From contig CBDCNQ010000005.1 in the NCBI GenBank assembly GCA_965219445.1, forward strand, positions 320,001 through 384,000: 64,000 bases of DNA, written 5' to 3'. Each line of letters opens with the position of its first letter. Position 1 is the stretch's first letter. The notes below the pieces were generated by a model, which searched no databases, had not been told where the DNA came from, and was given only the letters and a program-made list of their open reading frames with translations. The translations under genes were made by a program, and so were the position numbers. The DNA is from Longimicrobiales bacterium (GTDB taxonomy: Bacteria; Gemmatimonadota; Gemmatimonadetes; Longimicrobiales; Gaopeijiaceae). Below are positions 1 to 64,000 of the stretch, piece after piece.

Positions 1-235
1 GGCATCGCACTGGCCACAGCTGAGATAGAGTTCTCCGGTGCTCGTTGCCATACAGTTAAGGTTGATCGAGTAAGGCAGCAGGCCGGCGCTGACTTGAATC
101 TGACATAGAGGGACATCTGGAGAATCGCACCACGATACCTACTTGTCAGCGATTTGCCTTGTTGTTCAGTCATGTCATGTCCCCAAGCAATATTGGAGGG
201 GTCTCGGCCTCCGGGCCGGAGGCGCCCTGTGCGGC

Positions 236-454
236 CTAACGTCTCACGATTCTGATCTTATAGATGCTGCGCGTAGATGCTGCGCGGCTAACATGCCCTC
301 CGGGCGCGCAACGCGCGACCCTCACGGATTGTCGGTAGAGGTTTCGGACGACGGACGGCAGGTCGCCGATCCAGGTGCGACCTGCCGCTCCCTCGCGGGC
401 TATGGTAGAGGCTACGAATTCTGACGGGATGTTGAGTTCCGGCACGGATAGCAT
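236..454 (-). pseudogene. N-terminal fragment of an aminoglycoside/hydroxyurea resistance kinase (APH(6)-like)
   Basis: IPSEFVASTIAREGAAGRTWIGDLPSVV resembles the N-terminus of streptomycin-6-kinase-like proteins; similarity is lost after about 40 aa. Confidence 0.5.
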
Positions 455-594
455 CAGGATGGTGTTTTGGTAGATCGGAGTCCGGAGCGGTGACTTCGTC
501 TGAGATGCGAGCGTCGACGGTCAGGCGATCAGCTTGATTATCGTGGCGCTGTGCCGCTACACGAGCGCCAGTAGTCAAGCTTTGGGCCGCCGAC

Positions 595-2214
595 TCAGGA
601 GCTCCGTAGCGTGTGAATTGCCCACCCCAGGTCGAGGCTCTCTCCGTTCCAATGCGGGGTGGTGGTCGCAGGACCCACGCGGATCCCCAGTGTGGCGTGC
701 TTGGACTGGAGGGCAGCCACGGGGTCGGCAGGGAGGCGCGACGCCGCGGGCACATTTGGGAACAGCCGTCCGTCGGGCCAGGAGAAGCGGATCCCTCCGC
801 GGGCAGCTCCGTCGTCCCCATTCTCAACCATCTCGACCGCGAATCCCTCTTCATGCACCGCCCGGTGATGGCGCCTACAAAGCAAGACGAGGTTGTCGAG
901 CCGGGTCTCTCCGCCATCCGCCCAGTGCTTGATGTGATGCGCGTCACAGAAGCGCAGCCCGCAGCCTGGGAAGCGACAGCCTCCGTCCCTATGGTCGAGC
1001 GCCCTCCGGATGGCGGGGGGGACGGTCCGGGTCTTTCTGCCCACGTCGAGCACGGAACCGCTCTGTGTGCGTGTTATCTCGGTACGCGTCATCTCGGCTG
1101 TCATGTTGTGTGTCATAATGACGCGACTCGCGTCACAAGCGAGGCGCCTCGACGTTCCCGCGGGAACGCGTACGCCGTCCTCGAGCAGGGCACTGCCCAA
1201 CGTTGGCGGTGACGACGAGGGCAGCGGCGGCGGCCACGACTCCGACGACTCCGGCAACTCCGATGATCCCGATGGTCCCGATGACTCCGATGATCCCGCG
1301 AGTGCTTCGGCGTCCACGTGCACGACGACTTGAAAGCGATCAGCGCGGCCGATACTCTCGCCGTCGCATTCCAGCCCACCACTCTGTAGCGCTCGCTCGG
1401 CGAGGAGTCCGATGGCATCGGCCCGCATCTGCTCGGCGGTGAGTTCCGGATCCTTGCGAGATTCCGGATCCTCGCGAGCCTCCGGACGCCGGAACTTCCC
1501 GGACCGTCGGTAGAGGGCACCCCTCGCGGCCTCGAGCGCCCGCATCAATATGGCGCCCACCTCGGGATCCAACCGGCCCCGGAGCTCATACATCCCGTCC
1601 TCGTCCGGCCATAACGTGAGCGAGCGGGTTCGGTGACGCTCCCGCTCCTGCCATTGCTCCTCCAGCCGGTCCACCCGCCGCCACGCACGCACGAGCTTCT
1701 CAACGTGCGACGCTGTACCGTGGCGGGCGAAGTCCATCAACTCCTCTTCGTTCTCCGGTGTGGCCACGCGCGTGAGGGCTCGTGCCTTGGAGTATGACAG
1801 TTCTCCGCTCCGCATCCTCGCGCTCAAACCGGGTAGATGCTCGAGAGCGTGGGCCACGCGGACCTTCTCGCGTGCCGGTCCCATGGCGATGCCGGTGCGC
1901 CAGCTCAGCCAGTGGGCGCAGGTCTTGAAGCTGGCGTCCCAGCCCCCTCGCTGGTCGAACTCACGGATCAGCACCAGCAGACGGTACGTGGCGGCATGGA
2001 TGTGGGCGGCGAGTTCGGCGATCTCATCGCCCAGCCGCTCGAGTTCGGCACGTGGGAAGGGGGTGGGGGCGGGCAGTGGGGTGGGGGATTCGACCGTTGC
2101 GGCAGTAGCAACGACGGGCCACGTCTCGGTCCGCGACCGAGCTCGGTGTGTCGTCGTCGAAGTTGTCGCCAGCGCGGTGTGATCTCCAAGTACCGGTTGA
2201 GCGAAGTCGATCAT
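595..2214 (-). CDS. DUF222 (13E12-repeat-like) domain protein with C-terminal HNH endonuclease
   Basis: N-terminal IAELAAHIHAA...CAHWLSWRTG, SRRLACDA, and C-terminal RDGGCRFPGC...DAHHIKHWADGGETRLDNLVLLCRRHHRAVH. Confidence 0.9.
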   Translation of the reverse strand: MIDFAQPVLGDHTALATTSTTTHRARSRTETWPVVATAATVESPTPLPAPTPFPRAELERLGDEIAELAAHIHAATYRLLVLIREFDQRGGWDASFKTCAHWLSWRTGIAMGPAREKVRVAHALEHLPGLSARMRSGELSYSKARALTRVATPENEEELMDFARHGTASHVEKLVRAWRRVDRLEEQWQERERHRTRSLTLWPDEDGMYELRGRLDPEVGAILMRALEAARGALYRRSGKFRRPEAREDPESRKDPELTAEQMRADAIGLLAERALQSGGLECDGESIGRADRFQVVVHVDAEALAGSSESSGPSGSSELPESSESWPPPLPSSSPPTLGSALLEDGVRVPAGTSRRLACDASRVIMTHNMTAEMTRTEITRTQSGSVLDVGRKTRTVPPAIRRALDHRDGGCRFPGCGLRFCDAHHIKHWADGGETRLDNLVLLCRRHHRAVHEEGFAVEMVENGDDGAARGGIRFSWPDGRLFPNVPAASRLPADPVAALQSKHATLGIRVGPATTTPHWNGESLDLGWAIHTLRSS

Positions 2215-2492
2215 GCGGGGAGCCTCCAGGAGGGGGGAGCGGGTTATAGGGAATAGCTACCTTCCAGACGAATGACTCCCATAAATCTAACGGCGGTTTT
2301 TCGAGGCTCTGGCTGGCTTCTGGGCGGGCGTGGACGGGATTCGAGGCTTTCCGAAGGGTCCGGGGTTCGCCCTCGGCGGTCACGTCACAAGCCAGGTGTG
2401 CTCAGGGGGGGGGCCGGGGCAGGATCCCGGATCTCGGGAAAGGTGCCTGCTCGAACCTGTCAATGTCTGGATGGGACAGATTTCCCGATTGC

Positions 2493-2522
2493 TTGCAGCG
2501 GCGGACCATACGGGCGCATGTT
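2493..2522 (+). promoter_or_regulatory. Putative kinase-family promoter TTGCAG-N18-CATGTT
   Basis: Same spaced hexamer pair recurs upstream of five kinase starts or stubs (2493, 6225, 9769, 23498, 47702). Confidence 0.45.
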
Positions 2523-2538
2523 GTCCGCTATATCGGAT

Positions 2539-2586
2539 ATATCGGACCCTGTCACCCGTTCACAGGCAGTGGAGCCGTACCAATGA
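2539..2586 (+). pseudogene. Collapsed kinase stub (I/M-SDPVTR...QAVEPYQ*) overlapping the start of kinase 1
   Basis: ATA TCG GAC CCT GTC ACC CGT matches the family start MSDPVTR; its stop overlaps the kinase 1 ATG as ATGA. Confidence 0.45.
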
Positions 2587-5228
2587 CCGACGCCACCGTG
2601 GATCGCCTCAACACAGCCCTAGAAGGCCGCTACGCCATCGAGCGAAAACTGGGTGAAGGCGGCATGGCCGCGGTCTACCTGGCCGACGATCTCAAGCACG
2701 AGCGCAAAGTCGCGCTGAAGGTCTTGAAGCCCGATCTGGCTGCGGTCGTTGGGGCCGAGCGGTTCCTGGCTGAGATCAAGGTCACGGCGAACCTCCAGCA
2801 TCCACACATCCTGCCGCTCCACGATTCAGGCGAAGCGGATGGCTTCCTGTTCTACGTGATGCCCTACGTAGAAGGCGAGACCCTCCGCGACCGCATCGAC
2901 CGAGAGAAGCAGCTTCCTGTTGACGAAGCTGTCCGCATAGCGACGGCGGTGGCGGGTGCCCTCCAGACTGCTCACGAGCACGGCATCATCCATCGTGACA
3001 TCAAACCGGCCAACATCCTGTTGAGCCGAGGTGAGCCGTTGATCGCCGACTTCGGGATCGCTCTGGCTGTCGGTGCGGCAGGAGGTAGTCGGCTCACGGA
3101 GACGGGCCTGAGTATGGGCACTCCGTATTACATGAGCCCTGAACAGGCGACCGGTGACCAACACGTCGGCCCTTCGACCGATACGTACGCACTGGGCGCA
3201 GTGTTGTACGAGATGCTGACGGGCGACCCACCGTATATGGGGAGCACAGCGCAGGCGGTGCTGGGTCAGATCATCGCGGGCGAGGCTGTGTCCGCCACGA
3301 AGAAGCGTGGCTCGGTACCTGCGAACGTGGATGCGGCTCTCCGTTGTGCCCTGGAGAAGCTACCCGCTGACCGATTCCGGAGCGCGAGCGGCTTCGCTGA
3401 AGCGCTGACGAATCCGGGCTTTAGGACGAGCTCCGCTACGCGACCGGATACAGCTCGGTCGGGCACTCCGCGCCGCGTGGCCTCAGTCGGAGCTGCACTC
3501 CTCACGCTCGGAGTCGGATTCGTCGTGGGTCGGACATTCGGTGAGAGCGACAACTCGGTGACTAAGCTGATGATTCCTACCTCCCCGCAGCTGCGCGTCG
3601 GTTTTGGTCCGGCGGTGGCGGTCTCGCCCGACGGCTCAGAGTTCGTGTATGTCGGAGTCGAGGGGGGTGGCATCGCCGCGGACATGAACCGTGCCAACCC
3701 CGATAGGAGGCTCTTTCGTCGTCGGCTCGCCGATCTCGAGATTTCGGCGATTCCGGGTACGGAACGAGCGTACGAACCGACCTTCTCGCCCGATGGCGAC
3801 TGGGTCGCGTTCGTGGCTGATGGCAGGCTCTGGAGGGTAAGCCTCGACGGGAATCGTCGTATTGAGATCGCTGATGTCTCTGCCGCCGAGATGCGGGGGA
3901 TCAGCTGGAGCAGCACGGACGAAATCTTCTACGTCCCGGCCGGCACGGCCGGGCTCATGAAAGTCTCAGCAGCGGGGGGTACGCCGGAGGTGGTGATTCC
4001 GTTGGATACCGTGGGCCTGAGGTGGCCCAACGTCCTCCCGAGTGGGGACGCAGTCATGGTGACCATCTGGAACGGGAGCGTGGAGAACGCCGAGCTAGGA
4101 GTGGTCGATGTGGCCTCGCAGCGTCTCATACCGTTGGGTGAGCGAGGGATGGGGTCCGTCTACGCCGAGTCGGGGCATGTCGTCTACGTGCGTGCGGACC
4201 GAACGTTGCTCGCCGCCCCCTTCGACCTTCGAACCCGTACCATCACCGGGGCACCCGAGCCCCTCGAGGATAGCGTCTCCATTTACCCCGGTGGTGCGTC
4301 GCACTTCGCGCTCTCCCGCCAGGGAACGCTCGTGTATTGGCGGCTTCATCTGCCGCTACGATCCCTCTTGCTCGTCGACCGGGGAGGCTTGGTGGTGCGA
4401 ACGATCGGCACGGACACGCGCTTTGACACAGGTCGACCAGCGATTTCCCCGGATGGAGCCCGGTACCTGGTTCCCCTCGTGGGCGCGGTCAGCAACGCAG
4501 ACATCTGGGTGGGCGATCTGACCCAGGAGAATCTACGCCCCTTCGAGGAACAGGGAGATGTCAACTCCGGCATTTGGCTGGGAAACGATTCGATCGCGTT
4601 CCTTTCCGATAGGGCCGGTTCACCAGACTGGTTCGTTGGTGCCGTTGACGACCGGAGTCCCGCCACTCAGCTCTTTGCAGACGATATCGACCAGTGGGGT
4701 GGCACCTGGGTGCCCTCAGCCCGAACTCTGGTTTTCGGCGAAACACGAATAAGCTCCGGTTACGACATTTCGGGATTCCAGCTCGGGTCGGACTCTCCAT
4801 TCACCCTGCTTGACGGGGCAGGAATCGACGAGTGGCAACCTCGTGTTTCGGCCGACGGCGCATGGCTGGTCTATGCGTCGGATGAAATCAACGGCCGGAG
4901 CGAGATCTTCGTCCAGCGGTTCCCCGATCTCACTGGCAAACGGCGCGTTTCGACCGGCGGGGGAGACGCGCCGACATGGTGTCCGCAGCGGAAGGAGTTG
5001 TTCTACGTAATCGCTGACAGCCTAGTCTCTGTGACATACGACGACGCCGAGGAATTCGACATCTTGGACCGGACGGTCCTGTTCACTTCTGACCTCGTGA
5101 GAAACACCTACGACGTTCATCCCGACTGTGAGACCTTCATCATGTTGAGAGATGACGAGGAGGAGCGGCGCGACATTGTAGTCGTCCAGAACTTCTTCGA
5201 GGAGCTTCGCCAGCGGGTGGGGAATTAA
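2583..5228 (+). CDS. Ser/Thr protein kinase (Hanks type) with TM helix and TolB/PD40-like beta-propeller region (kinase 1)
   Basis: LGEGGMAAVY, VALKVL, HRDIKPAN, DFG, GTPYYMSPE; repeated SPDG motifs; C-terminal VVQNFFEELRQRVGN; start set at MTDATV by alignment with paralogs. Confidence 0.95.
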   Translation: MTDATVDRLNTALEGRYAIERKLGEGGMAAVYLADDLKHERKVALKVLKPDLAAVVGAERFLAEIKVTANLQHPHILPLHDSGEADGFLFYVMPYVEGETLRDRIDREKQLPVDEAVRIATAVAGALQTAHEHGIIHRDIKPANILLSRGEPLIADFGIALAVGAAGGSRLTETGLSMGTPYYMSPEQATGDQHVGPSTDTYALGAVLYEMLTGDPPYMGSTAQAVLGQIIAGEAVSATKKRGSVPANVDAALRCALEKLPADRFRSASGFAEALTNPGFRTSSATRPDTARSGTPRRVASVGAALLTLGVGFVVGRTFGESDNSVTKLMIPTSPQLRVGFGPAVAVSPDGSEFVYVGVEGGGIAADMNRANPDRRLFRRRLADLEISAIPGTERAYEPTFSPDGDWVAFVADGRLWRVSLDGNRRIEIADVSAAEMRGISWSSTDEIFYVPAGTAGLMKVSAAGGTPEVVIPLDTVGLRWPNVLPSGDAVMVTIWNGSVENAELGVVDVASQRLIPLGERGMGSVYAESGHVVYVRADRTLLAAPFDLRTRTITGAPEPLEDSVSIYPGGASHFALSRQGTLVYWRLHLPLRSLLLVDRGGLVVRTIGTDTRFDTGRPAISPDGARYLVPLVGAVSNADIWVGDLTQENLRPFEEQGDVNSGIWLGNDSIAFLSDRAGSPDWFVGAVDDRSPATQLFADDIDQWGGTWVPSARTLVFGETRISSGYDISGFQLGSDSPFTLLDGAGIDEWQPRVSADGAWLVYASDEINGRSEIFVQRFPDLTGKRRVSTGGGDAPTWCPQRKELFYVIADSLVSVTYDDAEEFDILDRTVLFTSDLVRNTYDVHPDCETFIMLRDDEEERRDIVVVQNFFEELRQRVGN

Positions 5229-5273
5229 TGCGGCTCAAGAGGGGAAACCGCCACAAGAGGGTGGATCTCAGGG

Positions 5274-6173
5274 ATGGATGACGAAAAAACAATCATCACC
5301 CGGAAATCGGTGCTCGAGGACGAGGGGCTCGACAAAAGTCATGCCTCCTTGATCGTCCTAAAGGGCGCGGAGATCGGCCGGGACTTTCGTCTGCGAAAGA
5401 ACACTATGGTCATCGGGCGCAGTACGACGGCCGATATCTGTCTACCGGATGACAAAGCATCCAGAGAGCATGCTCGCATCGATTATCAAGGGACGGGTAA
5501 AGACCAGCGAGCGATCTTCACCCTCACCGATATGGGGAGCACGAATCACACCTTCGTTGATTCAAAACAGGTGGAATCCGTCCAGCTTCAAGATGGAGAC
5601 AAGATTCAGATCGGTGACTCGGTATTGAAATTCGTTGTCCTCGACAACATCGAAGCCAGATTTCACGCAGATGTCCGCGACCTGATTTCCTACGATCAGC
5701 TCACAGGCTTGTTGACGAAGGAATCCCTCTACTTGGCCTTTGATAGAGAGCTGAAACGGTGCCTGCGCTACGGCCTTCCCCTTGGGGTTTTGATGATGGA
5801 CCTGGATTTCTTCAAATCAGTAAACGACGGGCATGGCCATCTGATGGGGAGCCATGTGCTGGCTGAAGTCGGGCGTCTCATCCAACAATCCATCCGTATC
5901 GCCGATGTTTCCGCACGCTACGGGGGAGAGGAATTCCTCAGTTATTTGGCGGAGACCGATACTGCGGGAGTCGAACTCGCCGGAGAACGCATTCGAAGCG
6001 AAATCGAGGCCTTCCCCTTCGTCTTGGATGACGTAAGCATTCACGTCACCATCAGCATCGGCATTGCTGTGGCCCCGAGGCACGGGGAGAATATCAAAAC
6101 CCTCGTGGCTGCGGCCGATCAAGCACTCTATCGTGCAAAGGAAACCGGACGGAACCGGGTGTGCATCGCATAA
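5274..6173 (+). CDS. FHA-domain diguanylate cyclase (FHA-GGDEF)
   Basis: FHA motifs IGRS, ASREHA, DMGSTNHT; GGDEF motifs DQLTGL, DLDFFKSVND, RYGGEEF with RxxD (RIAD) I-site. Confidence 0.93.
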   Translation: MDDEKTIITRKSVLEDEGLDKSHASLIVLKGAEIGRDFRLRKNTMVIGRSTTADICLPDDKASREHARIDYQGTGKDQRAIFTLTDMGSTNHTFVDSKQVESVQLQDGDKIQIGDSVLKFVVLDNIEARFHADVRDLISYDQLTGLLTKESLYLAFDRELKRCLRYGLPLGVLMMDLDFFKSVNDGHGHLMGSHVLAEVGRLIQQSIRIADVSARYGGEEFLSYLAETDTAGVELAGERIRSEIEAFPFVLDDVSIHVTISIGIAVAPRHGENIKTLVAAADQALYRAKETGRNRVCIA

Positions 6174-6224
6174 CCCGAGAAGTTCGCGGGCACGCCATTC
6201 CTCTCGATGGGGATGCGAAGACGC

Positions 6225-6254
6225 TTGCAGCCTCACACGTCTTGGACGAATGTT
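6225..6254 (+). promoter_or_regulatory. Putative kinase-family promoter TTGCAG-N18-AATGTT
   Basis: Matches the element seen upstream of the other kinase starts. Confidence 0.45.
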
Positions 6255-6296
6255 TCAGCTGGTATCTAGAAGAGAAATCGCACCCGCCGACAGCCT

Positions 6297-9020
6297 ATGA
6301 CTGATCCAGTCACCCGCCTAAACGCAGCCCTCGAAGGCCGCTACTCCATCGAGCGTGAGATAGGCGAAGGCGGCATGGCCACGGTATACCTGGCCAAGGA
6401 CCTGAAGCACAACCGCAACGTCGCGCTCAAGGTTCTCAAGCCCGACCTGGCGGCTGTGGTCGGCGCCGAACGCTTTCTCGCTGAAATCGAGACCACCGCG
6501 AACCTGACTCACCCGCATATCCTGCCGCTGCACGATTCGGGCGAAGCGGATGGCTTCCTGTTCTATGTGATGCCCCACATCGAAGGGGAATCGCTCCGGG
6601 AGCGGATCGACCGCGAGAAGCAACTCGGTGTGGATGACGCACTGGCGATCACGCAGAAGGTTGCGGGCGCACTCGACTACGCGCACGAGAACGGCGTCGT
6701 GCACCGCGACATCAAGCCGGGCAACATCCTACTGAGTGAGCGGGGAGAGCCCCTCATCGCAGACTTCGGTATCGCGCTGGCCGTGGCTCAGGCGGGCGCT
6801 GGGCGCATCACCGAAACCGGCCTCAGCCTCGGGACGCCCCACTACATGTCGCCCGAGCAAGCAACGGGCGACCGAGATGTCGATCCCCGCTCGGATGTCT
6901 ACGCGCTCGGCTGTGTGCTGTACGAGATGCTCGCCGGGCAGCCGCCCTTCTCGGCCACTACAGCCCAAGCGGTGCTGGTGAAGATTCTCACGGTGGATGC
7001 ACCGTCGATCACGAATGAGCGCAGGTCCGTGCCGCTCAACGTCGGCCATGCACTCGCGAGGGCTCTGGAAAAGCTGCCCGCCGACCGCTTCGCGAGCGCG
7101 GCTGAGTTCGCGGCGGCGCTCGGGGATGAGAGCTTCACGTACAGAGTGCGAGCTCAGACATCCGTAATGGCCTCGACCCCGGGGTCGGTGGGCACGCAGG
7201 CGCTGGCCGCGACGCAGGGCACCTGGAATCGGCTGACGGTCGCCTTCGCGACCACCGCCATCCTCCTTGCAGGGTTGGCCGCCTGGGACTGGCTCCGTCC
7301 CGCACCGCAAGCTCCGGCGGTCTACGCCACTCGCCTCCCCATCGACGTTGGTGAGATTGAAATTGGCCGGTTTGAGGAAATCGTCGTGTCGCCGGACGGC
7401 TCACGCTTCGCCGTGACAGGGACGGTTGAAGGCGAGCGGGCTCTATACTGGCGGAGCGCCGATGAGGAGAGCTTCCGAGTGGTCCCTGGAACGGGGGGCG
7501 CTCGCGGAGCGACGTTCTCTCCTGACGGAGATTGGATCGCATATGGCACCGTAGACGGTGCCCTCTTGAAGGTGTCGCTGTCGGGAGGTGCACCGGCTCT
7601 TCTAGTCCGAGCGGGGCGTGTGAGTCAGCTGGTGTATTTCCCCCATTGGGGCGATGACGAGACGATAGTATTTGGCAATCCGATCGGCTCGTTCCAGGTA
7701 CCCGAGACGGGTGGTGAGCTCACGCCTCTCAGCGCGCCAGAGCCGATTCTATTTCCCCATCAGCTTCCGGGTGGCTGGGCGGTGCTCGGAAGCCGGGTCG
7801 CTGGCGGAGTCGTCCTGCTGGATCTCCAGTCAGACACCATGCGCGAGTTGCATCCAATCGGCTTCAAACCGAAATACGTAGAAACGGGCCATATCCTGTA
7901 TCTCGATGGCTCCGGTGGCCTGTGGGCGCTCCCCTTCGATGGAGCGAATGGCGACGTGCTAGGGGATGCCGTCCCGATCTTGGACGGAGTGAGTGTCATA
8001 CCGTTCGGACAATACCGTTTCCCTCGCTATTCGGTCTCGCGAAACGGAACGCTGACGTATGCTGCGGGAGGTGGTGCTGGTGGCGGAGGAGCGGAGTGGC
8101 CGCTCGTGGTAGTGGATCTGGAGGGTAATGAAGAGACTCTCACCCTGAGCCCACGAAGCTTCGGCGAAGTGGCTTGGTCTCCGGATGGACGGTCGGTCGT
8201 TTACCAGAGCACCGCCGAGGGCGATCAGGACCCCGACATCTATACCTACAACGTTGAGACGGGGACGACGCCGAGGCAGCTCACGTTCGAGGGAATCAAC
8301 GTCCGCCCAGTGTTTTCGTCTGACGGGACCCGCGTCGCCTTCGCCTCACAACGGGAATGGACCGACGGATTCGATCTGTTCGTGAAGACCCTGGGCGACG
8401 ACGCGCCGGCTAGATCCCTCATCTCGCGCCCCGGGGATGAATACCCGACCCAATGGCCGTCCGAGACGCTGATCGTGTTCGAGCAGGGGCCGAATCCCTC
8501 GGATCTCTGGATGCTCGATCTCTCAAACCCGGACAGCGTGAGAGCCGAAGTGTACCTACCCCTGGAAGCTGACCTCGACGACATCGTGGTCTCCCCAGAC
8601 GGTGCCCTCGCGGCGTATGCGTCCAACGAGTCGGGAAGTGATGAGATCTACATCCGGAGCTTTCCTGAACCCGGTGAACGGACACTCGTGTCGCAGGGTG
8701 GAGGGCAATACCCCCTCTGGTCACCGGACGGCAACACCGTCTACTACTGGGGCCTATCGGAAATTCCGGGAGCCCAGGACACCTTCATGGCTGCCCGCAT
8801 TCAACGAGATCCGACGCCGGTGGTGCTGACCAGGGACTCCTTGTTCACGGGGGAATACTACCGACCCGGCTCAGACCTCCATCCCGACGGGGACCGTGTG
8901 GTAGTCCCGCGAACTCCAGACCAAGCAGCCACCGACCTGGAAGGCGTGGCTTCAGGGTCAGAGCGATTCCTGGTCGTCACGAACTGGTTCGAGGAGCTTC
9001 GCGGGCGGGTGGGCAATTGA
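6297..9020 (+). CDS. Ser/Thr protein kinase with TM helix and TolB/PD40-like beta-propeller region (kinase 2)
   Basis: IGEGGMATVY, HRDIKPGN, DFG, GTPHYMSPE; WSPDG/FSPDG repeats; C-terminal VVTNWFEELRGRVGN. Confidence 0.95.
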   Translation: MTDPVTRLNAALEGRYSIEREIGEGGMATVYLAKDLKHNRNVALKVLKPDLAAVVGAERFLAEIETTANLTHPHILPLHDSGEADGFLFYVMPHIEGESLRERIDREKQLGVDDALAITQKVAGALDYAHENGVVHRDIKPGNILLSERGEPLIADFGIALAVAQAGAGRITETGLSLGTPHYMSPEQATGDRDVDPRSDVYALGCVLYEMLAGQPPFSATTAQAVLVKILTVDAPSITNERRSVPLNVGHALARALEKLPADRFASAAEFAAALGDESFTYRVRAQTSVMASTPGSVGTQALAATQGTWNRLTVAFATTAILLAGLAAWDWLRPAPQAPAVYATRLPIDVGEIEIGRFEEIVVSPDGSRFAVTGTVEGERALYWRSADEESFRVVPGTGGARGATFSPDGDWIAYGTVDGALLKVSLSGGAPALLVRAGRVSQLVYFPHWGDDETIVFGNPIGSFQVPETGGELTPLSAPEPILFPHQLPGGWAVLGSRVAGGVVLLDLQSDTMRELHPIGFKPKYVETGHILYLDGSGGLWALPFDGANGDVLGDAVPILDGVSVIPFGQYRFPRYSVSRNGTLTYAAGGGAGGGGAEWPLVVVDLEGNEETLTLSPRSFGEVAWSPDGRSVVYQSTAEGDQDPDIYTYNVETGTTPRQLTFEGINVRPVFSSDGTRVAFASQREWTDGFDLFVKTLGDDAPARSLISRPGDEYPTQWPSETLIVFEQGPNPSDLWMLDLSNPDSVRAEVYLPLEADLDDIVVSPDGALAAYASNESGSDEIYIRSFPEPGERTLVSQGGGQYPLWSPDGNTVYYWGLSEIPGAQDTFMAARIQRDPTPVVLTRDSLFTGEYYRPGSDLHPDGDRVVVPRTPDQAATDLEGVASGSERFLVVTNWFEELRGRVGN

Positions 9021-9036
9021 AGGCTAGGGACGCGCC

Positions 9037-9747
9037 GTGCAAACGATAATCGAGTGGCTGGGCACATGGATCAACAGCGGGTTCGGCCTGGCTCTTCGGC
9101 TTGACCTCCTCGTTCGACTGGCGCTGGCCGTCGTCCTCGGTGGAGCGATTGGATGGGAGCGCGAGGCCAGTGGCAAACCGGCGGGGTTGCGGACCAACAT
9201 CTTGATTTGTGTGGGTGCGACTCTGCTCACCGATTTGTCCATCCGCTTCGGCGGACTCGCGATAGGCCGTGGAATCGGAGATCCAGCGCGCATCGCCGCT
9301 CAGATCGTAACGGGCATCGGGTTTCTCGGAGCGGGTACGATCATTCAGGCGCGTGGCACCGTTACCGGACTCACGACAGCGGCAACCCTCTGGGTCGTCG
9401 CGGGGATCGGCATGGCGGTAGGGAGCGACTCCTACGTCGAAGCCGTGGGAGCAACGCTGCTCGTGCTCGTCGTTTTGATTCTGCTGACACCGATGGAGAA
9501 GGCCATCGCCCTCCGTCGTCCGGCACATTTCCGGATAGTTCTCGAACCCGTTGCCGGTGCCGGTGAGATCGTGGAAGAGGACGTCCTGGAGGTGGGCCTG
9601 CGGATCATTCGCCGGCGAATCGAAAAGGACGCCAAGCTTCGGTCTGTCATTCTGCATCTTTGGGTCAGGGGTCGGCCGAAGGACATACGGGTGGCGCAGG
9701 AGCGATTGGTGGTGAGAGAGGACGTCGCGGGCTTCTACATAGACTAA
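9037..9747 (+). CDS. MgtC/SapB family membrane protein
   Basis: GGAIGWERE...KPAGLRTNIL, DPARIAAQIVTGIGFLGAG, GLTTAATLW. Confidence 0.92.
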   Translation: MQTIIEWLGTWINSGFGLALRLDLLVRLALAVVLGGAIGWEREASGKPAGLRTNILICVGATLLTDLSIRFGGLAIGRGIGDPARIAAQIVTGIGFLGAGTIIQARGTVTGLTTAATLWVVAGIGMAVGSDSYVEAVGATLLVLVVLILLTPMEKAIALRRPAHFRIVLEPVAGAGEIVEEDVLEVGLRIIRRRIEKDAKLRSVILHLWVRGRPKDIRVAQERLVVREDVAGFYID

Positions 9748-9768
9748 CCCGCGATACCGGACAAACAG

Positions 9769-9900
9769 TTGCGCCTAGCGGCCCACACTCGGATGTTGAG
9801 CGCAGTCTGATCCCGGAGTGCGTGCATGTCCGATCCAGTCGCTCGCCTGAACACCGCCCTCGAAGGCCGCTACGCCGTCGAGCGTGAGCACGACCGATGA
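9769..9900 (+). repeat. Kinase 5' stub with promoter element: TTGCGC-N17-GATGTT, then MSDPVARLNTALEGRYAVEREHDR* (9826-9900)
   Basis: Close nucleotide match to 23498-23633 and to the intact kinase starts; homology ends after about 21 codons. Confidence 0.9.
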
Positions 9901-9939
9901 GTCGCAGACTCTCAGCTGGTCTCATGCTCGCGGTAGCAG

Positions 9940-10704
9940 TGCTTGTCCATCTGGAACCATGTCACCTTGGATGACCCCCGCCGTCGATACCCAACGCGGG
10001 CTGTTCATCTTCGGGATCGGCTCCAGCGCGCCTCAGCAGCCCGAGTTGGCCGGAACCGACGGGGAGTGGCCCGATCGACTCTACCACGGATCGACCGTGG
10101 CCCTCGAAGCCCGTACGGGTGAGCTCGTGTGGTGGGCGCAGCACCACACGGACATGTGGAACAACGATGCCGTATACGACAGGATTCTCGTCGATTCTCC
10201 GGTGACGCCCGATCCCCCCGACGCCCTCGGTGTGAACCCGGACATCACACCTGGGGAGACCCGGGAGCTCGTCGTGGGCTCCTTCTCGAAGGACGCCATC
10301 TTCTACGCCTATGACAGGAGCGATGGCACATTCCTGTATGCGAGGCCCACCGCCTACCAGAACGTCATCCAGGGTTATGACGGTAGGACCGGCGCTTTCA
10401 TCACGAATCCCGACGCGGTCATGATCGCCGACGAGGACCGTGAGACTACGATTTGTAGGGAGAATAGACAGATTCCCCAGGGAGCCTACAGCCCGCTGAG
10501 GCCCTGTGGGAGACGATCCTCAACGGGGTGAGCGACATGGCGCCCATCACCTACTCCGTAGACGGTCGGCAATACATCGCGGTGATCTCGCCCGGGGGTA
10601 CGGCCGGATCGGCCCGCCACGTTGGCCAGCTGCGCGCTCGGGTGCCGATCGGGCAGAGAAACGTAGGGCATGCGTTGTTCGTCTTCGCGTTGCCCGAGGA
10701 GTGA
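9940..10704 (+). pseudogene. PQQ-dependent dehydrogenase remnant (N-terminus missing, internal deletion or frameshift near 10500)
   Basis: PWMTPAVD, STVALEARTGELVWW, GAYSPL, then in another frame LWETILNGVSDMAPITYSVDGRQYIAV...LFVFALPEE*. Confidence 0.8.
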
Positions 10705-10733
10705 TTTGGGGCGGGCCGTCCATGGACGGCCTG

Positions 10734-12137
10734 TCAGCTATCCGTCAGCGCGGCTCGCATCTCGGCCCGTGAGGTGAACTTCACGCGAGGCCGCCCACCA
10801 GCCTCGCCTCGCGACTGCTCCAGCGCATCCAATCGGCTCCAGTCGTCATAGTTCACCAGGTGGGGTTGGCGCACCCGAACTAGTGCGTCGAGGGCCGATG
10901 GATCGGGATTCGCTGGATCGAGGACGCAGGACGACCCGGCGTCTTCCAGCATGGCGCCGGCGGTCTCCGTCCCGTCTTTTTTGTTCGTTCCGATCACTCC
11001 GGTCGGCCCGCGCTTGATCCAGCCGCTGACGTACATCCCCCGCATCGGTTGCCCGTTCTCTGGCTCGGTCACTCGGCCGCCCTCATTCGGGATCACTCCC
11101 CAACTCTCGTGGAATGGAAGACCCTCCATGGGGAGGCCCCGGTATCCGACCGATCGAAAGACCAGGTCCACGGGAAGCTCTTCGGTCTGCTCAGTGGCGC
11201 GAGGGCGCAGTTTCCCCCCGTCCGAGATGAGCTCGTTCTTCACGATTTTCATGGCCCGGAGCCTACCGTCGTCGCCGGCAATCAGCTCGGTGGGTGAGAC
11301 CAAGAACCGCAGGCTCAGCAAGCGCTCCTTACCCTCACGGGACCGCTGGGCGAAGTCTTCGAGAATCGCAAACTTCTTCTGCAGAGTGTCGTCATCCGTG
11401 TTCTCGAGTTCGGCCTGGCTGCGGGGATCGAGGCGCACGTCTTCCGGAGGGACGTGGATATCCGCTCCCTCGAGCTCGCCCAGTTCCCGCACTTCCGGAT
11501 TCGTGAAGGCGGCTTGGAGGGGCCCGCGCCGGCCGAGCATGGTCACCTCGCGCACTTTGCTCTGGCTCAACGCTTCGAGCGCGTGGTCGGCGATGTCGGT
11601 CTCCGCCAACTCATCGGGTGTGCGGCATAAGATCCGTGCGACGTCAACCGCGACGTTTCCGACGCCCACCACGGCGACACGCTCGGCGGAGAAATCGAAC
11701 TGATGGTCCCGGTAGTCCGGGTGGCCGTTGAACCACGCCACGAATTCGGTGGCGGTGTGGCTTCCGGTGAGATCCTCGCCGGGGATCCCCATCCGCCGAT
11801 CTGTCTCTGCGCCGGTGGCAAAGCAGATCTGGTGAAAGTGCTGGCTGAGGTCGGTCAGGCTGATGTCCTTTCCCACCTGCACATCGCCGAAGAACCGGAA
11901 CGTCTCTTGCTGGGCGATGCGGTCGAACACCCGCGTGACGTTCTTGATCTTCTGGTGATCCGGGGCGACACCAAAACGCACGAGGCCGAAAGGAGTCGGG
12001 AGACGATCGAACATGTCGACCTGGACGTGAACATCGCTCTGCTTGAGAAGGTGGTCGGCGGTATAAAACCCGGCCGGCCCCGACCCGATGATAGCCACCC
12101 TGAGCGGGTAGTCCACTGTCCCCAATTCCGACGTCAT
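10734..12137 (-). CDS. Ferredoxin--NADP+ reductase, adrenodoxin reductase/FprA-like
   Basis: VAIIGSGPAGFY, PTPFGLVRFGVAPDH, VVGVGNVAVD, GWIKRGPTGVIGTN; AAGGAG precedes the ATG at 12137. Confidence 0.93.
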   Translation of the reverse strand: MTSELGTVDYPLRVAIIGSGPAGFYTADHLLKQSDVHVQVDMFDRLPTPFGLVRFGVAPDHQKIKNVTRVFDRIAQQETFRFFGDVQVGKDISLTDLSQHFHQICFATGAETDRRMGIPGEDLTGSHTATEFVAWFNGHPDYRDHQFDFSAERVAVVGVGNVAVDVARILCRTPDELAETDIADHALEALSQSKVREVTMLGRRGPLQAAFTNPEVRELGELEGADIHVPPEDVRLDPRSQAELENTDDDTLQKKFAILEDFAQRSREGKERLLSLRFLVSPTELIAGDDGRLRAMKIVKNELISDGGKLRPRATEQTEELPVDLVFRSVGYRGLPMEGLPFHESWGVIPNEGGRVTEPENGQPMRGMYVSGWIKRGPTGVIGTNKKDGTETAGAMLEDAGSSCVLDPANPDPSALDALVRVRQPHLVNYDDWSRLDALEQSRGEAGGRPRVKFTSRAEMRAALTDS

Positions 12138-12286
12138 GAACGCTCCTTGCCAGTCGACCAAACGGCCCGAATGATAGCCACTTTGGCGCCTCACCGGCAC
12201 CCGAATACCGGGTGCTCGCCATGCTGTGTCGTCGTGGAGGAGCTGGTCCGGGTCTACCGCTAGGTTGTGGGTGCCCCTAGAGCCGC

Positions 12287-12355
12287 ACGCGGCCCTAGAA
12301 GGCCGCTACTCCATCGAGCGAGAGCCCGGCGAAAGCGGAATGGCGACGGTCTACC
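12287..12355 (+). repeat. Kinase 5' stub (AALEGRYSIEREPGESGMATVY)
   Basis: Degenerate copy of roughly codons 9-31 of the kinase family, lying between two unrelated minus-strand genes. Confidence 0.85.
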
Positions 12356-12373
12356 GTCGAGAGGTCCGTCCGA

Positions 12374-13042
12374 TCAACGCTGCGCTGGCCACCCCGTGTC
12401 GAGCGGCAGTGCCGGGTCCGGGGTAATCTGCAGATGCGCGCATTTGTGATACGAGTATCCACCCGGATTGTTGAACGCGTGCTCGTCCATATGCTGCACG
12501 ACTTGCAGGATGCACTTCTCGCAGCTGATGTTCGGCAGTCTTATGTCCGCCTCCCAGGGATCCAACCGACCCTGCGGCCGCGTGGGTTGGCCCTCAGAAT
12601 CAAAACTCGAATGGACGAACAGGCCATCGGCGAGCACGGGAATCTGCGGCGGATCCTGAATTTCAGCCGACACGGACCAAGGCCCCCTTTCGCTATCTCT
12701 CGTCGTAGTTACCGGGTCAAGCGGCAACTCGGCGGGCGAGTTCACCGCCAACGCTACCCGGTAATGGCCCGGGTGGTACACGGTTTCCTGAATCTTTAGA
12801 TGCAGATTCTGGCCCCCTACGACTTGGGTGATGGCCCAGCTCGGCGTGCCCCAATCGGTATTGGTACCCCCGCAGGGGCCTGCTTTCTGCGGGTCCCCGC
12901 GGTCGTTTGTGACGAGCGAAGGGGCGGGCTCCAAAAGCTTGAAGTGGGTGGAGGTGCTGGGAAGCTTGTAGTGGGCGGAGGCACTCGGCGCGGCGATCGC
13001 CAGCCCGACAACCAGGAGTGGAAATCGAATAGAGTTTCTCAT
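12374..13042 (-). CDS. Secreted SCE4755-like/lytic polysaccharide monooxygenase-like protein
   Basis: Signal peptide then H-x-KL, QKAGPCGG, ETVYHPGHYRVAL, LPNISCEKCILQVVQ, YHKCA. Confidence 0.75.
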   Translation of the reverse strand: MRNSIRFPLLVVGLAIAAPSASAHYKLPSTSTHFKLLEPAPSLVTNDRGDPQKAGPCGGTNTDWGTPSWAITQVVGGQNLHLKIQETVYHPGHYRVALAVNSPAELPLDPVTTTRDSERGPWSVSAEIQDPPQIPVLADGLFVHSSFDSEGQPTRPQGRLDPWEADIRLPNISCEKCILQVVQHMDEHAFNNPGGYSYHKCAHLQITPDPALPLDTGWPAQR

Positions 13043-13193
13043 CGAAACACTTCCTTTGAAGGTGAAATGGTGCGGTGCAAGGGCTCGCGTGATACTATCG
13101 CTGCGACGGCAGTGGTTCAAGAGCCGCCAACGGAGAAGGAACAGCGCGCCTAACGCGGCGAAATCAATAAGAATAATGAGCTTATGAGATATC

Positions 13194-15584
13194 ATGATTG
13201 ATCACGACCTCGAAATTGCCCCTTATGGGAGTGGCCCTTGGGAAGGGAGGCTTAGCTGGCTCTCATGCTTGTCGGTCATTGCTGTGATCTGTGCCGTGGC
13301 GGCCGAGCCCGTTTCTGCGCAAAGCGAGGCGGCTGGAGCGCCGAGGCCGACCGTTGGCGGGGCTGTGCGGATGTCGGCGGGCCGCATTTCGGAGGGTCCG
13401 AGTGCAGAGAACTGGCGGGATCCGTTGGTCTGGGGGGAAGCTGAGGTCATCAGCAACTTCATCCAGAACGAGCCGATCGAAGGGTCACCCGCCTCGGAGC
13501 GGACCGAAGTGAGGGTCGCTTTCGACGAGGAAGCGATCTACGTCGGGGCGTGGCTCTACGACTCGGAGCCGAGTCAGATCATCCTTGGGGAGCAGCGTCG
13601 GGACGCGAGTCTCACTCGCTTCGACGCGTTCCTCCTCGTTTTAGACACGTATAACGACCGCGAGAACGGTTTCGTTTTCGCAACGAATCCGGGAGGGATC
13701 GAGCACGACGGACAGGTGATCGACGAAGGTCGGCAAACCGGAAGGGGTAGCGGCGGCGCTCGCGGGAACAGAGGACGCCAGCAGGGCGGCGCTCAGGGGG
13801 GTTTCAACGTCAACTGGGATGGCAGCTGGACGGTATCGACGGACCGCGACGAGCGGGGTTGGTACGCCTTTTTCCGAATACCATTCTCCACCCTTCGGTA
13901 CGGGGCGGGAACGGAGCAGGAGTGGGGAGTCAACTTCGGCCGATATATCGGCCGAAAGAACGAGCAGGTGTACTGGGCTCCACTCGCTCGTCAGGACAAC
14001 CTCTACCGGGTGTCGTACGCGGGGGTGCTGGAGGGGCTAAGCGTGCCTGCCCAGCGGTTGATCACCATGACCCCCTATGCCCTCAGCTCAGCGCAGAAAG
14101 TCCCGGCCACCGGCCCGGCGGTCGACTATCCATTCGAGGTGGGCGCCGACGCGAAGGTTGGAATTACTCCAGCCCTTTCGCTCGATCTGACGGTGAACAC
14201 CGACTTCGCACAGGTCGAGGTGGACAACGAGCAGGTGGATCTGACCCGATTCAGCCTGTTCTTCCCGGAGAAACGTCCCTTCTTCCTCGAGAATGCCGGA
14301 CGATTCGCGGTTGGCAATAACCAGTCGGCTCAGATGTTTTTCAGTCGAAGGATCGGGATCGGAGAGGGTGGGGCGCCCGTCCCGATCGAGTGGGGGAGCC
14401 GCTTGAGCGGGCGGGTGGCGGGCCTCGACGTGGGGCTGATTCACATGCGCACAGAGGCAGTCGAGGGCGGGACGCCGGGGAATGGCTACTCGGTAGCTCG
14501 TCTGGCCCGTGAGCTTCCGAACCGCTCCGGAGTAGGCGTGATGTTCACTGAGCGCTCCTCTATCGGCGTCGGGAACGACCATGGACGTACCTTCGCGGCA
14601 GATACCAACATCGGCATCGGCGAATTCTTCAACTTCACTGGTGTGGTGGGAGCGACGACGTCGAGCGTTCCGGGTGAGGCAACCCCGACCGACGGTCGTG
14701 AAGCGATTATCCTCACGGCCAACTACCGGGACTCGGACTGGCAGTTCAGAAGCTCCTACGATCGGATCGGTGCGAACTTCAATCCCGAGGTCGGTTTCCT
14801 CCGCCGCTCGGACTTCCAACAGGTGTCGGGGACGATTTGGCGCGACATCCGGGTGCCCTCATCGGACTGGATTCGGCAGTTTAGTCCCCACACGAGCTAC
14901 ACCGTTGCGTACGGAATAGAAAGTGGAGTCAAGGAGACCGCCACATGGCACATGCATACGATGATGAACCTCGAGAACGGCGGCCAGTTTAGTTTCGCGG
15001 GCGACTGGATCTTCGATGGACTCACCGAGCCACTGAATCTTACAACGGGCGTCGATGACGCGGGCGACCAAACCTTCGTTGAAGTGCCAACTGGGGAGTA
15101 CTCCGGTTGGCTGTTCAATCCCACGGTCAACACGAGCAGTCAGGTGCCCGTCGTGTGGCGTACGAATCTCCTGCTCGGACAGTTCTTCTCTGGGACTCGC
15201 AAAGGCGGGAGCACGTCGCTGTCGTTTCAGTTCGGGGGTGCGCTGACCGGAGCGATCGCTCTGGAGTACAACAGGATCGAACTTCCGGGGCCGGGAGGGA
15301 AATTCGATGCCACCTTGCTCAGCAACCGGATTGGCTACTCGTTCAGCCCCACCCTCTACGTTCAGTCCCTCGTCCAATACAATACGCAGACGGCGGTTTG
15401 GTCGGGAAACCTCCGGTTCGGCTGGGTTGATACGGCGGGGACGGGTCTATTCATCGTCTTCAATGAGCGGCAGAGTGAGAGGCTTGCGGGCCTCACCAGT
15501 AGCCTACTCGAGCGGACAGTCTCGATAAAGTTCAGTCGACAGCTGAATTTGGCTCGAATCGGGCGCGATTTGTTCGGCTCGTAG
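13194..15584 (+). CDS. DUF5916/CBM9-like sugar-binding outer-membrane protein (start uncertain)
   Basis: RTEVRVAFDEEAIYVG, LDTYNDRENGFVFATNPGG, LDLTVNTDFAQVEVD, LFFPEKRPFFLEN. Confidence 0.85.
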   Translation: MIDHDLEIAPYGSGPWEGRLSWLSCLSVIAVICAVAAEPVSAQSEAAGAPRPTVGGAVRMSAGRISEGPSAENWRDPLVWGEAEVISNFIQNEPIEGSPASERTEVRVAFDEEAIYVGAWLYDSEPSQIILGEQRRDASLTRFDAFLLVLDTYNDRENGFVFATNPGGIEHDGQVIDEGRQTGRGSGGARGNRGRQQGGAQGGFNVNWDGSWTVSTDRDERGWYAFFRIPFSTLRYGAGTEQEWGVNFGRYIGRKNEQVYWAPLARQDNLYRVSYAGVLEGLSVPAQRLITMTPYALSSAQKVPATGPAVDYPFEVGADAKVGITPALSLDLTVNTDFAQVEVDNEQVDLTRFSLFFPEKRPFFLENAGRFAVGNNQSAQMFFSRRIGIGEGGAPVPIEWGSRLSGRVAGLDVGLIHMRTEAVEGGTPGNGYSVARLARELPNRSGVGVMFTERSSIGVGNDHGRTFAADTNIGIGEFFNFTGVVGATTSSVPGEATPTDGREAIILTANYRDSDWQFRSSYDRIGANFNPEVGFLRRSDFQQVSGTIWRDIRVPSSDWIRQFSPHTSYTVAYGIESGVKETATWHMHTMMNLENGGQFSFAGDWIFDGLTEPLNLTTGVDDAGDQTFVEVPTGEYSGWLFNPTVNTSSQVPVVWRTNLLLGQFFSGTRKGGSTSLSFQFGGALTGAIALEYNRIELPGPGGKFDATLLSNRIGYSFSPTLYVQSLVQYNTQTAVWSGNLRFGWVDTAGTGLFIVFNERQSERLAGLTSSLLERTVSIKFSRQLNLARIGRDLFGS

Positions 15585-15614
15585 TCAGCAGGTTCAGACT
15601 CTTGGCTGCATCTC

Positions 15615-16367
15615 CTACGGCTGCGGTTGTATGAAGACGCGGGCGAGACTTTGCGGGTCGGGTTGGAGTTCGTCATCTCCCGCCGGTATCCTGCCGACAT
15701 TGAGCATGTAGGCGATGACATCGACATACTCCTGGTCAGTCAGAGAGTTCGGATTGTCTTCAGGCATCGTCGCCCGCGTGTATTCGAACAGGGTGGCGAG
15801 CGATCTTCCCTCCCAGACGCGCACGAACCGCGCCCGCGCCAGAGGGGGCGTTGACCGCATATCCGGATCGTCCGGAGCGCCATTCAATCTGCGGCCATGA
15901 CACGCACCACAGGCACCCGGGTACACCGCCTGGCCCCGTTCCGCCTGTGCCTCAGTGAATACGCCATCCCAGACCGATGCCATTTGGCCGGTTTCCTCGA
16001 GGCCCTCTAGCACCGCTGCTACTTCTTCGGTGCTCACACTGCTAAAGTCGTTGGCCCACGCGTTGCGAATGTAATTTGCCAAAGAGGAGATTTCCTCCGC
16101 GCCCAGATCAGGGAATGGAGGCATGCGGCTCGTGCCCTGATGGATAGTGCTGACAATCCGGACGGGGTCCCCGAGTTGATCATTGCCGCTCAAGGCTGGG
16201 AACGTCGGCGGATCCCCGACGCCTGAGTCCTGATGGCAAAGCGCGCAGTTCTCCTGGTAGAGTTGCTGCCCTTGCTCGAATAGGACCGTGTCGATCCCTT
16301 GTTGTGCAACGGCAACCGGGGCGATGACGAACACCAGACCCAGAACACCAACCACGAGCTTCAACAT
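15615..16367 (-). CDS. Periplasmic di-haem cytochrome c
   Basis: Signal peptide; CALCH and CGACH; distal MP motifs; VWDGVFTEAQAERG. Confidence 0.9.
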   Translation of the reverse strand: MLKLVVGVLGLVFVIAPVAVAQQGIDTVLFEQGQQLYQENCALCHQDSGVGDPPTFPALSGNDQLGDPVRIVSTIHQGTSRMPPFPDLGAEEISSLANYIRNAWANDFSSVSTEEVAAVLEGLEETGQMASVWDGVFTEAQAERGQAVYPGACGACHGRRLNGAPDDPDMRSTPPLARARFVRVWEGRSLATLFEYTRATMPEDNPNSLTDQEYVDVIAYMLNVGRIPAGDDELQPDPQSLARVFIQPQP

Positions 16368-16403
16368 CAGAGGTACTCTCCCATTTCGTGGCGGGGTCTG
16401 GAA

Positions 16404-17339
16404 TCAGGACCAGATATCGGCATCGGAGAGTTCCACGTCCAAAGCAAGTTCCGCCCTTATCGTAACGTCCGTCTTCATTTCGCCGTCGCTGCGGAAGGGG
16501 AAATAGTTCTTTCCAGAAACAAAGAGTCTGTACTCGCCTTCCGGAAGCCTCACCTCCGCCACGCCGCGCTCGTCTGTGAAGGCTTTGTAGGGGTGAACGA
16601 CGACCTTGGCACCTTTGACGGGGGTTTGACTTTCCATGTCTATGGCGACGACGGTCAAGAGACACTCGGGTGTGGGAACGACTCTCACGCCAAAAGGGGC
16701 GATACATTCGGCGTGAGGGATATCCGGATCGTCCACCAGACCGTGCACCCGAGCCTTGACTTCCCATGTATGAAGCCCCTCCGTGTCAGGGGCGCTCAAG
16801 TCCATCTCCGTATAGTAAAGCGCGGCGGTGCCGGGCCATGGCTCGCCGCTGAGTGTGGCCGTCGCCCGCTTTTTCCCATCCTGGTCGCGGACCTCAACCG
16901 TCCAACCGTCGGGTCGGCACTCGGAGGAGCACTTGACCCCTAGCTTGACGCTGAACTTCTCGCCGCATTCGATGGTCGCCGGCGCGTCCCATACGACGAC
17001 ACGTGTGCTGTGCGGTTTGACGGTGAATGAAAACCGCGCCGACGTTTCCTCACGCGAAATGCCTTCCGTCGCGTACGCCGGGCACACGGCCAGCCAAGTG
17101 TAGGCCCCTGGCCTGACCGGCGCCTTCACCACGAACTCACTCGTCTCGTTGGTCTCACCGTCGAATTCGGTAAGCTCAACGCTCCTTGCCAAAGCGCCGT
17201 CCTGGTCCATGATCAGGAGGGTCTCTCCCCGCAGGTCTCTGGCCGGGGAGCACGCAACCTTGCCCTTCAGAGTCATGTCGGCGCCGGCATCGACCTCACT
17301 GGGCGACGCCTCTACGCTCGGACCCCCACCGGAAATCAA
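16404..17339 (-). CDS. Hypothetical beta-rich protein with C-terminal carboxypeptidase-regulatory-like domain
   Basis: Long ORF between the flavoprotein and cytochrome genes; PVKGAKVVV...TDERGVAEVRLPEGEYRLFVS; start uncertain. Confidence 0.65.
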   Translation of the reverse strand: MISGGGPSVEASPSEVDAGADMTLKGKVACSPARDLRGETLLIMDQDGALARSVELTEFDGETNETSEFVVKAPVRPGAYTWLAVCPAYATEGISREETSARFSFTVKPHSTRVVVWDAPATIECGEKFSVKLGVKCSSECRPDGWTVEVRDQDGKKRATATLSGEPWPGTAALYYTEMDLSAPDTEGLHTWEVKARVHGLVDDPDIPHAECIAPFGVRVVPTPECLLTVVAIDMESQTPVKGAKVVVHPYKAFTDERGVAEVRLPEGEYRLFVSGKNYFPFRSDGEMKTDVTIRAELALDVELSDADIWS

Positions 17340-17347
17340 CGTGACGA

Positions 17348-19432
17348 CTAGCTGGACGGCTCTTCCACGGCATGCGTGCCGGCGATGTAGCCATGGACGT
17401 GACCCTTGCCCAGGCCATGCTTGTTGAACCCCCCCACGGCCTCGCCTCCTGCATACAGACCGGGAATGACCTGGCCCTGCATGTCCACGACCTGCTGCCG
17501 TCCGTTGACCCGCAGGCCGCCATAGGAATCGTGCCAGATCACCATGATCGAGAGCGCATAGAAGGGCGGCGTCGCGATGCGATTCATGGGGGCATCCGCG
17601 TCGCGCTCGAATTCGGGATCGGCGCCGGCGTCCACGTAGCTGTTCCAGGTGGCCACCGTCTCGGCCAGGTACCTCAGTGGCACCCGCTGGAACTCATGGC
17701 CCGCCTCAATCTTCTCGGCCAAGTCCTCGATGGTATCGGCTTTGAAGAAGTAGCCGTTGTCGGACACATACGGGTAGCGTAGTTCCCATCCCGTACGCTC
17801 GACCGCATCCTGATCGAAGACCGCCCAAAGCGGCCCTGAGTAGTAGTCCGGAGGCTGCGACCCCTCGTTCAGTGCCAGAGCGGCATCGAGGCCGTGGTCA
17901 TAGTTGTACATCTCCCGGACCCACTCCTTCTGGCAATTGCGCCAGTCGAGCGGCGTGTGCGCAAGCCCCTGGCCCGGGGCTGCACCGTCGCCCGGGTACC
18001 GGCTTAAACCAGGCCTGGCGGGAAGACGGACCTCGCTGAAGAAACGCTTCCCAACTTGGTTCACGGCGATGAACTCTTCGAAGCCGGCGTTGCCGACATT
18101 GATCCCAGCCGAGGCGCGGAAACCGAAAGTCGGGTGACCGGGCATCATGGTTGTATACGCATCCCGGGTGCCCAGGCGCGTCGAAATGTGGAACGTCGTT
18201 TGATACGAGACGTTCTGTTGCATCCCTGCCAGGTTGGCGCCAACCCTCAATCCAGCAGTGAGCGCGGTGGCGTCCTGACCATGGGGGCCTTGCAGGGCAA
18301 GGCCGCTTGTCGGGAAGGCCGGTTCCCGCAAGGCGGGGTAGAACATGCTGCGGACCTCAGGATTGCCCGCGTGACCGCCGCTGGCGAGGATGACGGCCTG
18401 GCGGGCCCTGATATTCACCGTCTCCTGCCGCTCATCGATATTGCCGTTCTGCCAATAGCTCTGCAGAAGCTGGCCGGTCTCAGGGTGCTGCCGCGGCGAA
18501 TAGTGGGCCCTGATCCCCAGAACTTTGCCCGTGAAAGGTTGCTCACGTACGAGCTCGTCAAAACGGCGATGAAGCATGAACTCGACGCCCTTCTCCCGGG
18601 CCGAGAACTCCAGCGGCCGGGCGAGGGCTACACCGTTGCCTACGGCGTTGGGTCCGACAGAGCGGCTCGCATCAGTCATTTGCACCGGCGCGAATGAACT
18701 CGTGCGCTCAGGATCGGCGACGCCCGCATCCTCCGCTGTGATAGTTCCCGCCTTCATGTCCGTCTTATTGCCCAGCATGAGGAAGCAGCGCGCCGCCCTT
18801 GCGCGCGACAGGCCTCCGCCGCCATGCGTGCCGCCGACCCGCGCGAACCGGACATAGTTGTCGATCAGGAATTGCCGGGTGGCCGGACAGTTCTCGGCCC
18901 AAGCACGCGCCGGCTCCCGCTCGTTATACCTGTACGGGCTCTGAGCCTTGGGGTCGACGACCGACCAGTCCGTGAGGTCCGTGAACAGGAGGTCGACACT
19001 GTCATCGAGTTCTTCCGGGTCCTCGGCCGGAGCTACCGTGATGAGCCCCTCATGGTCGCTCTCGCCCTTCATATCTCTGAGCTGTACTGGGTCGCCACCG
19101 CCGAGCGACACCAACGACCCGCTGTGCAGCATCCTGCCGCCAAGGTCGAAATTCTGATCGACCACCAGCACACTGGCCCCGAGATCCCTCGCTCGAATGG
19201 CTGCCGTCAGGCCTGCGCACCCGCCTCCCGCGATAACGACATCTGCTTCATAGTCCCACACGGTGTCTTGGGCGCCAGTCGCTGGGACTTGCGCCTGCGC
19301 TTTGTCTGACTCCAACAGAGCGCCCGCACCCAGCCCGGTGGCAACTCCCGTCTTAACGAAATCCCGCCTGTTTAGACCCCTCTCGTTGTTAAGCTTTGGG
19401 TCGTTCCCCGGATTGTCGTCTTTCGTTGCCAT
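17348..19432 (-). CDS. Tat-exported FAD-dependent oxidoreductase (FAD_binding_2; flavocytochrome c/ketosteroid dehydrogenase-like)
   Basis: NRRDFVK Tat motif, DVVIAGGGCAGL, VILASGG, SYGGLRVN...IPGLYAGGE. Confidence 0.9.
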   Translation of the reverse strand: MATKDDNPGNDPKLNNERGLNRRDFVKTGVATGLGAGALLESDKAQAQVPATGAQDTVWDYEADVVIAGGGCAGLTAAIRARDLGASVLVVDQNFDLGGRMLHSGSLVSLGGGDPVQLRDMKGESDHEGLITVAPAEDPEELDDSVDLLFTDLTDWSVVDPKAQSPYRYNEREPARAWAENCPATRQFLIDNYVRFARVGGTHGGGGLSRARAARCFLMLGNKTDMKAGTITAEDAGVADPERTSSFAPVQMTDASRSVGPNAVGNGVALARPLEFSAREKGVEFMLHRRFDELVREQPFTGKVLGIRAHYSPRQHPETGQLLQSYWQNGNIDERQETVNIRARQAVILASGGHAGNPEVRSMFYPALREPAFPTSGLALQGPHGQDATALTAGLRVGANLAGMQQNVSYQTTFHISTRLGTRDAYTTMMPGHPTFGFRASAGINVGNAGFEEFIAVNQVGKRFFSEVRLPARPGLSRYPGDGAAPGQGLAHTPLDWRNCQKEWVREMYNYDHGLDAALALNEGSQPPDYYSGPLWAVFDQDAVERTGWELRYPYVSDNGYFFKADTIEDLAEKIEAGHEFQRVPLRYLAETVATWNSYVDAGADPEFERDADAPMNRIATPPFYALSIMVIWHDSYGGLRVNGRQQVVDMQGQVIPGLYAGGEAVGGFNKHGLGKGHVHGYIAGTHAVEEPSS

Positions 19433-19695
19433 GTCTAGTCCTCCCCCAATGGCTGCCACAGGTAACCGTGCTCGCTGGTCGGTGGCCAAGAGCCACCTGG
19501 CGCTTGGCCACGGTAGCAGGGAAGGCAGTACTCCTGCAAGCGGTCCGCAGCGGCAGCCTCGCTATCGAGGGCACTGCCGACGCTCGGTTCGAACTGGCGA
19601 CCTCCTGAACACTCGCGAACCCTCGACACCGGGACTATGATTGCGAGAGCATCACTCATGCCGTGATTGATCTACTGGACAAGGGAGACAGTGCA

Positions 19696-21765
19696 ATGCG
19701 AAGCCCCCTATGGTTCCTGAATCCTTCCAAGCTCCCATACCTCTTGGCAATGGTGTTCTCGATTGCGCTGGTCAGCTCGATCCCGATCTCCGCCCAGCAG
19801 CCGGGGACACCGTACGGGGAGTGGCACTATCAGAGCGGGGACGCGTCGGGTACGAGGTACTCGCCGCTGAACCAGATCCACGCGGGCAACTTCGAGGACC
19901 TCGAGGCGGCGTGGACTTTCCGTGGGGGCAATTACGGAGAGACGCCGACGCCGCAGTCCCGGTCGACACCAACCTATATCGACGGAATCCTTTACACGGT
20001 GGCGGGCGAGCGGCGCACGGTGGTCGCGATGGATCCGGCGACGGGGGAGATCCTGTGGACCTTCCGCGAGCCGCATACACGGCGGTGGGAGCGGTCGATG
20101 CGGAGGAATTACGGGAAAGGAGTTTCGTACGGGGAGCTGGACGGCCGGGGGGTGATCTACATTCAGACTCCGGCGCTGTTCCTGTGGGCGCTGGACGCGA
20201 AGACGGGGCTTCCCCTGGAGAACTGGGGGACGCCCGTGGATCTTCCGGGCTTCGAGACGGGTGTGATCGACCTCATCCCCGACATCGCGAGAGGGCAGAT
20301 CCCATGGGAGGAGTGGCTGCGGGGAGGGAACACCTTCGATCCCGACCAAGGGACTCCGCGGGAGATCGGATACGTGACGAGCTCGTCGCCCCCGATCTTC
20401 GTGAACGGTGTGGTGGTGGTGGGGAGCAGCGCGGAGCAGGGCTACAACCAGACCCGCGTTGAGAACCTGGCCAACGACATCGTGGCGTACGACGCCCGGT
20501 CGGGCGAGCACCTCTGGAAGTTCCACGTGATCCCGAGGCCGGGGCAGGTGGGCCACGAGACGTGGGAGAACGAGGCTTGGATGTGGACGGGAGACATCTC
20601 CTCCTGGGCACCGATGACGGCGGACCTGGAGCGGGGGATCGTCTACATCCCGACGAACCCTCCCACGATCGATTACTTTGGCGGTTTCCGGCCGGGTTGC
20701 AACCTCTTCTCCATGAGCGTGATCGCCCTGGACGTGCAGACGGGCGAGCGGGTTTGGCACTACCAGACCGTCTGCAACGATCAGTGGAACTACGATCTCC
20801 CGCACCCCCCGATCCTGGCGGATTTGACGGTGGACGGGCGGGAAATCCCGGCGGTGATCCAGATCCCGAAGAACGGGCTCATCTTCACTCTGAACCGGGT
20901 GACGGGGGAGCCGGTTTGGCCGATTGTGGACGTGCCGCAGCCCCAGACGCAGGTTCCGGGGAACTGGACGTCGCCGACGCAGCCGATCCCGACGCGGCCG
21001 GAGCCGTTGGACCTCCTCGCGCGGGACGGGCTGACTGAAGAGCACCTCATCGACTTCACGCCCGAGCTCAAGGAGGAAGCGCTCGAGATCCTGAGCCAGT
21101 ACCGGGTGGGTGGCCCCTACATGCCGCGGCTCCAGATAGACCACGGCCTGGACATCATTGGGGCCATCGGTTGCTCAGGCGGGCTGAACATCACCAATCC
21201 CCCCATCTTCGACCCGACCACGAACGTCATGTACGCATCGCACGGGCCGGCATGCCCTAACAGGGCCAGCGCGTTTCTGAGGCCCGGCTGGGAGTTGGAC
21301 ACCCCCGATGATCCGGCGACGACGGGTGTGACGATCTCGGACTGGGTGAATGGTCCAAGCATGGTCCTGCGGGGGCCGCGGGGGCTACCGATCTTCAAGC
21401 CGCCGTACAACCTGCTGTCCGCCTATGACATGAACGCGGGCGAGCGGCTCTGGTCGGTGCCGATCGGAGAGACAGCGGAGAACGTCAGGAACCACCCGGC
21501 GCTCGAGGGCGTGGATACCTCGGCGTTCGGAGGCGGCGCCAAATCGATCCAGATGGTGATGGGCGACCTTATCCTCACCACTGGGTACGCCCCGGTTCTC
21601 CACGCCCGCGACAAGCGGACGGGCGAGATCCTGGGTGAGGTGGAACTTCCGGTGCGCGGACAGTACGGGATGATGAGCTACATGCACGAAGGGAGGCAGT
21701 ACATCGTCGTGCAGATCGGAGGGGCCGAGTACCCCGGCTCCCTGGTGGCGCTCAGGCTACCGTGA
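19696..21765 (+). CDS. PQQ-dependent dehydrogenase (glucose/quinate dehydrogenase-like), exported
   Basis: Signal peptide; GTRYSPLNQI, VVAMDPATGEILW, WNYDLPHPP, TGEPVWPI, GRQYIVV. Confidence 0.9.
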   Translation: MRSPLWFLNPSKLPYLLAMVFSIALVSSIPISAQQPGTPYGEWHYQSGDASGTRYSPLNQIHAGNFEDLEAAWTFRGGNYGETPTPQSRSTPTYIDGILYTVAGERRTVVAMDPATGEILWTFREPHTRRWERSMRRNYGKGVSYGELDGRGVIYIQTPALFLWALDAKTGLPLENWGTPVDLPGFETGVIDLIPDIARGQIPWEEWLRGGNTFDPDQGTPREIGYVTSSSPPIFVNGVVVVGSSAEQGYNQTRVENLANDIVAYDARSGEHLWKFHVIPRPGQVGHETWENEAWMWTGDISSWAPMTADLERGIVYIPTNPPTIDYFGGFRPGCNLFSMSVIALDVQTGERVWHYQTVCNDQWNYDLPHPPILADLTVDGREIPAVIQIPKNGLIFTLNRVTGEPVWPIVDVPQPQTQVPGNWTSPTQPIPTRPEPLDLLARDGLTEEHLIDFTPELKEEALEILSQYRVGGPYMPRLQIDHGLDIIGAIGCSGGLNITNPPIFDPTTNVMYASHGPACPNRASAFLRPGWELDTPDDPATTGVTISDWVNGPSMVLRGPRGLPIFKPPYNLLSAYDMNAGERLWSVPIGETAENVRNHPALEGVDTSAFGGGAKSIQMVMGDLILTTGYAPVLHARDKRTGEILGEVELPVRGQYGMMSYMHEGRQYIVVQIGGAEYPGSLVALRLP

Positions 21766-21892
21766 GCACCGGAAGAGGAGGCTTCGGGCTCCATGGCTTG
21801 GCGTCTCCGTGGAAGGCGTGGTGATCGTCGGGTCGGTCCACAATTAGGAGGACCCGCTCGCGGTTTGCGGGTCCGGGGCGCATGGTGAGCGC

Positions 21893-22111
21893 ATGAGCGA
21901 CCTCGACCCAGTCACGCGTCTGAACGCCGCCCTGGAGGGCCGCTTCGCCTCGGCGGAGGGGTTCGCCGATTCGAACGTCTCCCAACAATTCGACCCCTCA
22001 CCCGACGATCAGCGTCTCCTCGCGATCCGCATCAGTACCGCTGGCACGCAAGTTCGAGACGTCATCATCCAGAACTTCTTCGAGGAGTTGAGGGAAGTGG
22101 TACCGGAGTGA
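21893..22111 (+). pseudogene. Internally collapsed kinase gene (72 aa: N-terminus + end of kinase domain + C-terminal tail)
   Basis: MSDLDPVTRLNAALEGR / FASAEGFAD / ...FDPSPDDQRLL...IIQNFFEELREVVPE*. Confidence 0.9.
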
Positions 22112-22164
22112 ACGACGATTCCATCAGCCGCCTGAACGCCGCCCTCTGAACGCCGCACTTCAAG
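22108..22164 (+). repeat. Kinase 5' stub VNDDSISRLNAAL* with tandem duplication of CTGAACGCCGC
   Basis: GTG overlaps the preceding stop (GTGA); CTGAACGCCGC at 22132 and 22146, the second reading LNAALQ. Confidence 0.75.
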
Positions 22165-22179
22165 CTTTGGGCCGCCGCC

Positions 22180-22800
22180 TCAGGGCCTCCAGAGCGTGTG
22201 AATCGCATAACCCAAGTCGAGGGGCTCTCCGTTCCAACGCGGGGTGGTGGTCTCAGGACCCACGTCGATCCCCAGTCTGCCGTGCTTGGACTCCAGGGCG
22301 GCCACCGGGTCGGCGGGGAGGTGCGACGCCGGCGGCGCATCGGGGAAGAGCCGTCCGTCGGGCCAGTAGAAGAGGACATTTCCGCGGGCATCCCCGCCCT
22401 CACCCCTGTCTCTTCCTCCTCCCGGGTCCCGCACGATCTCGACCCTGAACCCCTCTTCGTGCACTGCCCGGTGATGGCGCCGACAGAGCAGGACGAGGTT
22501 GTCGAGCCGGGTCTCTCCGCCATCCGCCCAGTGCTTGATGTGATGCGCGTCACAGAAGCGCAGCCCGCAGCCTGGGAAGCGACAGCCTCCGTCCCTATGG
22601 TCGAGCGCTCTGGGGATGGCGGGGGGTACGGTCCTGGTCTTTCTGCCCACATTGAGCACCGAGCGGTCCGAACCGTGCGTTATGATCACGCGACTCGCGT
22701 CACAAGCGATGCGCCTCGACGTTCCCGCGGGAACGCGTACGCCGTCCTCTAGCATGGCACCGCCCAACGTTGGCGGTGACGACGAGGGCGACTCCGGCGA
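22180..22800 (-). pseudogene. Truncated second copy of the DUF222-HNH gene (HNH half only)
   Basis: Closely matches about 595-1255, including an identical RDGGCRFPGCGLRFCDAHHIKHWADGGETRLDNLVLLCRRHH; DUF222 half absent. Confidence 0.9.
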
Positions 22801-22811
22801 CGATATCGGAT

Positions 22812-22871
22812 TCGGACCCTGTCACCCGTTCGCAGGCAGTGGAGCCGTACCAATGACCGACGCCACAGTGG
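22812..22871 (+). repeat. Copy of the kinase 1 leader and first codons (MTDATV)
   Basis: 58/60 nt identical to 2542-2601 by eye. Confidence 0.9.
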
Positions 22872-23004
22872 CAACGGGAATCGCTAATGAACTGGGATAC
22901 CATCGTTGACATCCGGGGGAGCAAATCGAGTATTGAAGAGGGTCATATAGTTCAGCCAATCAACACGCCTCGCCTCGGGGGCGGGTTCGAGAGAGAACCC
23001 GGAG

Positions 23005-23415
23005 GTGGTAGTCATGTCCCTGTCTCGTATCTTCTCTTCCGTCGTGGTGTGCCTGTCTCTCAGTGCGTGTACGACCGTCTTGGCGGCCCCCTCTTCCGGG
23101 TCCCGCCCCGTTGCCCGCAGTACGGCGAGGGCACTCGGCATTCCGCCGGGTCATCTGCCGCCACCGGGTGAGTGCCGAGTCTGGATTCCAGGGAGGCCCC
23201 CGGGCAGGCAGGCAAGGCCCCGAAGCTGTGATGGCATCATGGCCGTGGCTCCGGGCGGCTCGTGGGTGCTGTACCGCCCCGGACGAAGCCGCAAGGAGGT
23301 TGGCGTCCGCCACATACATTCGGACCGGGCGGGCGTGGTGGTCCAAGTCCGTATCTTCCAAGCGGATACCGGAGAGTTCCTTCGCGAGGAGCGACCCGGA
23401 CGAAGCCACCGCTGA
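23005..23415 (+). CDS. Pro-rich putative lipoprotein
   Basis: Lipobox LSAC; IPPGHLPPPGECRVWIPGRPPGRQ motif; GGAGG upstream (true start may be 23014). Confidence 0.8.
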   Translation: MVVMSLSRIFSSVVVCLSLSACTTVLAAPSSGSRPVARSTARALGIPPGHLPPPGECRVWIPGRPPGRQARPRSCDGIMAVAPGGSWVLYRPGRSRKEVGVRHIHSDRAGVVVQVRIFQADTGEFLREERPGRSHR

Positions 23416-23497
23416 CGTAACACGCGGCCTAGTCTCGATACCGAATCAACACCGAATCGCTTAGAAGGCGATTCTGTGGCGTCTGACGGGTTTCTGC

Positions 23498-23665
23498 TTG
23501 CGCCTACCGGCCCACTCTCGGATGTTGAGCGCAGTCTGAACTCGGAGTGCGCTCATGTCCGATCCCGTCGCCCGTCTCAACGCGGCCCTCGAAGGCCGCT
23601 ACGCCATCGAGCGTGAACTTGGCGAGGGCGGCATTCAGAATCCAGTAAGCCTCCCAAGGAGTTAG
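23498..23665 (+). repeat. Kinase 5' stub with promoter element: TTGCGC-N17-GATGTT, then MSDPVARLNAALEGRYAIERELGEGG-IQNPVSLPRS* (23555-23665)
   Basis: 26 codons match the kinase start, then switch abruptly to the leader of the next gene. Confidence 0.92.
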
Positions 23666-23669
23666 TGAA

Positions 23670-24221
23670 ATGCGCCTCAAGCTTCCAGTTCTCATCGTAA
23701 CGCTCCTCCTCCCCCATCCCGTGGTGACCGAGGCACAGCAGCGTCCCGATGCGGCAACCGATATCTACGCGGAGCAGATCCAGTCCGTGTTGGAGAACAT
23801 GATCGGTGTGACGATCGACCGTCAGCTCAAGGTGGCGGATATCGGGGGCGATGTGAACGTGGCGGTGGGAATCTTGCACCGAACCGGAGAACATGACACC
23901 GACGGGGCTCACAGAGGGCTCATCCACGCCTACATCACCGAGGTCTACATCGTGCTCTCGGGGGGTGGGACCCTGTTGACGGGCGGTGAGCTCTTCAACG
24001 AGGGCGAGTTATCCGAGGGCAGCATAGCCATCGGACCCAGCTTCAATGCGGAGTCGAGAGGCGGAGTCGTACGTGAGATCGAGGAGGGCGACATCGTCAC
24101 CATCCCCGCCGGCTTGATGCACGCTTGGACCTCGATCCCCGACCACGTCACGTACCTGAGCGTGCGGGTCGATCCGGATCAAGTCCTACCGGCGGGTTAC
24201 GTGAATCCAGAGATCAACTAA
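23670..24221 (+). CDS. Secreted cupin-domain protein
   Basis: Signal peptide; LIHAYITEVYIVLSGGGTLLTGG, GDIVTIPAGLMHAW. Confidence 0.85.
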   Translation: MRLKLPVLIVTLLLPHPVVTEAQQRPDAATDIYAEQIQSVLENMIGVTIDRQLKVADIGGDVNVAVGILHRTGEHDTDGAHRGLIHAYITEVYIVLSGGGTLLTGGELFNEGELSEGSIAIGPSFNAESRGGVVREIEEGDIVTIPAGLMHAWTSIPDHVTYLSVRVDPDQVLPAGYVNPEIN

Positions 24222-24249
24222 GATGCCGTTCTAGGATCTGTCCCGTCCA

Positions 24250-25212
24250 TTGAGCTGGATGTTCGGCATGCCGGGCCGGTCCTTTCACGGCCCTTTACCG
24301 GAACTGACCGAGAACGAGATCGAGCTGCGAGGCCGGCTCGAGTCCCATGTCCGGGCTCTCGCGGGCGACATCGGAGAGCGAAACGTGCTGGCGCCGAACG
24401 CTCTGGCAAGGGCGGAGGAGTACATCCGCCGCGCGTTCGATGCATCCGGATACGCTGTAGCCGAGCAGACCTACGACATCCCTCTCGATCCTTCTCAGAC
24501 CGTCCGCAATATCGAGGTGGAGGTCTCCGGGACCGCCACACCCGATGATATTGTGATCGTTGGCGCACACTACGACACGGTGCCCGGTTGTGCCGGTGCC
24601 AACGACAACACGACCGGAGTGGCCGGCGTCCTTGAACTGGCCCGGCTGCTGTCCGCTCGGACCACGGACCGGACAGTCCGGCTCGTGGCCTTCGTGAACG
24701 AAGAACCTCCCTTCTTCCGAACGGACCTGATGGGGAGTCGCGTGTACGCAAGAAGGTGCAGGGAGCGTGACGAGAACGTCGCAGCGATGCTCTCCCTGGA
24801 GACGATCGGCTTCTATGCGGACGAACCGGGAAGCCAGAAATACCCGTTCCCGTTCAGCTTCTTCTATCCGGACACAGGCGACTTCGTCGGGTTCGTCGGG
24901 AACCTGTGGTCACGCAGCCTGACCCGCCGAGCCATTCGCGCGTTCCGTGAGTCGACGGAGTTTCCTTCGGAAGGCCTAGCCGCCCCGGCCTGGATTCCCG
25001 GGATCGGCTGGTCCGACCAGTGGTCCTTCTGGCAGGAGGGATACCCGGGCGTCATGATCACCGATACCGCGCCCTTCCGGTACCCGCACTACCACACGCC
25101 TCAGGACACGCCGGACCGGATCGACTATGACCGATTTGCACGGGTCGTCATGGGCGTCTCCCGCGTCGTGGAGGTCCTCGCCCAAGCGCAGAACGGGGGG
25201 AAGTCGCGCTAG
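24250..25212 (+). CDS. M28 family peptidase (5' end uncertain, possibly truncated)
   Basis: VGAHYD, GANDNTTG, NEEPPF, SLETIG, SDQWSF, YHT. Confidence 0.88.
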   Translation: MSWMFGMPGRSFHGPLPELTENEIELRGRLESHVRALAGDIGERNVLAPNALARAEEYIRRAFDASGYAVAEQTYDIPLDPSQTVRNIEVEVSGTATPDDIVIVGAHYDTVPGCAGANDNTTGVAGVLELARLLSARTTDRTVRLVAFVNEEPPFFRTDLMGSRVYARRCRERDENVAAMLSLETIGFYADEPGSQKYPFPFSFFYPDTGDFVGFVGNLWSRSLTRRAIRAFRESTEFPSEGLAAPAWIPGIGWSDQWSFWQEGYPGVMITDTAPFRYPHYHTPQDTPDRIDYDRFARVVMGVSRVVEVLAQAQNGGKSR

Positions 25213-25275
25213 TTTAGCCGGCGATGTGGATCACCACCGTCGATCTTCCCCAATGGATTAATCGAGTTGTCATAG

Positions 25276-25545
25276 CTACCGCTGATTGGCCCGGATCCAG
25301 CGACGCCGATCAAGGGCGTCCCTACGCGCCTTTGCTCTTCGACGATGGTTCACTTGATCCCGCCTGGTCTCAATGGCGTCCCTACGCGCCTGCGCCCTTC
25401 GTCGATCGTTCACCTGATCCCGCCTGGTCTGAACGGCTTCCCTACGCGCCTGCGCGGCACGCCGATCGGGGTGGACCTGTGCCTGCAAATCGGACGTACC
25501 GAGGATTAGGAAAGCTCCCAACCCGAGAATCGTCATGCGAAGCAT
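25276..25545 (-). CDS. Small secreted Arg-rich protein with 20-aa repeats
   Basis: GAGGAG RBS, signal peptide, RRAQARRxAxxTRRDQVN repeats from a 60-bp tandem repeat at about 25310-25455. Confidence 0.6.
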   Translation of the reverse strand: MLRMTILGLGAFLILGTSDLQAQVHPDRRAAQARREAVQTRRDQVNDRRRAQARRDAIETRRDQVNHRRRAKARRDALDRRRWIRANQR

Positions 25546-25724
25546 CTGAAGCTCCTCAATGAGGGTTCCTGCCTGGGACGATTTCCCAAGCTTGCCCTCA
25601 AGACGAGTCAATCGGCGAAAGGTCACACCTAGTCGCTGGCGGCTGCGCCCCCGTCCGACCCCACGGGGGACCACCGACGATCGCGTTGACTGCCGCCTCC
25701 CGGTATGATAGGCACACCATGCGA

Positions 25725-25928
25725 TCGATGCCCCTTGCTCTTGCTGCCGTGTGTACCGCCCCCCGCGTCGACGCGCTCGTGCATCAGATCCTCGAGGCGT
25801 GCCTCGAGAGGAACATCCCGTGTGGCTATCCGATCGTGGCGCGCACGCCCGAAGACGCCGAGCGCGAGACGGCACGACGGCTTCGCGAAGGCTTTACGGT
25901 CCTGGCGGTCATGACCACCGCGCGATAG
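25725..25928 (+). pseudogene. C-terminal fragment of an HpcH/HpaI aldolase-like gene
   Basis: VDALVHQILEACLERNIPCGYP...RRLREGF resembles the last barrel elements of this family. Confidence 0.5.
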
Positions 25929-25958
25929 GCGATAGCTCGATAGGCGATAGAAGGAGGA

Positions 25959-26947
25959 ATGGAATTGAAAAACATCACAAGAGGGCAGCTGATCGGCGGT
26001 GCGATACTTGCCTTCGCCGCGTTCAGGCTCACGGCAGCCGCGCCCGAAGGCGTCTCCCAAGCGGAGTTTGTCGCTCTCGAGGCAGACAAGAAGGTGCTTC
26101 AGCAGCAGCTCGCGACCATGGGCCCCTCCACGGTGGTCCAGGCGGGCCAGCTTTACCCAGTGCAGGAAGCGCCGCAAGCGGCGGGATGGGACACGGAAGA
26201 GTCCAGGAGGGGCGGTCTCCGGCTCTTCGCTACATACGACTCGAGTGGACCAGACGCGTGGGATGTGGCCGCTCACCCCATGGTGTACTTCACCAGCGAG
26301 GGCAGGGGTTACGACCACCGCCCCTCGGAAAGCAACGAGCTCCCAGGCGTGCAGGTTCTGGACGCCTACACGAAGGAGGTCCCATCGATCACGCGATCCT
26401 CCACCCGGACCCGGACGTGAACGAGCTCTGGGTGAGCAGCGCCGGGACTTGGGAGACCATCGTCATCGACCTCAGCACATACCAGGTGAAGGCCCGCATC
26501 CCCTCACCCAACGGTGGAGACACCCACTCAGGCGCGTTCGTCCGGTACACCAGCCCGAACTTCCAGGGGGAACTACTGGCTGACATGGGAGGCTTCAAGT
26601 CTCAAACACTGAGGGACTTACAGCTAGGAATGATCAGGGCGCTCGATACGACGACCGGAGGAGCCGCCCCGGGGCCGGCGATGCCTCCTGCGCCCGAGGA
26701 CATTCTCGCACAGGGACGACTCCTTTTCGAGGCGGGCGCAGGGGGGGTGGGCTGTGCGTACTGTCACGGGCTGGATGGCAGAGGAGAGGGAACCTCAGGG
26801 TCGGGAGCCGTCCCGATCCTCGGGATGGGGGAGTCCCAGATTCGCTCCGCGCTCATGGACGTCTCCGCGATGACCTTCATGGAGCTGACGGACGCCGAGA
26901 TCAGCGCAGTAGTCGCGTATGTCGAATACCTCAGCGAGCAGCGATAG
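25959..26947 (+). pseudogene. Beta-propeller/cytochrome c protein broken by a deletion or frameshift near 26380
   Basis: AGGAGG + MELKN start; reading continues in another frame as DHAILHPDPDVNELWVSS...DTHSGAFVRY...CAYCH. Confidence 0.65.
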
Positions 26948-26951
26948 GGCG

Positions 26952-28937
26952 ATGAGGAAAGACCTGATACTGACGTTGGCCGCGCTCGGTCCTTTCGCTC
27001 TCTTCGGGGGTGAGGTATGGGCTGAGCGCGCACCACGTGGACCGCCGGGGTACGCGCACCCCGGCCTCCAGGGTCGGGCGCCGCAGGTCCACGCCGCGGC
27101 CGATGACGAGGCACCTGGTGCGTCCACTGACGGGGCAGTTCACTACCTCACTATCAACGTGGACATAACGGACTCCGGCATCGAGCCTGCCTCCGTGTTC
27201 ATCCCCATGGGACAGCGAGTGCAGCTCGTGCTCAGGAATCGAGGGACTCTGGAGCACCACTACAGGGTTGTGGGTCTAGTGCCCGGGGAGCTCCGTTGGG
27301 CCTCTGGACCCAACGAGGTCGCGCAAGGTGCCGTTTCGGATGAGGGCGATCACTCCCACCATGCCGCCGACTTCACGGCATGGAGGGCCACGTCCCCCGC
27401 AGGAATAGGGCTCACCGGTGACGAGGTCCATGCCTACGCTCCGCCGGGGAGTGGGATGGACGTCGTCCACTTCACTGCGACGAATGCCGGGACCTTCGTG
27501 GTCCAGTGCCCGGGGCACGGAAAGACGCTCGGGAAGGTTACGGTATTCGACAGCTCGGGTGAGGCGCCCACGCCCGACTCCGCGACTGGAGCTGGGCCTC
27601 AGGCCCACGCCCTGACCAGAAGCCTCGGCGTCCTGGACTACCCGACCGTTTCGGGTGTGAAGGCGGAGGCCATATACGCTACTCCGGAGTACGTGAGGCA
27701 GGCGTTCGGGCCGGCCGGAGTCCACGAGTTGGAGCCCGACCGGTATCTGACAATCCTGATGACGGAACGTCTCCACATTGGCGAGCTGCCGGCCGATGTG
27801 GCGCCTCCCGAGCTGCAGATCAGCGATAGGCCCTTGCCCCTCGTGGACCGACGGATCATTGCCGACTCTCCCCACCACCGGGTGACCGCATACCGATTCA
27901 CTCGTAAGGCAGGTCCAGCACAGGGCCACCAGGTGATGTCCTTCAGCCTCGCCTCAGGACAGCGGGCCATTTGGCACCTCCCCATACTCGGGTTGGATGG
28001 TGGGGCCGCGGCCGCGGCCGGGGCGCGCCTTGGGCTCGGCGGCCAGTGGGGATTAATCCTGGCTCTCCTGGGCGGGATGCTTGCCGCCATGTGGCCCTGT
28101 CTATTCCAGCTCACCGTCTACTTCATTCCGGCGCTGGCCGGCGTGGCCACGCAGGATGGCGGCGGTCCCACGACCTTGGGGCACAGGTCACGAGTGCTGC
28201 GCGCGGCCTCCTTCTTCATCCTTGGCTTCACCGTGGTCTATACGATGGCCGGAGCCATCATAGGCTTCGGGGCGCAGCAGTTTGGCGATACTGCCGGGTT
28301 CGAGGTATGGCAGCGGTACCTTGGCATTGGCGCCGGTGCCATCGTCATCGTCCTCGCGCTTCGGATCGCCGCCAGGATGCGGGCACCGCTCGTCTGCAGG
28401 ATGCCAGTGCTGTCCGGAATGGCCCGGGCCGACAAGCCCGCGAATCCTATGGAGATGATGTTGGCCGGACTGGCGTTCGCCACGGGATGCATGACTTGTT
28501 TCGGGTCCGCGCTTGTGGTGGCCATGGTGGTTTACGTGGGAATGGGCCAGTCGGCCCTCTATGGAGCCCTGGTACTCTTCATCTTCTCGCTGGGCATGGC
28601 CGTTCCCCTGGTAATTGCGGCCATAGCCATGGCCCGGGTGCTCCCGCTCCTGTTCAGGCTGGAAAGGCTGGTTCCCTGGATGGGACTGGTCAGCGCTATT
28701 GTGATGATGAGCTTTGGTGCGCTCCTGATGACCGGCAATTACATGGTCATCTCGGAGTGGACGCAGCGCTTGGTCGCAGGCTCGGCATCCCTGACCGGCG
28801 TGACCGATGCCTACATTCCGCTTGGTGCCATCGTTGGGACCATGGCTCTCGTCGGAGCGCTGGGTTGGCTCGGCTGGGAAGGAAGAAGGGAAGCTGCCGA
28901 TGAACGCGTCTCCGGCACCGGTGGTGTCGACGGCTAG
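26952..28937 (+). CDS. Cupredoxin-like domain fused to a CcdA/DsbD-like transmembrane domain
   Basis: GQRVQLVLRNRGTLEHHY, GTFVVQCPGH; TM region with WPCLFQL and GCMTCFG cysteines. Confidence 0.75.
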   Translation: MRKDLILTLAALGPFALFGGEVWAERAPRGPPGYAHPGLQGRAPQVHAAADDEAPGASTDGAVHYLTINVDITDSGIEPASVFIPMGQRVQLVLRNRGTLEHHYRVVGLVPGELRWASGPNEVAQGAVSDEGDHSHHAADFTAWRATSPAGIGLTGDEVHAYAPPGSGMDVVHFTATNAGTFVVQCPGHGKTLGKVTVFDSSGEAPTPDSATGAGPQAHALTRSLGVLDYPTVSGVKAEAIYATPEYVRQAFGPAGVHELEPDRYLTILMTERLHIGELPADVAPPELQISDRPLPLVDRRIIADSPHHRVTAYRFTRKAGPAQGHQVMSFSLASGQRAIWHLPILGLDGGAAAAAGARLGLGGQWGLILALLGGMLAAMWPCLFQLTVYFIPALAGVATQDGGGPTTLGHRSRVLRAASFFILGFTVVYTMAGAIIGFGAQQFGDTAGFEVWQRYLGIGAGAIVIVLALRIAARMRAPLVCRMPVLSGMARADKPANPMEMMLAGLAFATGCMTCFGSALVVAMVVYVGMGQSALYGALVLFIFSLGMAVPLVIAAIAMARVLPLLFRLERLVPWMGLVSAIVMMSFGALLMTGNYMVISEWTQRLVAGSASLTGVTDAYIPLGAIVGTMALVGALGWLGWEGRREAADERVSGTGGVDG

Positions 28938-29707
28938 ATTTTCCGCCAGCTTTGCGTTGGGGACTTCTGTGGTCGCCAGCCGTAATAGGGATGCCGCGCC
29001 AATAGACGGGGGTTGCGGAAGGGGGCGATCAGGATCGCGCCCGCGGCAAAACCCCCGATGTGCGCCCAAAAAGCGACGCCGCCGCCCTGCGCACCCAATG
29101 TGCCCAGCCCGCTCAAGAACTGCACCAAGAACCAATAGCCGAGCATCAGTGCCGCAGGAACGGCAATCGTAGTGATGTAGAATCCGATGAAGATGAGCAT
29201 GTGCACGTGTACCCTCGGATACAGAAGCACGTATGCGCCCATCACACCGCCAATCGCCCCTGAGGCCCCGACCATCGGTACGGCCGATTCGGGATTCGTG
29301 GCGATCTGGAGGCCCGCCGCGGCCAAGCCGCACAGCAGGTAGAACCCGACGAAGCGAAGGTGCCCCATCGCGTCCTCCACGTTGTTACCGAAGATCCAGA
29401 GGAACCACATGTTACCGATGAGATGGAACCAGCCTCCGTGCAAAAACATCGACGTGATCGCCGTCGGCCAGGTCGAAGTGTCGCCCGTGACGCAGGCCAC
29501 GCCCGGCCCGACGGGGAACTGAGTGCCTGCCGGAACCGTCTGCAGCAACTCCCCTGGAATGAGGCCAAGACGACAAACCGACGTGAAGAGCGCTGGCTCC
29601 ATGCCCGCACCCTGCAAGTAGAACCAGGCCAACGCGTTGCAGGCCACAATAGCGTACGTGGTATACGGCCGCAGAATCTGTGGATTGTCGTCTCGTATCG
29701 GGAACAT
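28934..29707 (-). CDS. Rhomboid family intramembrane serine protease
   Basis: SMFLHGGWFHLIGNMWFL, VGASGAI, AFWAHIGGF. Confidence 0.95.
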   Translation of the reverse strand: MFPIRDDNPQILRPYTTYAIVACNALAWFYLQGAGMEPALFTSVCRLGLIPGELLQTVPAGTQFPVGPGVACVTGDTSTWPTAITSMFLHGGWFHLIGNMWFLWIFGNNVEDAMGHLRFVGFYLLCGLAAAGLQIATNPESAVPMVGASGAIGGVMGAYVLLYPRVHVHMLIFIGFYITTIAVPAALMLGYWFLVQFLSGLGTLGAQGGGVAFWAHIGGFAAGAILIAPFRNPRLLARHPYYGWRPQKSPTQSWRKI

Positions 29708-29971
29708 TCAATCTTGCCTGAGCGCCAAGCCTAAGCTGCTTCTTCGATGTCGTTTTCTTCGGCGCGGCCTTCTTCCGAGAATCCACGCTTGGTAAGATCA
29801 AGCGATTGCTCCTGTCGCGATAGCTTGCGCCTGTGCGCGTGCTGAGTTTCTGAGGTCACGGGCATCGATTACGTTGTGCGCTATGGTTGGTCAAAACAAA
29901 CCGGCGCTCGTGGCGCTACGCACTCGGCGCCAAATAGTGATCGACGCACTGTCGACGCACGGGAGCTAGAT

Positions 29972-30283
29972 GTGACAAATGAAGAAGAGGACGGACCCGA
30001 AGTCGTTGCTCTTCCACCGCTCATTTATCTGGCATTTCTGCTCATGGGACTTGCCATGGATTACTTTCGTCCGGTGACGGTTTTGCCGGACAGTGTTCAG
30101 TACATCGCCGGATTTGCCATCATCGCGCTGAGCGGAGTGATCGTCGTTTCGGCGGTTCTTCAGTTTCGGAAAGTCAGCACCAGTTTTAGCACCTTCGAGC
30201 CCGCCACTCACCTTGTGACAAGAGGTCCGTACCGGTTGTCGCGCAATCCCGGCTACCTAGCCTTGAGCTTGCTCTATGTCGCG
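29972..30283 (+). pseudogene. Isoprenylcysteine carboxylmethyltransferase/PEMT family gene, 5' part (IS-disrupted)
   Basis: LPPLIYL...LVTRGPYRLSRNPGYL; continues after the IS at 31647. Confidence 0.85.
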
Positions 30284-30328
30284 CTAAAGGGAACCGGTCC
30301 CGGTTTCCTGGACAAGTGGGCGGCGTAA

Positions 30329-31210
30329 TCAGGCCGCCATGCGGGTGAGCTGCTCGCGGACCTCGGCCGGGGTCTTGTGGCCGTGCCGCTCGATGAGCCA
30401 ACCGCGGTTGTAACGCTCGATGAAACCTCCGATCACCGTCCTCGCCTCCTCCAGGCTCTCAAAGTCGTGCAGGTAGAGGCACTCTTCCTTCAACGTCCTG
30501 ATGAACCGCTCGATCACGCCGTTGCACTCGGGCTCGCCGACGTAGGAGGCCGTCGAGCGGATGCCGAGCCAGGCGAGTTCGCCCTGGAACTGGTGTGCGG
30601 TGTACTGGGGACCCCAGTCGTGTCGTAGCCCGAGGCCGAGCGCGATCTTCGGAGCGTAGCCGTCCATGTAGGTCCTCACACCCTGACGGATCGGCTCGAG
30701 CGCCGCCCACCGGTCACCCTTCTTCGCGACGTGCCAGCCGACGACATCGCTCACGCAGTGGTCGACGGCCCCGAAGAACCAGCACCAGCCGTCGGCCTTC
30801 GTATAGAATCTGGTCGCATCCGTGCCCCACAGCTCGTTGGGCGTGTCCGTCGTGATTCGGCCGCTGTGGCTGCGGTCGCCCCGGGGATGCCTTCCCTTAC
30901 GCACCGGCGCCAGGAGTCGGTTCTCTCGCATGAGCCTCAGCACCCTGTTCTTGCCCACCCAGATCCCCTTGGGCCGCAGCCGTACCCTCACCTTCCGGTG
31001 CCCCTCGCCGAGGAAGTCGCTCTCCTCGAGTACCTGCCGGATCTCTTCCACCAAGGCCTCGTCGCTCAGCTCCGTTTTGGGGCCCCGCTTCTTCGGCTCC
31101 CTCGACTCATCGTTGCCTCGCTCCTCAGCCTGGTAGACCGTCGAGCGAGCGATGCTCCAGACCTCGCAGATCATCGTCAGCGGGTAGCGCCGTCCCGTCG
31201 CCGGACTCAT
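30329..31210 (-). CDS. IS3-family transposase OrfB (DDE integrase core)
   Basis: WGTDAT, LRHDWGPQY, NGVIERFIRTLKEE. Confidence 0.92.
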   Translation of the reverse strand: MSPATGRRYPLTMICEVWSIARSTVYQAEERGNDESREPKKRGPKTELSDEALVEEIRQVLEESDFLGEGHRKVRVRLRPKGIWVGKNRVLRLMRENRLLAPVRKGRHPRGDRSHSGRITTDTPNELWGTDATRFYTKADGWCWFFGAVDHCVSDVVGWHVAKKGDRWAALEPIRQGVRTYMDGYAPKIALGLGLRHDWGPQYTAHQFQGELAWLGIRSTASYVGEPECNGVIERFIRTLKEECLYLHDFESLEEARTVIGGFIERYNRGWLIERHGHKTPAEVREQLTRMAA

Positions 31211-31575
31211 TCGCTGCCGCGCTTCAAGAGCTTCTTCAGGTCGTCCCCGTAGCCCCTTTTTTCGAGGAGCTCGCTCGCGAGCTCCATCCGCATCGTCACC
31301 TCGCCCAGCTTCGCCCGGGTCCGGATCAGCTCACGTTCCCCGGGATCGCGGCTACGGCGTTTCAGACCTTGCTGACCTCCCTCCAGGAACACGCGCCGCC
31401 ATTCCTCGAGCTCCGCAGGCGAGACCTGGACCTCACGGCTCACTTCGCCCAGGTCCTCCCCGCGTAGCAGTCGCAGCACCACCTCCGTCTTCTGCCCCGC
31501 GCTCCAACGCTTGGGCAGCTCCGCCCTTCCTTCACGACCTTCGGTCGCTTTCGACTCCCCAGGCTTGGGAGACAT
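31207..31575 (-). CDS. IS3-family transposase OrfA (HTH)
   Basis: KRWSAGQKTEVVLRLLRGE...LEEWRRVF; stop overlaps the orfB ATG (ATGA). Confidence 0.88.
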   Translation of the reverse strand: MSPKPGESKATEGREGRAELPKRWSAGQKTEVVLRLLRGEDLGEVSREVQVSPAELEEWRRVFLEGGQQGLKRRSRDPGERELIRTRAKLGEVTMRMELASELLEKRGYGDDLKKLLKRGSE

Positions 31576-31646
31576 CAAAACACCCCCTCTCTCTGGACCC
31601 CATCGTCGCTGCCAATCTACTGTCCAGAGAAATCGGGGGCGCTAAA

Positions 31647-31808
31647 GTGATAGGAGTGGCGGCGGACAACTTGTGGATCGTCGCCGGTCTTGTTCCGATC
31701 CTGATTGTCATGCATTACGGAGTGATATTCCGCGAAGAGCAGTACTTGGAGAGAGCGTTCGGCGAAGAGTACGTTCGGTATAAAGCCTCGGTGCGCCGCT
31801 GGCTTTGA
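31647..31808 (+). pseudogene. Methyltransferase gene, 3' part after the IS
   Basis: VIGVAADNLW...VIFREEQYLERAFGEEYVRYKASVRRWL*. Confidence 0.85.
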
Positions 31809-31844
31809 TCCGGCCACCATCGCGCGACTGAGCGCGAACGCATC

Positions 31845-32297
31845 CTACCGAGTCAGCGCGCCGTCTCCGATCCAAAAGCGTGGCCCCGGACCGTAACGAG
31901 CTGCGCGGTCGGCAGGGTTCGCGAGGCGGCAGCGTTCAAGTGAGAGACAGCCGCACCCGATGCATTCGGTAAGGCCAACTTTGAGGCGCTCGAGCTCGGC
32001 GATCCGCTGATCGATTCTCGACCTCCAATCGCGCGAGAGCCGTGACCAATCACGGCCGGTCGGCGCGCCGTCGGAAGGAAGCTTTCCTAGTTCTGTGTCG
32101 ATCTCGTCGAGCGTCAGCCCAACGCGCTGCGCGAAGACGATGAACGCGATTCGTCGAAGCACGGCCCGTGGGTAGCGGCGGTGCCCCGAGCCTGCGCGCT
32201 CGGACTTGATGAGTCCCCGTTCTTCATAGTAGCGCAGCGCCGACGCAGCCACGCCGCTGCGACGAGAAGCTTCACCGATGGTGATCAACTCCGACAT
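31845..32297 (-). CDS. soxR: Redox-sensitive transcriptional activator SoxR
   Basis: MerR HTH SGVAASALRYYE, LRRIAFI, CIGCGCLSLERC [2Fe-2S] motif. Confidence 0.95.
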   Translation of the reverse strand: MSELITIGEASRRSGVAASALRYYEERGLIKSERAGSGHRRYPRAVLRRIAFIVFAQRVGLTLDEIDTELGKLPSDGAPTGRDWSRLSRDWRSRIDQRIAELERLKVGLTECIGCGCLSLERCRLANPADRAARYGPGPRFWIGDGALTR

Positions 32298-32323
32298 AAC
32301 GAGGAAGGTAATCGATCAGGGCC

Positions 32324-32354
32324 TTGACTTCAAGTTCACTTTAACTTGTACCTT
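32324..32354 (+). promoter_or_regulatory. SoxR-activated promoter with soxbox
   Basis: TTGACT-N19-TACCTT with CTTCAAGTTCACTTTAAC (32328-32345), compared with consensus CCTCAAGTTAACTTGAGG. Confidence 0.85.
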
Positions 32355-32413
32355 TGCAGAAGATTTCATGTGGTCCCCCGAATTCCGGGGCACAAAACCA
32401 AAAGGAGCAAGTG

Positions 32414-33142
32414 ATGACCTCCACCAACATGTCGACACTGACTGGCCTACGTGTCGCCGTCACCGGCGGCACGTCGGGCCTTGGTCTGGCGCTTGTCGAG
32501 ACGCTACACGATCGGGGGGCCGCCTTGGCGTTCGTAGCTCGACAGCAAGAGCGGGTGAGCAAAGTGGCGCGACAGCACGCGCGAACTCATGGCATTGTGG
32601 GCGACGTGTCACAGAAGGACGCGACCTACCCCATCGCGATGCAGATCACCGCGGCGCTCGGCGGACTCGATGTACTCATCAACAATGCATCGACGCTCGG
32701 CCCGGTCCCACTCGAACTGCTGGCCGACACGGATTGCGAAGACCTGGAGGCGGCGCTGGCCACGAACGTGGTCGGCCCGTTTCGCCTCACCAAGGCCCTC
32801 CTCGGGGCACTGGGCGCATCCGCCCGCGCGGGCCGACCGGCGCTGGTCGTCAACATCACCAGCGACGCGGCGGTGACGCCTTACGCGGGCTGGGGAGCGT
32901 ACGGCGCGAGCAAAGCAGCACTCTTGCATATGAGCAAGATCTGGGACCAGGAACTTCAGGCACACGGAGTGCGGGTGAAGGCGATCGATCCTGGTGACAT
33001 GGACACACCTCTGCACGCCTTGGCCGTGCCCGACGCCGACCCGGCGGACCTGAAGCGACCGGCGGACGCGGCTCGGGAAATCGTCGAGTTCATCGAAGTG
33101 TTCGCCCAAAGCGCCGGAGCCACGACCGGAGCCACGATATGA
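32414..33142 (+). CDS. Short-chain dehydrogenase/reductase
   Basis: TGGTSGLG, LINNAS, YGASK, DPGDMDT; AAGGAG RBS. Confidence 0.92.
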   Translation: MTSTNMSTLTGLRVAVTGGTSGLGLALVETLHDRGAALAFVARQQERVSKVARQHARTHGIVGDVSQKDATYPIAMQITAALGGLDVLINNASTLGPVPLELLADTDCEDLEAALATNVVGPFRLTKALLGALGASARAGRPALVVNITSDAAVTPYAGWGAYGASKAALLHMSKIWDQELQAHGVRVKAIDPGDMDTPLHALAVPDADPADLKRPADAAREIVEFIEVFAQSAGATTGATI

Positions 33143-34251
33143 AGGCCGCCACTACACCATCGCAGCGCCCACCCGACGCCAGGCTGCTCGTCGTTCATGC
33201 AGACGGCAGACTCGACCATGTTGCGAGGGCGCAGCTGGTTCACCACGTGTCTCCCGGCGACCTGGTCGTTGCGAACGATGCCGCCACGATACCGGCGAGC
33301 CTCGGGGGCTTCCACAACCCCAGCGGAGCGGCAATCGAGATACGATTGGCCGGTCGGCGGTCGCTGGCCGTCACCGATGTGTACAACTTCACCGCGATCG
33401 CCTTCGGCGGCGGTGATCATCGGACCCGCACGGAACACCGCGCGCCGCCTCCCGCACTTCGGATCGGCGACGCCCTGACGTTGGGACCCTTGAAGGCCAC
33501 GGTGATGAACTTGCTCGGCCACCCGCGCCTCGTAGGGCTGAGCTTCGTCGGCACCCCCGATGAGATCTGGGGCGGCATCGCAAGACACGGCAAACCGATC
33601 CAGTATGCGCACATCGACCGACCGCTAATGATGTGGGACGCCTGGACGCGGGTCGCTGCACTACCCGTCTCGTTCGAGCCGCCATCCGCGAGCTTCGTGA
33701 TCGACTGGGCGTTCCTGAAGGAACTTCAGGCACGCGGAGTCGGCTTCGCGACCTTGACGCTCGCGGCCGGAATTTCGTCGACGGGCGATACAGCTCTCGA
33801 CGCGAGGTTGCCCTTCGATGAGGCGTATCATCTGCCCCGGACGACCGTACGGGCGATCTCACGGACCAAAGCGCGAGACGGACGCGTCATTGCCCTCGGC
33901 ACTACGGTGACCCGTGCCCTGGAGCATGCGGCGTTGGATGGAGGTGCGCTGCGCCCCGGTGCCGACCTGGCCACTCAACACATCGGCGCACAGACGGGAC
34001 TCCGTGTGGTCGACGTGATCGTCAGCGGAGCACACGAACCCGGCGAGAGCCACTACCAGCTGCTGCGCGCGTTCGCGAATGACGCGGTGCTACAGCGTAT
34101 GAGTCGCGCCCTCAAACAGGATGACTATCGCTCACACGAGTTCGGTGACTCGGTGCTCATCATGCGCCAGCAGGGCGAGTCGTCGACACGCCCCTCGAGA
34201 CGGATCTGCGCCCCTAGTCTGATGGGTGGGATTCACTTGCACCTAGCCTGA
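33139..34251 (+). CDS. QueA-like protein (divergent SAM:tRNA ribosyltransferase-isomerase family)
   Basis: ARLLVV, PGDLVVANDAATIPASL, EPPSA, RVIALGTTVTRALE, HEFGDSVLI. Confidence 0.85.
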   Translation: MKAATTPSQRPPDARLLVVHADGRLDHVARAQLVHHVSPGDLVVANDAATIPASLGGFHNPSGAAIEIRLAGRRSLAVTDVYNFTAIAFGGGDHRTRTEHRAPPPALRIGDALTLGPLKATVMNLLGHPRLVGLSFVGTPDEIWGGIARHGKPIQYAHIDRPLMMWDAWTRVAALPVSFEPPSASFVIDWAFLKELQARGVGFATLTLAAGISSTGDTALDARLPFDEAYHLPRTTVRAISRTKARDGRVIALGTTVTRALEHAALDGGALRPGADLATQHIGAQTGLRVVDVIVSGAHEPGESHYQLLRAFANDAVLQRMSRALKQDDYRSHEFGDSVLIMRQQGESSTRPSRRICAPSLMGGIHLHLA

Positions 34252-34265
34252 CCCAGAGATAGGAT
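34237..34265 (+). promoter_or_regulatory. Putative sigma70 promoter TTGCAC-N17-TAGGAT
   Basis: Near-consensus hexamers upstream of the XRE-PAS gene. Confidence 0.55.
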
Positions 34266-34279
34266 CACCAGGAAGCAAT

Positions 34280-34304
34280 CCAAGCCGCTCTCCCCCCCAG
34301 CGGC
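34280..34304 (+). repeat. 25-bp leader hairpin CCAAGCCGCTCTCCCCCCCAGCGGC, copy 1
   Basis: Identical to 35172-35196; stem GCCGCT/AGCGGC with C-rich loop. Confidence 0.85.
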
Positions 34305-34333
34305 CGGTGGGCGTAGCGCAAGGAGAGTTCGTC

Positions 34334-35071
34334 ATGATCCGCGACCAACCTGACGGGTCATTGGCCAAACGCTTAGATCGGGCTCTAGGGAAAGAGCTAC
34401 GTAAGGCGTTCGCGAAGCGTGCCGGGGTAACTGAGTCTCAGCTTAGTCGTTGGTTGAGTGGTTCGAGAGAGCCGGGTGCGGCCCACCTCCGCAAACTGGT
34501 AAGCGCCTTGGGAATCTCCGGCCACTGGCTTCTCACGGGCGAGGGCATGATGTACGACGTCCCGAGGGTTGCCGTAAAGACGATAGGACGCATCGAGAAA
34601 GTATTGGAGGACTTCATCAAGGAAGCAGGCTCAGATGATTCTGTGTCGGAAGGCGTTCAGGAAGCGGTGGCAGGGGTTATCCCCTGGGTGGCCGACGCCC
34701 AGACGTGGGTGTTCACCTGGGTCGGGCCGCAGGTGGTGGATATGCTCGGGTATCGGCGCGAGGATTGGTACGAGAGCGATTTTTGGGCCGATCACATTCA
34801 CAGGGATGATCGGGAATCGGTCATCGAATATTGCTTAGAGCAATCTCAAACCAGTAAGCACTATGTTTTCGAATACCGTATGGTGAAAAAGGACGGCGGA
34901 GCCCTCTGGCTTCGTGATTTCGTCAGCGTGGATTACCTGAACGGGGTACCGGTCACTCTCAAGGGGGTCATGTTCGACATCTCCGACATTGAGGAGAACC
35001 GGGAGAAAGCAGAGAATCGCAGCAAACGGCTTGGACCCCACGACGAAGGTATTGGCGACGAACTCGATTGA
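34334..35071 (+). CDS. XRE-type HTH + PAS domain protein
   Basis: FAKRAGVTESQLSRWLSG...HWLLTGEG; PAS: MLGYRREDW, WADHIHRDDR, FEYRMVKKDG..WLRD. Confidence 0.85.
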   Translation: MIRDQPDGSLAKRLDRALGKELRKAFAKRAGVTESQLSRWLSGSREPGAAHLRKLVSALGISGHWLLTGEGMMYDVPRVAVKTIGRIEKVLEDFIKEAGSDDSVSEGVQEAVAGVIPWVADAQTWVFTWVGPQVVDMLGYRREDWYESDFWADHIHRDDRESVIEYCLEQSQTSKHYVFEYRMVKKDGGALWLRDFVSVDYLNGVPVTLKGVMFDISDIEENREKAENRSKRLGPHDEGIGDELD

Positions 35072-35171
35072 GCGGGAGAGAGAAAAACCCAACCACCACG
35101 GCAAAAAATTGCCCAGAAAAGGGGTTGCCTCAGGTAGAATCTCCGTCGATCATTTGGTGACAGCATACTTG

Positions 35172-35196
35172 CCAAGCCGCTCTCCCCCCCAGCGGC
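35172..35196 (+). repeat. 25-bp leader hairpin, copy 2
   Basis: Identical to 34280-34304, about 20 nt before the receiver ATG. Confidence 0.85.
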
Positions 35197-35215
35197 TCGG
35201 AACGGGATCGGCATC

Positions 35216-35584
35216 ATGGCACGCGTACTCATCGTCGAAGACGAACCGACCGACCGGGTCATCTTAGCAGAACTCCTCGAGCGAATGGGTCACGAGATCT
35301 ATTTCGCCTCGGACGGCGAGGAAGCCTTCAAGACCTACTTGAAAAACAGCATCGAGATCATCATCACGGATCTTAACATGCCTCACGTTGATGGGCTGGA
35401 GTTCATCGGGTCGGTACGAGCGTTGTTTTCGCGGGCGGTGATTATCGCCGTGTCCGGCGGGGGGCCTGAACTGCTCGCTGAAGCTGAGAGGAAGGGTGCC
35501 CCCGGGCACTCAGCAAGCCCGTTGACCCCCAAGAGCTCCGCAACGCCATCGCAGAGGCGGCAGAGGCAGGCCCGGACAGCTTAG
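35216..35584 (+). pseudogene. Response regulator receiver, frameshifted near 35505
   Basis: VLIVEDE, ITDLNMP, AVSG; the conserved LSKPVD lies in the -1 frame. Confidence 0.75.
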
Positions 35585-35619
35585 GCCGTAGGAAGGAAGA
35601 TGTAGGAGAAGATGTAGGA

Positions 35620-36072
35620 ATGGTGGCCCCGAACGACGAGCCGCTCATCCTCATTGTCGAGGACAATCCCGACCAAGCTGCGCTAATCCAGGCGGCGTTC
35701 AAAACGAACCTGGCCGCGAGCAGGACTCATTTGGTGTTCTATGGATGGGAAGCTCAGGCGTACCTCAATAGAGGGTCGCCGTATCACGATTGGATCCGGT
35801 ATCCAGCTCCGTCGCTCATCGTGCTCGACCTCGGGCTGCCGGACATCACCGGGTTTGAGATCCTCGAGTGGATGGCCGAATCGAAATGGCTAGTGAAGAT
35901 CCCGGTCGTCGTGTTCACGGCTTCTGAAGATCCTGAGCACGAACATAGAGCCTACGGATTGGGTGTGCGTCGCTACATGCGCAAGCTCGAGGATTACGGT
36001 GCGTTGGTGGAAGCGGTCAAGCGGGAGCTGGTCCCACGGACCGAGACGAAGCAACGGAAGATTAGCGACTAA
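35620..36072 (+). CDS. Response regulator receiver (Rcp1-like)
   Basis: ILIVEDNPD, PSLIVLDLGLPDITGFEIL, IPVVVFTAS. Confidence 0.88.
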   Translation: MVAPNDEPLILIVEDNPDQAALIQAAFKTNLAASRTHLVFYGWEAQAYLNRGSPYHDWIRYPAPSLIVLDLGLPDITGFEILEWMAESKWLVKIPVVVFTASEDPEHEHRAYGLGVRRYMRKLEDYGALVEAVKRELVPRTETKQRKISD

Positions 36073-36914
36073 TGCGAGACGGCCACGAGTCATCCCAAGT
36101 TGCGGCGGCCCGTGCGTTTGGAGTAGTTCTGCGTCCGTGGATCGAGTCGGCGTGCTCCCTCGACTGGAAGCCATCGGATGGGTTTGGCCGCATCGTCGTG
36201 AGGGCGGCGCTGCGGCGGCAACTCGAAAGCTTGGACGTGGTCGTCGATCTGGCGGAGGGTGAACGTGGCTTTGCCGCGGTAGCTTTACTTCGCCCGTCCT
36301 GCGAGGAGCTGCTTTGGCTGCGCTATCTGACGTCGCTCAGTATCGATCGGTTCGAGCGCTTGACGATGGCCATGATCGGAACAGGTGTACTGAAGGGCCT
36401 GAAGGCGCAGGCTGGCGAGGTCGGAGAAGACTTGGTGGGAGCAATAGGCGTTGATAAGGATCTAGCTCGCTACCGGGCTACGGACGGGCAACGCCGTGAG
36501 GAATTGAAGTCGCTCGCACGCCAGTTGGGTTGGCCGAAGCGAAGCAGAAAGTATGGCGTTGAACCGAGCACTTGGTTCGTTGCGGTGAAGACGGACTCGG
36601 TGGATCTCTACAGCTTCATGTATCACGCGACGTCGCGGTACGTTCACTTTAGCCCTGTGGAGTTGGCGCGTCAGGGTTGGGGTGATCCTGGCGATCTGCG
36701 CATCGACCCAGCCAACCACGAGTCCCATTGGGGCGCCTTCTCGCTTTGCTGGGCGCCGCGTCTTCTGGCCTGGTCGGTGAACGCGTGCGTACATCATGTG
36801 GCTGATACTCAGCAGCTGGAGCCGGACTGGCCGAGGGTTCAGGAGGCGCTGGATAATCTCACGGAAATCCCCTTGGTTCCGATCATCACTTCCGATGAGG
36901 TGTATTGGGAGTGA
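36072..36914 (+). CDS. DUF5677-like (HEPN-like) helical protein
   Basis: AVALLRPSCEELLWLRYL and LYSFMYHATSRYVHFS resemble DUF5677 proteins. Confidence 0.6.
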   Translation: MRDGHESSQVAAARAFGVVLRPWIESACSLDWKPSDGFGRIVVRAALRRQLESLDVVVDLAEGERGFAAVALLRPSCEELLWLRYLTSLSIDRFERLTMAMIGTGVLKGLKAQAGEVGEDLVGAIGVDKDLARYRATDGQRREELKSLARQLGWPKRSRKYGVEPSTWFVAVKTDSVDLYSFMYHATSRYVHFSPVELARQGWGDPGDLRIDPANHESHWGAFSLCWAPRLLAWSVNACVHHVADTQQLEPDWPRVQEALDNLTEIPLVPIITSDEVYWE

Positions 36915-36997
36915 GTCCGAGCGATTCAGACCCTTTCCGGGTCAGCCCGCTCAGCGAGGCCCGACCCGTGGCTGCTACTTTGGATGGGAGGATGGCC

Positions 36998-37786
36998 ATG
37001 GCCGAATCGCCCCGAGGGCGTTTCGTCTGGTACGAGATGCTCACCGTGGACAAGGGCCCCACCATCGACTTCTACAAGGAGGTCGTCGGGTGGGACACGC
37101 AAGAGATGGAGGCTGGGGACCAGCCCTACACGATGTTCACCGTCGGAGAAGCCCCGGTGGGAGGAATCATGGACCTTCCCGAAGAGGCGAGGGCCGCGGG
37201 CGCGCCTCCCCACTGGCTGGCATACGTCTCCACCCCGGACACCGATGCCACCGTCGACAAGGCCAAGGAGCTGGGGGCCAAGGCCCTCATGGAGCCCATG
37301 AGCGTTCCCGAGGTGGGACGTTTGGCCGTGCTCAGCGATCCGCAGGGGGCGGTCTTCGCTGTGTTCACCGCCGCGAGTGATTCTCCCGGGCGAGACGGGC
37401 CTGCCCAGGTCGGCGAGTTCTCGTGGCACGAGCTTCTGACTTCCGACCACGAGGCGGCCTTCGATTTCTACTCGGCCCTTTTCGGCTGGGAGAAGACCAA
37501 CGCTATGGACATGGGCGAAGGGATGGGGGTCTATCAGATGTACGGGAACGGGGAACAAGAACTGGGGGGCATGTACAACCTGGGTCCGGAGATCCCTGCG
37601 CCCCCCCATTGGCTCCTCTACGCCAAGGTGCCCGACGTCGACGCCGCTGTTGAGACGGTGAAATCACTCGGTGGCCAGGTTCTCAACGGGCCCATGGACG
37701 TTCCGGGCGGAGATCGGGTCGTGCAGTGCATGGACACACAAGGAGCTGCGTTTGCGCTACACTCGAGCGGAGGTGGAGAGGCGTAG
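36998..37786 (+). CDS. VOC/glyoxalase family protein (two domains)
   Basis: GRFVWYEM...FYKEVVGW, PHWLAYV, DPQGAVFA, repeated twice. Confidence 0.92.
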   Translation: MAESPRGRFVWYEMLTVDKGPTIDFYKEVVGWDTQEMEAGDQPYTMFTVGEAPVGGIMDLPEEARAAGAPPHWLAYVSTPDTDATVDKAKELGAKALMEPMSVPEVGRLAVLSDPQGAVFAVFTAASDSPGRDGPAQVGEFSWHELLTSDHEAAFDFYSALFGWEKTNAMDMGEGMGVYQMYGNGEQELGGMYNLGPEIPAPPHWLLYAKVPDVDAAVETVKSLGGQVLNGPMDVPGGDRVVQCMDTQGAAFALHSSGGGEA

Positions 37787-37941
37787 GCTCCGTTATCACT
37801 TAGGTGAGGTCGTTCTCCCGCTCAGTATTTTCCTGTTCTGCCCCGTTTGGCTGAGTTGGCACACTGGTGGCACACGAAACGGAGGTCCGGAACGGCCCCT
37901 GCGGGACGGAAGTTTCGGGGGGTTGCGCGTGGAGTGCCCCT

Positions 37942-38060
37942 CTACCTGACCCGTACGTACTTCTGGAGGTTCCGCGGGACGGGCTCACCGCCGTAAATGT
38001 TCCCCTCGCGATCCACCGCGACGAACTCTGCCCCGTTTCCGGCCAAGACGGCAGGCGCCC
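37942..38060 (-). pseudogene. C-terminal fragment of an NHL-repeat protein
   Basis: Minus strand reads GNGAEFVAVDREGNIYGGEPVPRNLQKYVRVR*. Confidence 0.55.
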
Positions 38061-38104
38061 GAGGTTTTCGCGGAAGACCCCTCCCTCGACTTGACGGGCG
38101 CATA

Positions 38105-38143
38105 TTGACATATAAATTGTCATTATGACAATATGATTGTCAT
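38105..38143. promoter_or_regulatory. Tandem palindromic operator, 2 x TGACA-N7-TGTCA, overlapping a TTGACA
   Basis: TGACATATAAATTGTCA (38106-38122) and TGACAATATGATTGTCA (38126-38142) upstream of the MarR gene. Confidence 0.75.
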
Positions 38144-38181
38144 ATGCAGCCGATGCTACCCAGCCCATTGGTGAGGAACGG

Positions 38182-38670
38182 ATGGCGGACCCAGACGAGG
38201 CCCGAGAGAAGGTCAGGCAGATAGCGGCGGTAGTCGATGCCACGCGAGCGCTGTTTCACCGGTTAGGCGCCGCGGCAGACGAGGTGCATCGAGTGTCCGG
38301 GGTGACCGCAGGGCCGCGGGCGGTGCTTCAGGACCTTTATCAGAACGGGCCGCGCACGGTGCCCGCTATGGCCCGGGCGAGGCCTGTGAGCCGCCAGCAC
38401 ATCCAGGTGCTCGTGAACGGGCTTCTCGAGAGGGGTGAGGTCGAGCTCCTGCCCAATCCTGCGCACGCGCGAAGCAAACTGGTCGCGCTCACGGACGCGG
38501 GGTTGGCGTTGTTCGACGCGATCCGCCACCGGGAGGCCGAGGTGCTCGAGAGGCTACCTGTCCAGGCCAGCCCGGATGAGTTGGGCGATGCCGCCAAGGT
38601 CCTCCGTGACCTCAAGGCCGCGTGTGAAGATCCGAATTGGTTGGCCCTGATCGACCAGGCGCAAGGGTGA
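38182..38670 (+). CDS. MarR family transcriptional regulator
   Basis: GPRTVPAMARARPVSRQHIQVLVNGL...NPAHARSKLVALTDAG. Confidence 0.9.
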   Translation: MADPDEAREKVRQIAAVVDATRALFHRLGAAADEVHRVSGVTAGPRAVLQDLYQNGPRTVPAMARARPVSRQHIQVLVNGLLERGEVELLPNPAHARSKLVALTDAGLALFDAIRHREAEVLERLPVQASPDELGDAAKVLRDLKAACEDPNWLALIDQAQG

Positions 38671-38707
38671 GGCGGATCTCGCTGATGAGCCGGAGCAACA
38701 ATCTTCG

Positions 38708-39244
38708 ATGGAGGTGCGAATGAACCATGAAGACCCCCGGGCCTCGAGCACAGCCCAAGACACGACGATCGCCCCTTTGATCAGCGCAAGTCCGGTCCAG
38801 CGCCTCATATTCCGGCCACCGAGGATTGCCGTTGGCCTGTTGGTCGGGGCGGCGCTGATCGACGGGTGGCTCGACTGGCCCCGACTCCTCGACTGGCCCT
38901 GGCGTGGCGTTGGCGCCGTGGCAGTTCTCGGCGGATTGGTGCTGACCCTTTGGTCGCTCCGACTCTTCGACGATGCCGACACCACCCATCACCCGTACGG
39001 CCGGCCGGCCGCCTTCATCCGGGGCGGCCCGTACCGCTTCAGCCGTAACCCGATGTATCTGGGCGTGACGATCTTTGTTCTGGGAGTGGGTGTTCTCGTG
39101 GGTACTCCAGCGTTGACCTTCTGCTGGCTGGTCTTCGCCTGGATCATCGACCTCCGCTTCATCCCACGGGAGGAGCGCGCACTCGTGACGCAGTTCGGCG
39201 ACGACTATGAGGAGTACCGATCCCAGGTTCGGAGGTGGCTATGA
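38708..39244 (+). CDS. Isoprenylcysteine carboxylmethyltransferase/PEMT family membrane protein
   Basis: GPYRFSRNPMYLG, IPREERAL..FGDDYEEYRSQVRRWL. Confidence 0.88.
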   Translation: MEVRMNHEDPRASSTAQDTTIAPLISASPVQRLIFRPPRIAVGLLVGAALIDGWLDWPRLLDWPWRGVGAVAVLGGLVLTLWSLRLFDDADTTHHPYGRPAAFIRGGPYRFSRNPMYLGVTIFVLGVGVLVGTPALTFCWLVFAWIIDLRFIPREERALVTQFGDDYEEYRSQVRRWL

Positions 39245-39942
39245 GAGCTGACGTCGGCGGTTCTCTGACCCGCTTCGGGTGGTGGACGCTCTTTTCCGTC
39301 TGCGCCTTCTATGGAGTCTTTGCGTTTTACATGGCCGGGCTGGAGATCCTCTTCCAAATAGGCGTTGTCGAGAAGGCTGTCTTCAGAGTCACGCCGCTCG
39401 TGTTCGTTGTCCACGCGCTCTCCGGAGGGGCCGCTCTGATCAGCGGTCCTCTGCAGTTCAACGAACCGCTGCAAAGAGAGAGGCAGAGCGCCCACCGCCG
39501 GATTGGGTACGTCTACGTGGGAGCGATTCTCATCTCGAGCATCACGGCCCTCCTCCTGACGACGACTTTTGACGTAAGTCCGGCTGCGAGAGTCGCACTA
39601 GGGGTGGTTCCCCTACTATGGCTTAGCACGACGGTGATCGCGTTGTTGCGAATCCTAGAGCGTGACGTGAAGCGACATCGAGAGTGGATGGTACGAAGCC
39701 TCTCTCTAACCCTCTTCTTCGTGACATTCAGCATCTGGGTTCCCGGACTAGAGGCCGCGGCCCTGCCGGACTCCATCAGCTATCCCTTGGGCGTGTTCCT
39801 GAGTTGGAGTCTCAATCTGCTTGCTGCCGAGCTGTGGATCCGCGGGACCAAGGTAAGATGGGCTCGTCCCCTCATACCGAAGCAGAAACGAGAACTGGGT
39901 CGTCGGCACGCTGGAGTAGGACAGGTAGTGTCCGCCCAATAG
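39241..39942 (+). CDS. DUF2306-like membrane protein
   Basis: HALSGGAALISGPLQF, HRRIGYVY, HREWMVRS. Confidence 0.82.
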   Translation: MRADVGGSLTRFGWWTLFSVCAFYGVFAFYMAGLEILFQIGVVEKAVFRVTPLVFVVHALSGGAALISGPLQFNEPLQRERQSAHRRIGYVYVGAILISSITALLLTTTFDVSPAARVALGVVPLLWLSTTVIALLRILERDVKRHREWMVRSLSLTLFFVTFSIWVPGLEAAALPDSISYPLGVFLSWSLNLLAAELWIRGTKVRWARPLIPKQKRELGRRHAGVGQVVSAQ

Positions 39943-40175
39943 ACCGGCGGGCGGGGGCGAAAGCGCCGTCAGCGAGGCACTCGGTTTGCGGGATCGCCCC
40001 TCAGCCCGGTAGCCTGATCCGGCTGTTCGACTGAAACAGAAGACCGTCTCCATCCGGGATCTTCCATGACCGCGAATACCGCACGCCGGCTCAGAAGCGC
40101 CATCATAATCATGGTGGTCTGCGTCGCCAACGGGGCACAAGTTCACCTGAGGGTGAGCACGACCACGAGTCCACG

Positions 40176-41159
40176 ATGAGAGCGATTACCTACCACGCTT
40201 ACGGTTCACCCGACGTCCTCGAACTCGAGGACATCCCAAAGCCGAGCCCCAGTGACGATGAGGTCTTGATCAAGGTCCATGCGGCGACAGTGGGAACCTG
40301 GGACTGTGAATCCCGAAGTTTCACATTTCCGCTTTGGTTCTGGCTGCCCTTGCGGCTCGCCATGGGTGTCCGGAAACCGAGATGGCCGGTTCTCGGACAA
40401 GAGCTAGCCGGGGAAATCGAAGCCGTCGGCAAGGACGTAAAGGGATTCAAGAATGGCGACCAGGTTTTCGCATCGACCGGCCTGGGTTTTGGCGCTCATG
40501 CTGAATACAAGTGTCTGCCGAGCACCGGTGCGATTGCGATCAAACCCGCCAACATGAGCTATGAGGAAGCCGCCGGTATTCCGACTGGGGGGGACAACGC
40601 GCTGCACTTTCTTCGAAAGGCAGACATTCAGGGCGGAGAAAGCGTTCTCATCAATGGCGCTGGAGGAAACATCGGCGTCGTTGCGGTACAGATCGCCAAG
40701 CATTTCGGAGCTGAGGTGACTGCCGTGGACAGTACAGAGAAACTCGATATGCTACGCGCAATCGGCGCCGACCATGTCATCGATTACACGAAAGAAGACT
40801 TCACCGAGACCGGCAAAACCTACGATGTCATTCTCGACGTCGTCCCCAAGAGCTCGTTTTCTCGATGTGTCAGATCGATCAAGCCGAATGGACGCTACCT
40901 GTTGGCCAACCCGAGTTTTTTCCCGATGGTTCGAGCACTCTGGACGTCGATGACAAGCAGCAAGAAGGTCATGTTCGCGTTCGCACGCTCCAAGCAAGAG
41001 GACCTGGTCGCCCTCAAAGAACTCGTTGAGGCGGGAAAGATCCGAGCGGTCATTGATAAGCGCTTTCCGCTCGAACAAGCCGCCGAGGCTCATGCCTATG
41101 TTGATACGGGACGCAGAAAGGGAACCGTCGTCTTGACCGTTGGAGGCGGCACGATATGA
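40176..41159 (+). CDS. NAD(P)-dependent medium-chain dehydrogenase/quinone oxidoreductase family
   Basis: YGSPDVL, VLINGAGGNIG, GADHVIDYT, IDKRFPLE. Confidence 0.92.
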   Translation: MRAITYHAYGSPDVLELEDIPKPSPSDDEVLIKVHAATVGTWDCESRSFTFPLWFWLPLRLAMGVRKPRWPVLGQELAGEIEAVGKDVKGFKNGDQVFASTGLGFGAHAEYKCLPSTGAIAIKPANMSYEEAAGIPTGGDNALHFLRKADIQGGESVLINGAGGNIGVVAVQIAKHFGAEVTAVDSTEKLDMLRAIGADHVIDYTKEDFTETGKTYDVILDVVPKSSFSRCVRSIKPNGRYLLANPSFFPMVRALWTSMTSSKKVMFAFARSKQEDLVALKELVEAGKIRAVIDKRFPLEQAAEAHAYVDTGRRKGTVVLTVGGGTI

Positions 41160-41212
41160 AAGCGATTGTGCTCACAGAATATGGTTCTTCAGCCCACTGT
41201 GTCGTATCATGA
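41156..41212 (+). pseudogene. 5' stub of a second MDR paralog (MKAIVLTEYGSS...)
   Basis: ATGA overlap with the preceding gene; typical MDR start, truncated after about 12 codons. Confidence 0.6.
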
Positions 41213-41213
41213 T

Positions 41214-41248
41214 GCCGCTACCCCATCGAGCGTGAGCTGGGCGAAGGG
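41214..41248 (+). repeat. Kinase 5' stub (RYPIERELGEG)
   Basis: GCCGCTACCCCATCGAGCGTGAGCTGGGCGAAGG matches roughly kinase codons 14-25. Confidence 0.8.
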
Positions 41249-41319
41249 GTCATCGGCGAGGGAAGACACCCGATCAGATTGCAAACTGGCGTGCGTCCAA
41301 CAGACAGGGAGCCAAGACT

Positions 41320-42282
41320 ATGAAAACTAGCACCGGGCAACCGCTCTCACGACGGGCTGCTCTACGTAGCATGGGGGTCGGGATCGCCCTCATTACGAGC
41401 GTCGCAGCTGGCGGATGTGCATCGCAAGTAGACGATACGGCGCCACGGATCATTGTCTCAGGAGCCTCCGGTCAGGTCGGTGGCCTGGTAGTGGAGGCGC
41501 TGCTTGCTCGCGGAGTTCAACCCGCAGACCTCATCCTGGTGAGCCGAACGCCCGAGCGACTCGAACGATACGCAGAACTCGGGGCCAGCACCCGGTTTGG
41601 CGACTTCCTCCAACCCGAATCCCTGGAGACGGCCTACGAGGGCGGTGACCGGATGCTCCTGATCAGCCTCAACAGCAGCAACCCCGATCCACGAGTACCG
41701 GCGCAGCGTGTCGAGCTTCAGCAGACCGCGATCGACGTGGCCCTCGAGGCCGGGGTAGAGCACATCGTCTATACCTCAATCGTGGACGCTGACAACAGCG
41801 TGTCCCCGATTGCGGTATGGCACCGAGCGACGGAGGCAGACCTGCGGGAGAGCGGGGTCACTTGGACGGCGCTCAGGAACCAGTGGTATGCAGACGGACT
41901 CGTGACCCAGGCCGCTCGCATGGTTGAGGACCGTCGCGTGGTGGTGCTCCCGGACGATCCTGGGACCGCGTTCGTGACCCGCGAGGACTGTGCTGTTGCG
42001 GCAGCCGTTGCGCTCATGACGCCTGGCCACGAAAACCGAGTTTATGAGATCACTGGTCCGGCATTGGTCCGAATGCGCGACGTCGCCGCGATTGCCAGCG
42101 AGATCAGCGGTATCGAAATCGAGGTGATCGAGGCGGGGCCAGAGGACGAGGTTCGGGCACCTCGGCCTTCTGGAACCACCCTGTCAACTCACTTCAGGGA
42201 CCTCACTGGAGAGCCTGGCACGACAGCCCGAGACTTGTTGGAGGCGAACCGAGATGTGCTTCTGGAGGCCCGTGGGGGGTGA
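41320..42282 (+). CDS. NmrA/QorB-like NAD(P)H-binding protein with Tat/lipoprotein signal
   Basis: SRRAAL...AAGGC leader; IIVSGASGQVG, GVEHIVYTS, WTALRNQWY, VTREDCA. Confidence 0.88.
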   Translation: MKTSTGQPLSRRAALRSMGVGIALITSVAAGGCASQVDDTAPRIIVSGASGQVGGLVVEALLARGVQPADLILVSRTPERLERYAELGASTRFGDFLQPESLETAYEGGDRMLLISLNSSNPDPRVPAQRVELQQTAIDVALEAGVEHIVYTSIVDADNSVSPIAVWHRATEADLRESGVTWTALRNQWYADGLVTQAARMVEDRRVVVLPDDPGTAFVTREDCAVAAAVALMTPGHENRVYEITGPALVRMRDVAAIASEISGIEIEVIEAGPEDEVRAPRPSGTTLSTHFRDLTGEPGTTARDLLEANRDVLLEARGG

Positions 42283-42491
42283 GAGCCGGTGAAGTTTCCT
42301 GTTCAGTCGTTGAGCTCCCCGACGAACTCCTCCACGGAATCGGCTGGTGTCCGATGCTCGGGAGAGTCTAGAGACTGAACGCGCCCGTTGTCGAGAGCGG
42401 TTTTGAATTGACAGTCTTCTGGCTCACGACGACGTTGCCTCGCCGGGGGCGCCGCCCCAGCGGGACGACCGATCTCTAGGCGAGCGCGTCG

Positions 42492-43682
42492 ATGACGGAG
42501 AAGGAACCACATCAGAGTCCTGACGCTGGATCGGACGGCCGGGACACCCTGCCCCTGGAAGGAACTCTCGTGGTGGCCCTGGAGCAGGCTGTGGCCGCCC
42601 CCTTCGCCACCCGGAAGCTCGCGGACGCAGGCGCCCGGGTCATCAAGGTGGAACGAGCCGGCGGTGACTTCGCGCGGCGCTACGACGACGTGGCACGAGG
42701 CCAGAGCGCGTATTTCGTCTGGCTGAATCGGGGCAAGGAATCACTGGTCCTGGACATCAAGGATTCCGAGGACGCGGGCCTCCTGGCCCGAATCCTGGCC
42801 CGGGCCGACGTCTACATACAGAACCTGGGCCCGGGAGCGGCCACCCGGGCCGGCTTCGGCTCCGGAGCGCTGCGGGAACGACACCCGCGCCTCGTCACCT
42901 GCGACATCAGCGGCTACGGAGAAGAAGGTCCCTACGCCGAAATGAAGGCGTACGACAACCTGGTCCAGGGCGAGGCTGGCATCCATGGGGTCACCGGACA
43001 ACCAGACGCTCCGGCGAAGGTGGGGATCTCGATCTGCGACATCGGCGCTGGCATGTATGCCTACGGCTCCATCCTGGAGGCCCTTCTGCTCCGGGAGCGC
43101 ACCGGCCGGGGAGCGGGACTCGAGGTGTCTCTCTTCTCGGCCATGGGCGATTGGATGAGCGTGCCGTACCTCCACGCCGTCTACGGCGGGGAGGGTCCGA
43201 AGCGGATGGGCCTGAGCCATGCCTCCATCGCACCGTACGGAGCCTTCGCTTCCCGCGACGGTGAGCTGGTGTTGCTCTCGATCCAGAACGAACGGGAGTG
43301 GGAGCGCTTCAGCAAAGAGGTGCTCCAGCGACCCGGGATGGCGGAGGATCACCGTTTCCGGACCGGGGTGGACCGGGTGCGGAACCGTCCGGCGCTTCGC
43401 GAGGCGATCGAAGAGGTCTTCTCCTCCCTGACGACCGTCGAAGTCGTTGATCGCCTGCACGGTGCCCGGATCGCGTACGGCCGCCTCAACTCGGTGGAGG
43501 AGTTCGCCAGACATCCCCAGCTCCGGGTGCTGGAGATCGAGAGTCCCGGGGGGGCGATCGCGCTCCCGGCCGACCCGGTGCTCTGGAGCAGCGTCTGTGG
43601 ACGCCGGCAGCCGAGGGTTCCGGACATAGGCGAGCATTCCAATGCGATTCGAGATGAGTTCCGGGAGCAGAAGAAGGGATGA
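42492..43682 (+). CDS. CaiB/BaiF class III CoA-transferase
   Basis: LEQAVAAPFATRKLADAGARVIKVER, WLNRGKES, KAYDNLVQGE, ICDIGAG. Confidence 0.95.
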   Translation: MTEKEPHQSPDAGSDGRDTLPLEGTLVVALEQAVAAPFATRKLADAGARVIKVERAGGDFARRYDDVARGQSAYFVWLNRGKESLVLDIKDSEDAGLLARILARADVYIQNLGPGAATRAGFGSGALRERHPRLVTCDISGYGEEGPYAEMKAYDNLVQGEAGIHGVTGQPDAPAKVGISICDIGAGMYAYGSILEALLLRERTGRGAGLEVSLFSAMGDWMSVPYLHAVYGGEGPKRMGLSHASIAPYGAFASRDGELVLLSIQNEREWERFSKEVLQRPGMAEDHRFRTGVDRVRNRPALREAIEEVFSSLTTVEVVDRLHGARIAYGRLNSVEEFARHPQLRVLEIESPGGAIALPADPVLWSSVCGRRQPRVPDIGEHSNAIRDEFREQKKG

Positions 43683-45118
43683 GAGTTCCTCCCTCGAGCG
43701 AGGAGCCGGCGATGCCCACCGTGCGGACCGGAAGGCTCGTAGCCGCGGCTCTCGTGGGTCTGGGGCTGTGGCTCCTTCCCGTGCCGGTCGGTGTCGAGCC
43801 AGGGGCGTGGAAGCTCCTGGCCATCTTCGTCGCCACCATCGTCGGAATCATCCTACGTCCCCTTCCCATGGGAGCGGTGGCTCTGGTGGCGACCGGGGTG
43901 GCGGTCCTGTCCCGCACTCTCACGATCGAGGAAGCCACAGCCGGCTTCGGAGCTCCAATCGTGTGGCTGGTGGTGGCCGCCTTCTTCATTGCCACAACCT
44001 TCATCCACACCGGTCTCGGCATCCGGATCGCGTATCACTTCATGCGGGTTCTGGGAAAGCATACTCTGGGCCTGGGCTATGGACTCGTGGCCACCGACCT
44101 GGTGCTTGCGCCGGCGATTCCGAGCAACACGGCCCGGGCCGGGGGAGTGGTCTTCCCGATCCTGCAGTCACTCTGCGCCTCGCTTCGAGCCGATTCCTCG
44201 TCGGACGCCCCGGGAGGCGTCGCCGGCTTCCTGACCTTCACGGCCTATCAGGGGACGTGCGTGACCAGCGCCATGTTCTTGACGGCCATGGTGGCGAATC
44301 CTTTGGCCGTGGAGCTGGCGGCGCAGCAGGGAGTCGAGATCACCTGGACCGGATGGGCCCTGGCCGCTTCACTCCCGGGGCTCGTCAGCCTGGTCCTCGT
44401 TCCGCTCTTGATCTACTCCCTCTATCCCGTGGAGACCAGGGAGACCCCGGAGGCGCCGGAGCTGGCGCGAAGGTACCTCCGCGAGATGGGTCCCATGGCC
44501 CGGAACGAGCGGATTCTCCTTGGTGTGTTCGTACTGCTCCTGGGCCTCTGGATCTTCGGCTCCACCCTCGGCATCGCCACCACGACAGCCGCCCTCGTCG
44601 GTGTGGGGGTGCTGCTTGTAACCGGAGCCCTACCGTGGGAAAAGGTGCTGCGCGAGAAGAGCGCCTGGGATACCCTGATCTGGTTCGCCGTGCTCGTGAT
44701 GATGGCGAGTCAGCTGGGTGAGCGGGGGTTGGTGGATTGGTTCAGCGAGCACGTGGCTTCGGTGATCGGAGGAGAGCGCTGGCTGCCCGCCTTTCTCGTC
44801 CTCTCCCTCATCTACTTCTACAGCCACTACTTCTTCGCCAGCAACACGGCTCATGTGAGTGCCATGTACGCGCCGTTCCTCGCCGTCGCCCTCGCCGTCG
44901 GCACCCCTCCGCTCTTCGCAGCCCTGGTGCTCGCTTACTTTAGCAACCTGTTCGCCTCGATGACGCACTACGGGACGGCTCCAGCTCCAATCTTCTTCGG
45001 ATCGGGAAGCGTAGAGGTCGGGACCTGGTGGAAGCTGGGAGCACTGATCAGCCTCGTGAACATCGCCATCTGGCTCGGGATCGGGAGCCTCTGGTGGAAG
45101 GCGCTCGGGATCTGGTGA
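43679..45118 (+). CDS. DASS family anion permease (CitT/TtdT-like)
   Basis: PLPMGAV, PAIPSNTARAGG, TSAMFLTAMVANP, HYFFASNTAH, THYGTAPAP. Confidence 0.95.
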   Translation: MRVPPSSEEPAMPTVRTGRLVAAALVGLGLWLLPVPVGVEPGAWKLLAIFVATIVGIILRPLPMGAVALVATGVAVLSRTLTIEEATAGFGAPIVWLVVAAFFIATTFIHTGLGIRIAYHFMRVLGKHTLGLGYGLVATDLVLAPAIPSNTARAGGVVFPILQSLCASLRADSSSDAPGGVAGFLTFTAYQGTCVTSAMFLTAMVANPLAVELAAQQGVEITWTGWALAASLPGLVSLVLVPLLIYSLYPVETRETPEAPELARRYLREMGPMARNERILLGVFVLLLGLWIFGSTLGIATTTAALVGVGVLLVTGALPWEKVLREKSAWDTLIWFAVLVMMASQLGERGLVDWFSEHVASVIGGERWLPAFLVLSLIYFYSHYFFASNTAHVSAMYAPFLAVALAVGTPPLFAALVLAYFSNLFASMTHYGTAPAPIFFGSGSVEVGTWWKLGALISLVNIAIWLGIGSLWWKALGIW

Positions 45119-45156
45119 CCGCGACGGCGTTCCGACCGAGGCCGATTCCGACCGGG

Positions 45157-46017
45157 TCAAGACGACGGCTCTTCGGCGTCGCAGAGGATCCGCTCGGCCA
45201 TCAGGATGAGCGGGCGATCGATCATCTGGCCGTCGAGCGCGACCGCCGACCCCCTCGAGCTCGCGACCGCATCCAGAACCCGTTTCGCCCAATCGATCTC
45301 CTCCTGGCTCGGTCGGAAGCAGTCGTTCACGGGACCGATCTGGTTCGGGTGGATGCACAGCGTTCCACCGAAGCCGAGGCGTCGACCGCGACGGGTGTGG
45401 GCGCGCAGCCCCTCCTCGTCGTCGATTTCCGTCCAGACGCCGTCCACCGGCGGCTGAATACCCGCTAGGCGCGACACCAGGACCAGGTGCGAGCGAAAGG
45501 TGAGAAGCTCCTCGCCGTCGCCCTCTATGCCCAGGTCGTGCTGGAAGTCCAAGGAGCCGAACACGAGTCGCTGTACGCTCGGCTCGTGAGCGATCTCCAT
45601 GGCCCGGTGCATCCCCATCGCCGATTCGATCATGGGAAGGACCGGGACCTCCGGTCCGGTCCGTTCCCCGACGCGGCGTACCTCTTCGACGACCTCGACC
45701 TTGGGAAGGACCACCGCGGAAACCCCCGAAAGGCTGGCGAGCGCGAGGTCTTCCTGAAACCACTCGGACCCGGCGGCGTTGATGCGCAGCAGCACCGGGT
45801 GGGAGGAATCGAGCCACGCGCCGGCGGCCTCTCGGGCTCGTCCTTTGTCGCCGGGTCCGACGGCATCCTCCAGGTCGACGATGACCGCGTGCGCCTCCGA
45901 AGCGTACGCCTTCTCGTACAGATCCGGGCGGTTTCCGGGGACGAAGAGGAAGGAGCGGGCAATCGGCTGCACGAAAGAGCGCGTCGGCGTGCCTTCGGAT
46001 GGTTCGGGCGGCTCCAC
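45157..46017 (-). CDS. CitE-like/HpcH acyl-CoA lyase (start uncertain: 46017 or 45972)
   Basis: RSFLFVPGNRP, IVDLEDAV, PMIESA, FGSLDF, CIHPNQI, GQMIDRP. Confidence 0.92.
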   Translation of the reverse strand: MEPPEPSEGTPTRSFVQPIARSFLFVPGNRPDLYEKAYASEAHAVIVDLEDAVGPGDKGRAREAAGAWLDSSHPVLLRINAAGSEWFQEDLALASLSGVSAVVLPKVEVVEEVRRVGERTGPEVPVLPMIESAMGMHRAMEIAHEPSVQRLVFGSLDFQHDLGIEGDGEELLTFRSHLVLVSRLAGIQPPVDGVWTEIDDEEGLRAHTRRGRRLGFGGTLCIHPNQIGPVNDCFRPSQEEIDWAKRVLDAVASSRGSAVALDGQMIDRPLILMAERILCDAEEPSS

Positions 46018-46022
46018 CGGGC

Positions 46023-47549
46023 TCAGCCGGTGGGCCCGGAGAGCTGCACGAGCCGCTGGCGCCACCGGGCGGGGGCCGTCTCGTGCACCGAGGAGCCGTT
46101 CGCGTCCACCGCGACAGTCACTGGCATGTTCTCCACCTCGAACTCGTAGATCGCCTCCATTCCCAGCTCTGGAAAGGCCACGAGGCGCGAGGAGCGAATC
46201 GCCTTCGAGACCAGGTAGGCCGCGCCGCCGACGGCGACGAGGTACACGGCCCCGTGTCTCCGGATGGCCTCGACGGCGGTGGGGCCGCGCTCGCCCTTCC
46301 CGATCATCCCGAGCAGGCCGGTCGTCTCCAGCATGATCTCGGTGAACTTGTCCATGCGGGTCGCGGTCGTGGGACCGGCGGGGCCCACGACCTCGTCTCG
46401 CACGGGATCCACGGGTCCGACGTAGTAGATGAACCGGTCGGTGAAGTCGACTCCCGGGGGAAGGTCCTCCCCCCGGGCGAGCAGGTCGACGATCCGCTTG
46501 TGAGCGGCGTCACGCCCCGTCAGAATCCTGCCCGAGATGAGGAGCATGTCGCCGGCCTTCCAGTCGACCATCTCGGCGCGCGTCACGCCGTCGAGGTGCA
46601 CCGGGCGGGCCGTGGGCGCAGGTGCCCACTCGACCTCCGGCCAGTCCGCTGGATCGACGGGCGGGAGCTCGGCTGGCCCCGTGCCGTCCAGGACGAAGTG
46701 GGCGTGCCGCGTGGCCGCGCAGTTGGGAATGATGGCGACGGGAAGCGAGCCGGCGTGCGTGGGGTGGTCGCGGATCTTCACATCGAGCACAGTGGTCAGG
46801 CCACCCAAGCCCTGCGCCCCGATTCCGAGGGCGTTGACCCTGTCGTGGATCTCGACGCGCAGCTCCTCGAGCCGGTTCCGGGGACCCCGCTCCTTCAGCT
46901 CGTGCATGTCGATGGGGTCCAGCGCCGCCTCCTTCGCGAGGAGCATCGCCTTCTCGGCGCTCCCACCGACGCCGATCCCGAGGATCCCCGGCGGGCACCA
47001 GCCAGCCCCCATTTCCGGGACCACCTTCAGGACCCACTCGACCACGTCGTCGCTGGGGTTCAGGGTCGTGAACTTGGCCTTGTTCTCCGAGCCGGCACCC
47101 TTCGCCGCCACCTTCACCTCCACCGTGGAGCCCGGAACGAGCTCGACGTGGACGATCGCGGGCGTATTGTCGCCCGTATTGCCCCGCCTCCCCAGCGGAT
47201 CGGCGACCACAGAGGGCCGTAGAACGTTTTCCGGGTCGAGGTAGGCGCGCCGAACCGCTTCATTCACCATCTGCTCCACGCTTCCCGCGCCTTCCCACGC
47301 TACCCCCATCCCGATCTTCAGGAAGACCACCACGAGTCCCGTGTCCTGACAGACGGGCCGGTGTCCCTCGGCGCACATGCGTGAGTTGGTCAGGATCTGT
47401 GCGATGGCGTCCCGGGCGGCCGGCGACTCCTCACGCAGATACGCCTCGCCGAGCGCCCGGATGTAGTCACGGGGGTGGTAGTAGGAGATGTGCTGGAGGG
47501 CGTCGGCGACGCTGCCGATGAAGTCGTCCTCTCGGATCTTCACGCTCAT
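46023..47549 (-). CDS. Class I (Fe-S) fumarate hydratase
   Basis: PVCQDTG, AAKGAGSENK, GWCPPG, PNCAATRH, GRDAAHKR, GPTTATRMDK. Confidence 0.95.
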   Translation of the reverse strand: MSVKIREDDFIGSVADALQHISYYHPRDYIRALGEAYLREESPAARDAIAQILTNSRMCAEGHRPVCQDTGLVVVFLKIGMGVAWEGAGSVEQMVNEAVRRAYLDPENVLRPSVVADPLGRRGNTGDNTPAIVHVELVPGSTVEVKVAAKGAGSENKAKFTTLNPSDDVVEWVLKVVPEMGAGWCPPGILGIGVGGSAEKAMLLAKEAALDPIDMHELKERGPRNRLEELRVEIHDRVNALGIGAQGLGGLTTVLDVKIRDHPTHAGSLPVAIIPNCAATRHAHFVLDGTGPAELPPVDPADWPEVEWAPAPTARPVHLDGVTRAEMVDWKAGDMLLISGRILTGRDAAHKRIVDLLARGEDLPPGVDFTDRFIYYVGPVDPVRDEVVGPAGPTTATRMDKFTEIMLETTGLLGMIGKGERGPTAVEAIRRHGAVYLVAVGGAAYLVSKAIRSSRLVAFPELGMEAIYEFEVENMPVTVAVDANGSSVHETAPARWRQRLVQLSGPTG

Positions 47550-47701
47550 TGCACCTCTCCGGCCCGGGTCCTCAATGCTGTCCTCACAACGACGTCGCCC
47601 CGATATGGTCCCGCGACGGACCCAGGGTGGCTTTTACCGGAGCGGCGTCGGCGACCTTATCTATATAAACGAGTATCCGAAGTGGCCAGCACAGAGAGCG
47701 C

Positions 47702-47812
47702 TTGCGCCTAACGGCCTGCTCTCGGATGTTGACCTCGGTCTGATCTTCCCATGCCGAGGACATCACTGTGTACGACCCCGTCACCCGCCTGAACGCTGCC
47801 CGGGAGGCATAG
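47702..47812 (+). repeat. Promoter element TTGCGC-N17-GATGTT plus kinase stub VYDPVTRLNAAREA* (47768-47812)
   Basis: Matches 9769 and 23498; the stub stop abuts the ATG of kinase 3. Confidence 0.85.
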
Positions 47813-50494
47813 ATGACCGAAGGCCACACCGACCGCCTGGAAGCCGCGCTGGACGGTAAGTACCGCATCGAGCGGAAGCTCGGTGAGGGTGGGATGGCGT
47901 CGGTCTATCTGGCGGAGGACATCAAGCACAAGCGTAAGGTCGCGCTCAAGATCCTGAAGCCCGAGCTGGCGGCCGTGATCGGGGCCGAACGTTTCCTCTC
48001 GGAGATCCGGACCACCGCGAACCTTCAGCACCCTCACATCCTGGCGCTGTTCGATTCAGAGAGCGCCGACGGCTACCTCTACTACGTGATGCCGTTCATC
48101 GACGGCGAGACGCTGGAGGACAAGCTCGAGCGCGAGAGGCAGCTGGGTGTGGATGAAGCGGTCAGGATCGCGCGTGACGTGGCCGACGCGCTCGACTACG
48201 CGCACCGGCAGGGGGTGATCCACCGCGACATCAAGCCGGGCAACGTCCTGCTGCACGACGGCCGGCCAGTGGTGGCGGACTTCGGGATCGCGCTCGCGGT
48301 GAGCGCGGCGGGTGGCGGCAGGATGACCGAGACGGGCCTGAGTCTCGGCACGCCGCACTACATGAGCCCCGAGCAAGCGAGCGCAGACCGCGACCTGTCT
48401 GCCCGCAGCGATGTCTACAGCCTCGGGTGCGTGCTGTACGAGATGATCGCGGGCCAACCGCCGCACACGGGTCCGAGCGCCCAGTCAATCCTGGTCAGGA
48501 TTCTCACGGACACCCCACGGCCACTTACGGAGCTCAGGCACACCGTCCCACCTCACGTGGCCGCGACGGTCGCGAAGGCGCTCGAGAAGCTCCCGGCCGA
48601 CCGCTTCGAGACGGCAAAGTCGTTCCTGGAGGCGCTCGAGGACGAAGGGTTCGCCTACGAGCCCAAGGCGTTCACGAAGGCGGCGACGCCGGCGGCACCG
48701 CCGCCTGATGCGGCTCCGGCCCGACGCCCGACCTGGCAGTCGGTCTTGCCGTGGGCGGCGGCCGGCGTGCTCGCCATCGCCGCGGGGGCCTCCTGGCTCC
48801 AGCCCGATCCGCCCACGCTCGTGCAGCGCTTCCCGCTGGCCCTCGGTGACTTCGGGTACGGTGCGGGACCAGCGTTCGCGATCTCGCCGGATGGATCGAC
48901 GATCGCCTACATCGGTGTGGACCAGCTACTCTACTGGCGGTTGATCTCCTCGCTGGAGGCGCAGGTGGTGCCAGGAAGCGAGCAGTCGCGCAGCCCCTTC
49001 TTCTCGCCGGACGGCCGCACGATCGGCTATACGATCGGGCCGGTGGCCGACGACCGCATCCGCACGATGTCGCTGGACGGGGCTCCTCCGCGCACGCTCA
49101 CGCCGGACCACTTTCCGGGCGGCACCTGGGGCTATGACGGTTTCGTCTACTACGTGGACCTCGCCGGAGCGTTGTGGCGCGTGTCCGAGCAGGGCGGCGA
49201 CCCGGAGCTCTTGGCCGAGGCGAGCGATGACCTCCAGTTCAGGTGGCCGGACGCTCTTCCGGGCGGGCGCGCATTGCTCGTCGCCTCGCTCGGAGGGACG
49301 GTGTCGACCTTCGACTTGGAGTCCCGTGAGGCGACCCCGTTGCTTGCGGCGGGCATCGCGAGGTACGCCGGTGGCCACGTCTTCTGGGTGGACGCCGAGG
49401 GAACGCTCTTCGCCGCACCATTCGACCCAGGCACTCTGGAGCTGACGGGCGCGGGGGTGGAGCTGGCCGACGGCGTGCAAGCCAGCCTCCAGGGCTCCTT
49501 CGACTTCGCGGTCTCCGAGAACGGGACGTTGATCTATTCGACGGGTACGGGCGGATCGTCAGCCGGCGGCGGCCTCGTATGGGTGGACCGCGACGAGCAG
49601 GCTTCCGTGATCGATCCCCGGATCGCATCGGAGTTGATAGACATCGACAACCTTGCCTTGTCCCCGGATGGCCGCTTCGTCGCCCTCGAGGTGCAGACAG
49701 AACCAGCACCCGTGGAGGGCGCCCCTGCCCAGATCTGGGTCTACGATCTCGACCAGGGCGTATTCACACGGCTGACGTTCCAGGGTACCCGGAACGCGCA
49801 GCCGCGGTGGATGCCCGATGGCCGCGCGGTGGCGTACCTGTCGGATCAAGGCGAAGGCCCCACGGCCATCTGGTCCCAGCCCTACGACCGGACCGGGACA
49901 GACCAACTGCTGTTTCAGGCCGAGTGGGACATCACAGGGTTCGACGTCGCTCTGGTCGAGGGACTACCGCTCATCGTGGGTGGAAATGGTGGCCAGTGGC
50001 TGGCGCAGCCCGGGGGCTCGACGGTCGAGCCCTTCCTGGTGACAGACTTCGTGGAGTGGCGGCCCCGCATTTCGCCAGACGGCCGGTGGGTCGCTTACGA
50101 GTCCGACGAGTCCGGAAACCGTGAGGTGTACGTCCGCTCGTTCCCCGAGGGGGGACGTCCGTGGTCGATCTCGCGCGGGGCTGGGCAGATCCCGATGTGG
50201 AGTCGGTCGGGCGAAGAGATTGTTTACGGAGCACTAGGACAGGGTCTCCTGGCCGCTACCGTGGAGTTGAGTGAAGAGGTCCGGGTCTCCTCTACGAGTG
50301 TACTCCTTTCCAACCTGACTCCGTTCGAGCCGTCGGTCCCGACCCGTCCGTCCGCCTCGTACGACGTGTCGCTGGACGGCGAGCAGCTACTCCTCATCGC
50401 TAGTTCCGGGACGGGCGCGACAGGTGGCAGGGCAGAGGGCAACGTGCTCGTGCTCAACGTGTTCGAGGAGCTTCACCAGCGCACGGGGAACTGA
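47813..50494 (+). CDS. Ser/Thr protein kinase with TM helix and TolB/PD40-like beta-propeller region (kinase 3)
   Basis: LGEGGMASVY, HRDIKPGN, DFG, GTPHYMSPE; SPDG repeats; C-terminal VLNVFEELHQRTGN. Confidence 0.95.
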   Translation: MTEGHTDRLEAALDGKYRIERKLGEGGMASVYLAEDIKHKRKVALKILKPELAAVIGAERFLSEIRTTANLQHPHILALFDSESADGYLYYVMPFIDGETLEDKLERERQLGVDEAVRIARDVADALDYAHRQGVIHRDIKPGNVLLHDGRPVVADFGIALAVSAAGGGRMTETGLSLGTPHYMSPEQASADRDLSARSDVYSLGCVLYEMIAGQPPHTGPSAQSILVRILTDTPRPLTELRHTVPPHVAATVAKALEKLPADRFETAKSFLEALEDEGFAYEPKAFTKAATPAAPPPDAAPARRPTWQSVLPWAAAGVLAIAAGASWLQPDPPTLVQRFPLALGDFGYGAGPAFAISPDGSTIAYIGVDQLLYWRLISSLEAQVVPGSEQSRSPFFSPDGRTIGYTIGPVADDRIRTMSLDGAPPRTLTPDHFPGGTWGYDGFVYYVDLAGALWRVSEQGGDPELLAEASDDLQFRWPDALPGGRALLVASLGGTVSTFDLESREATPLLAAGIARYAGGHVFWVDAEGTLFAAPFDPGTLELTGAGVELADGVQASLQGSFDFAVSENGTLIYSTGTGGSSAGGGLVWVDRDEQASVIDPRIASELIDIDNLALSPDGRFVALEVQTEPAPVEGAPAQIWVYDLDQGVFTRLTFQGTRNAQPRWMPDGRAVAYLSDQGEGPTAIWSQPYDRTGTDQLLFQAEWDITGFDVALVEGLPLIVGGNGGQWLAQPGGSTVEPFLVTDFVEWRPRISPDGRWVAYESDESGNREVYVRSFPEGGRPWSISRGAGQIPMWSRSGEEIVYGALGQGLLAATVELSEEVRVSSTSVLLSNLTPFEPSVPTRPSASYDVSLDGEQLLLIASSGTGATGGRAEGNVLVLNVFEELHQRTGN

Positions 50495-50706
50495 TGTCTG
50501 ATCCCGTCGCCCGGCTGAACGCAGCCCTCGAAGGCCGCTACGCGATAGAGCGTGAGTTGGGCGAGGGCGGCATGGCGACGGTCTACCTGGCCGATGACCT
50601 CAAGCACGAGCGCAAGGTCGCCCTCAAGGTCTTGAAGCCGGAACTCGCGGCAGTCGTCGGCGCCGAGCGCTTCCTGGCCGAGATCAAGACGACGGCGAAC
50701 CTGACT
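50494..50706 (+). pseudogene. Truncated kinase 4 (first about 71 codons)
   Basis: TGATG overlap; MSDPVARLNAALEGRY...EIKTTANLT, then runs into the 3' end of a convergent gene. Confidence 0.92.
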
Positions 50707-50747
50707 CGCGAGGCCGTGCCCAGGCCAAGGTGCGCGCGCTCGCCCCC

Positions 50748-51605
50748 CTACCCCGAGGTCAAGCGCGCCGTAAAGGTCCCCTCACTGGAGGTAAACGCCG
50801 AGAACACGCCCAACCCACCCCGGACATTGCTGGGTGGCTCGTTGAGGTCGCGGGAGTCCTGCACTCGACCCTCATAGAGATCGGCGTATTCCTGATTCAC
50901 GTGGTATAGGCGAATACGATGCTCGCCGAGGTGGGTGAGGGAGAGCTGGCTTACCGTGGTGCTGTCCGCGGGCGTAGGTGTCGACACGAAGCGCCTCGCC
51001 TGTCCGATGAATTCCGGGGCCGGGATCTGCTCCGGATCGGTCTCGAGGTTGTCCACCACCACGAAGAACAGATCCCGCTCAGGGTTGATCCAGCGGACGA
51101 CGAGGCCACCGAAGGCCAGGCCGCCCGGGCCGCCGCCCCGCCCGCCGAATCCCCCGAACCCAGCGGTGAGGTCCACCACCTCCAAGACATTGGACGACAC
51201 AGCGAATCCCTCCGGTGGAGACGGCACCACGGTCGTTGCCGAGATGCTCTCGGAGCCACGGGAGATGCCCAACTCGAAGACTTCGCCCGCCCCGACCACG
51301 AGATCCGAACCCGGATAGTGATACGTTCCCGCCGCTCCCGGAGTGGCGATCAAGTCGAAGCGAACGTCGCCACGCTCCAGCCAGACCGTGGCATCGCTCA
51401 CGGGCATGCCGAGCGTGTCCTCAGACACCAACGGGACCGTGGTCGTGATGCGGATATCGGCCACGGGCTCGCCGGCGAACAGGAAGGCCCGAACCACGAG
51501 AATATCTCCCTCGGGGCCCACCGGATCGGAGTCGGTGCAGGCCTGCGCCGCCAGCACTCCGACCATCGCCAAAGCCCAAGCTAGATAGGGTCTCATCTGT
51601 GCCAT
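50748..51605 (-). CDS. DUF4249-like lipoprotein
   Basis: Lipobox AQAC; C-terminal EPPSNVRGGLGVFSA; directly downstream of a TonB receptor. Confidence 0.8.
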   Translation of the reverse strand: MAQMRPYLAWALAMVGVLAAQACTDSDPVGPEGDILVVRAFLFAGEPVADIRITTTVPLVSEDTLGMPVSDATVWLERGDVRFDLIATPGAAGTYHYPGSDLVVGAGEVFELGISRGSESISATTVVPSPPEGFAVSSNVLEVVDLTAGFGGFGGRGGGPGGLAFGGLVVRWINPERDLFFVVVDNLETDPEQIPAPEFIGQARRFVSTPTPADSTTVSQLSLTHLGEHRIRLYHVNQEYADLYEGRVQDSRDLNEPPSNVRGGLGVFSAFTSSEGTFTARLTSG

Positions 51606-53999
51606 CTACTTGATCCCCATCCGGAAACCGATACTGGGCGTGAACGGGAGGGTAGTCACATCCGTCACCACGACCGCGCTGTCGCTCAGGTCGAACTTCC
51701 GGTACCACACATTGTTGCGCCCGTAAGCGTTGAACGCGGAAACGTTCAGTTCGTAAAAGAAGCGGTCGGACTCGAATCGGCGGGTCGCGCCCAGATCCAT
51801 CCGATGGTAGGCGGGAAGGCGCTCGGCATTCTTGCCTCCCACATGGATGTAGCCGAATGAGGTTCCATCGAGTAGCTCCACGCCATACTCGCTCTCGGGC
51901 GCCGTAAACGGCCGACCCGACCCGTAGACCCACGTACCCGAGAACGTCCAGGGTCCAACTTGATAGACACCCACCGTCTTGAGCTCGTGCGTCTGGTCAT
52001 GGCTTGCTGCAAAAGGCTCCCCGCGGTTGAAGTCGTCCAGGTCGTACTCGACCCGGCTCAGCGAGTAGCTCACCCAACCAGTGAGCGGACCCGCCTTCTT
52101 CTGAACGAGTAGTTCCACCCCTTTTGCGACACCCGTACCCGAGAAGAACAGGTCGATGAAGGCCTGCCCGGGCCCACGACGGGAGCGCGTGGAGAACTGC
52201 GTCACGCCGTCGAGACTCTTGTGGTAGCCCTCGAGGTCGAAGAGGAAGCTCCGGGTCTCGTAGCTGACACCCAACAGACGATGCTCGGCGGAGGTGGGAG
52301 ACAGAACAGAGTCAGCGAGCACCCAGAAGTCACGGCTCCCCTCGAGAATGTCCTCGTTCTCCACCCGCTTGATGAACTGGTTATAACGGCCCCAGGCACC
52401 CTTGGCCTTGAGATTCGAGCCGAGGGGGAGTTCCAGGGAGGCACGTGGTTCGAGGTAACTTCTCCGCGTCGCGTCGGAGTGGGTGCCCCGGGCTCCCGTA
52501 GTGAGCTTGAGCCCGGCGGGACCGGTCCAGACGTGCTGGACGTACCCGCTCGTCTGGAGCGCGTCGCCGGCCAGGGCCAAGCTCCCCCGGACGGAGTCCC
52601 CCTGAAGCTGCTCGAAGCCGTAGCGGACGTCGCTCTGAGTCAGCAGAGCCCCGAAGTCGACGGTGGAGGATCGCGCAGCCCTCCAGGAGTTGTCCAACCG
52701 AAGGCTCAGATCCTGGACCCGGTTCTCTTCCAGGAACCCGTTGGCGAACTGATCGGACGTGATCTGCCGGGTGCCGTCGCTGAAGTACTCGCTGGCGGCG
52801 ACCTGTGCGTCCGAACTGAAGCGTCCTCCCCACTGCCGGAACCAGCGGCCGCTAAGACCGCGGTTCCCCCAGTCGGTGATCTCCTCGCGACTCGGCGTAT
52901 TGAAGGCGTTGCCACCGAACTGGATCGCCTGGCCCGCGGAGGACTGGTCCAGATTGTCCGCCCCGCTGTAGAGGCTCATCGCGACTACGTCGCGGGACGT
53001 CGCATTCCAGGTCAGCTTGGAGTTCACGTCGTAGAAGTAGAACGAGGGGGTGGCCTCCTGGACCTGAAATCGCCTGCGACGGCCGCCGAAGCCCGCAGGC
53101 TGCTGTGTGTCCGCCGCCTCGTCCGCGTCGGTCAGCGTATTGAAGAGGCTGTTGAAGAGGCCGCTCTGGATGACGTCCGTATACGACCTTCGGGCGGAGG
53201 CCACGAGCGCGGCGGCGTCCCCGAGCGGGATCTCCACGGCGGTGCGGCCACTCAGTAGATTCGCGCCGGCGCTCATGCGGAAGGCCTGGGGATCCCCCGC
53301 CCGCCCGATCATGTTCACCACGCTGGACGTGCGCCCGCCGTAGCGGGCTGGATACGCGGACTTGTAGAGCTCCACGTCCTTGATGGCGTCGGCGTTGAAG
53401 GCACTGAACACGCCGAAGAAGTGGTCCACGTGGTAAACGGTCATGCCGTCCAGGAGTACCAGATTCTCGTCCGGGGTCCCACCCCGAACGAAGAGTCCCG
53501 AGGTGGCGTCGTTCGTGCCGCTCACGCCCGGTAGAAGCTGGAGCGAGCGGAAGACGTCTGGCTCGCCTAAGGACGGCAGAACCTGGATCTGCTCCGGCGA
53601 GATCGTGACCTGGCCGATCCCGCGACCGGCGTCCATGACTGGCGTCTGCGCGCGAACGCGTATTCCAGCGAGCACGATAGCGTCCGGCGCCAGCATCACT
53701 CTCAGCGGGTCCGTCGGTACTTCGGCAAGCTCCAACACGAGCGTCCTGTAGCTGAGGTGCTCGATGGTGAGTTGGATGGGTCCAGCGGGGAGGCCCACGA
53801 GGGCGAACCGTCCGAACGCATCGGTGAGAGCACCGAAGGAGGATTCGCCCAGGGTGATCGAGACGTTGGGAAGAACCTCGTAGGAGAGGGAGTCCACCAC
53901 GGTCCCCGTCACGTCGGTGCTCTGGCTCCACACGCCCAGGGGCGTCAGAAGAGCGAGGGTCATCAGCATCAGAGTGGTCTTCAGTGCCCGATCACGCAT
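51606..53999 (-). CDS. TonB-dependent receptor
   Basis: CarboxypepD-like N-domain, GEPDVFRSLQLLPGV, VRGGTPDENL, ARYGGRTSSV, RLPAYHRMDL. Confidence 0.93.
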   Translation of the reverse strand: MRDRALKTTLMLMTLALLTPLGVWSQSTDVTGTVVDSLSYEVLPNVSITLGESSFGALTDAFGRFALVGLPAGPIQLTIEHLSYRTLVLELAEVPTDPLRVMLAPDAIVLAGIRVRAQTPVMDAGRGIGQVTISPEQIQVLPSLGEPDVFRSLQLLPGVSGTNDATSGLFVRGGTPDENLVLLDGMTVYHVDHFFGVFSAFNADAIKDVELYKSAYPARYGGRTSSVVNMIGRAGDPQAFRMSAGANLLSGRTAVEIPLGDAAALVASARRSYTDVIQSGLFNSLFNTLTDADEAADTQQPAGFGGRRRRFQVQEATPSFYFYDVNSKLTWNATSRDVVAMSLYSGADNLDQSSAGQAIQFGGNAFNTPSREEITDWGNRGLSGRWFRQWGGRFSSDAQVAASEYFSDGTRQITSDQFANGFLEENRVQDLSLRLDNSWRAARSSTVDFGALLTQSDVRYGFEQLQGDSVRGSLALAGDALQTSGYVQHVWTGPAGLKLTTGARGTHSDATRRSYLEPRASLELPLGSNLKAKGAWGRYNQFIKRVENEDILEGSRDFWVLADSVLSPTSAEHRLLGVSYETRSFLFDLEGYHKSLDGVTQFSTRSRRGPGQAFIDLFFSGTGVAKGVELLVQKKAGPLTGWVSYSLSRVEYDLDDFNRGEPFAASHDQTHELKTVGVYQVGPWTFSGTWVYGSGRPFTAPESEYGVELLDGTSFGYIHVGGKNAERLPAYHRMDLGATRRFESDRFFYELNVSAFNAYGRNNVWYRKFDLSDSAVVVTDVTTLPFTPSIGFRMGIK

Positions 54000-54415
54000 C
54001 GCTCCCGCCTCTCCAAAGCGCCCGTAAATCGTTGATTCTGCTGGGTCAGAGGCTTATGGGGTATCTGACGATGCCCCCAGAGTTGCCCCAAACGCCGTGA
54101 CGCCATCCGTGAGGTCTGGGGGCAGGCCTGTACGAAGTACACCGAGAGGAGACTTCACCGATTTCTTAGCAAGGCAGCCCCTGGCAAGGTCCGACGCTGG
54201 TGGCTACCGTTGCGGTTTGGAAACTATACGGGGGTCGAGGCGGGGGAGCGGGCTGGGTGGCTTCCACCGGTCTGGCGCAGCCCCTTCGCAGCCGCCGCCC
54301 GGTCCCCATCGCTGAAGAGATCGTCCCACTGGCGGTCAGCGACCACCATGCCAGCTCGACACAGCGACCGCGGAGTCTGGTCAAACGCAACGGTCTGGAA
54401 AACTGTTGAACGGGG

Positions 54416-57165
<2,750 letters not shown>

Positions 57166-57287
57166 GGGACGAGGCGCCTGCGTCTGGTGACTGTGCGTGG
57201 AGCGTTTGTGTTCGTCTTACCCCGTAGGGTCACGGCGGTAGTCTCAACGTTCATGGCAGGGCTCCCGGCGTGGTCGCGTGGGCACGC

Positions 57288-57535
57288 TCAAGCGGCCGCC
57301 GACGCGCTTCGGTCCCTCATCGAAGGCGACTCCACTACTAGGTCAGAGCTCGATGTGCTTGGTACGGGGTCGTCTCCGTCCACGGTGACGGCGATCTGCT
57401 GCGTGGCGGTCAATCCGCCAGGGTCGGTGGCCCTGACCGAGACGATAGCGGCACCGGCACTTACCGGAGTTAGCGTTAAGGTGGTTCCCGAAACGCTGGC
57501 GCTCACAACACCGACGTCACTGGAGACGGCAGCAT
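57288..57535 (-). pseudogene. Fragment of an Ig/cadherin-like surface protein
   Basis: SSDVGVVSASVSGTTLTLTPVSAGAAIVSVRATDPGGLTATQQIAVTV. Confidence 0.65.
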
Positions 57536-57537
57536 TT

Positions 57538-57675
57538 GCACAGGTAGACGTCTTCGTCGAGCAGGGTCGCCACAACCTCGGCCGGGGACCGGTCCACGAA
57601 TCGCTCCGAACACAGCGTGTCGAAGACCTTGTCTCGTTCCTTCTCGCTCAAGGCCCGGGCTGGGGTCAGGCGAGG
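57538..57675 (-). mobile_element. IS3-family transposase fragment
   Basis: Minus strand reads ARALSEKERDKVFDTLCSERFVDRSPAEVVATLLDEDVYLC. Confidence 0.7.
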
Positions 57676-57906
57676 CTGCTGATGCCCGGGCTGTAGTGAT
57701 ATTGTTGTAAGTCCTTGCCATTATTCTACTTATCACTATACACCTATCTATTGTCCCCTCATTACACCCCTCTTTCTGAACGGGAATCCAGTGGACCGTA
57801 GCGGAGGTTCCCGGAGGCGGCGAAGGAGCGAAGCTTGCCGGAGGGCAGTTTGTCGATGGCCCCTGTCCTCTCTCATCGCGAACTGTCAGATGATTTCCGT
57901 CTCAGA

Positions 57907-58134
57907 TCACTTCGCGTTGCCGCGGCTCGCGGCGATCTGCTCTCGGATCCACGCATCCACTTCGGACTCGATCCAGCCGACGGCGCGCGCGCCTAGCCGG
58001 ATCGGTTGGGGAAAGCTCCCGTCGGCCACCCGCACGTAGATCGTGCTCCGCGCCAGCCCGGTGCGGGTCTGCACTCGAGGTAACCTCAGGACGCGGGCGG
58101 GCGCGTCCATGCTCTGTTCCATTGCTCTCGTCAT
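57907..58134 (-). CDS. AlpA family regulator/excisionase
   Basis: VLRLPRVQTRTGLARSTIYVRVADGSFPQPIRLGARAVGWIESEVDAWI; GGAGG RBS. Confidence 0.92.
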   Translation of the reverse strand: MTRAMEQSMDAPARVLRLPRVQTRTGLARSTIYVRVADGSFPQPIRLGARAVGWIESEVDAWIREQIAASRGNAK

Positions 58135-58481
58135 CGGTCTGCCTCCGTTCTGTTCGGTGAAGAATTCCGGGGCGCGTTGACCCGGGAGGGAACAGGGGCC
58201 ACATGGGCCTGGCGGCAGGCTTCGATGAACACGGGGACCTGGCAGGCCATCGCCAGTCTCGGGGATCGGCCAGGACAGAGCTGACGCACCGGGTTGAGAT
58301 AGCCCACCGCCCGCAGGCCGAACGGCGCGTGGCCGAGCGCGACCGGATGCCGCCTCGGAGGGAGCTTTCAAGTGAGTCGAAGGTTGGCCGGCGGGTCGCG
58401 GTGAGGGTCACCCTGGATCTTGATCTTGCCGCATCGAGCGGGCGCGGCCCCACACGTCAAGGTGGGCGCCGCGCCCAGCGC

Positions 58482-58907
58482 TCAGCGGGAGATCACGCTC
58501 CCGTACACGCTCAGGTCCCCAAGCGTGAAGTCCTCGGCCGCCACCTGCAGCAGCCTCACGCGGTACCGGGCGTGGTCGCCCCGGTGGGGCACCCAGACCC
58601 GCAGCACGGGCCCGTCTGGCGGCAGCGCACCGGCGATGACGACCTCACGTCGTGTCGAGGACGATTCGTCCGTCTCGAACATCTCCAGACCCGGCGCCTG
58701 AAGCGAGTCGATGGCCGGACCCTCCACGACGAGCATGGCTCCGATGTCGCGGGCCTGCGGCGGGGCCGTCAACCGAACGTGCAGAGGGCCGGGATCCACG
58801 ACCGACGCGTTGGCTACGTCATACCGGGGTGCGTCATTCCGCGGGTCGACGATGCCGTCCCCGCAGCCCCAGACCGAGATTACCACGGCCAGCAACGCCG
58901 TCCGCAA
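58482..58907 (-). CDS. Hypothetical lipoprotein
   Basis: MRTALLAVVISVWGC lipoprotein-like leader. Confidence 0.6.
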   Translation of the reverse strand: MRTALLAVVISVWGCGDGIVDPRNDAPRYDVANASVVDPGPLHVRLTAPPQARDIGAMLVVEGPAIDSLQAPGLEMFETDESSSTRREVVIAGALPPDGPVLRVWVPHRGDHARYRVRLLQVAAEDFTLGDLSVYGSVISR

Positions 58908-59077
58908 CCACCCGGACCGCCGGGTCCGGGAACCGGTGGCGGGTGGGTCGGGAACCGTTCGGCGGTGGCGGGCAGGACCGCGCGCGCCCTTTCGCCGGCG
59001 GCTGGCCCCTCCCGCCGGCCCCGACGCAGGCAGCGCGGGGGGAGGGGAGGGCGGTCCGGAGCCGGCGGCCGGCCCGG

Positions 59078-59412
59078 CCGAGGAAGATCACGTTCTCCTT
59101 ACGCTCCAAGAAGCCGAGCTCGTGGAGGCTGTCGATCTGCTCGCGCTTGATCGAGGGCTGGAAGCTGAAGTCGAAGTCGTCGAGGGTCTTGATGCCCGGT
59201 AGCCGGCTCGAGCGCATCGCAGCCTGAAGGCGGCGGTTGTTGCGCAGCGTGATCTGGGCACCGAGGAGTTGCTCGATGGCCTCCGAGGCCGTCACGCCTC
59301 CGCCATCGACCCCGGTGAGGACGTCGTCGATGGCCTCCAGCGCACCGGGCATCTTGAGATCGGCGAGCTGGGCTCGGATCCGGTCACGGCGAGAGCGAGC
59401 GGCAGCCTTCAT
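59078..59412 (-). pseudogene. istB: IS21 helper ATPase IstB, truncated just before Walker A
   Basis: KTLDDFDFSFQPSI...LGFLERKENVIFLG, then unrelated sequence. Confidence 0.88.
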
Positions 59413-60437
59413 CGGTCCCCTCCCGCGATCTGGGCATAGGCCGTGAGGGGACGTCGCTCGACGTGGATGGCCGGCAAGGACGTCGTGCCGGGTGAGGAGC
59501 GATCCGGAGGCAGGACGAGGGGGTGATACGGGCGAGTCGCCAAGGGCTCGAGGAGCAGTCGTTCACGCTCGAAGCGATCGAGGGGCCGCTCCTTCAGCGT
59601 TCCGTGGCTGCGCACATTGGCTTCCGTCTCAAGCCAATGAAGGGCCTGCGCGTTGAGATCGTCGTCCGACGTGAAGGTGCGCCCGTAGAAGAAGCTCTCC
59701 CTGAGGTAGCGGATCGGCCGCTCCACCTTGCCCTTGGTCTGAGCCCGATAGGGTCGGCACGCTCGGATCCTGAAGTTCCAGTGGTAGGCGTAGCGCATGA
59801 ACTCCGGGTTCTCGACGAGGGCACCATCGTCGTATCGACCGTCCTCGATGACGACCGCCTTCATTGGGTCGAACAGAAGCTCACGGGGCACGCCGCCGAA
59901 GTAGGAAAACGAAGACTCCAGGCCATGCATCAGGGCCTTCATGGTCTGCCGGGTGTAGAACTGAACCCACAGCAGCCTCGAGTAGCCCAGCACGACGATT
60001 AGTGCGTAACGCTTGCCCCACGGTAGCCGGAAGTGGGCGAAGTCCACCTGGCCCTGACGCCCAGGCGCCGTCTCGAAGCGCACGACCGGCTCCTCTGGGG
60101 GTCGAGGCCGGACCTTGCGTACATAGCGCTTCACTTGGTTGTAACTGCCCGGGTAGCCAGCGGCCCGGACCTCCTTGAAGAGCCGTACAGCCGTGAGCTT
60201 CGGGTACTCCTTGAGACGCGTGTCGATCAACGGCTTGTACGGATCCAGCTTCGACGGCATCAGACATCTCGGACCGTACCCGACACGCTCTTCGTCCAAC
60301 TCCCGGTCCAGTTGACCGGTCTCTATCCAGTGGTACACGGTACGGCGACTGACCCCCAGATCCCGGGCGATCACCGCCTTGTTCATCCCCTGCTCGAGGT
60401 AATGACGGAGCAGCACGCGCTTCTCCCTTCCGATCAT
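59409..60437 (-). CDS. istA: IS21 family transposase IstA
   Basis: RFETAPGRQGQVDF, VLGYSRL, FGGVPRELLFD, RAQTKGKVERPIRY. Confidence 0.93.
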   Translation of the reverse strand: MIGREKRVLLRHYLEQGMNKAVIARDLGVSRRTVYHWIETGQLDRELDEERVGYGPRCLMPSKLDPYKPLIDTRLKEYPKLTAVRLFKEVRAAGYPGSYNQVKRYVRKVRPRPPEEPVVRFETAPGRQGQVDFAHFRLPWGKRYALIVVLGYSRLLWVQFYTRQTMKALMHGLESSFSYFGGVPRELLFDPMKAVVIEDGRYDDGALVENPEFMRYAYHWNFRIRACRPYRAQTKGKVERPIRYLRESFFYGRTFTSDDDLNAQALHWLETEANVRSHGTLKERPLDRFERERLLLEPLATRPYHPLVLPPDRSSPGTTSLPAIHVERRPLTAYAQIAGGDR

Positions 60438-60974
60438 TGCACCTCCACGTTCGCGGTGGAGGCGCCAAGTGAGTGGATCGGCCGGAAGATCGCTCGAGGT
60501 GGTGCCTACATCCCCACTCTCCCGCCCGCTAGGTCAAAGCGCCAAGTGTGCAATTTTCGATGGCCACATGTGTGCAATATTGGAAGGCCGCTAACATCCC
60601 TCAGCGAATAGCCTGTTCCCTGTGAGATCGAGTCCGTCGCGGTTGTGTTTCCACCGTCATGCGTCCTGGAGATGCCGGCCGCGTGGTTCGATTCGGGGGT
60701 GGCCGAGTTTCTGGGCGCACGGTCCGGAGGCCGTCGTCCTCCAGCCTGCGGGGGCCGGGTGATCCGGAACGGCTCCGGCCGACACGCCGCGGTCGCTCAC
60801 CGGTACGGCCGGCCCATCGGATGCCATGGTTCTTCGCCGCGAGCGGCGGGGGCCAGCGCGGCGCCGCTTCGGCCCGCGGCGTCCTGCCCTGCGACCGGTT
60901 TCCCGCAGTGGGGCGAGAGCGCGGGATGACGAGGGGGTTCGGGGAGGATGCGGGACCGCCCGTCTGCACGGCAC

Positions 60975-61110
60975 GGAGCCCGGAGGCGGAGTCCCGCGCG
61001 GGGCTGATTCCGAGGGCGATCCATCTGCGGATGGCCGGCGGAAGCTTCCCGAAGCGCGTCCGACCGGGCGCGCGGGTTCTTGGCCGGGTCGAGGCCGAGT
61101 GGATGTGTGG
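60975..61110 (+). pseudogene. Degenerate second AlpA copy
   Basis: EAESRAGLIPRAIHLRMAGGSFPKRVRPGARVLGRVEAEW aligns with the AlpA at 57907-58134. Confidence 0.65.
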
Positions 61111-61534
61111 ATCCGGTGCCGTCTGCCCGCGCCGTCCGGACCGCGAGCTCGGCTCGTGCGGTCGGGGACTGCCTTCTGTCGCGTCTTTCCGGGGACCTCT
61201 CCCTCCCGGCCCTCGCGACACAGATGGAAGCGGAGCAGGCGGTTCGGGCGATCGTCGACCACCTCAGCTCCGGGATGGAGCAGTACGTTCCGTCCGCCCA
61301 CCCGGCCGCCGAGTCGTTGGTTGCCGCATACTTCGACCTCGCACCCGCGGTCCCGGGGCTGGAGCGCATCCGGGTGGCCGGGGAAGAGATGCGGCTCCCG
61401 GTGGAGGTGACGACCGGCATCGCAGCGGACGGAGGCACGATCCGCACATTCGTCTTCCCTGACCGACCGCGGCCCCCCGGGCATGGCTGTGCTCGGCTCC
61501 TTCGGGCGCGTGCCGGCGCCGGTTTCGCCGATGA

Positions 61535-62075
61535 TCAGAACAGGATCGTGCCCCGCGCCGTGATCCCGTAGGTGGCCGGGGCCGCCCCGTGGCCGCGACG
61601 CTCGAGCTCCAGGTTCACGTTTGTGGACCGGCCGGTCGCTAGGTGGCTCCCGACGCGATAGCCCCGTGCCACCTCGTCGCCGAGGGCCATGCTGACGTAC
61701 GGCGTGAGCGCGCCACGTCGCCGGGGGACCCCGAAGCCGTATCCGACATGGGCCTCCAGGCGCGGTCCCGTGGCGTCGTATGAGGTCGGGACCGCGGAAC
61801 CCTGCTCCCACAGCTGTGCGACGCCGCTCGCCGTCCGTCCCCACGTCGGCGTGAGGCCGACGGAAACGCCGCGTTCGGACGCTCCGGGATCATAGAGAAT
61901 CCGTGTGCCGAAGCCCCATTCGTGGATCGTGCTCTGGTGGAACGCCAGCCAGCGGCCCTCGCTCTCGACGCTCAGCCCCGTATCGGAGTTCCGATACCGG
62001 AGTCCACCGCCCAGCTCGAGGCCGCCTCCGCGCTCCCCGTCTCCCGCGTCGTGGCGAAACCCCAGCTCCGCCCTT
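61535..62075 (-). pseudogene. C-terminal autotransporter-like beta-barrel fragment
   Basis: ELGFRHDAGDGERGGGLELGGGLRY...RLEAHVGYGF...GTILF (terminal Phe). Confidence 0.7.
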
Positions 62076-62154
62076 TCACGCAGGCACCGGGCGAGGCGGT
62101 GTGCCGCAACGAAGCTAACGTCGTTTCTCAAAGAGGAAAGTCCATTTAGCATAC

Positions 62155-62415
62155 TGACCTGCCCCCAAGAGCGGTACCACCCCAGCACCTGTGGAGGGCC
62201 GTGAAGGACGGGCATCGTCAGGAACCAGGGCGACGGCTTAATCGCCTCAGGGGCCGGGGGAAAGCCGCCGCAGGCGCTGTGGGGTCGGACGGTATTGTAC
62301 TCGCGCCTCCATTGCTCGACCAGCACGGCCGCCTGCGCCAACGAGTAGAAGATCTCCCCGTTCAACAGCTCGTCCCTGAGCTTGCCGTTGAAGCTCTCGT
62401 TGTAGCCGTTCTCGT
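62155..62415 (-). mobile_element. IS3-family 3' fragment with terminal IR
   Basis: ENGYNESFNGKLRDELLN...YNTVRPHS; IR-like TGACCTGCCCCCAAGAGCGGTACCA at 62155. Confidence 0.85.
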
Positions 62416-63224
62416 GCGTGGCTGCCCGAGCACCCGGCACGCTCTCCTCTCCGACGCCCCGAGCTGCCGACGGCTAATGGGCGCGGCGTTTCAACGGACC
62501 GGACCAGCGGCCTCCCGGTTTCGACGCTCGCTGGCCAGATAGGCCGACCGGTCGTCCATGAGTCGGCCAAAGTGGGATCGCTTCGGTCGTAAACGTTCGG
62601 TCGAGGTATGGAATCACCCTGCCGACGGGTGAGGCTCGGTGCGCACGGGCGACCGGACTCCTTTGATGGCAGCCACTTTCAACCTCCTACCGGTCCGCGT
62701 CATCACACCACGACTGAACGGCTACCTTCGGTCGGCGCTCATCCGGCGACGCCTCGTATCGGGCGCGGCCAACCCCTGCTGCAGCCGCCCGTTCGTTTTG
62801 TATATCCGAAGTGATCCACAACGTATCGGCTACCGGCTAACCGCAAGCGTAGCAATAGGTTACTGAATCATTCGTCGGTTCAACCAGGACTGCGCGATCT
62901 GCTGCACTTGCCGTCCTACCATACCTGATGCTGCCGTGCTTAAAGGGCGGGGAAACGGCATCAAGTGGCGGGTATGACTGGCAGGCATCTCGAACCCGGA
63001 TCAGGGCCATCGCCTTCTCGACCGGGTGATGGCTCCGGGACATTTGCCGTTCAACCTGGCCATTCGCATTGGTCAATTGGCTCGTGGTCCTCTGGGTCGC
63101 CCCGAGGATTCGGAGCTGGTCGTACACCATTTGCTGGACCGCTTCACGGGAGGCGATTTGACGGAGACGCTCAGCCGCATCGAGGGCACCGAGCGGGAAT
63201 CTGTATCCGAGGGGTCTGCGGCGA

Positions 63225-64000
63225 TTCCGGTCTTCTCCGCGATGCGCCGCTCCGCCATGCGGAAGAAGCGAACGTAGAGATCGTTCAGGCCCTGTCCTTC
63301 GGGCCGGCGCACCTGCTTGGTCGTCCGATAGGCTTCCGAGAGTTCACGCTCCTCGTCCACTGCCATGCCGGCGAAGCCGTTGCAGGGTGGGTTACCGAGG
63401 ATCACCAGAATCGGGGTTTCCTGCTTCACCCGATCTGCCCGGTCGCGTTCCTCTTCAAGCTCCGGGAAGGGCAGCGGCTTGTTCATGTGCGGCTCCCATC
63501 CGGTCAGCGCGCTCGGTGAGGAACACGCGCGCGCGCTCGGTGCCGTCATCCGCCAGCGGCGCGTCCAGATTCTGCATCGTCAAGCCGACCTGCAAATGCG
63601 CGACGACGAACGGCGCGGGCATGATCTCGAAGCCGAAGACGCGGTCGGTTGCCGCGTTCCTAACCGCTACGCCGGCGAGCGCACCGAGGCCCTGTGCTTC
63701 GAGATTGAGAGCAATGCGGCGGAGCACCTCCGCGAGATAGGACCCGGTACCGCAGCACGGGTCCAGCACGTAGACATTTTCTGCCGCGAGCCCGTCCGGA
63801 ATGTCGAGATCGTCCTTCAGCGCCCTGTCCACGCGGGCCACCATGTAGCGGACCACTTCCGTTGGCGTGTACCAGACGCCCAGTTCCTTGCGCAGTGCGG
63901 GGTCGAAAGCTTCGAGGAACGGCTCGTAGAAGTACGGCACCGCCTCGCCCTCGTTGAACCGCGAGAAGAACTCGGCCCGGTCCACGCGGTCGAGTGCCGC
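63225..64000 (-). pseudogene. Type ISP-like restriction-modification/N6-adenine methyltransferase remnant (runs off the window)
   Basis: YFYEPFL, GVWYTPTEVV, VLDPCCGTG, GFEIMPAPF; frameshift near 63513; NPPY altered to NPPC; truncated after RRIAEKTG. Confidence 0.85.

Follow-up and report, generated by a model that had tools for sequence, protein, structure and literature searches.

The window analysed here is a 64,000-nt stretch (C5:320001-384000) of the genome of a marine Gemmatimonadota (G000, the genome under study) that carries dozens of short 5' remnants of one protein-kinase gene family. Three congeners (G005, G006 and G007) were included in the census of this family, and G004 was also searched for ancestral states. 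The window holds three intact family members on the + strand, K1 (2583..5228), K2 (6297..9020) and K3 (47813..50494), and Pfam confirmed them as kinases: PF00069 at E 1e-47 to 1e-48 together with PF07676 in all three identifies them as Hanks-type Ser/Thr protein kinases with a PD40 propeller. A DNA profile of the family's first 300 nt, run over the window at E<0.01, recovered these three genes and seven stubs, all on the + strand, while the best match on the − strand reached only E=0.096. About 14 co-oriented kinase 5' copies had been counted by the preliminary description, and the 10 recovered by the profile are statistically supported, while about four others are only marginal. The stubs of the window are 13 to 71 codons long, and in the profile scan they end at kinase nt 39, 51, 66, 80, 80, 94 and 213.

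At the left end of the window, an HNH gene with a DUF222 domain (595..2214, − strand; PF02720 and PF01844) is divergent from K1; it is a side observation and, on the present data, no part of how the stubs arise. All four DUF222-HNH copies in the genome lie within 0.4-2.4 kb of a kinase 5' end, and one more is found beside a kinase in G005. K1 is preceded by a class A promoter-like motif (CTTGCA...GCATGTT) and a degenerate 15-codon kinase stub (2489..2582, +), whose reading frame terminates within the ATGA containing the start codon of K1. A copy of this stub with the first six codons of K1 occurs at 22803-22871 (+), adjoining a decayed copy of the HNH gene (22180-22767, −, within 22180..22871). 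The stretches 2530-2601 and 22803-22871 are 93% identical, and both read as the promoter-like motif followed by degenerate first codons. The stub at 2539 is not significant in the profile scan of the window, which recovers neither this site nor 22812/22853.

The remaining stubs differ in length and in what follows them. A class B promoter-like motif with a leader (9769-9825, +) stands directly before a 24-codon stub ORF (9826-9900, +; profile match 9826-9891, kinase nt 1-66). The degenerate stub at 12287-12355 (+, kinase nt 26-94) lies between the blocks 10742-12218 (block b) and 12358-13131 and faces a convergent gene, and the junction of block b with this stub recurs in G005 (L017 7204-8890). 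The copy at 21893..22111 (+), previously taken for one with middle fragments of the gene, turned out to be an internally deleted kinase: a 72-codon ORF in which codons 1-17 (profile match 21904-21949, kinase nt 6-51) are joined in frame to the 3' end of the gene, its final ~53 codons (profile aa 838-890). Its stop is overlapped (GTGA) by the GTG start of a marginal 13-codon stub (22108..22149, +; profile match 22115-22149, E=0.11). At 23478..23665 (+), a class B promoter-like motif is followed by a 36-codon stub ORF (profile match 23555-23634, kinase nt 1-80), which contains an AAGGAG ribosome-binding site and stops 4 nt before the ATG of a cupin gene (23670-24221). At 41191..41323 (+), a class C promoter remnant is joined to kinase nt 40-80 (profile match 41213-41253), and the stub frame stops in the ATGA of an NmrA-like gene (41320-42282). 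K3 is flanked on both sides, by a class B promoter-like motif with a 14-codon stub (47700..47812, +; profile match 47769-47806, nt 2-39) whose TAG directly precedes the K3 ATG, and by a 71-codon stub of a tandem kinase (50494..50706, +; kinase nt 1-213) whose start overlaps the K3 stop (TGATG). The latter is followed by a convergent TonB-receptor/DUF4249 block (50748-53999, −).

The genome is metagenome-derived and the kinase 5' end is multicopy, so the mosaic could in principle be an assembly artefact in which contigs were misjoined at the repeat. Short-read contigs do break inside the repeats 12216-12356 and 47741-47759, and one graph path jumps from 23528 to 9805 between class B copies. However, contigs from a public run (X19), possibly of the source sample and so independent of the assembler but not of the sample, bridge junctions of the mosaic with 0 differences. 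One of them (4138 nt) crosses the 9826 junction, another (40472-44688) the 41214 junction, and others span 10705/10742, 13131/13242, 15586/15602, 42296/42332 and the stretch from the stub at 47774 through K3 to the stub at 50494. The stub before K3 (47700..47812) is bridged by both X22 and X19 contigs. The short-read contigs cover neither 12216-12356 nor 50607-51042, and they have no bearing either way on these two places. A misjoin at the repeat would moreover run into another kinase body and would not create a stub, and the same stub-cargo junctions are found in other genomes. We therefore regard an artefact as exceedingly improbable.

Across G000, 21 copies of the family reach nt 290 (12 intact, four frameshifted and five cut at 117-280 aa), and 26 shorter stubs start at nt 1-8. 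The clustering of breakpoints at the 5' end that had been proposed for the window is borne out genome-wide, with 22 of the 26 stubs ending within the first 114 nt of a gene of ~2.7 kb. Isolated 3' ends number just 8, against 31 copies that retain the 5' end (~4 to 1). The congeners show the same pattern, with ratios of long copies to stubs of 34:8 in G005, 4:17 in G006 and 10:17 in G007; one congener thus has a large, partly tandem family, and in the three other genomes most of it survives as stubs. We ruled out detection bias as the source of the 5' excess, because the kinase domain (aa 1-270) is conserved throughout, with 54-95% identity among paralogs in 15-column bins and 63-89% in 30-column bins, so that longer stubs would be easier to detect than short ones. 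The C-terminal motif is also recognisable in 15 of 17 full-length copies.

At two loci a relative allows the change to be polarised, and at both the stub formed in place. The kinase at C5:1473186-1470493, intact in G000, is reduced in G005 to a 33-codon stub, and synteny holds on both flanks. The deletion there is in frame, running from about nt 99 to two codons before the stop, with a 3-nt microhomology. At the second locus (gene X, G000 C5:308122), G005 has a kinase of which 33 N-terminal and 24 C-terminal codons remain, with the natural spacer and then gene X behind it, while in G007 a 24-codon stub is joined 25 nt before the start of X. Such deletions remove DNA from a point 40-140 nt inside the kinase up to its 3' end or to a position immediately ahead of the next gene's ribosome-binding site. 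In-frame internal deletions that keep the natural C-terminus are also present in G000, at 21893-22111 of the window and at C2:796395. A clean internal deletion was rejected as the general rule: a kinase piece lies directly downstream of the stub in only 1 of 25 G000 stubs, where it is the 3' end left by an internal deletion, so most deletions overran the gene or were followed by later trimming. A search of G004-G007 revealed no intact ancestral state for the stubs of the window itself.

Overall, we think it fairly likely that the stubs are what remains of paralogous kinase genes after deletion of the gene bodies, and that they probably persist through a predicted promoter and translation start, retained in each, that would drive the next gene. 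A formerly large, partly tandem kinase family would decay inside a flexible region of the genome, deletions would remove the kinase body and spare the promoter and start, and such promoter-sparing deletions would survive, likely because the predicted promoters drive downstream genes. Selection for downstream expression, together with repeated trimming of dead DNA, may then leave only short promoter-proximal pieces, and the co-oriented array in the window may be the remainder of a kinase array, tandem or clustered, in a region that changes fast and is exchanged horizontally. Bacterial pseudogenes reportedly erode by deletional bias, as Mira, Ochman and Moran are said to have described in 2001. 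The kinase family resembles this in that dispensable paralogs are lost by deletions of varied size and that frameshifted, truncated and nearly erased copies coexist. In contrast, erosion here is one-sided (the 31 copies retaining the 5' end against 8 isolated 3' ends) and halts once a promoter-proximal remnant is left, an outcome not expected from plain neutral erosion.

The 5' bias could alternatively arise if the first ~140 nt were a mutational hotspot, cut by a family-targeting nuclease such as DUF222-HNH or broken at a G-rich, structure-prone stretch (GGGCGAGGGCGGCATGG), with the double-strand breaks repaired with loss of downstream DNA. Of the 27 G000 stub ends that fall within nt 39-114, 11 are in nt 80-94, every DUF222-HNH copy in G000 and one in G005 is near a kinase 5' end, and the one readable junction has the microhomology noted above. 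However, break points scatter over nt 39-136 across the four genomes and in the relatives the ends are spread evenly over nt 57-136, so no single site is prominent. There are also only four HNH genes for about 47 kinase 5' ends, and the HNH-kinase pairs may be joint duplications. We consider a hotspot improbable.

The DNA between the stubs is a mosaic. The blocks 10742-12218, 12358-13131, 13242-15586, 15602-19498, 41214-42296, 42332-47583 and 50758-54014 map to scattered places in the congeners, where they are 90-98% identical, compared to 82-89% for flanking core DNA. One example is the four-gene block 42332..47583 (CoA-transferase, Na/sulfate-type symporter, HpcH-type aldolase and fumarate hydratase), whose ends coincide in three congeners but which sits in three different surroundings. 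The stubs do coincide with synteny breaks, as had been suggested, but the block boundaries at 10705/10742, 13131/13242, 15586/15602 and 42296/42332 have no stub. At seven of eight loci in G006 these blocks are set in core DNA and the nearest 7 kb contain no kinase stub, and the unaligned gaps beside the blocks in that genome showed nothing informative. We also considered that the window blocks might be duplicates of native copies and rejected this, the blocks being single-copy in G000. The comparison with relatives agrees with a mosaic of mobile blocks in that they sit at scattered places, but where ancestry is readable it shows deletion in place, with the cargo already the downstream neighbour.

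The preliminary description had read this mosaic as an integron-style platform, and a site-specific integron-like or island-accretion system with the kinase 5' end as attachment site has to be weighed. Integrons have attI and attC sites, the integrase IntI and a Pc promoter, and in island accretion at tRNA or protein genes the crossover site determines one constant fragment length and an integrase lies at one end of the island. There is a likeness: co-oriented fragments of one gene end punctuate accessory blocks, much like the gene-end fragment arrays left by repeated integration, a fixed upstream promoter-like element is followed by varied genes, and some cargo starts right at the end of a short upstream ORF. 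Tyrosine recombinases (PF00589) have 66 matches genome-wide, and at C2:376227 / C2:413364 a kinase is split by about 37 kb that includes recombinase genes, IS copies and a tRNA fragment. However, none of the 66 matches lies in the 64-kb window, and among its 55 ORFs Pfam found rve-type transposases as the only mobile-element recombination class. Block ends and linkers read by eye showed no common repeat, attC-like or other, no shared sequence was seen behind the breaks, and Rfam gave no match on the window. There is no integrase next to the array in the window and no series of co-oriented promoterless cassettes behind one promoter; cargo lies in both orientations, as the preliminary description had rightly noted (for example 10734-12200, 12374-13195, 15615-19489 and 50748-53999, all on the − strand). 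Nor did we see an att core at a fixed position with an integrase at an island end or a fixed fragment length, the junctions being variable, with 13 to 71 codons retained in the window and ends anywhere in nt 39-136. With deletion in place documented in relatives and cargo that is stub-free there or already the neighbour, and with no remainder of a kinase beyond the cargo, the integration platform is not supported, and we regard a site-specific system as very improbable. Rather than a new machine for gene capture, the locus probably represents decaying genes whose promoters are reused.

The upstream regions fall into three promoter classes, in agreement with the earlier suggestion that the stubs derive from several distinct paralogs. 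A promoter-like motif (TTGCnn, 16-19 nt, nATnTT, or class C) precedes 16 of the 21 long copies and 15 of the 26 stubs, compared to 0.17% of random windows. Judging from their conserved hexamers and spacing, these motifs are predicted promoters, with class A putatively of a leaderless type and class B having a leader and a predicted Shine-Dalgarno sequence, although a simple sigma-70 scan did not flag the motifs. We had considered TGTCGTATCATGA as an element end, but this was rejected and the motif belongs to the third promoter class. The same promoter-like motif is also found before non-kinase genes (for example G006 L010), other kinase-less copies exist, and many further copies sit upstream of different genes.

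Counting co-oriented ORFs of 100 aa or more, 15 of the 30 stubs in G000 and 21 of the 44 in relatives have one that begins no further than 100 nt from the stub stop, against a null of 21% (P=5e-4 and 9e-5). The next gene starts within -10 to +12 nt of the stub stop in 10/30 and 11/44 stubs, respectively, versus 5.7% of 48,075 small ORFs. The proteins encoded downstream of stubs start with signal-peptide-like sequences. Half of the stubs lack a co-oriented ORF inside the 100-nt range, including those at 12287 and 50494 in the window, which face convergent genes. Translational coupling as a selected feature was not established: among 60 control cases that used the stops of the remaining two frames, 10 also fall close to a gene start, so these out-of-frame controls are enriched too, and the in-frame signal is weak by comparison. 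What the data show is that stubs end near gene starts, and they do not demonstrate selection for coupling.

Deletion alone leaves unexplained that stub-adjacent blocks are more similar between species than the core and lie in different contexts. The stubs and intact 5' ends might serve as portable homology anchors, with RecA-type recombination among at least 37 dispersed, co-oriented repeats excising, swapping or importing DNA between them, both within the genome and between congeners. The array would then act as an integrase-free cassette platform, which is compatible with the deletion model. Apart from the block similarity, this would fit with interspecies cassettes that start inside a stub. 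The unit of the 41214 stub and the NmrA-like gene has 97.6% identity in G000 and G006, beginning at kinase nt ~41, while the upstream promoters differ, being a class C remnant in G000 and a class B promoter with codons 1-25 in G006. Likewise the unit at G000 C5:314261 matches G007 at 96.6% identity, starting at about nt 44-52 of the stub, and here too the promoters differ. One stub also has varied partners (b-stub-B in G000, b-stub-X in G005 and Y-stub-X in G007), and synonymous identity is raised at codons 16-45, to 0.70-0.72 versus about 0.45-0.6 elsewhere. However, every promoter swap can equally be read as a deletion inside a former tandem pair, and most of the blocks are stub-free in the core contexts of G006. 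Recombination between intact copies yields chimeric intact genes and not stubs, and therefore cannot make the stub-cargo junctions. An inversion break with a stub in G005 and G007 has none at either matching G000 site (C2:420626/468971), and a stub-mediated inversion there was rejected. On balance we think homology anchors unlikely. A broader version, in which the promoter and the first 40-140 nt of the kinase form a conserved 5' module that works throughout the lineage as a portable junction, offering both predicted expression signals and homology for RecA-type block exchange, so that stub arrays would be an integrase-free cassette platform possibly seeded by DUF222-HNH breaks, seems to us more doubtful still.

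Decay of kinase bodies behind retained promoters comes closest to promoter reuse by putative mobile promoters (Nijveen, Matus-Garcia and van Passel 2012, PMC3575422), in which upstream regions are shared by unrelated genes. The likeness is an upstream identity of 80-93% over 60-200 nt before unrelated genes, within the genome and across relatives. In the window, 9769-9887 and 23498-23616 are 89% identical over 119 nt before non-homologous genes, where at least 80% over at least 50 nt is taken to define a putative mobile promoter. In contrast to the published cases, the unit here extends into the coding region and carries 13-45 donor codons, so that its origin is visible. The filter used in that study excludes units that reach into coding regions, and how such promoters move is unknown (PMC3575422). 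The present data point to deletion of the donor body rather than to movement of the promoter. In those parts of the literature on promoter reuse and on threonine kinase expansion in Gemmatimonadota that were searched, we found no description of the stub pattern.

The locus gives a readable origin for 'reused' promoters: that the promoter stayed and the gene behind it was deleted is visible because each unit still carries the donor's first codons. For annotation it is a warning, in that stubs produce short ORFs and false N-terminal extensions or fusions. The turnover of this signalling family is very fast, with 34 long copies versus four in two species of one genus. If the promoters are active, dozens of unrelated genes in the genus would share the regulation of a sensor-kinase family.

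The genome (G000; 4.56 Mb, five contigs, 63% GC) carries a family of Ser/Thr kinases, three of which are intact on the + strand of the window (C5:320001-384000): K1 (2583-5228), K2 (6297-9020) and K3 (47813-50494; coordinates without a contig prefix are window positions). Each encodes a protein of about 890 aa that combines a Pkinase domain and PD40 propeller repeats. Overall identity among the three is about 40%, while across the family it is 54-95% for the kinase domain (aa 1-270, in bins of 15 columns) and about 30% for the sensor part. The genomes that hold kinase relatives are labelled as Gemmatimonadota, with several Longimicrobiales among them, and the DNA is present in sequencing runs from marine or sediment samples. 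An FHA-GGDEF gene (5274-6173, + strand) separates K1 from its tandem neighbour K2; FHA domains bind phosphothreonine, and this placement would suggest a candidate link from kinase to c-di-GMP signalling. Four full-length kinase copies (C2:361315, C2:696950, C4:859227 and C5:1136943) have frameshifts and are either real pseudogenes or assembly consensus errors.

Three concordant searches (tblastn, a protein profile from 12 intact paralogs, and a DNA profile covering the kinase's first 300 nt) detected seven short kinase 5' remnants, or stubs, in the window at E<0.01 together with the three intact genes, all on the + strand without exception. The stubs are located at 9826 (nt 1-66 of the ~2.7-kb kinase gene), 12287 (nt 26-94), 21904 (nt 6-51), 23555 (nt 1-80), 41213 (nt 40-80), 47769 (nt 2-39) and 50494 (nt 1-213). 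Another at 22115 (+ strand) is marginal (E=0.11), and sites 2539 and 22812/22853 were recognised solely by a 93% match to each other and by eye. The recurrent + strand stubs of the preliminary description are therefore real, seven of them at this threshold, and the pattern is repeated in congeners; the "middle fragment" that it placed at 21893 is actually the 3' end of a kinase, joined in frame to codons 1-17. Several stubs stop at or just before the next gene start: the 2539 reading frame stops inside the K1 ATGA, the stub at 47768 ends as TAG-ATG into K3, the 41213 frame stops inside the ATGA of an NmrA-like gene, and the 23555 stop is 4 nt before a cupin ATG. It is unlikely that this mosaic originated by misassembly, since short-read contigs from X19, a public run that is possibly the source sample itself, bridge seven junctions with no differences, and identical junctions between stubs and the adjoining unrelated genes (cargo) are present in other genomes. 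A 215-aa ORF at 9884-10531 (+ strand) corresponds solely to the central part of PQQ-dehydrogenase propellers (profile positions 222-311 of 595) and, given its 86-88% conservation in nine congeners, may be a small functional protein instead of debris.

Genome-wide, 21 kinase copies reach nt 290 (12 intact, 4 frameshifted and 5 cut at 117-280 aa). There are 26 more stubs starting at nt 1-8, and 22 of these end by nt 114, while uniform breaks over about 2.7 kb would put the ends of only ~1 of 31 truncated copies there. Internal kinase-domain pieces (about six) and isolated 3' ends (eight) are few; of 17 full-length copies, 15 have a recognisable C-terminal motif ([WF]FEEL[RK]..GN*). We rejected detection bias as the source of the 5' clustering because longer kinase-domain pieces are more readily found. 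The clustering first described in the window is thus borne out across the genome and in three congeners, G005, G006 and G007, where the ratios of long copies to stubs are 34:8, 4:17 and 10:17, respectively. Stub ends are scattered across nt 39-136, with a local excess at nt 80-94 that is seen in G000 and not in the relatives; the breakage region is a zone, not one site.

Comparison with a relative polarised the change at two loci. At the first, G000 has an intact kinase (C5:1473186-1470493) where G005 (locus L039), syntenic on both flanks, has a 33-codon stub. This in-frame deletion reaches from about nt 99 to a point two codons short of the stop, has 3-nt microhomology, and leaves a mini-ORF whose end lies one base ahead of the ATG of a downstream lipoprotein-like gene. 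At the second locus, upstream of a gene we call X (G000 C5:308122), the G005 kinase has shrunk to 33 codons from its N-terminus and 24 from its C-terminus, with the natural spacer and X behind them, and in G007 a 24-codon stub is joined 25 nt before the X start, with the X ribosome-binding site kept. More in-frame internal deletions are found at 21893-22111 and C2:796395. Some G005 kinases (two in tandem in L038, plus L041 and L042) have no remnant at the syntenic G000 sites, and one further locus has four tandem kinases in G005 versus one in G000. Insertion into kinases also happens, yet at nt ~230, outside the hot zone: a stub at C2:376227 (nt 1-232) and its continuation at C2:413364 (nt 227 onward) are about 37 kb apart, and the same kinase is uninterrupted in G007 (L081). 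The ~37-kb insert (C2:376227-413436) contains two recombinase genes and four copies of a 1.57-kb element (a probable IS), and its right junction is flanked by the 3' fragment of a tRNA.

We propose that a large, partly tandem ancestral kinase family is undergoing loss, and that surviving deletions would spare the promoter-proximal 40-140 nt and finish either at the 3' end of the kinase or immediately ahead of the next gene, with further trimming by later deletions, as in the G005-to-G007 series at gene X. The remainder would be a promoter-like element and a short leader ORF ahead of whichever gene lay downstream. Such deletion would account for the 5' bias and shortness of the stubs, the stacked stubs before K1 and K3, and the stubs at boundaries between unrelated genes, while former tandem arrays would account for their co-orientation (the tandem pairs K3-stub 50494 and C4:859227/856536 have TGATG overlaps).

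The conserved sequence upstream of stubs falls into three classes of predicted promoters: class A (CTTGCC, 18 nt, CATnTT and 7 nt to the ATG, which is of leaderless type), class B (TTGCGC, 17 nt, GATGTT, followed by a 27-nt leader containing GGAG) and the rarer class C. A promoter-like motif is retained in 15/26 stubs and 16/21 long copies (background 0.17%), and a simple sigma-70 scan flagged none of the class motifs. We infer that stubs act as promoters and are selected for it. Breakage by a nuclease with a hotspot at kinase 5' ends is a low-probability explanation that stays alive because all four DUF222-HNH genes in G000 adjoin kinase 5' ends, at 0.4-2.4 kb (595-2214 and 22180-22767, both on the - strand, C5:1475607-1477269 and C4:801094-802491). 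By domain content these genes are REP13E12-like; two copies are 95% identical up to a point within a class A motif, and a conserved near-palindrome, ATGTCTGGATGGGACAGAT, lies between HNH gene and kinase.

In 15/30 cases in G000 and 21/44 in relatives (null 21%), the first 100 nt after the stub stop include the start of a co-oriented ORF of 100 aa or more. Gene starts fall within -10 to +12 nt of the stop in 10/30 and 11/44, versus 5.7% of 48,075 small ORFs, and NTGA overlaps occur in 5/30 and 9/44, versus 2.1%. Signal-peptide-like sequences at the beginning of the downstream proteins mark these as genuine gene starts, and stub junctions lie just upstream of them. The data fall short of establishing coupling itself as a selected feature: stops in the other two frames are likewise enriched near starts (10/60), so what is shown is start proximity. 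Roughly a sixth of the stubs continue in frame into a long ORF, forming an N-terminal fusion; examples of 243-670 codons are at C2:410550, C3:128423 and C3:177010, and in relatives at L028, L065, L068 and L070. The predicted proteins, opening with 15-45 kinase residues, could be real fusions or annotation traps.

That stubs sit at block boundaries and that cargo is mobile, both stated earlier, hold, though several boundaries inside the window have no stub. Window blocks match scattered places in congeners at 86-98% identity, and in G006 they are inserts within core regions collinear with G000 at 82-89%. The flanks of block 50758-54001 in G006 are only 159 bp apart in G000 (C4:1139327/1139168); blocks 42332-47583 and 12358-13128 adjoin in G006, with flanks 1.4 kb apart in G000 and an intact kinase at that site in G005. 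At 7/8 G006 loci there is no kinase or stub less than 7 kb from the block. Each block occurs once in G000 and has the same ends in several genomes, so the window belongs to a flexible gene pool that is exchanged horizontally. Deletion leaves this exchange between species unexplained, and homologous recombination anchored on the conserved kinase 5' end could exchange blocks; at three junctions inter-species homology begins inside the stub with different promoters upstream, and one stub is joined to different partners in three genomes. We consider this doubtful; deletions within tandem pairs fit the same junction data equally well. A site-specific, integron-like system is disfavoured, and the proposal that stubs form a capture platform lacking attC sites and a local integrase is unsupported: the window has no recombinase, inspection of the block linkers by eye showed no common repeat, junction positions vary, and cargo lies on both strands.

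The load of recombinase-bearing elements in G000 is unusually high, with 66 tyrosine-recombinase (PF00589) matches, many in identical multicopy sets. A 153-bp repeat at 57537-57689 is part of the ~1.57-kb element, probably an insertion sequence, which has about 20 copies in G000 (87-89% identical to G006/G007 copies) and dozens in G006 and G007. Other multicopy repeats are at 62155-62428 (~25 copies), 57748-58327 (~10) and 63226-64000 (5). The last 7 kb of the window are dense in repeats and transposase-like ORFs, including an rve-type gene (59409-60437) that is 99% identical to a G006 copy and has at least eight copies in G007. An IS3-type transposase pair (HTH ORF and rve ORF; 30329-31578, - strand) lies within the cargo region.

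A survey of promoter reuse filtered out cases extending into coding regions, and stated the mode of movement of reused promoters as unknown (PMC3575422). The stubs described here are probably a lineage-specific variant of promoter reuse that arises by deletion of gene bodies, in a highly fluid part of the genome.
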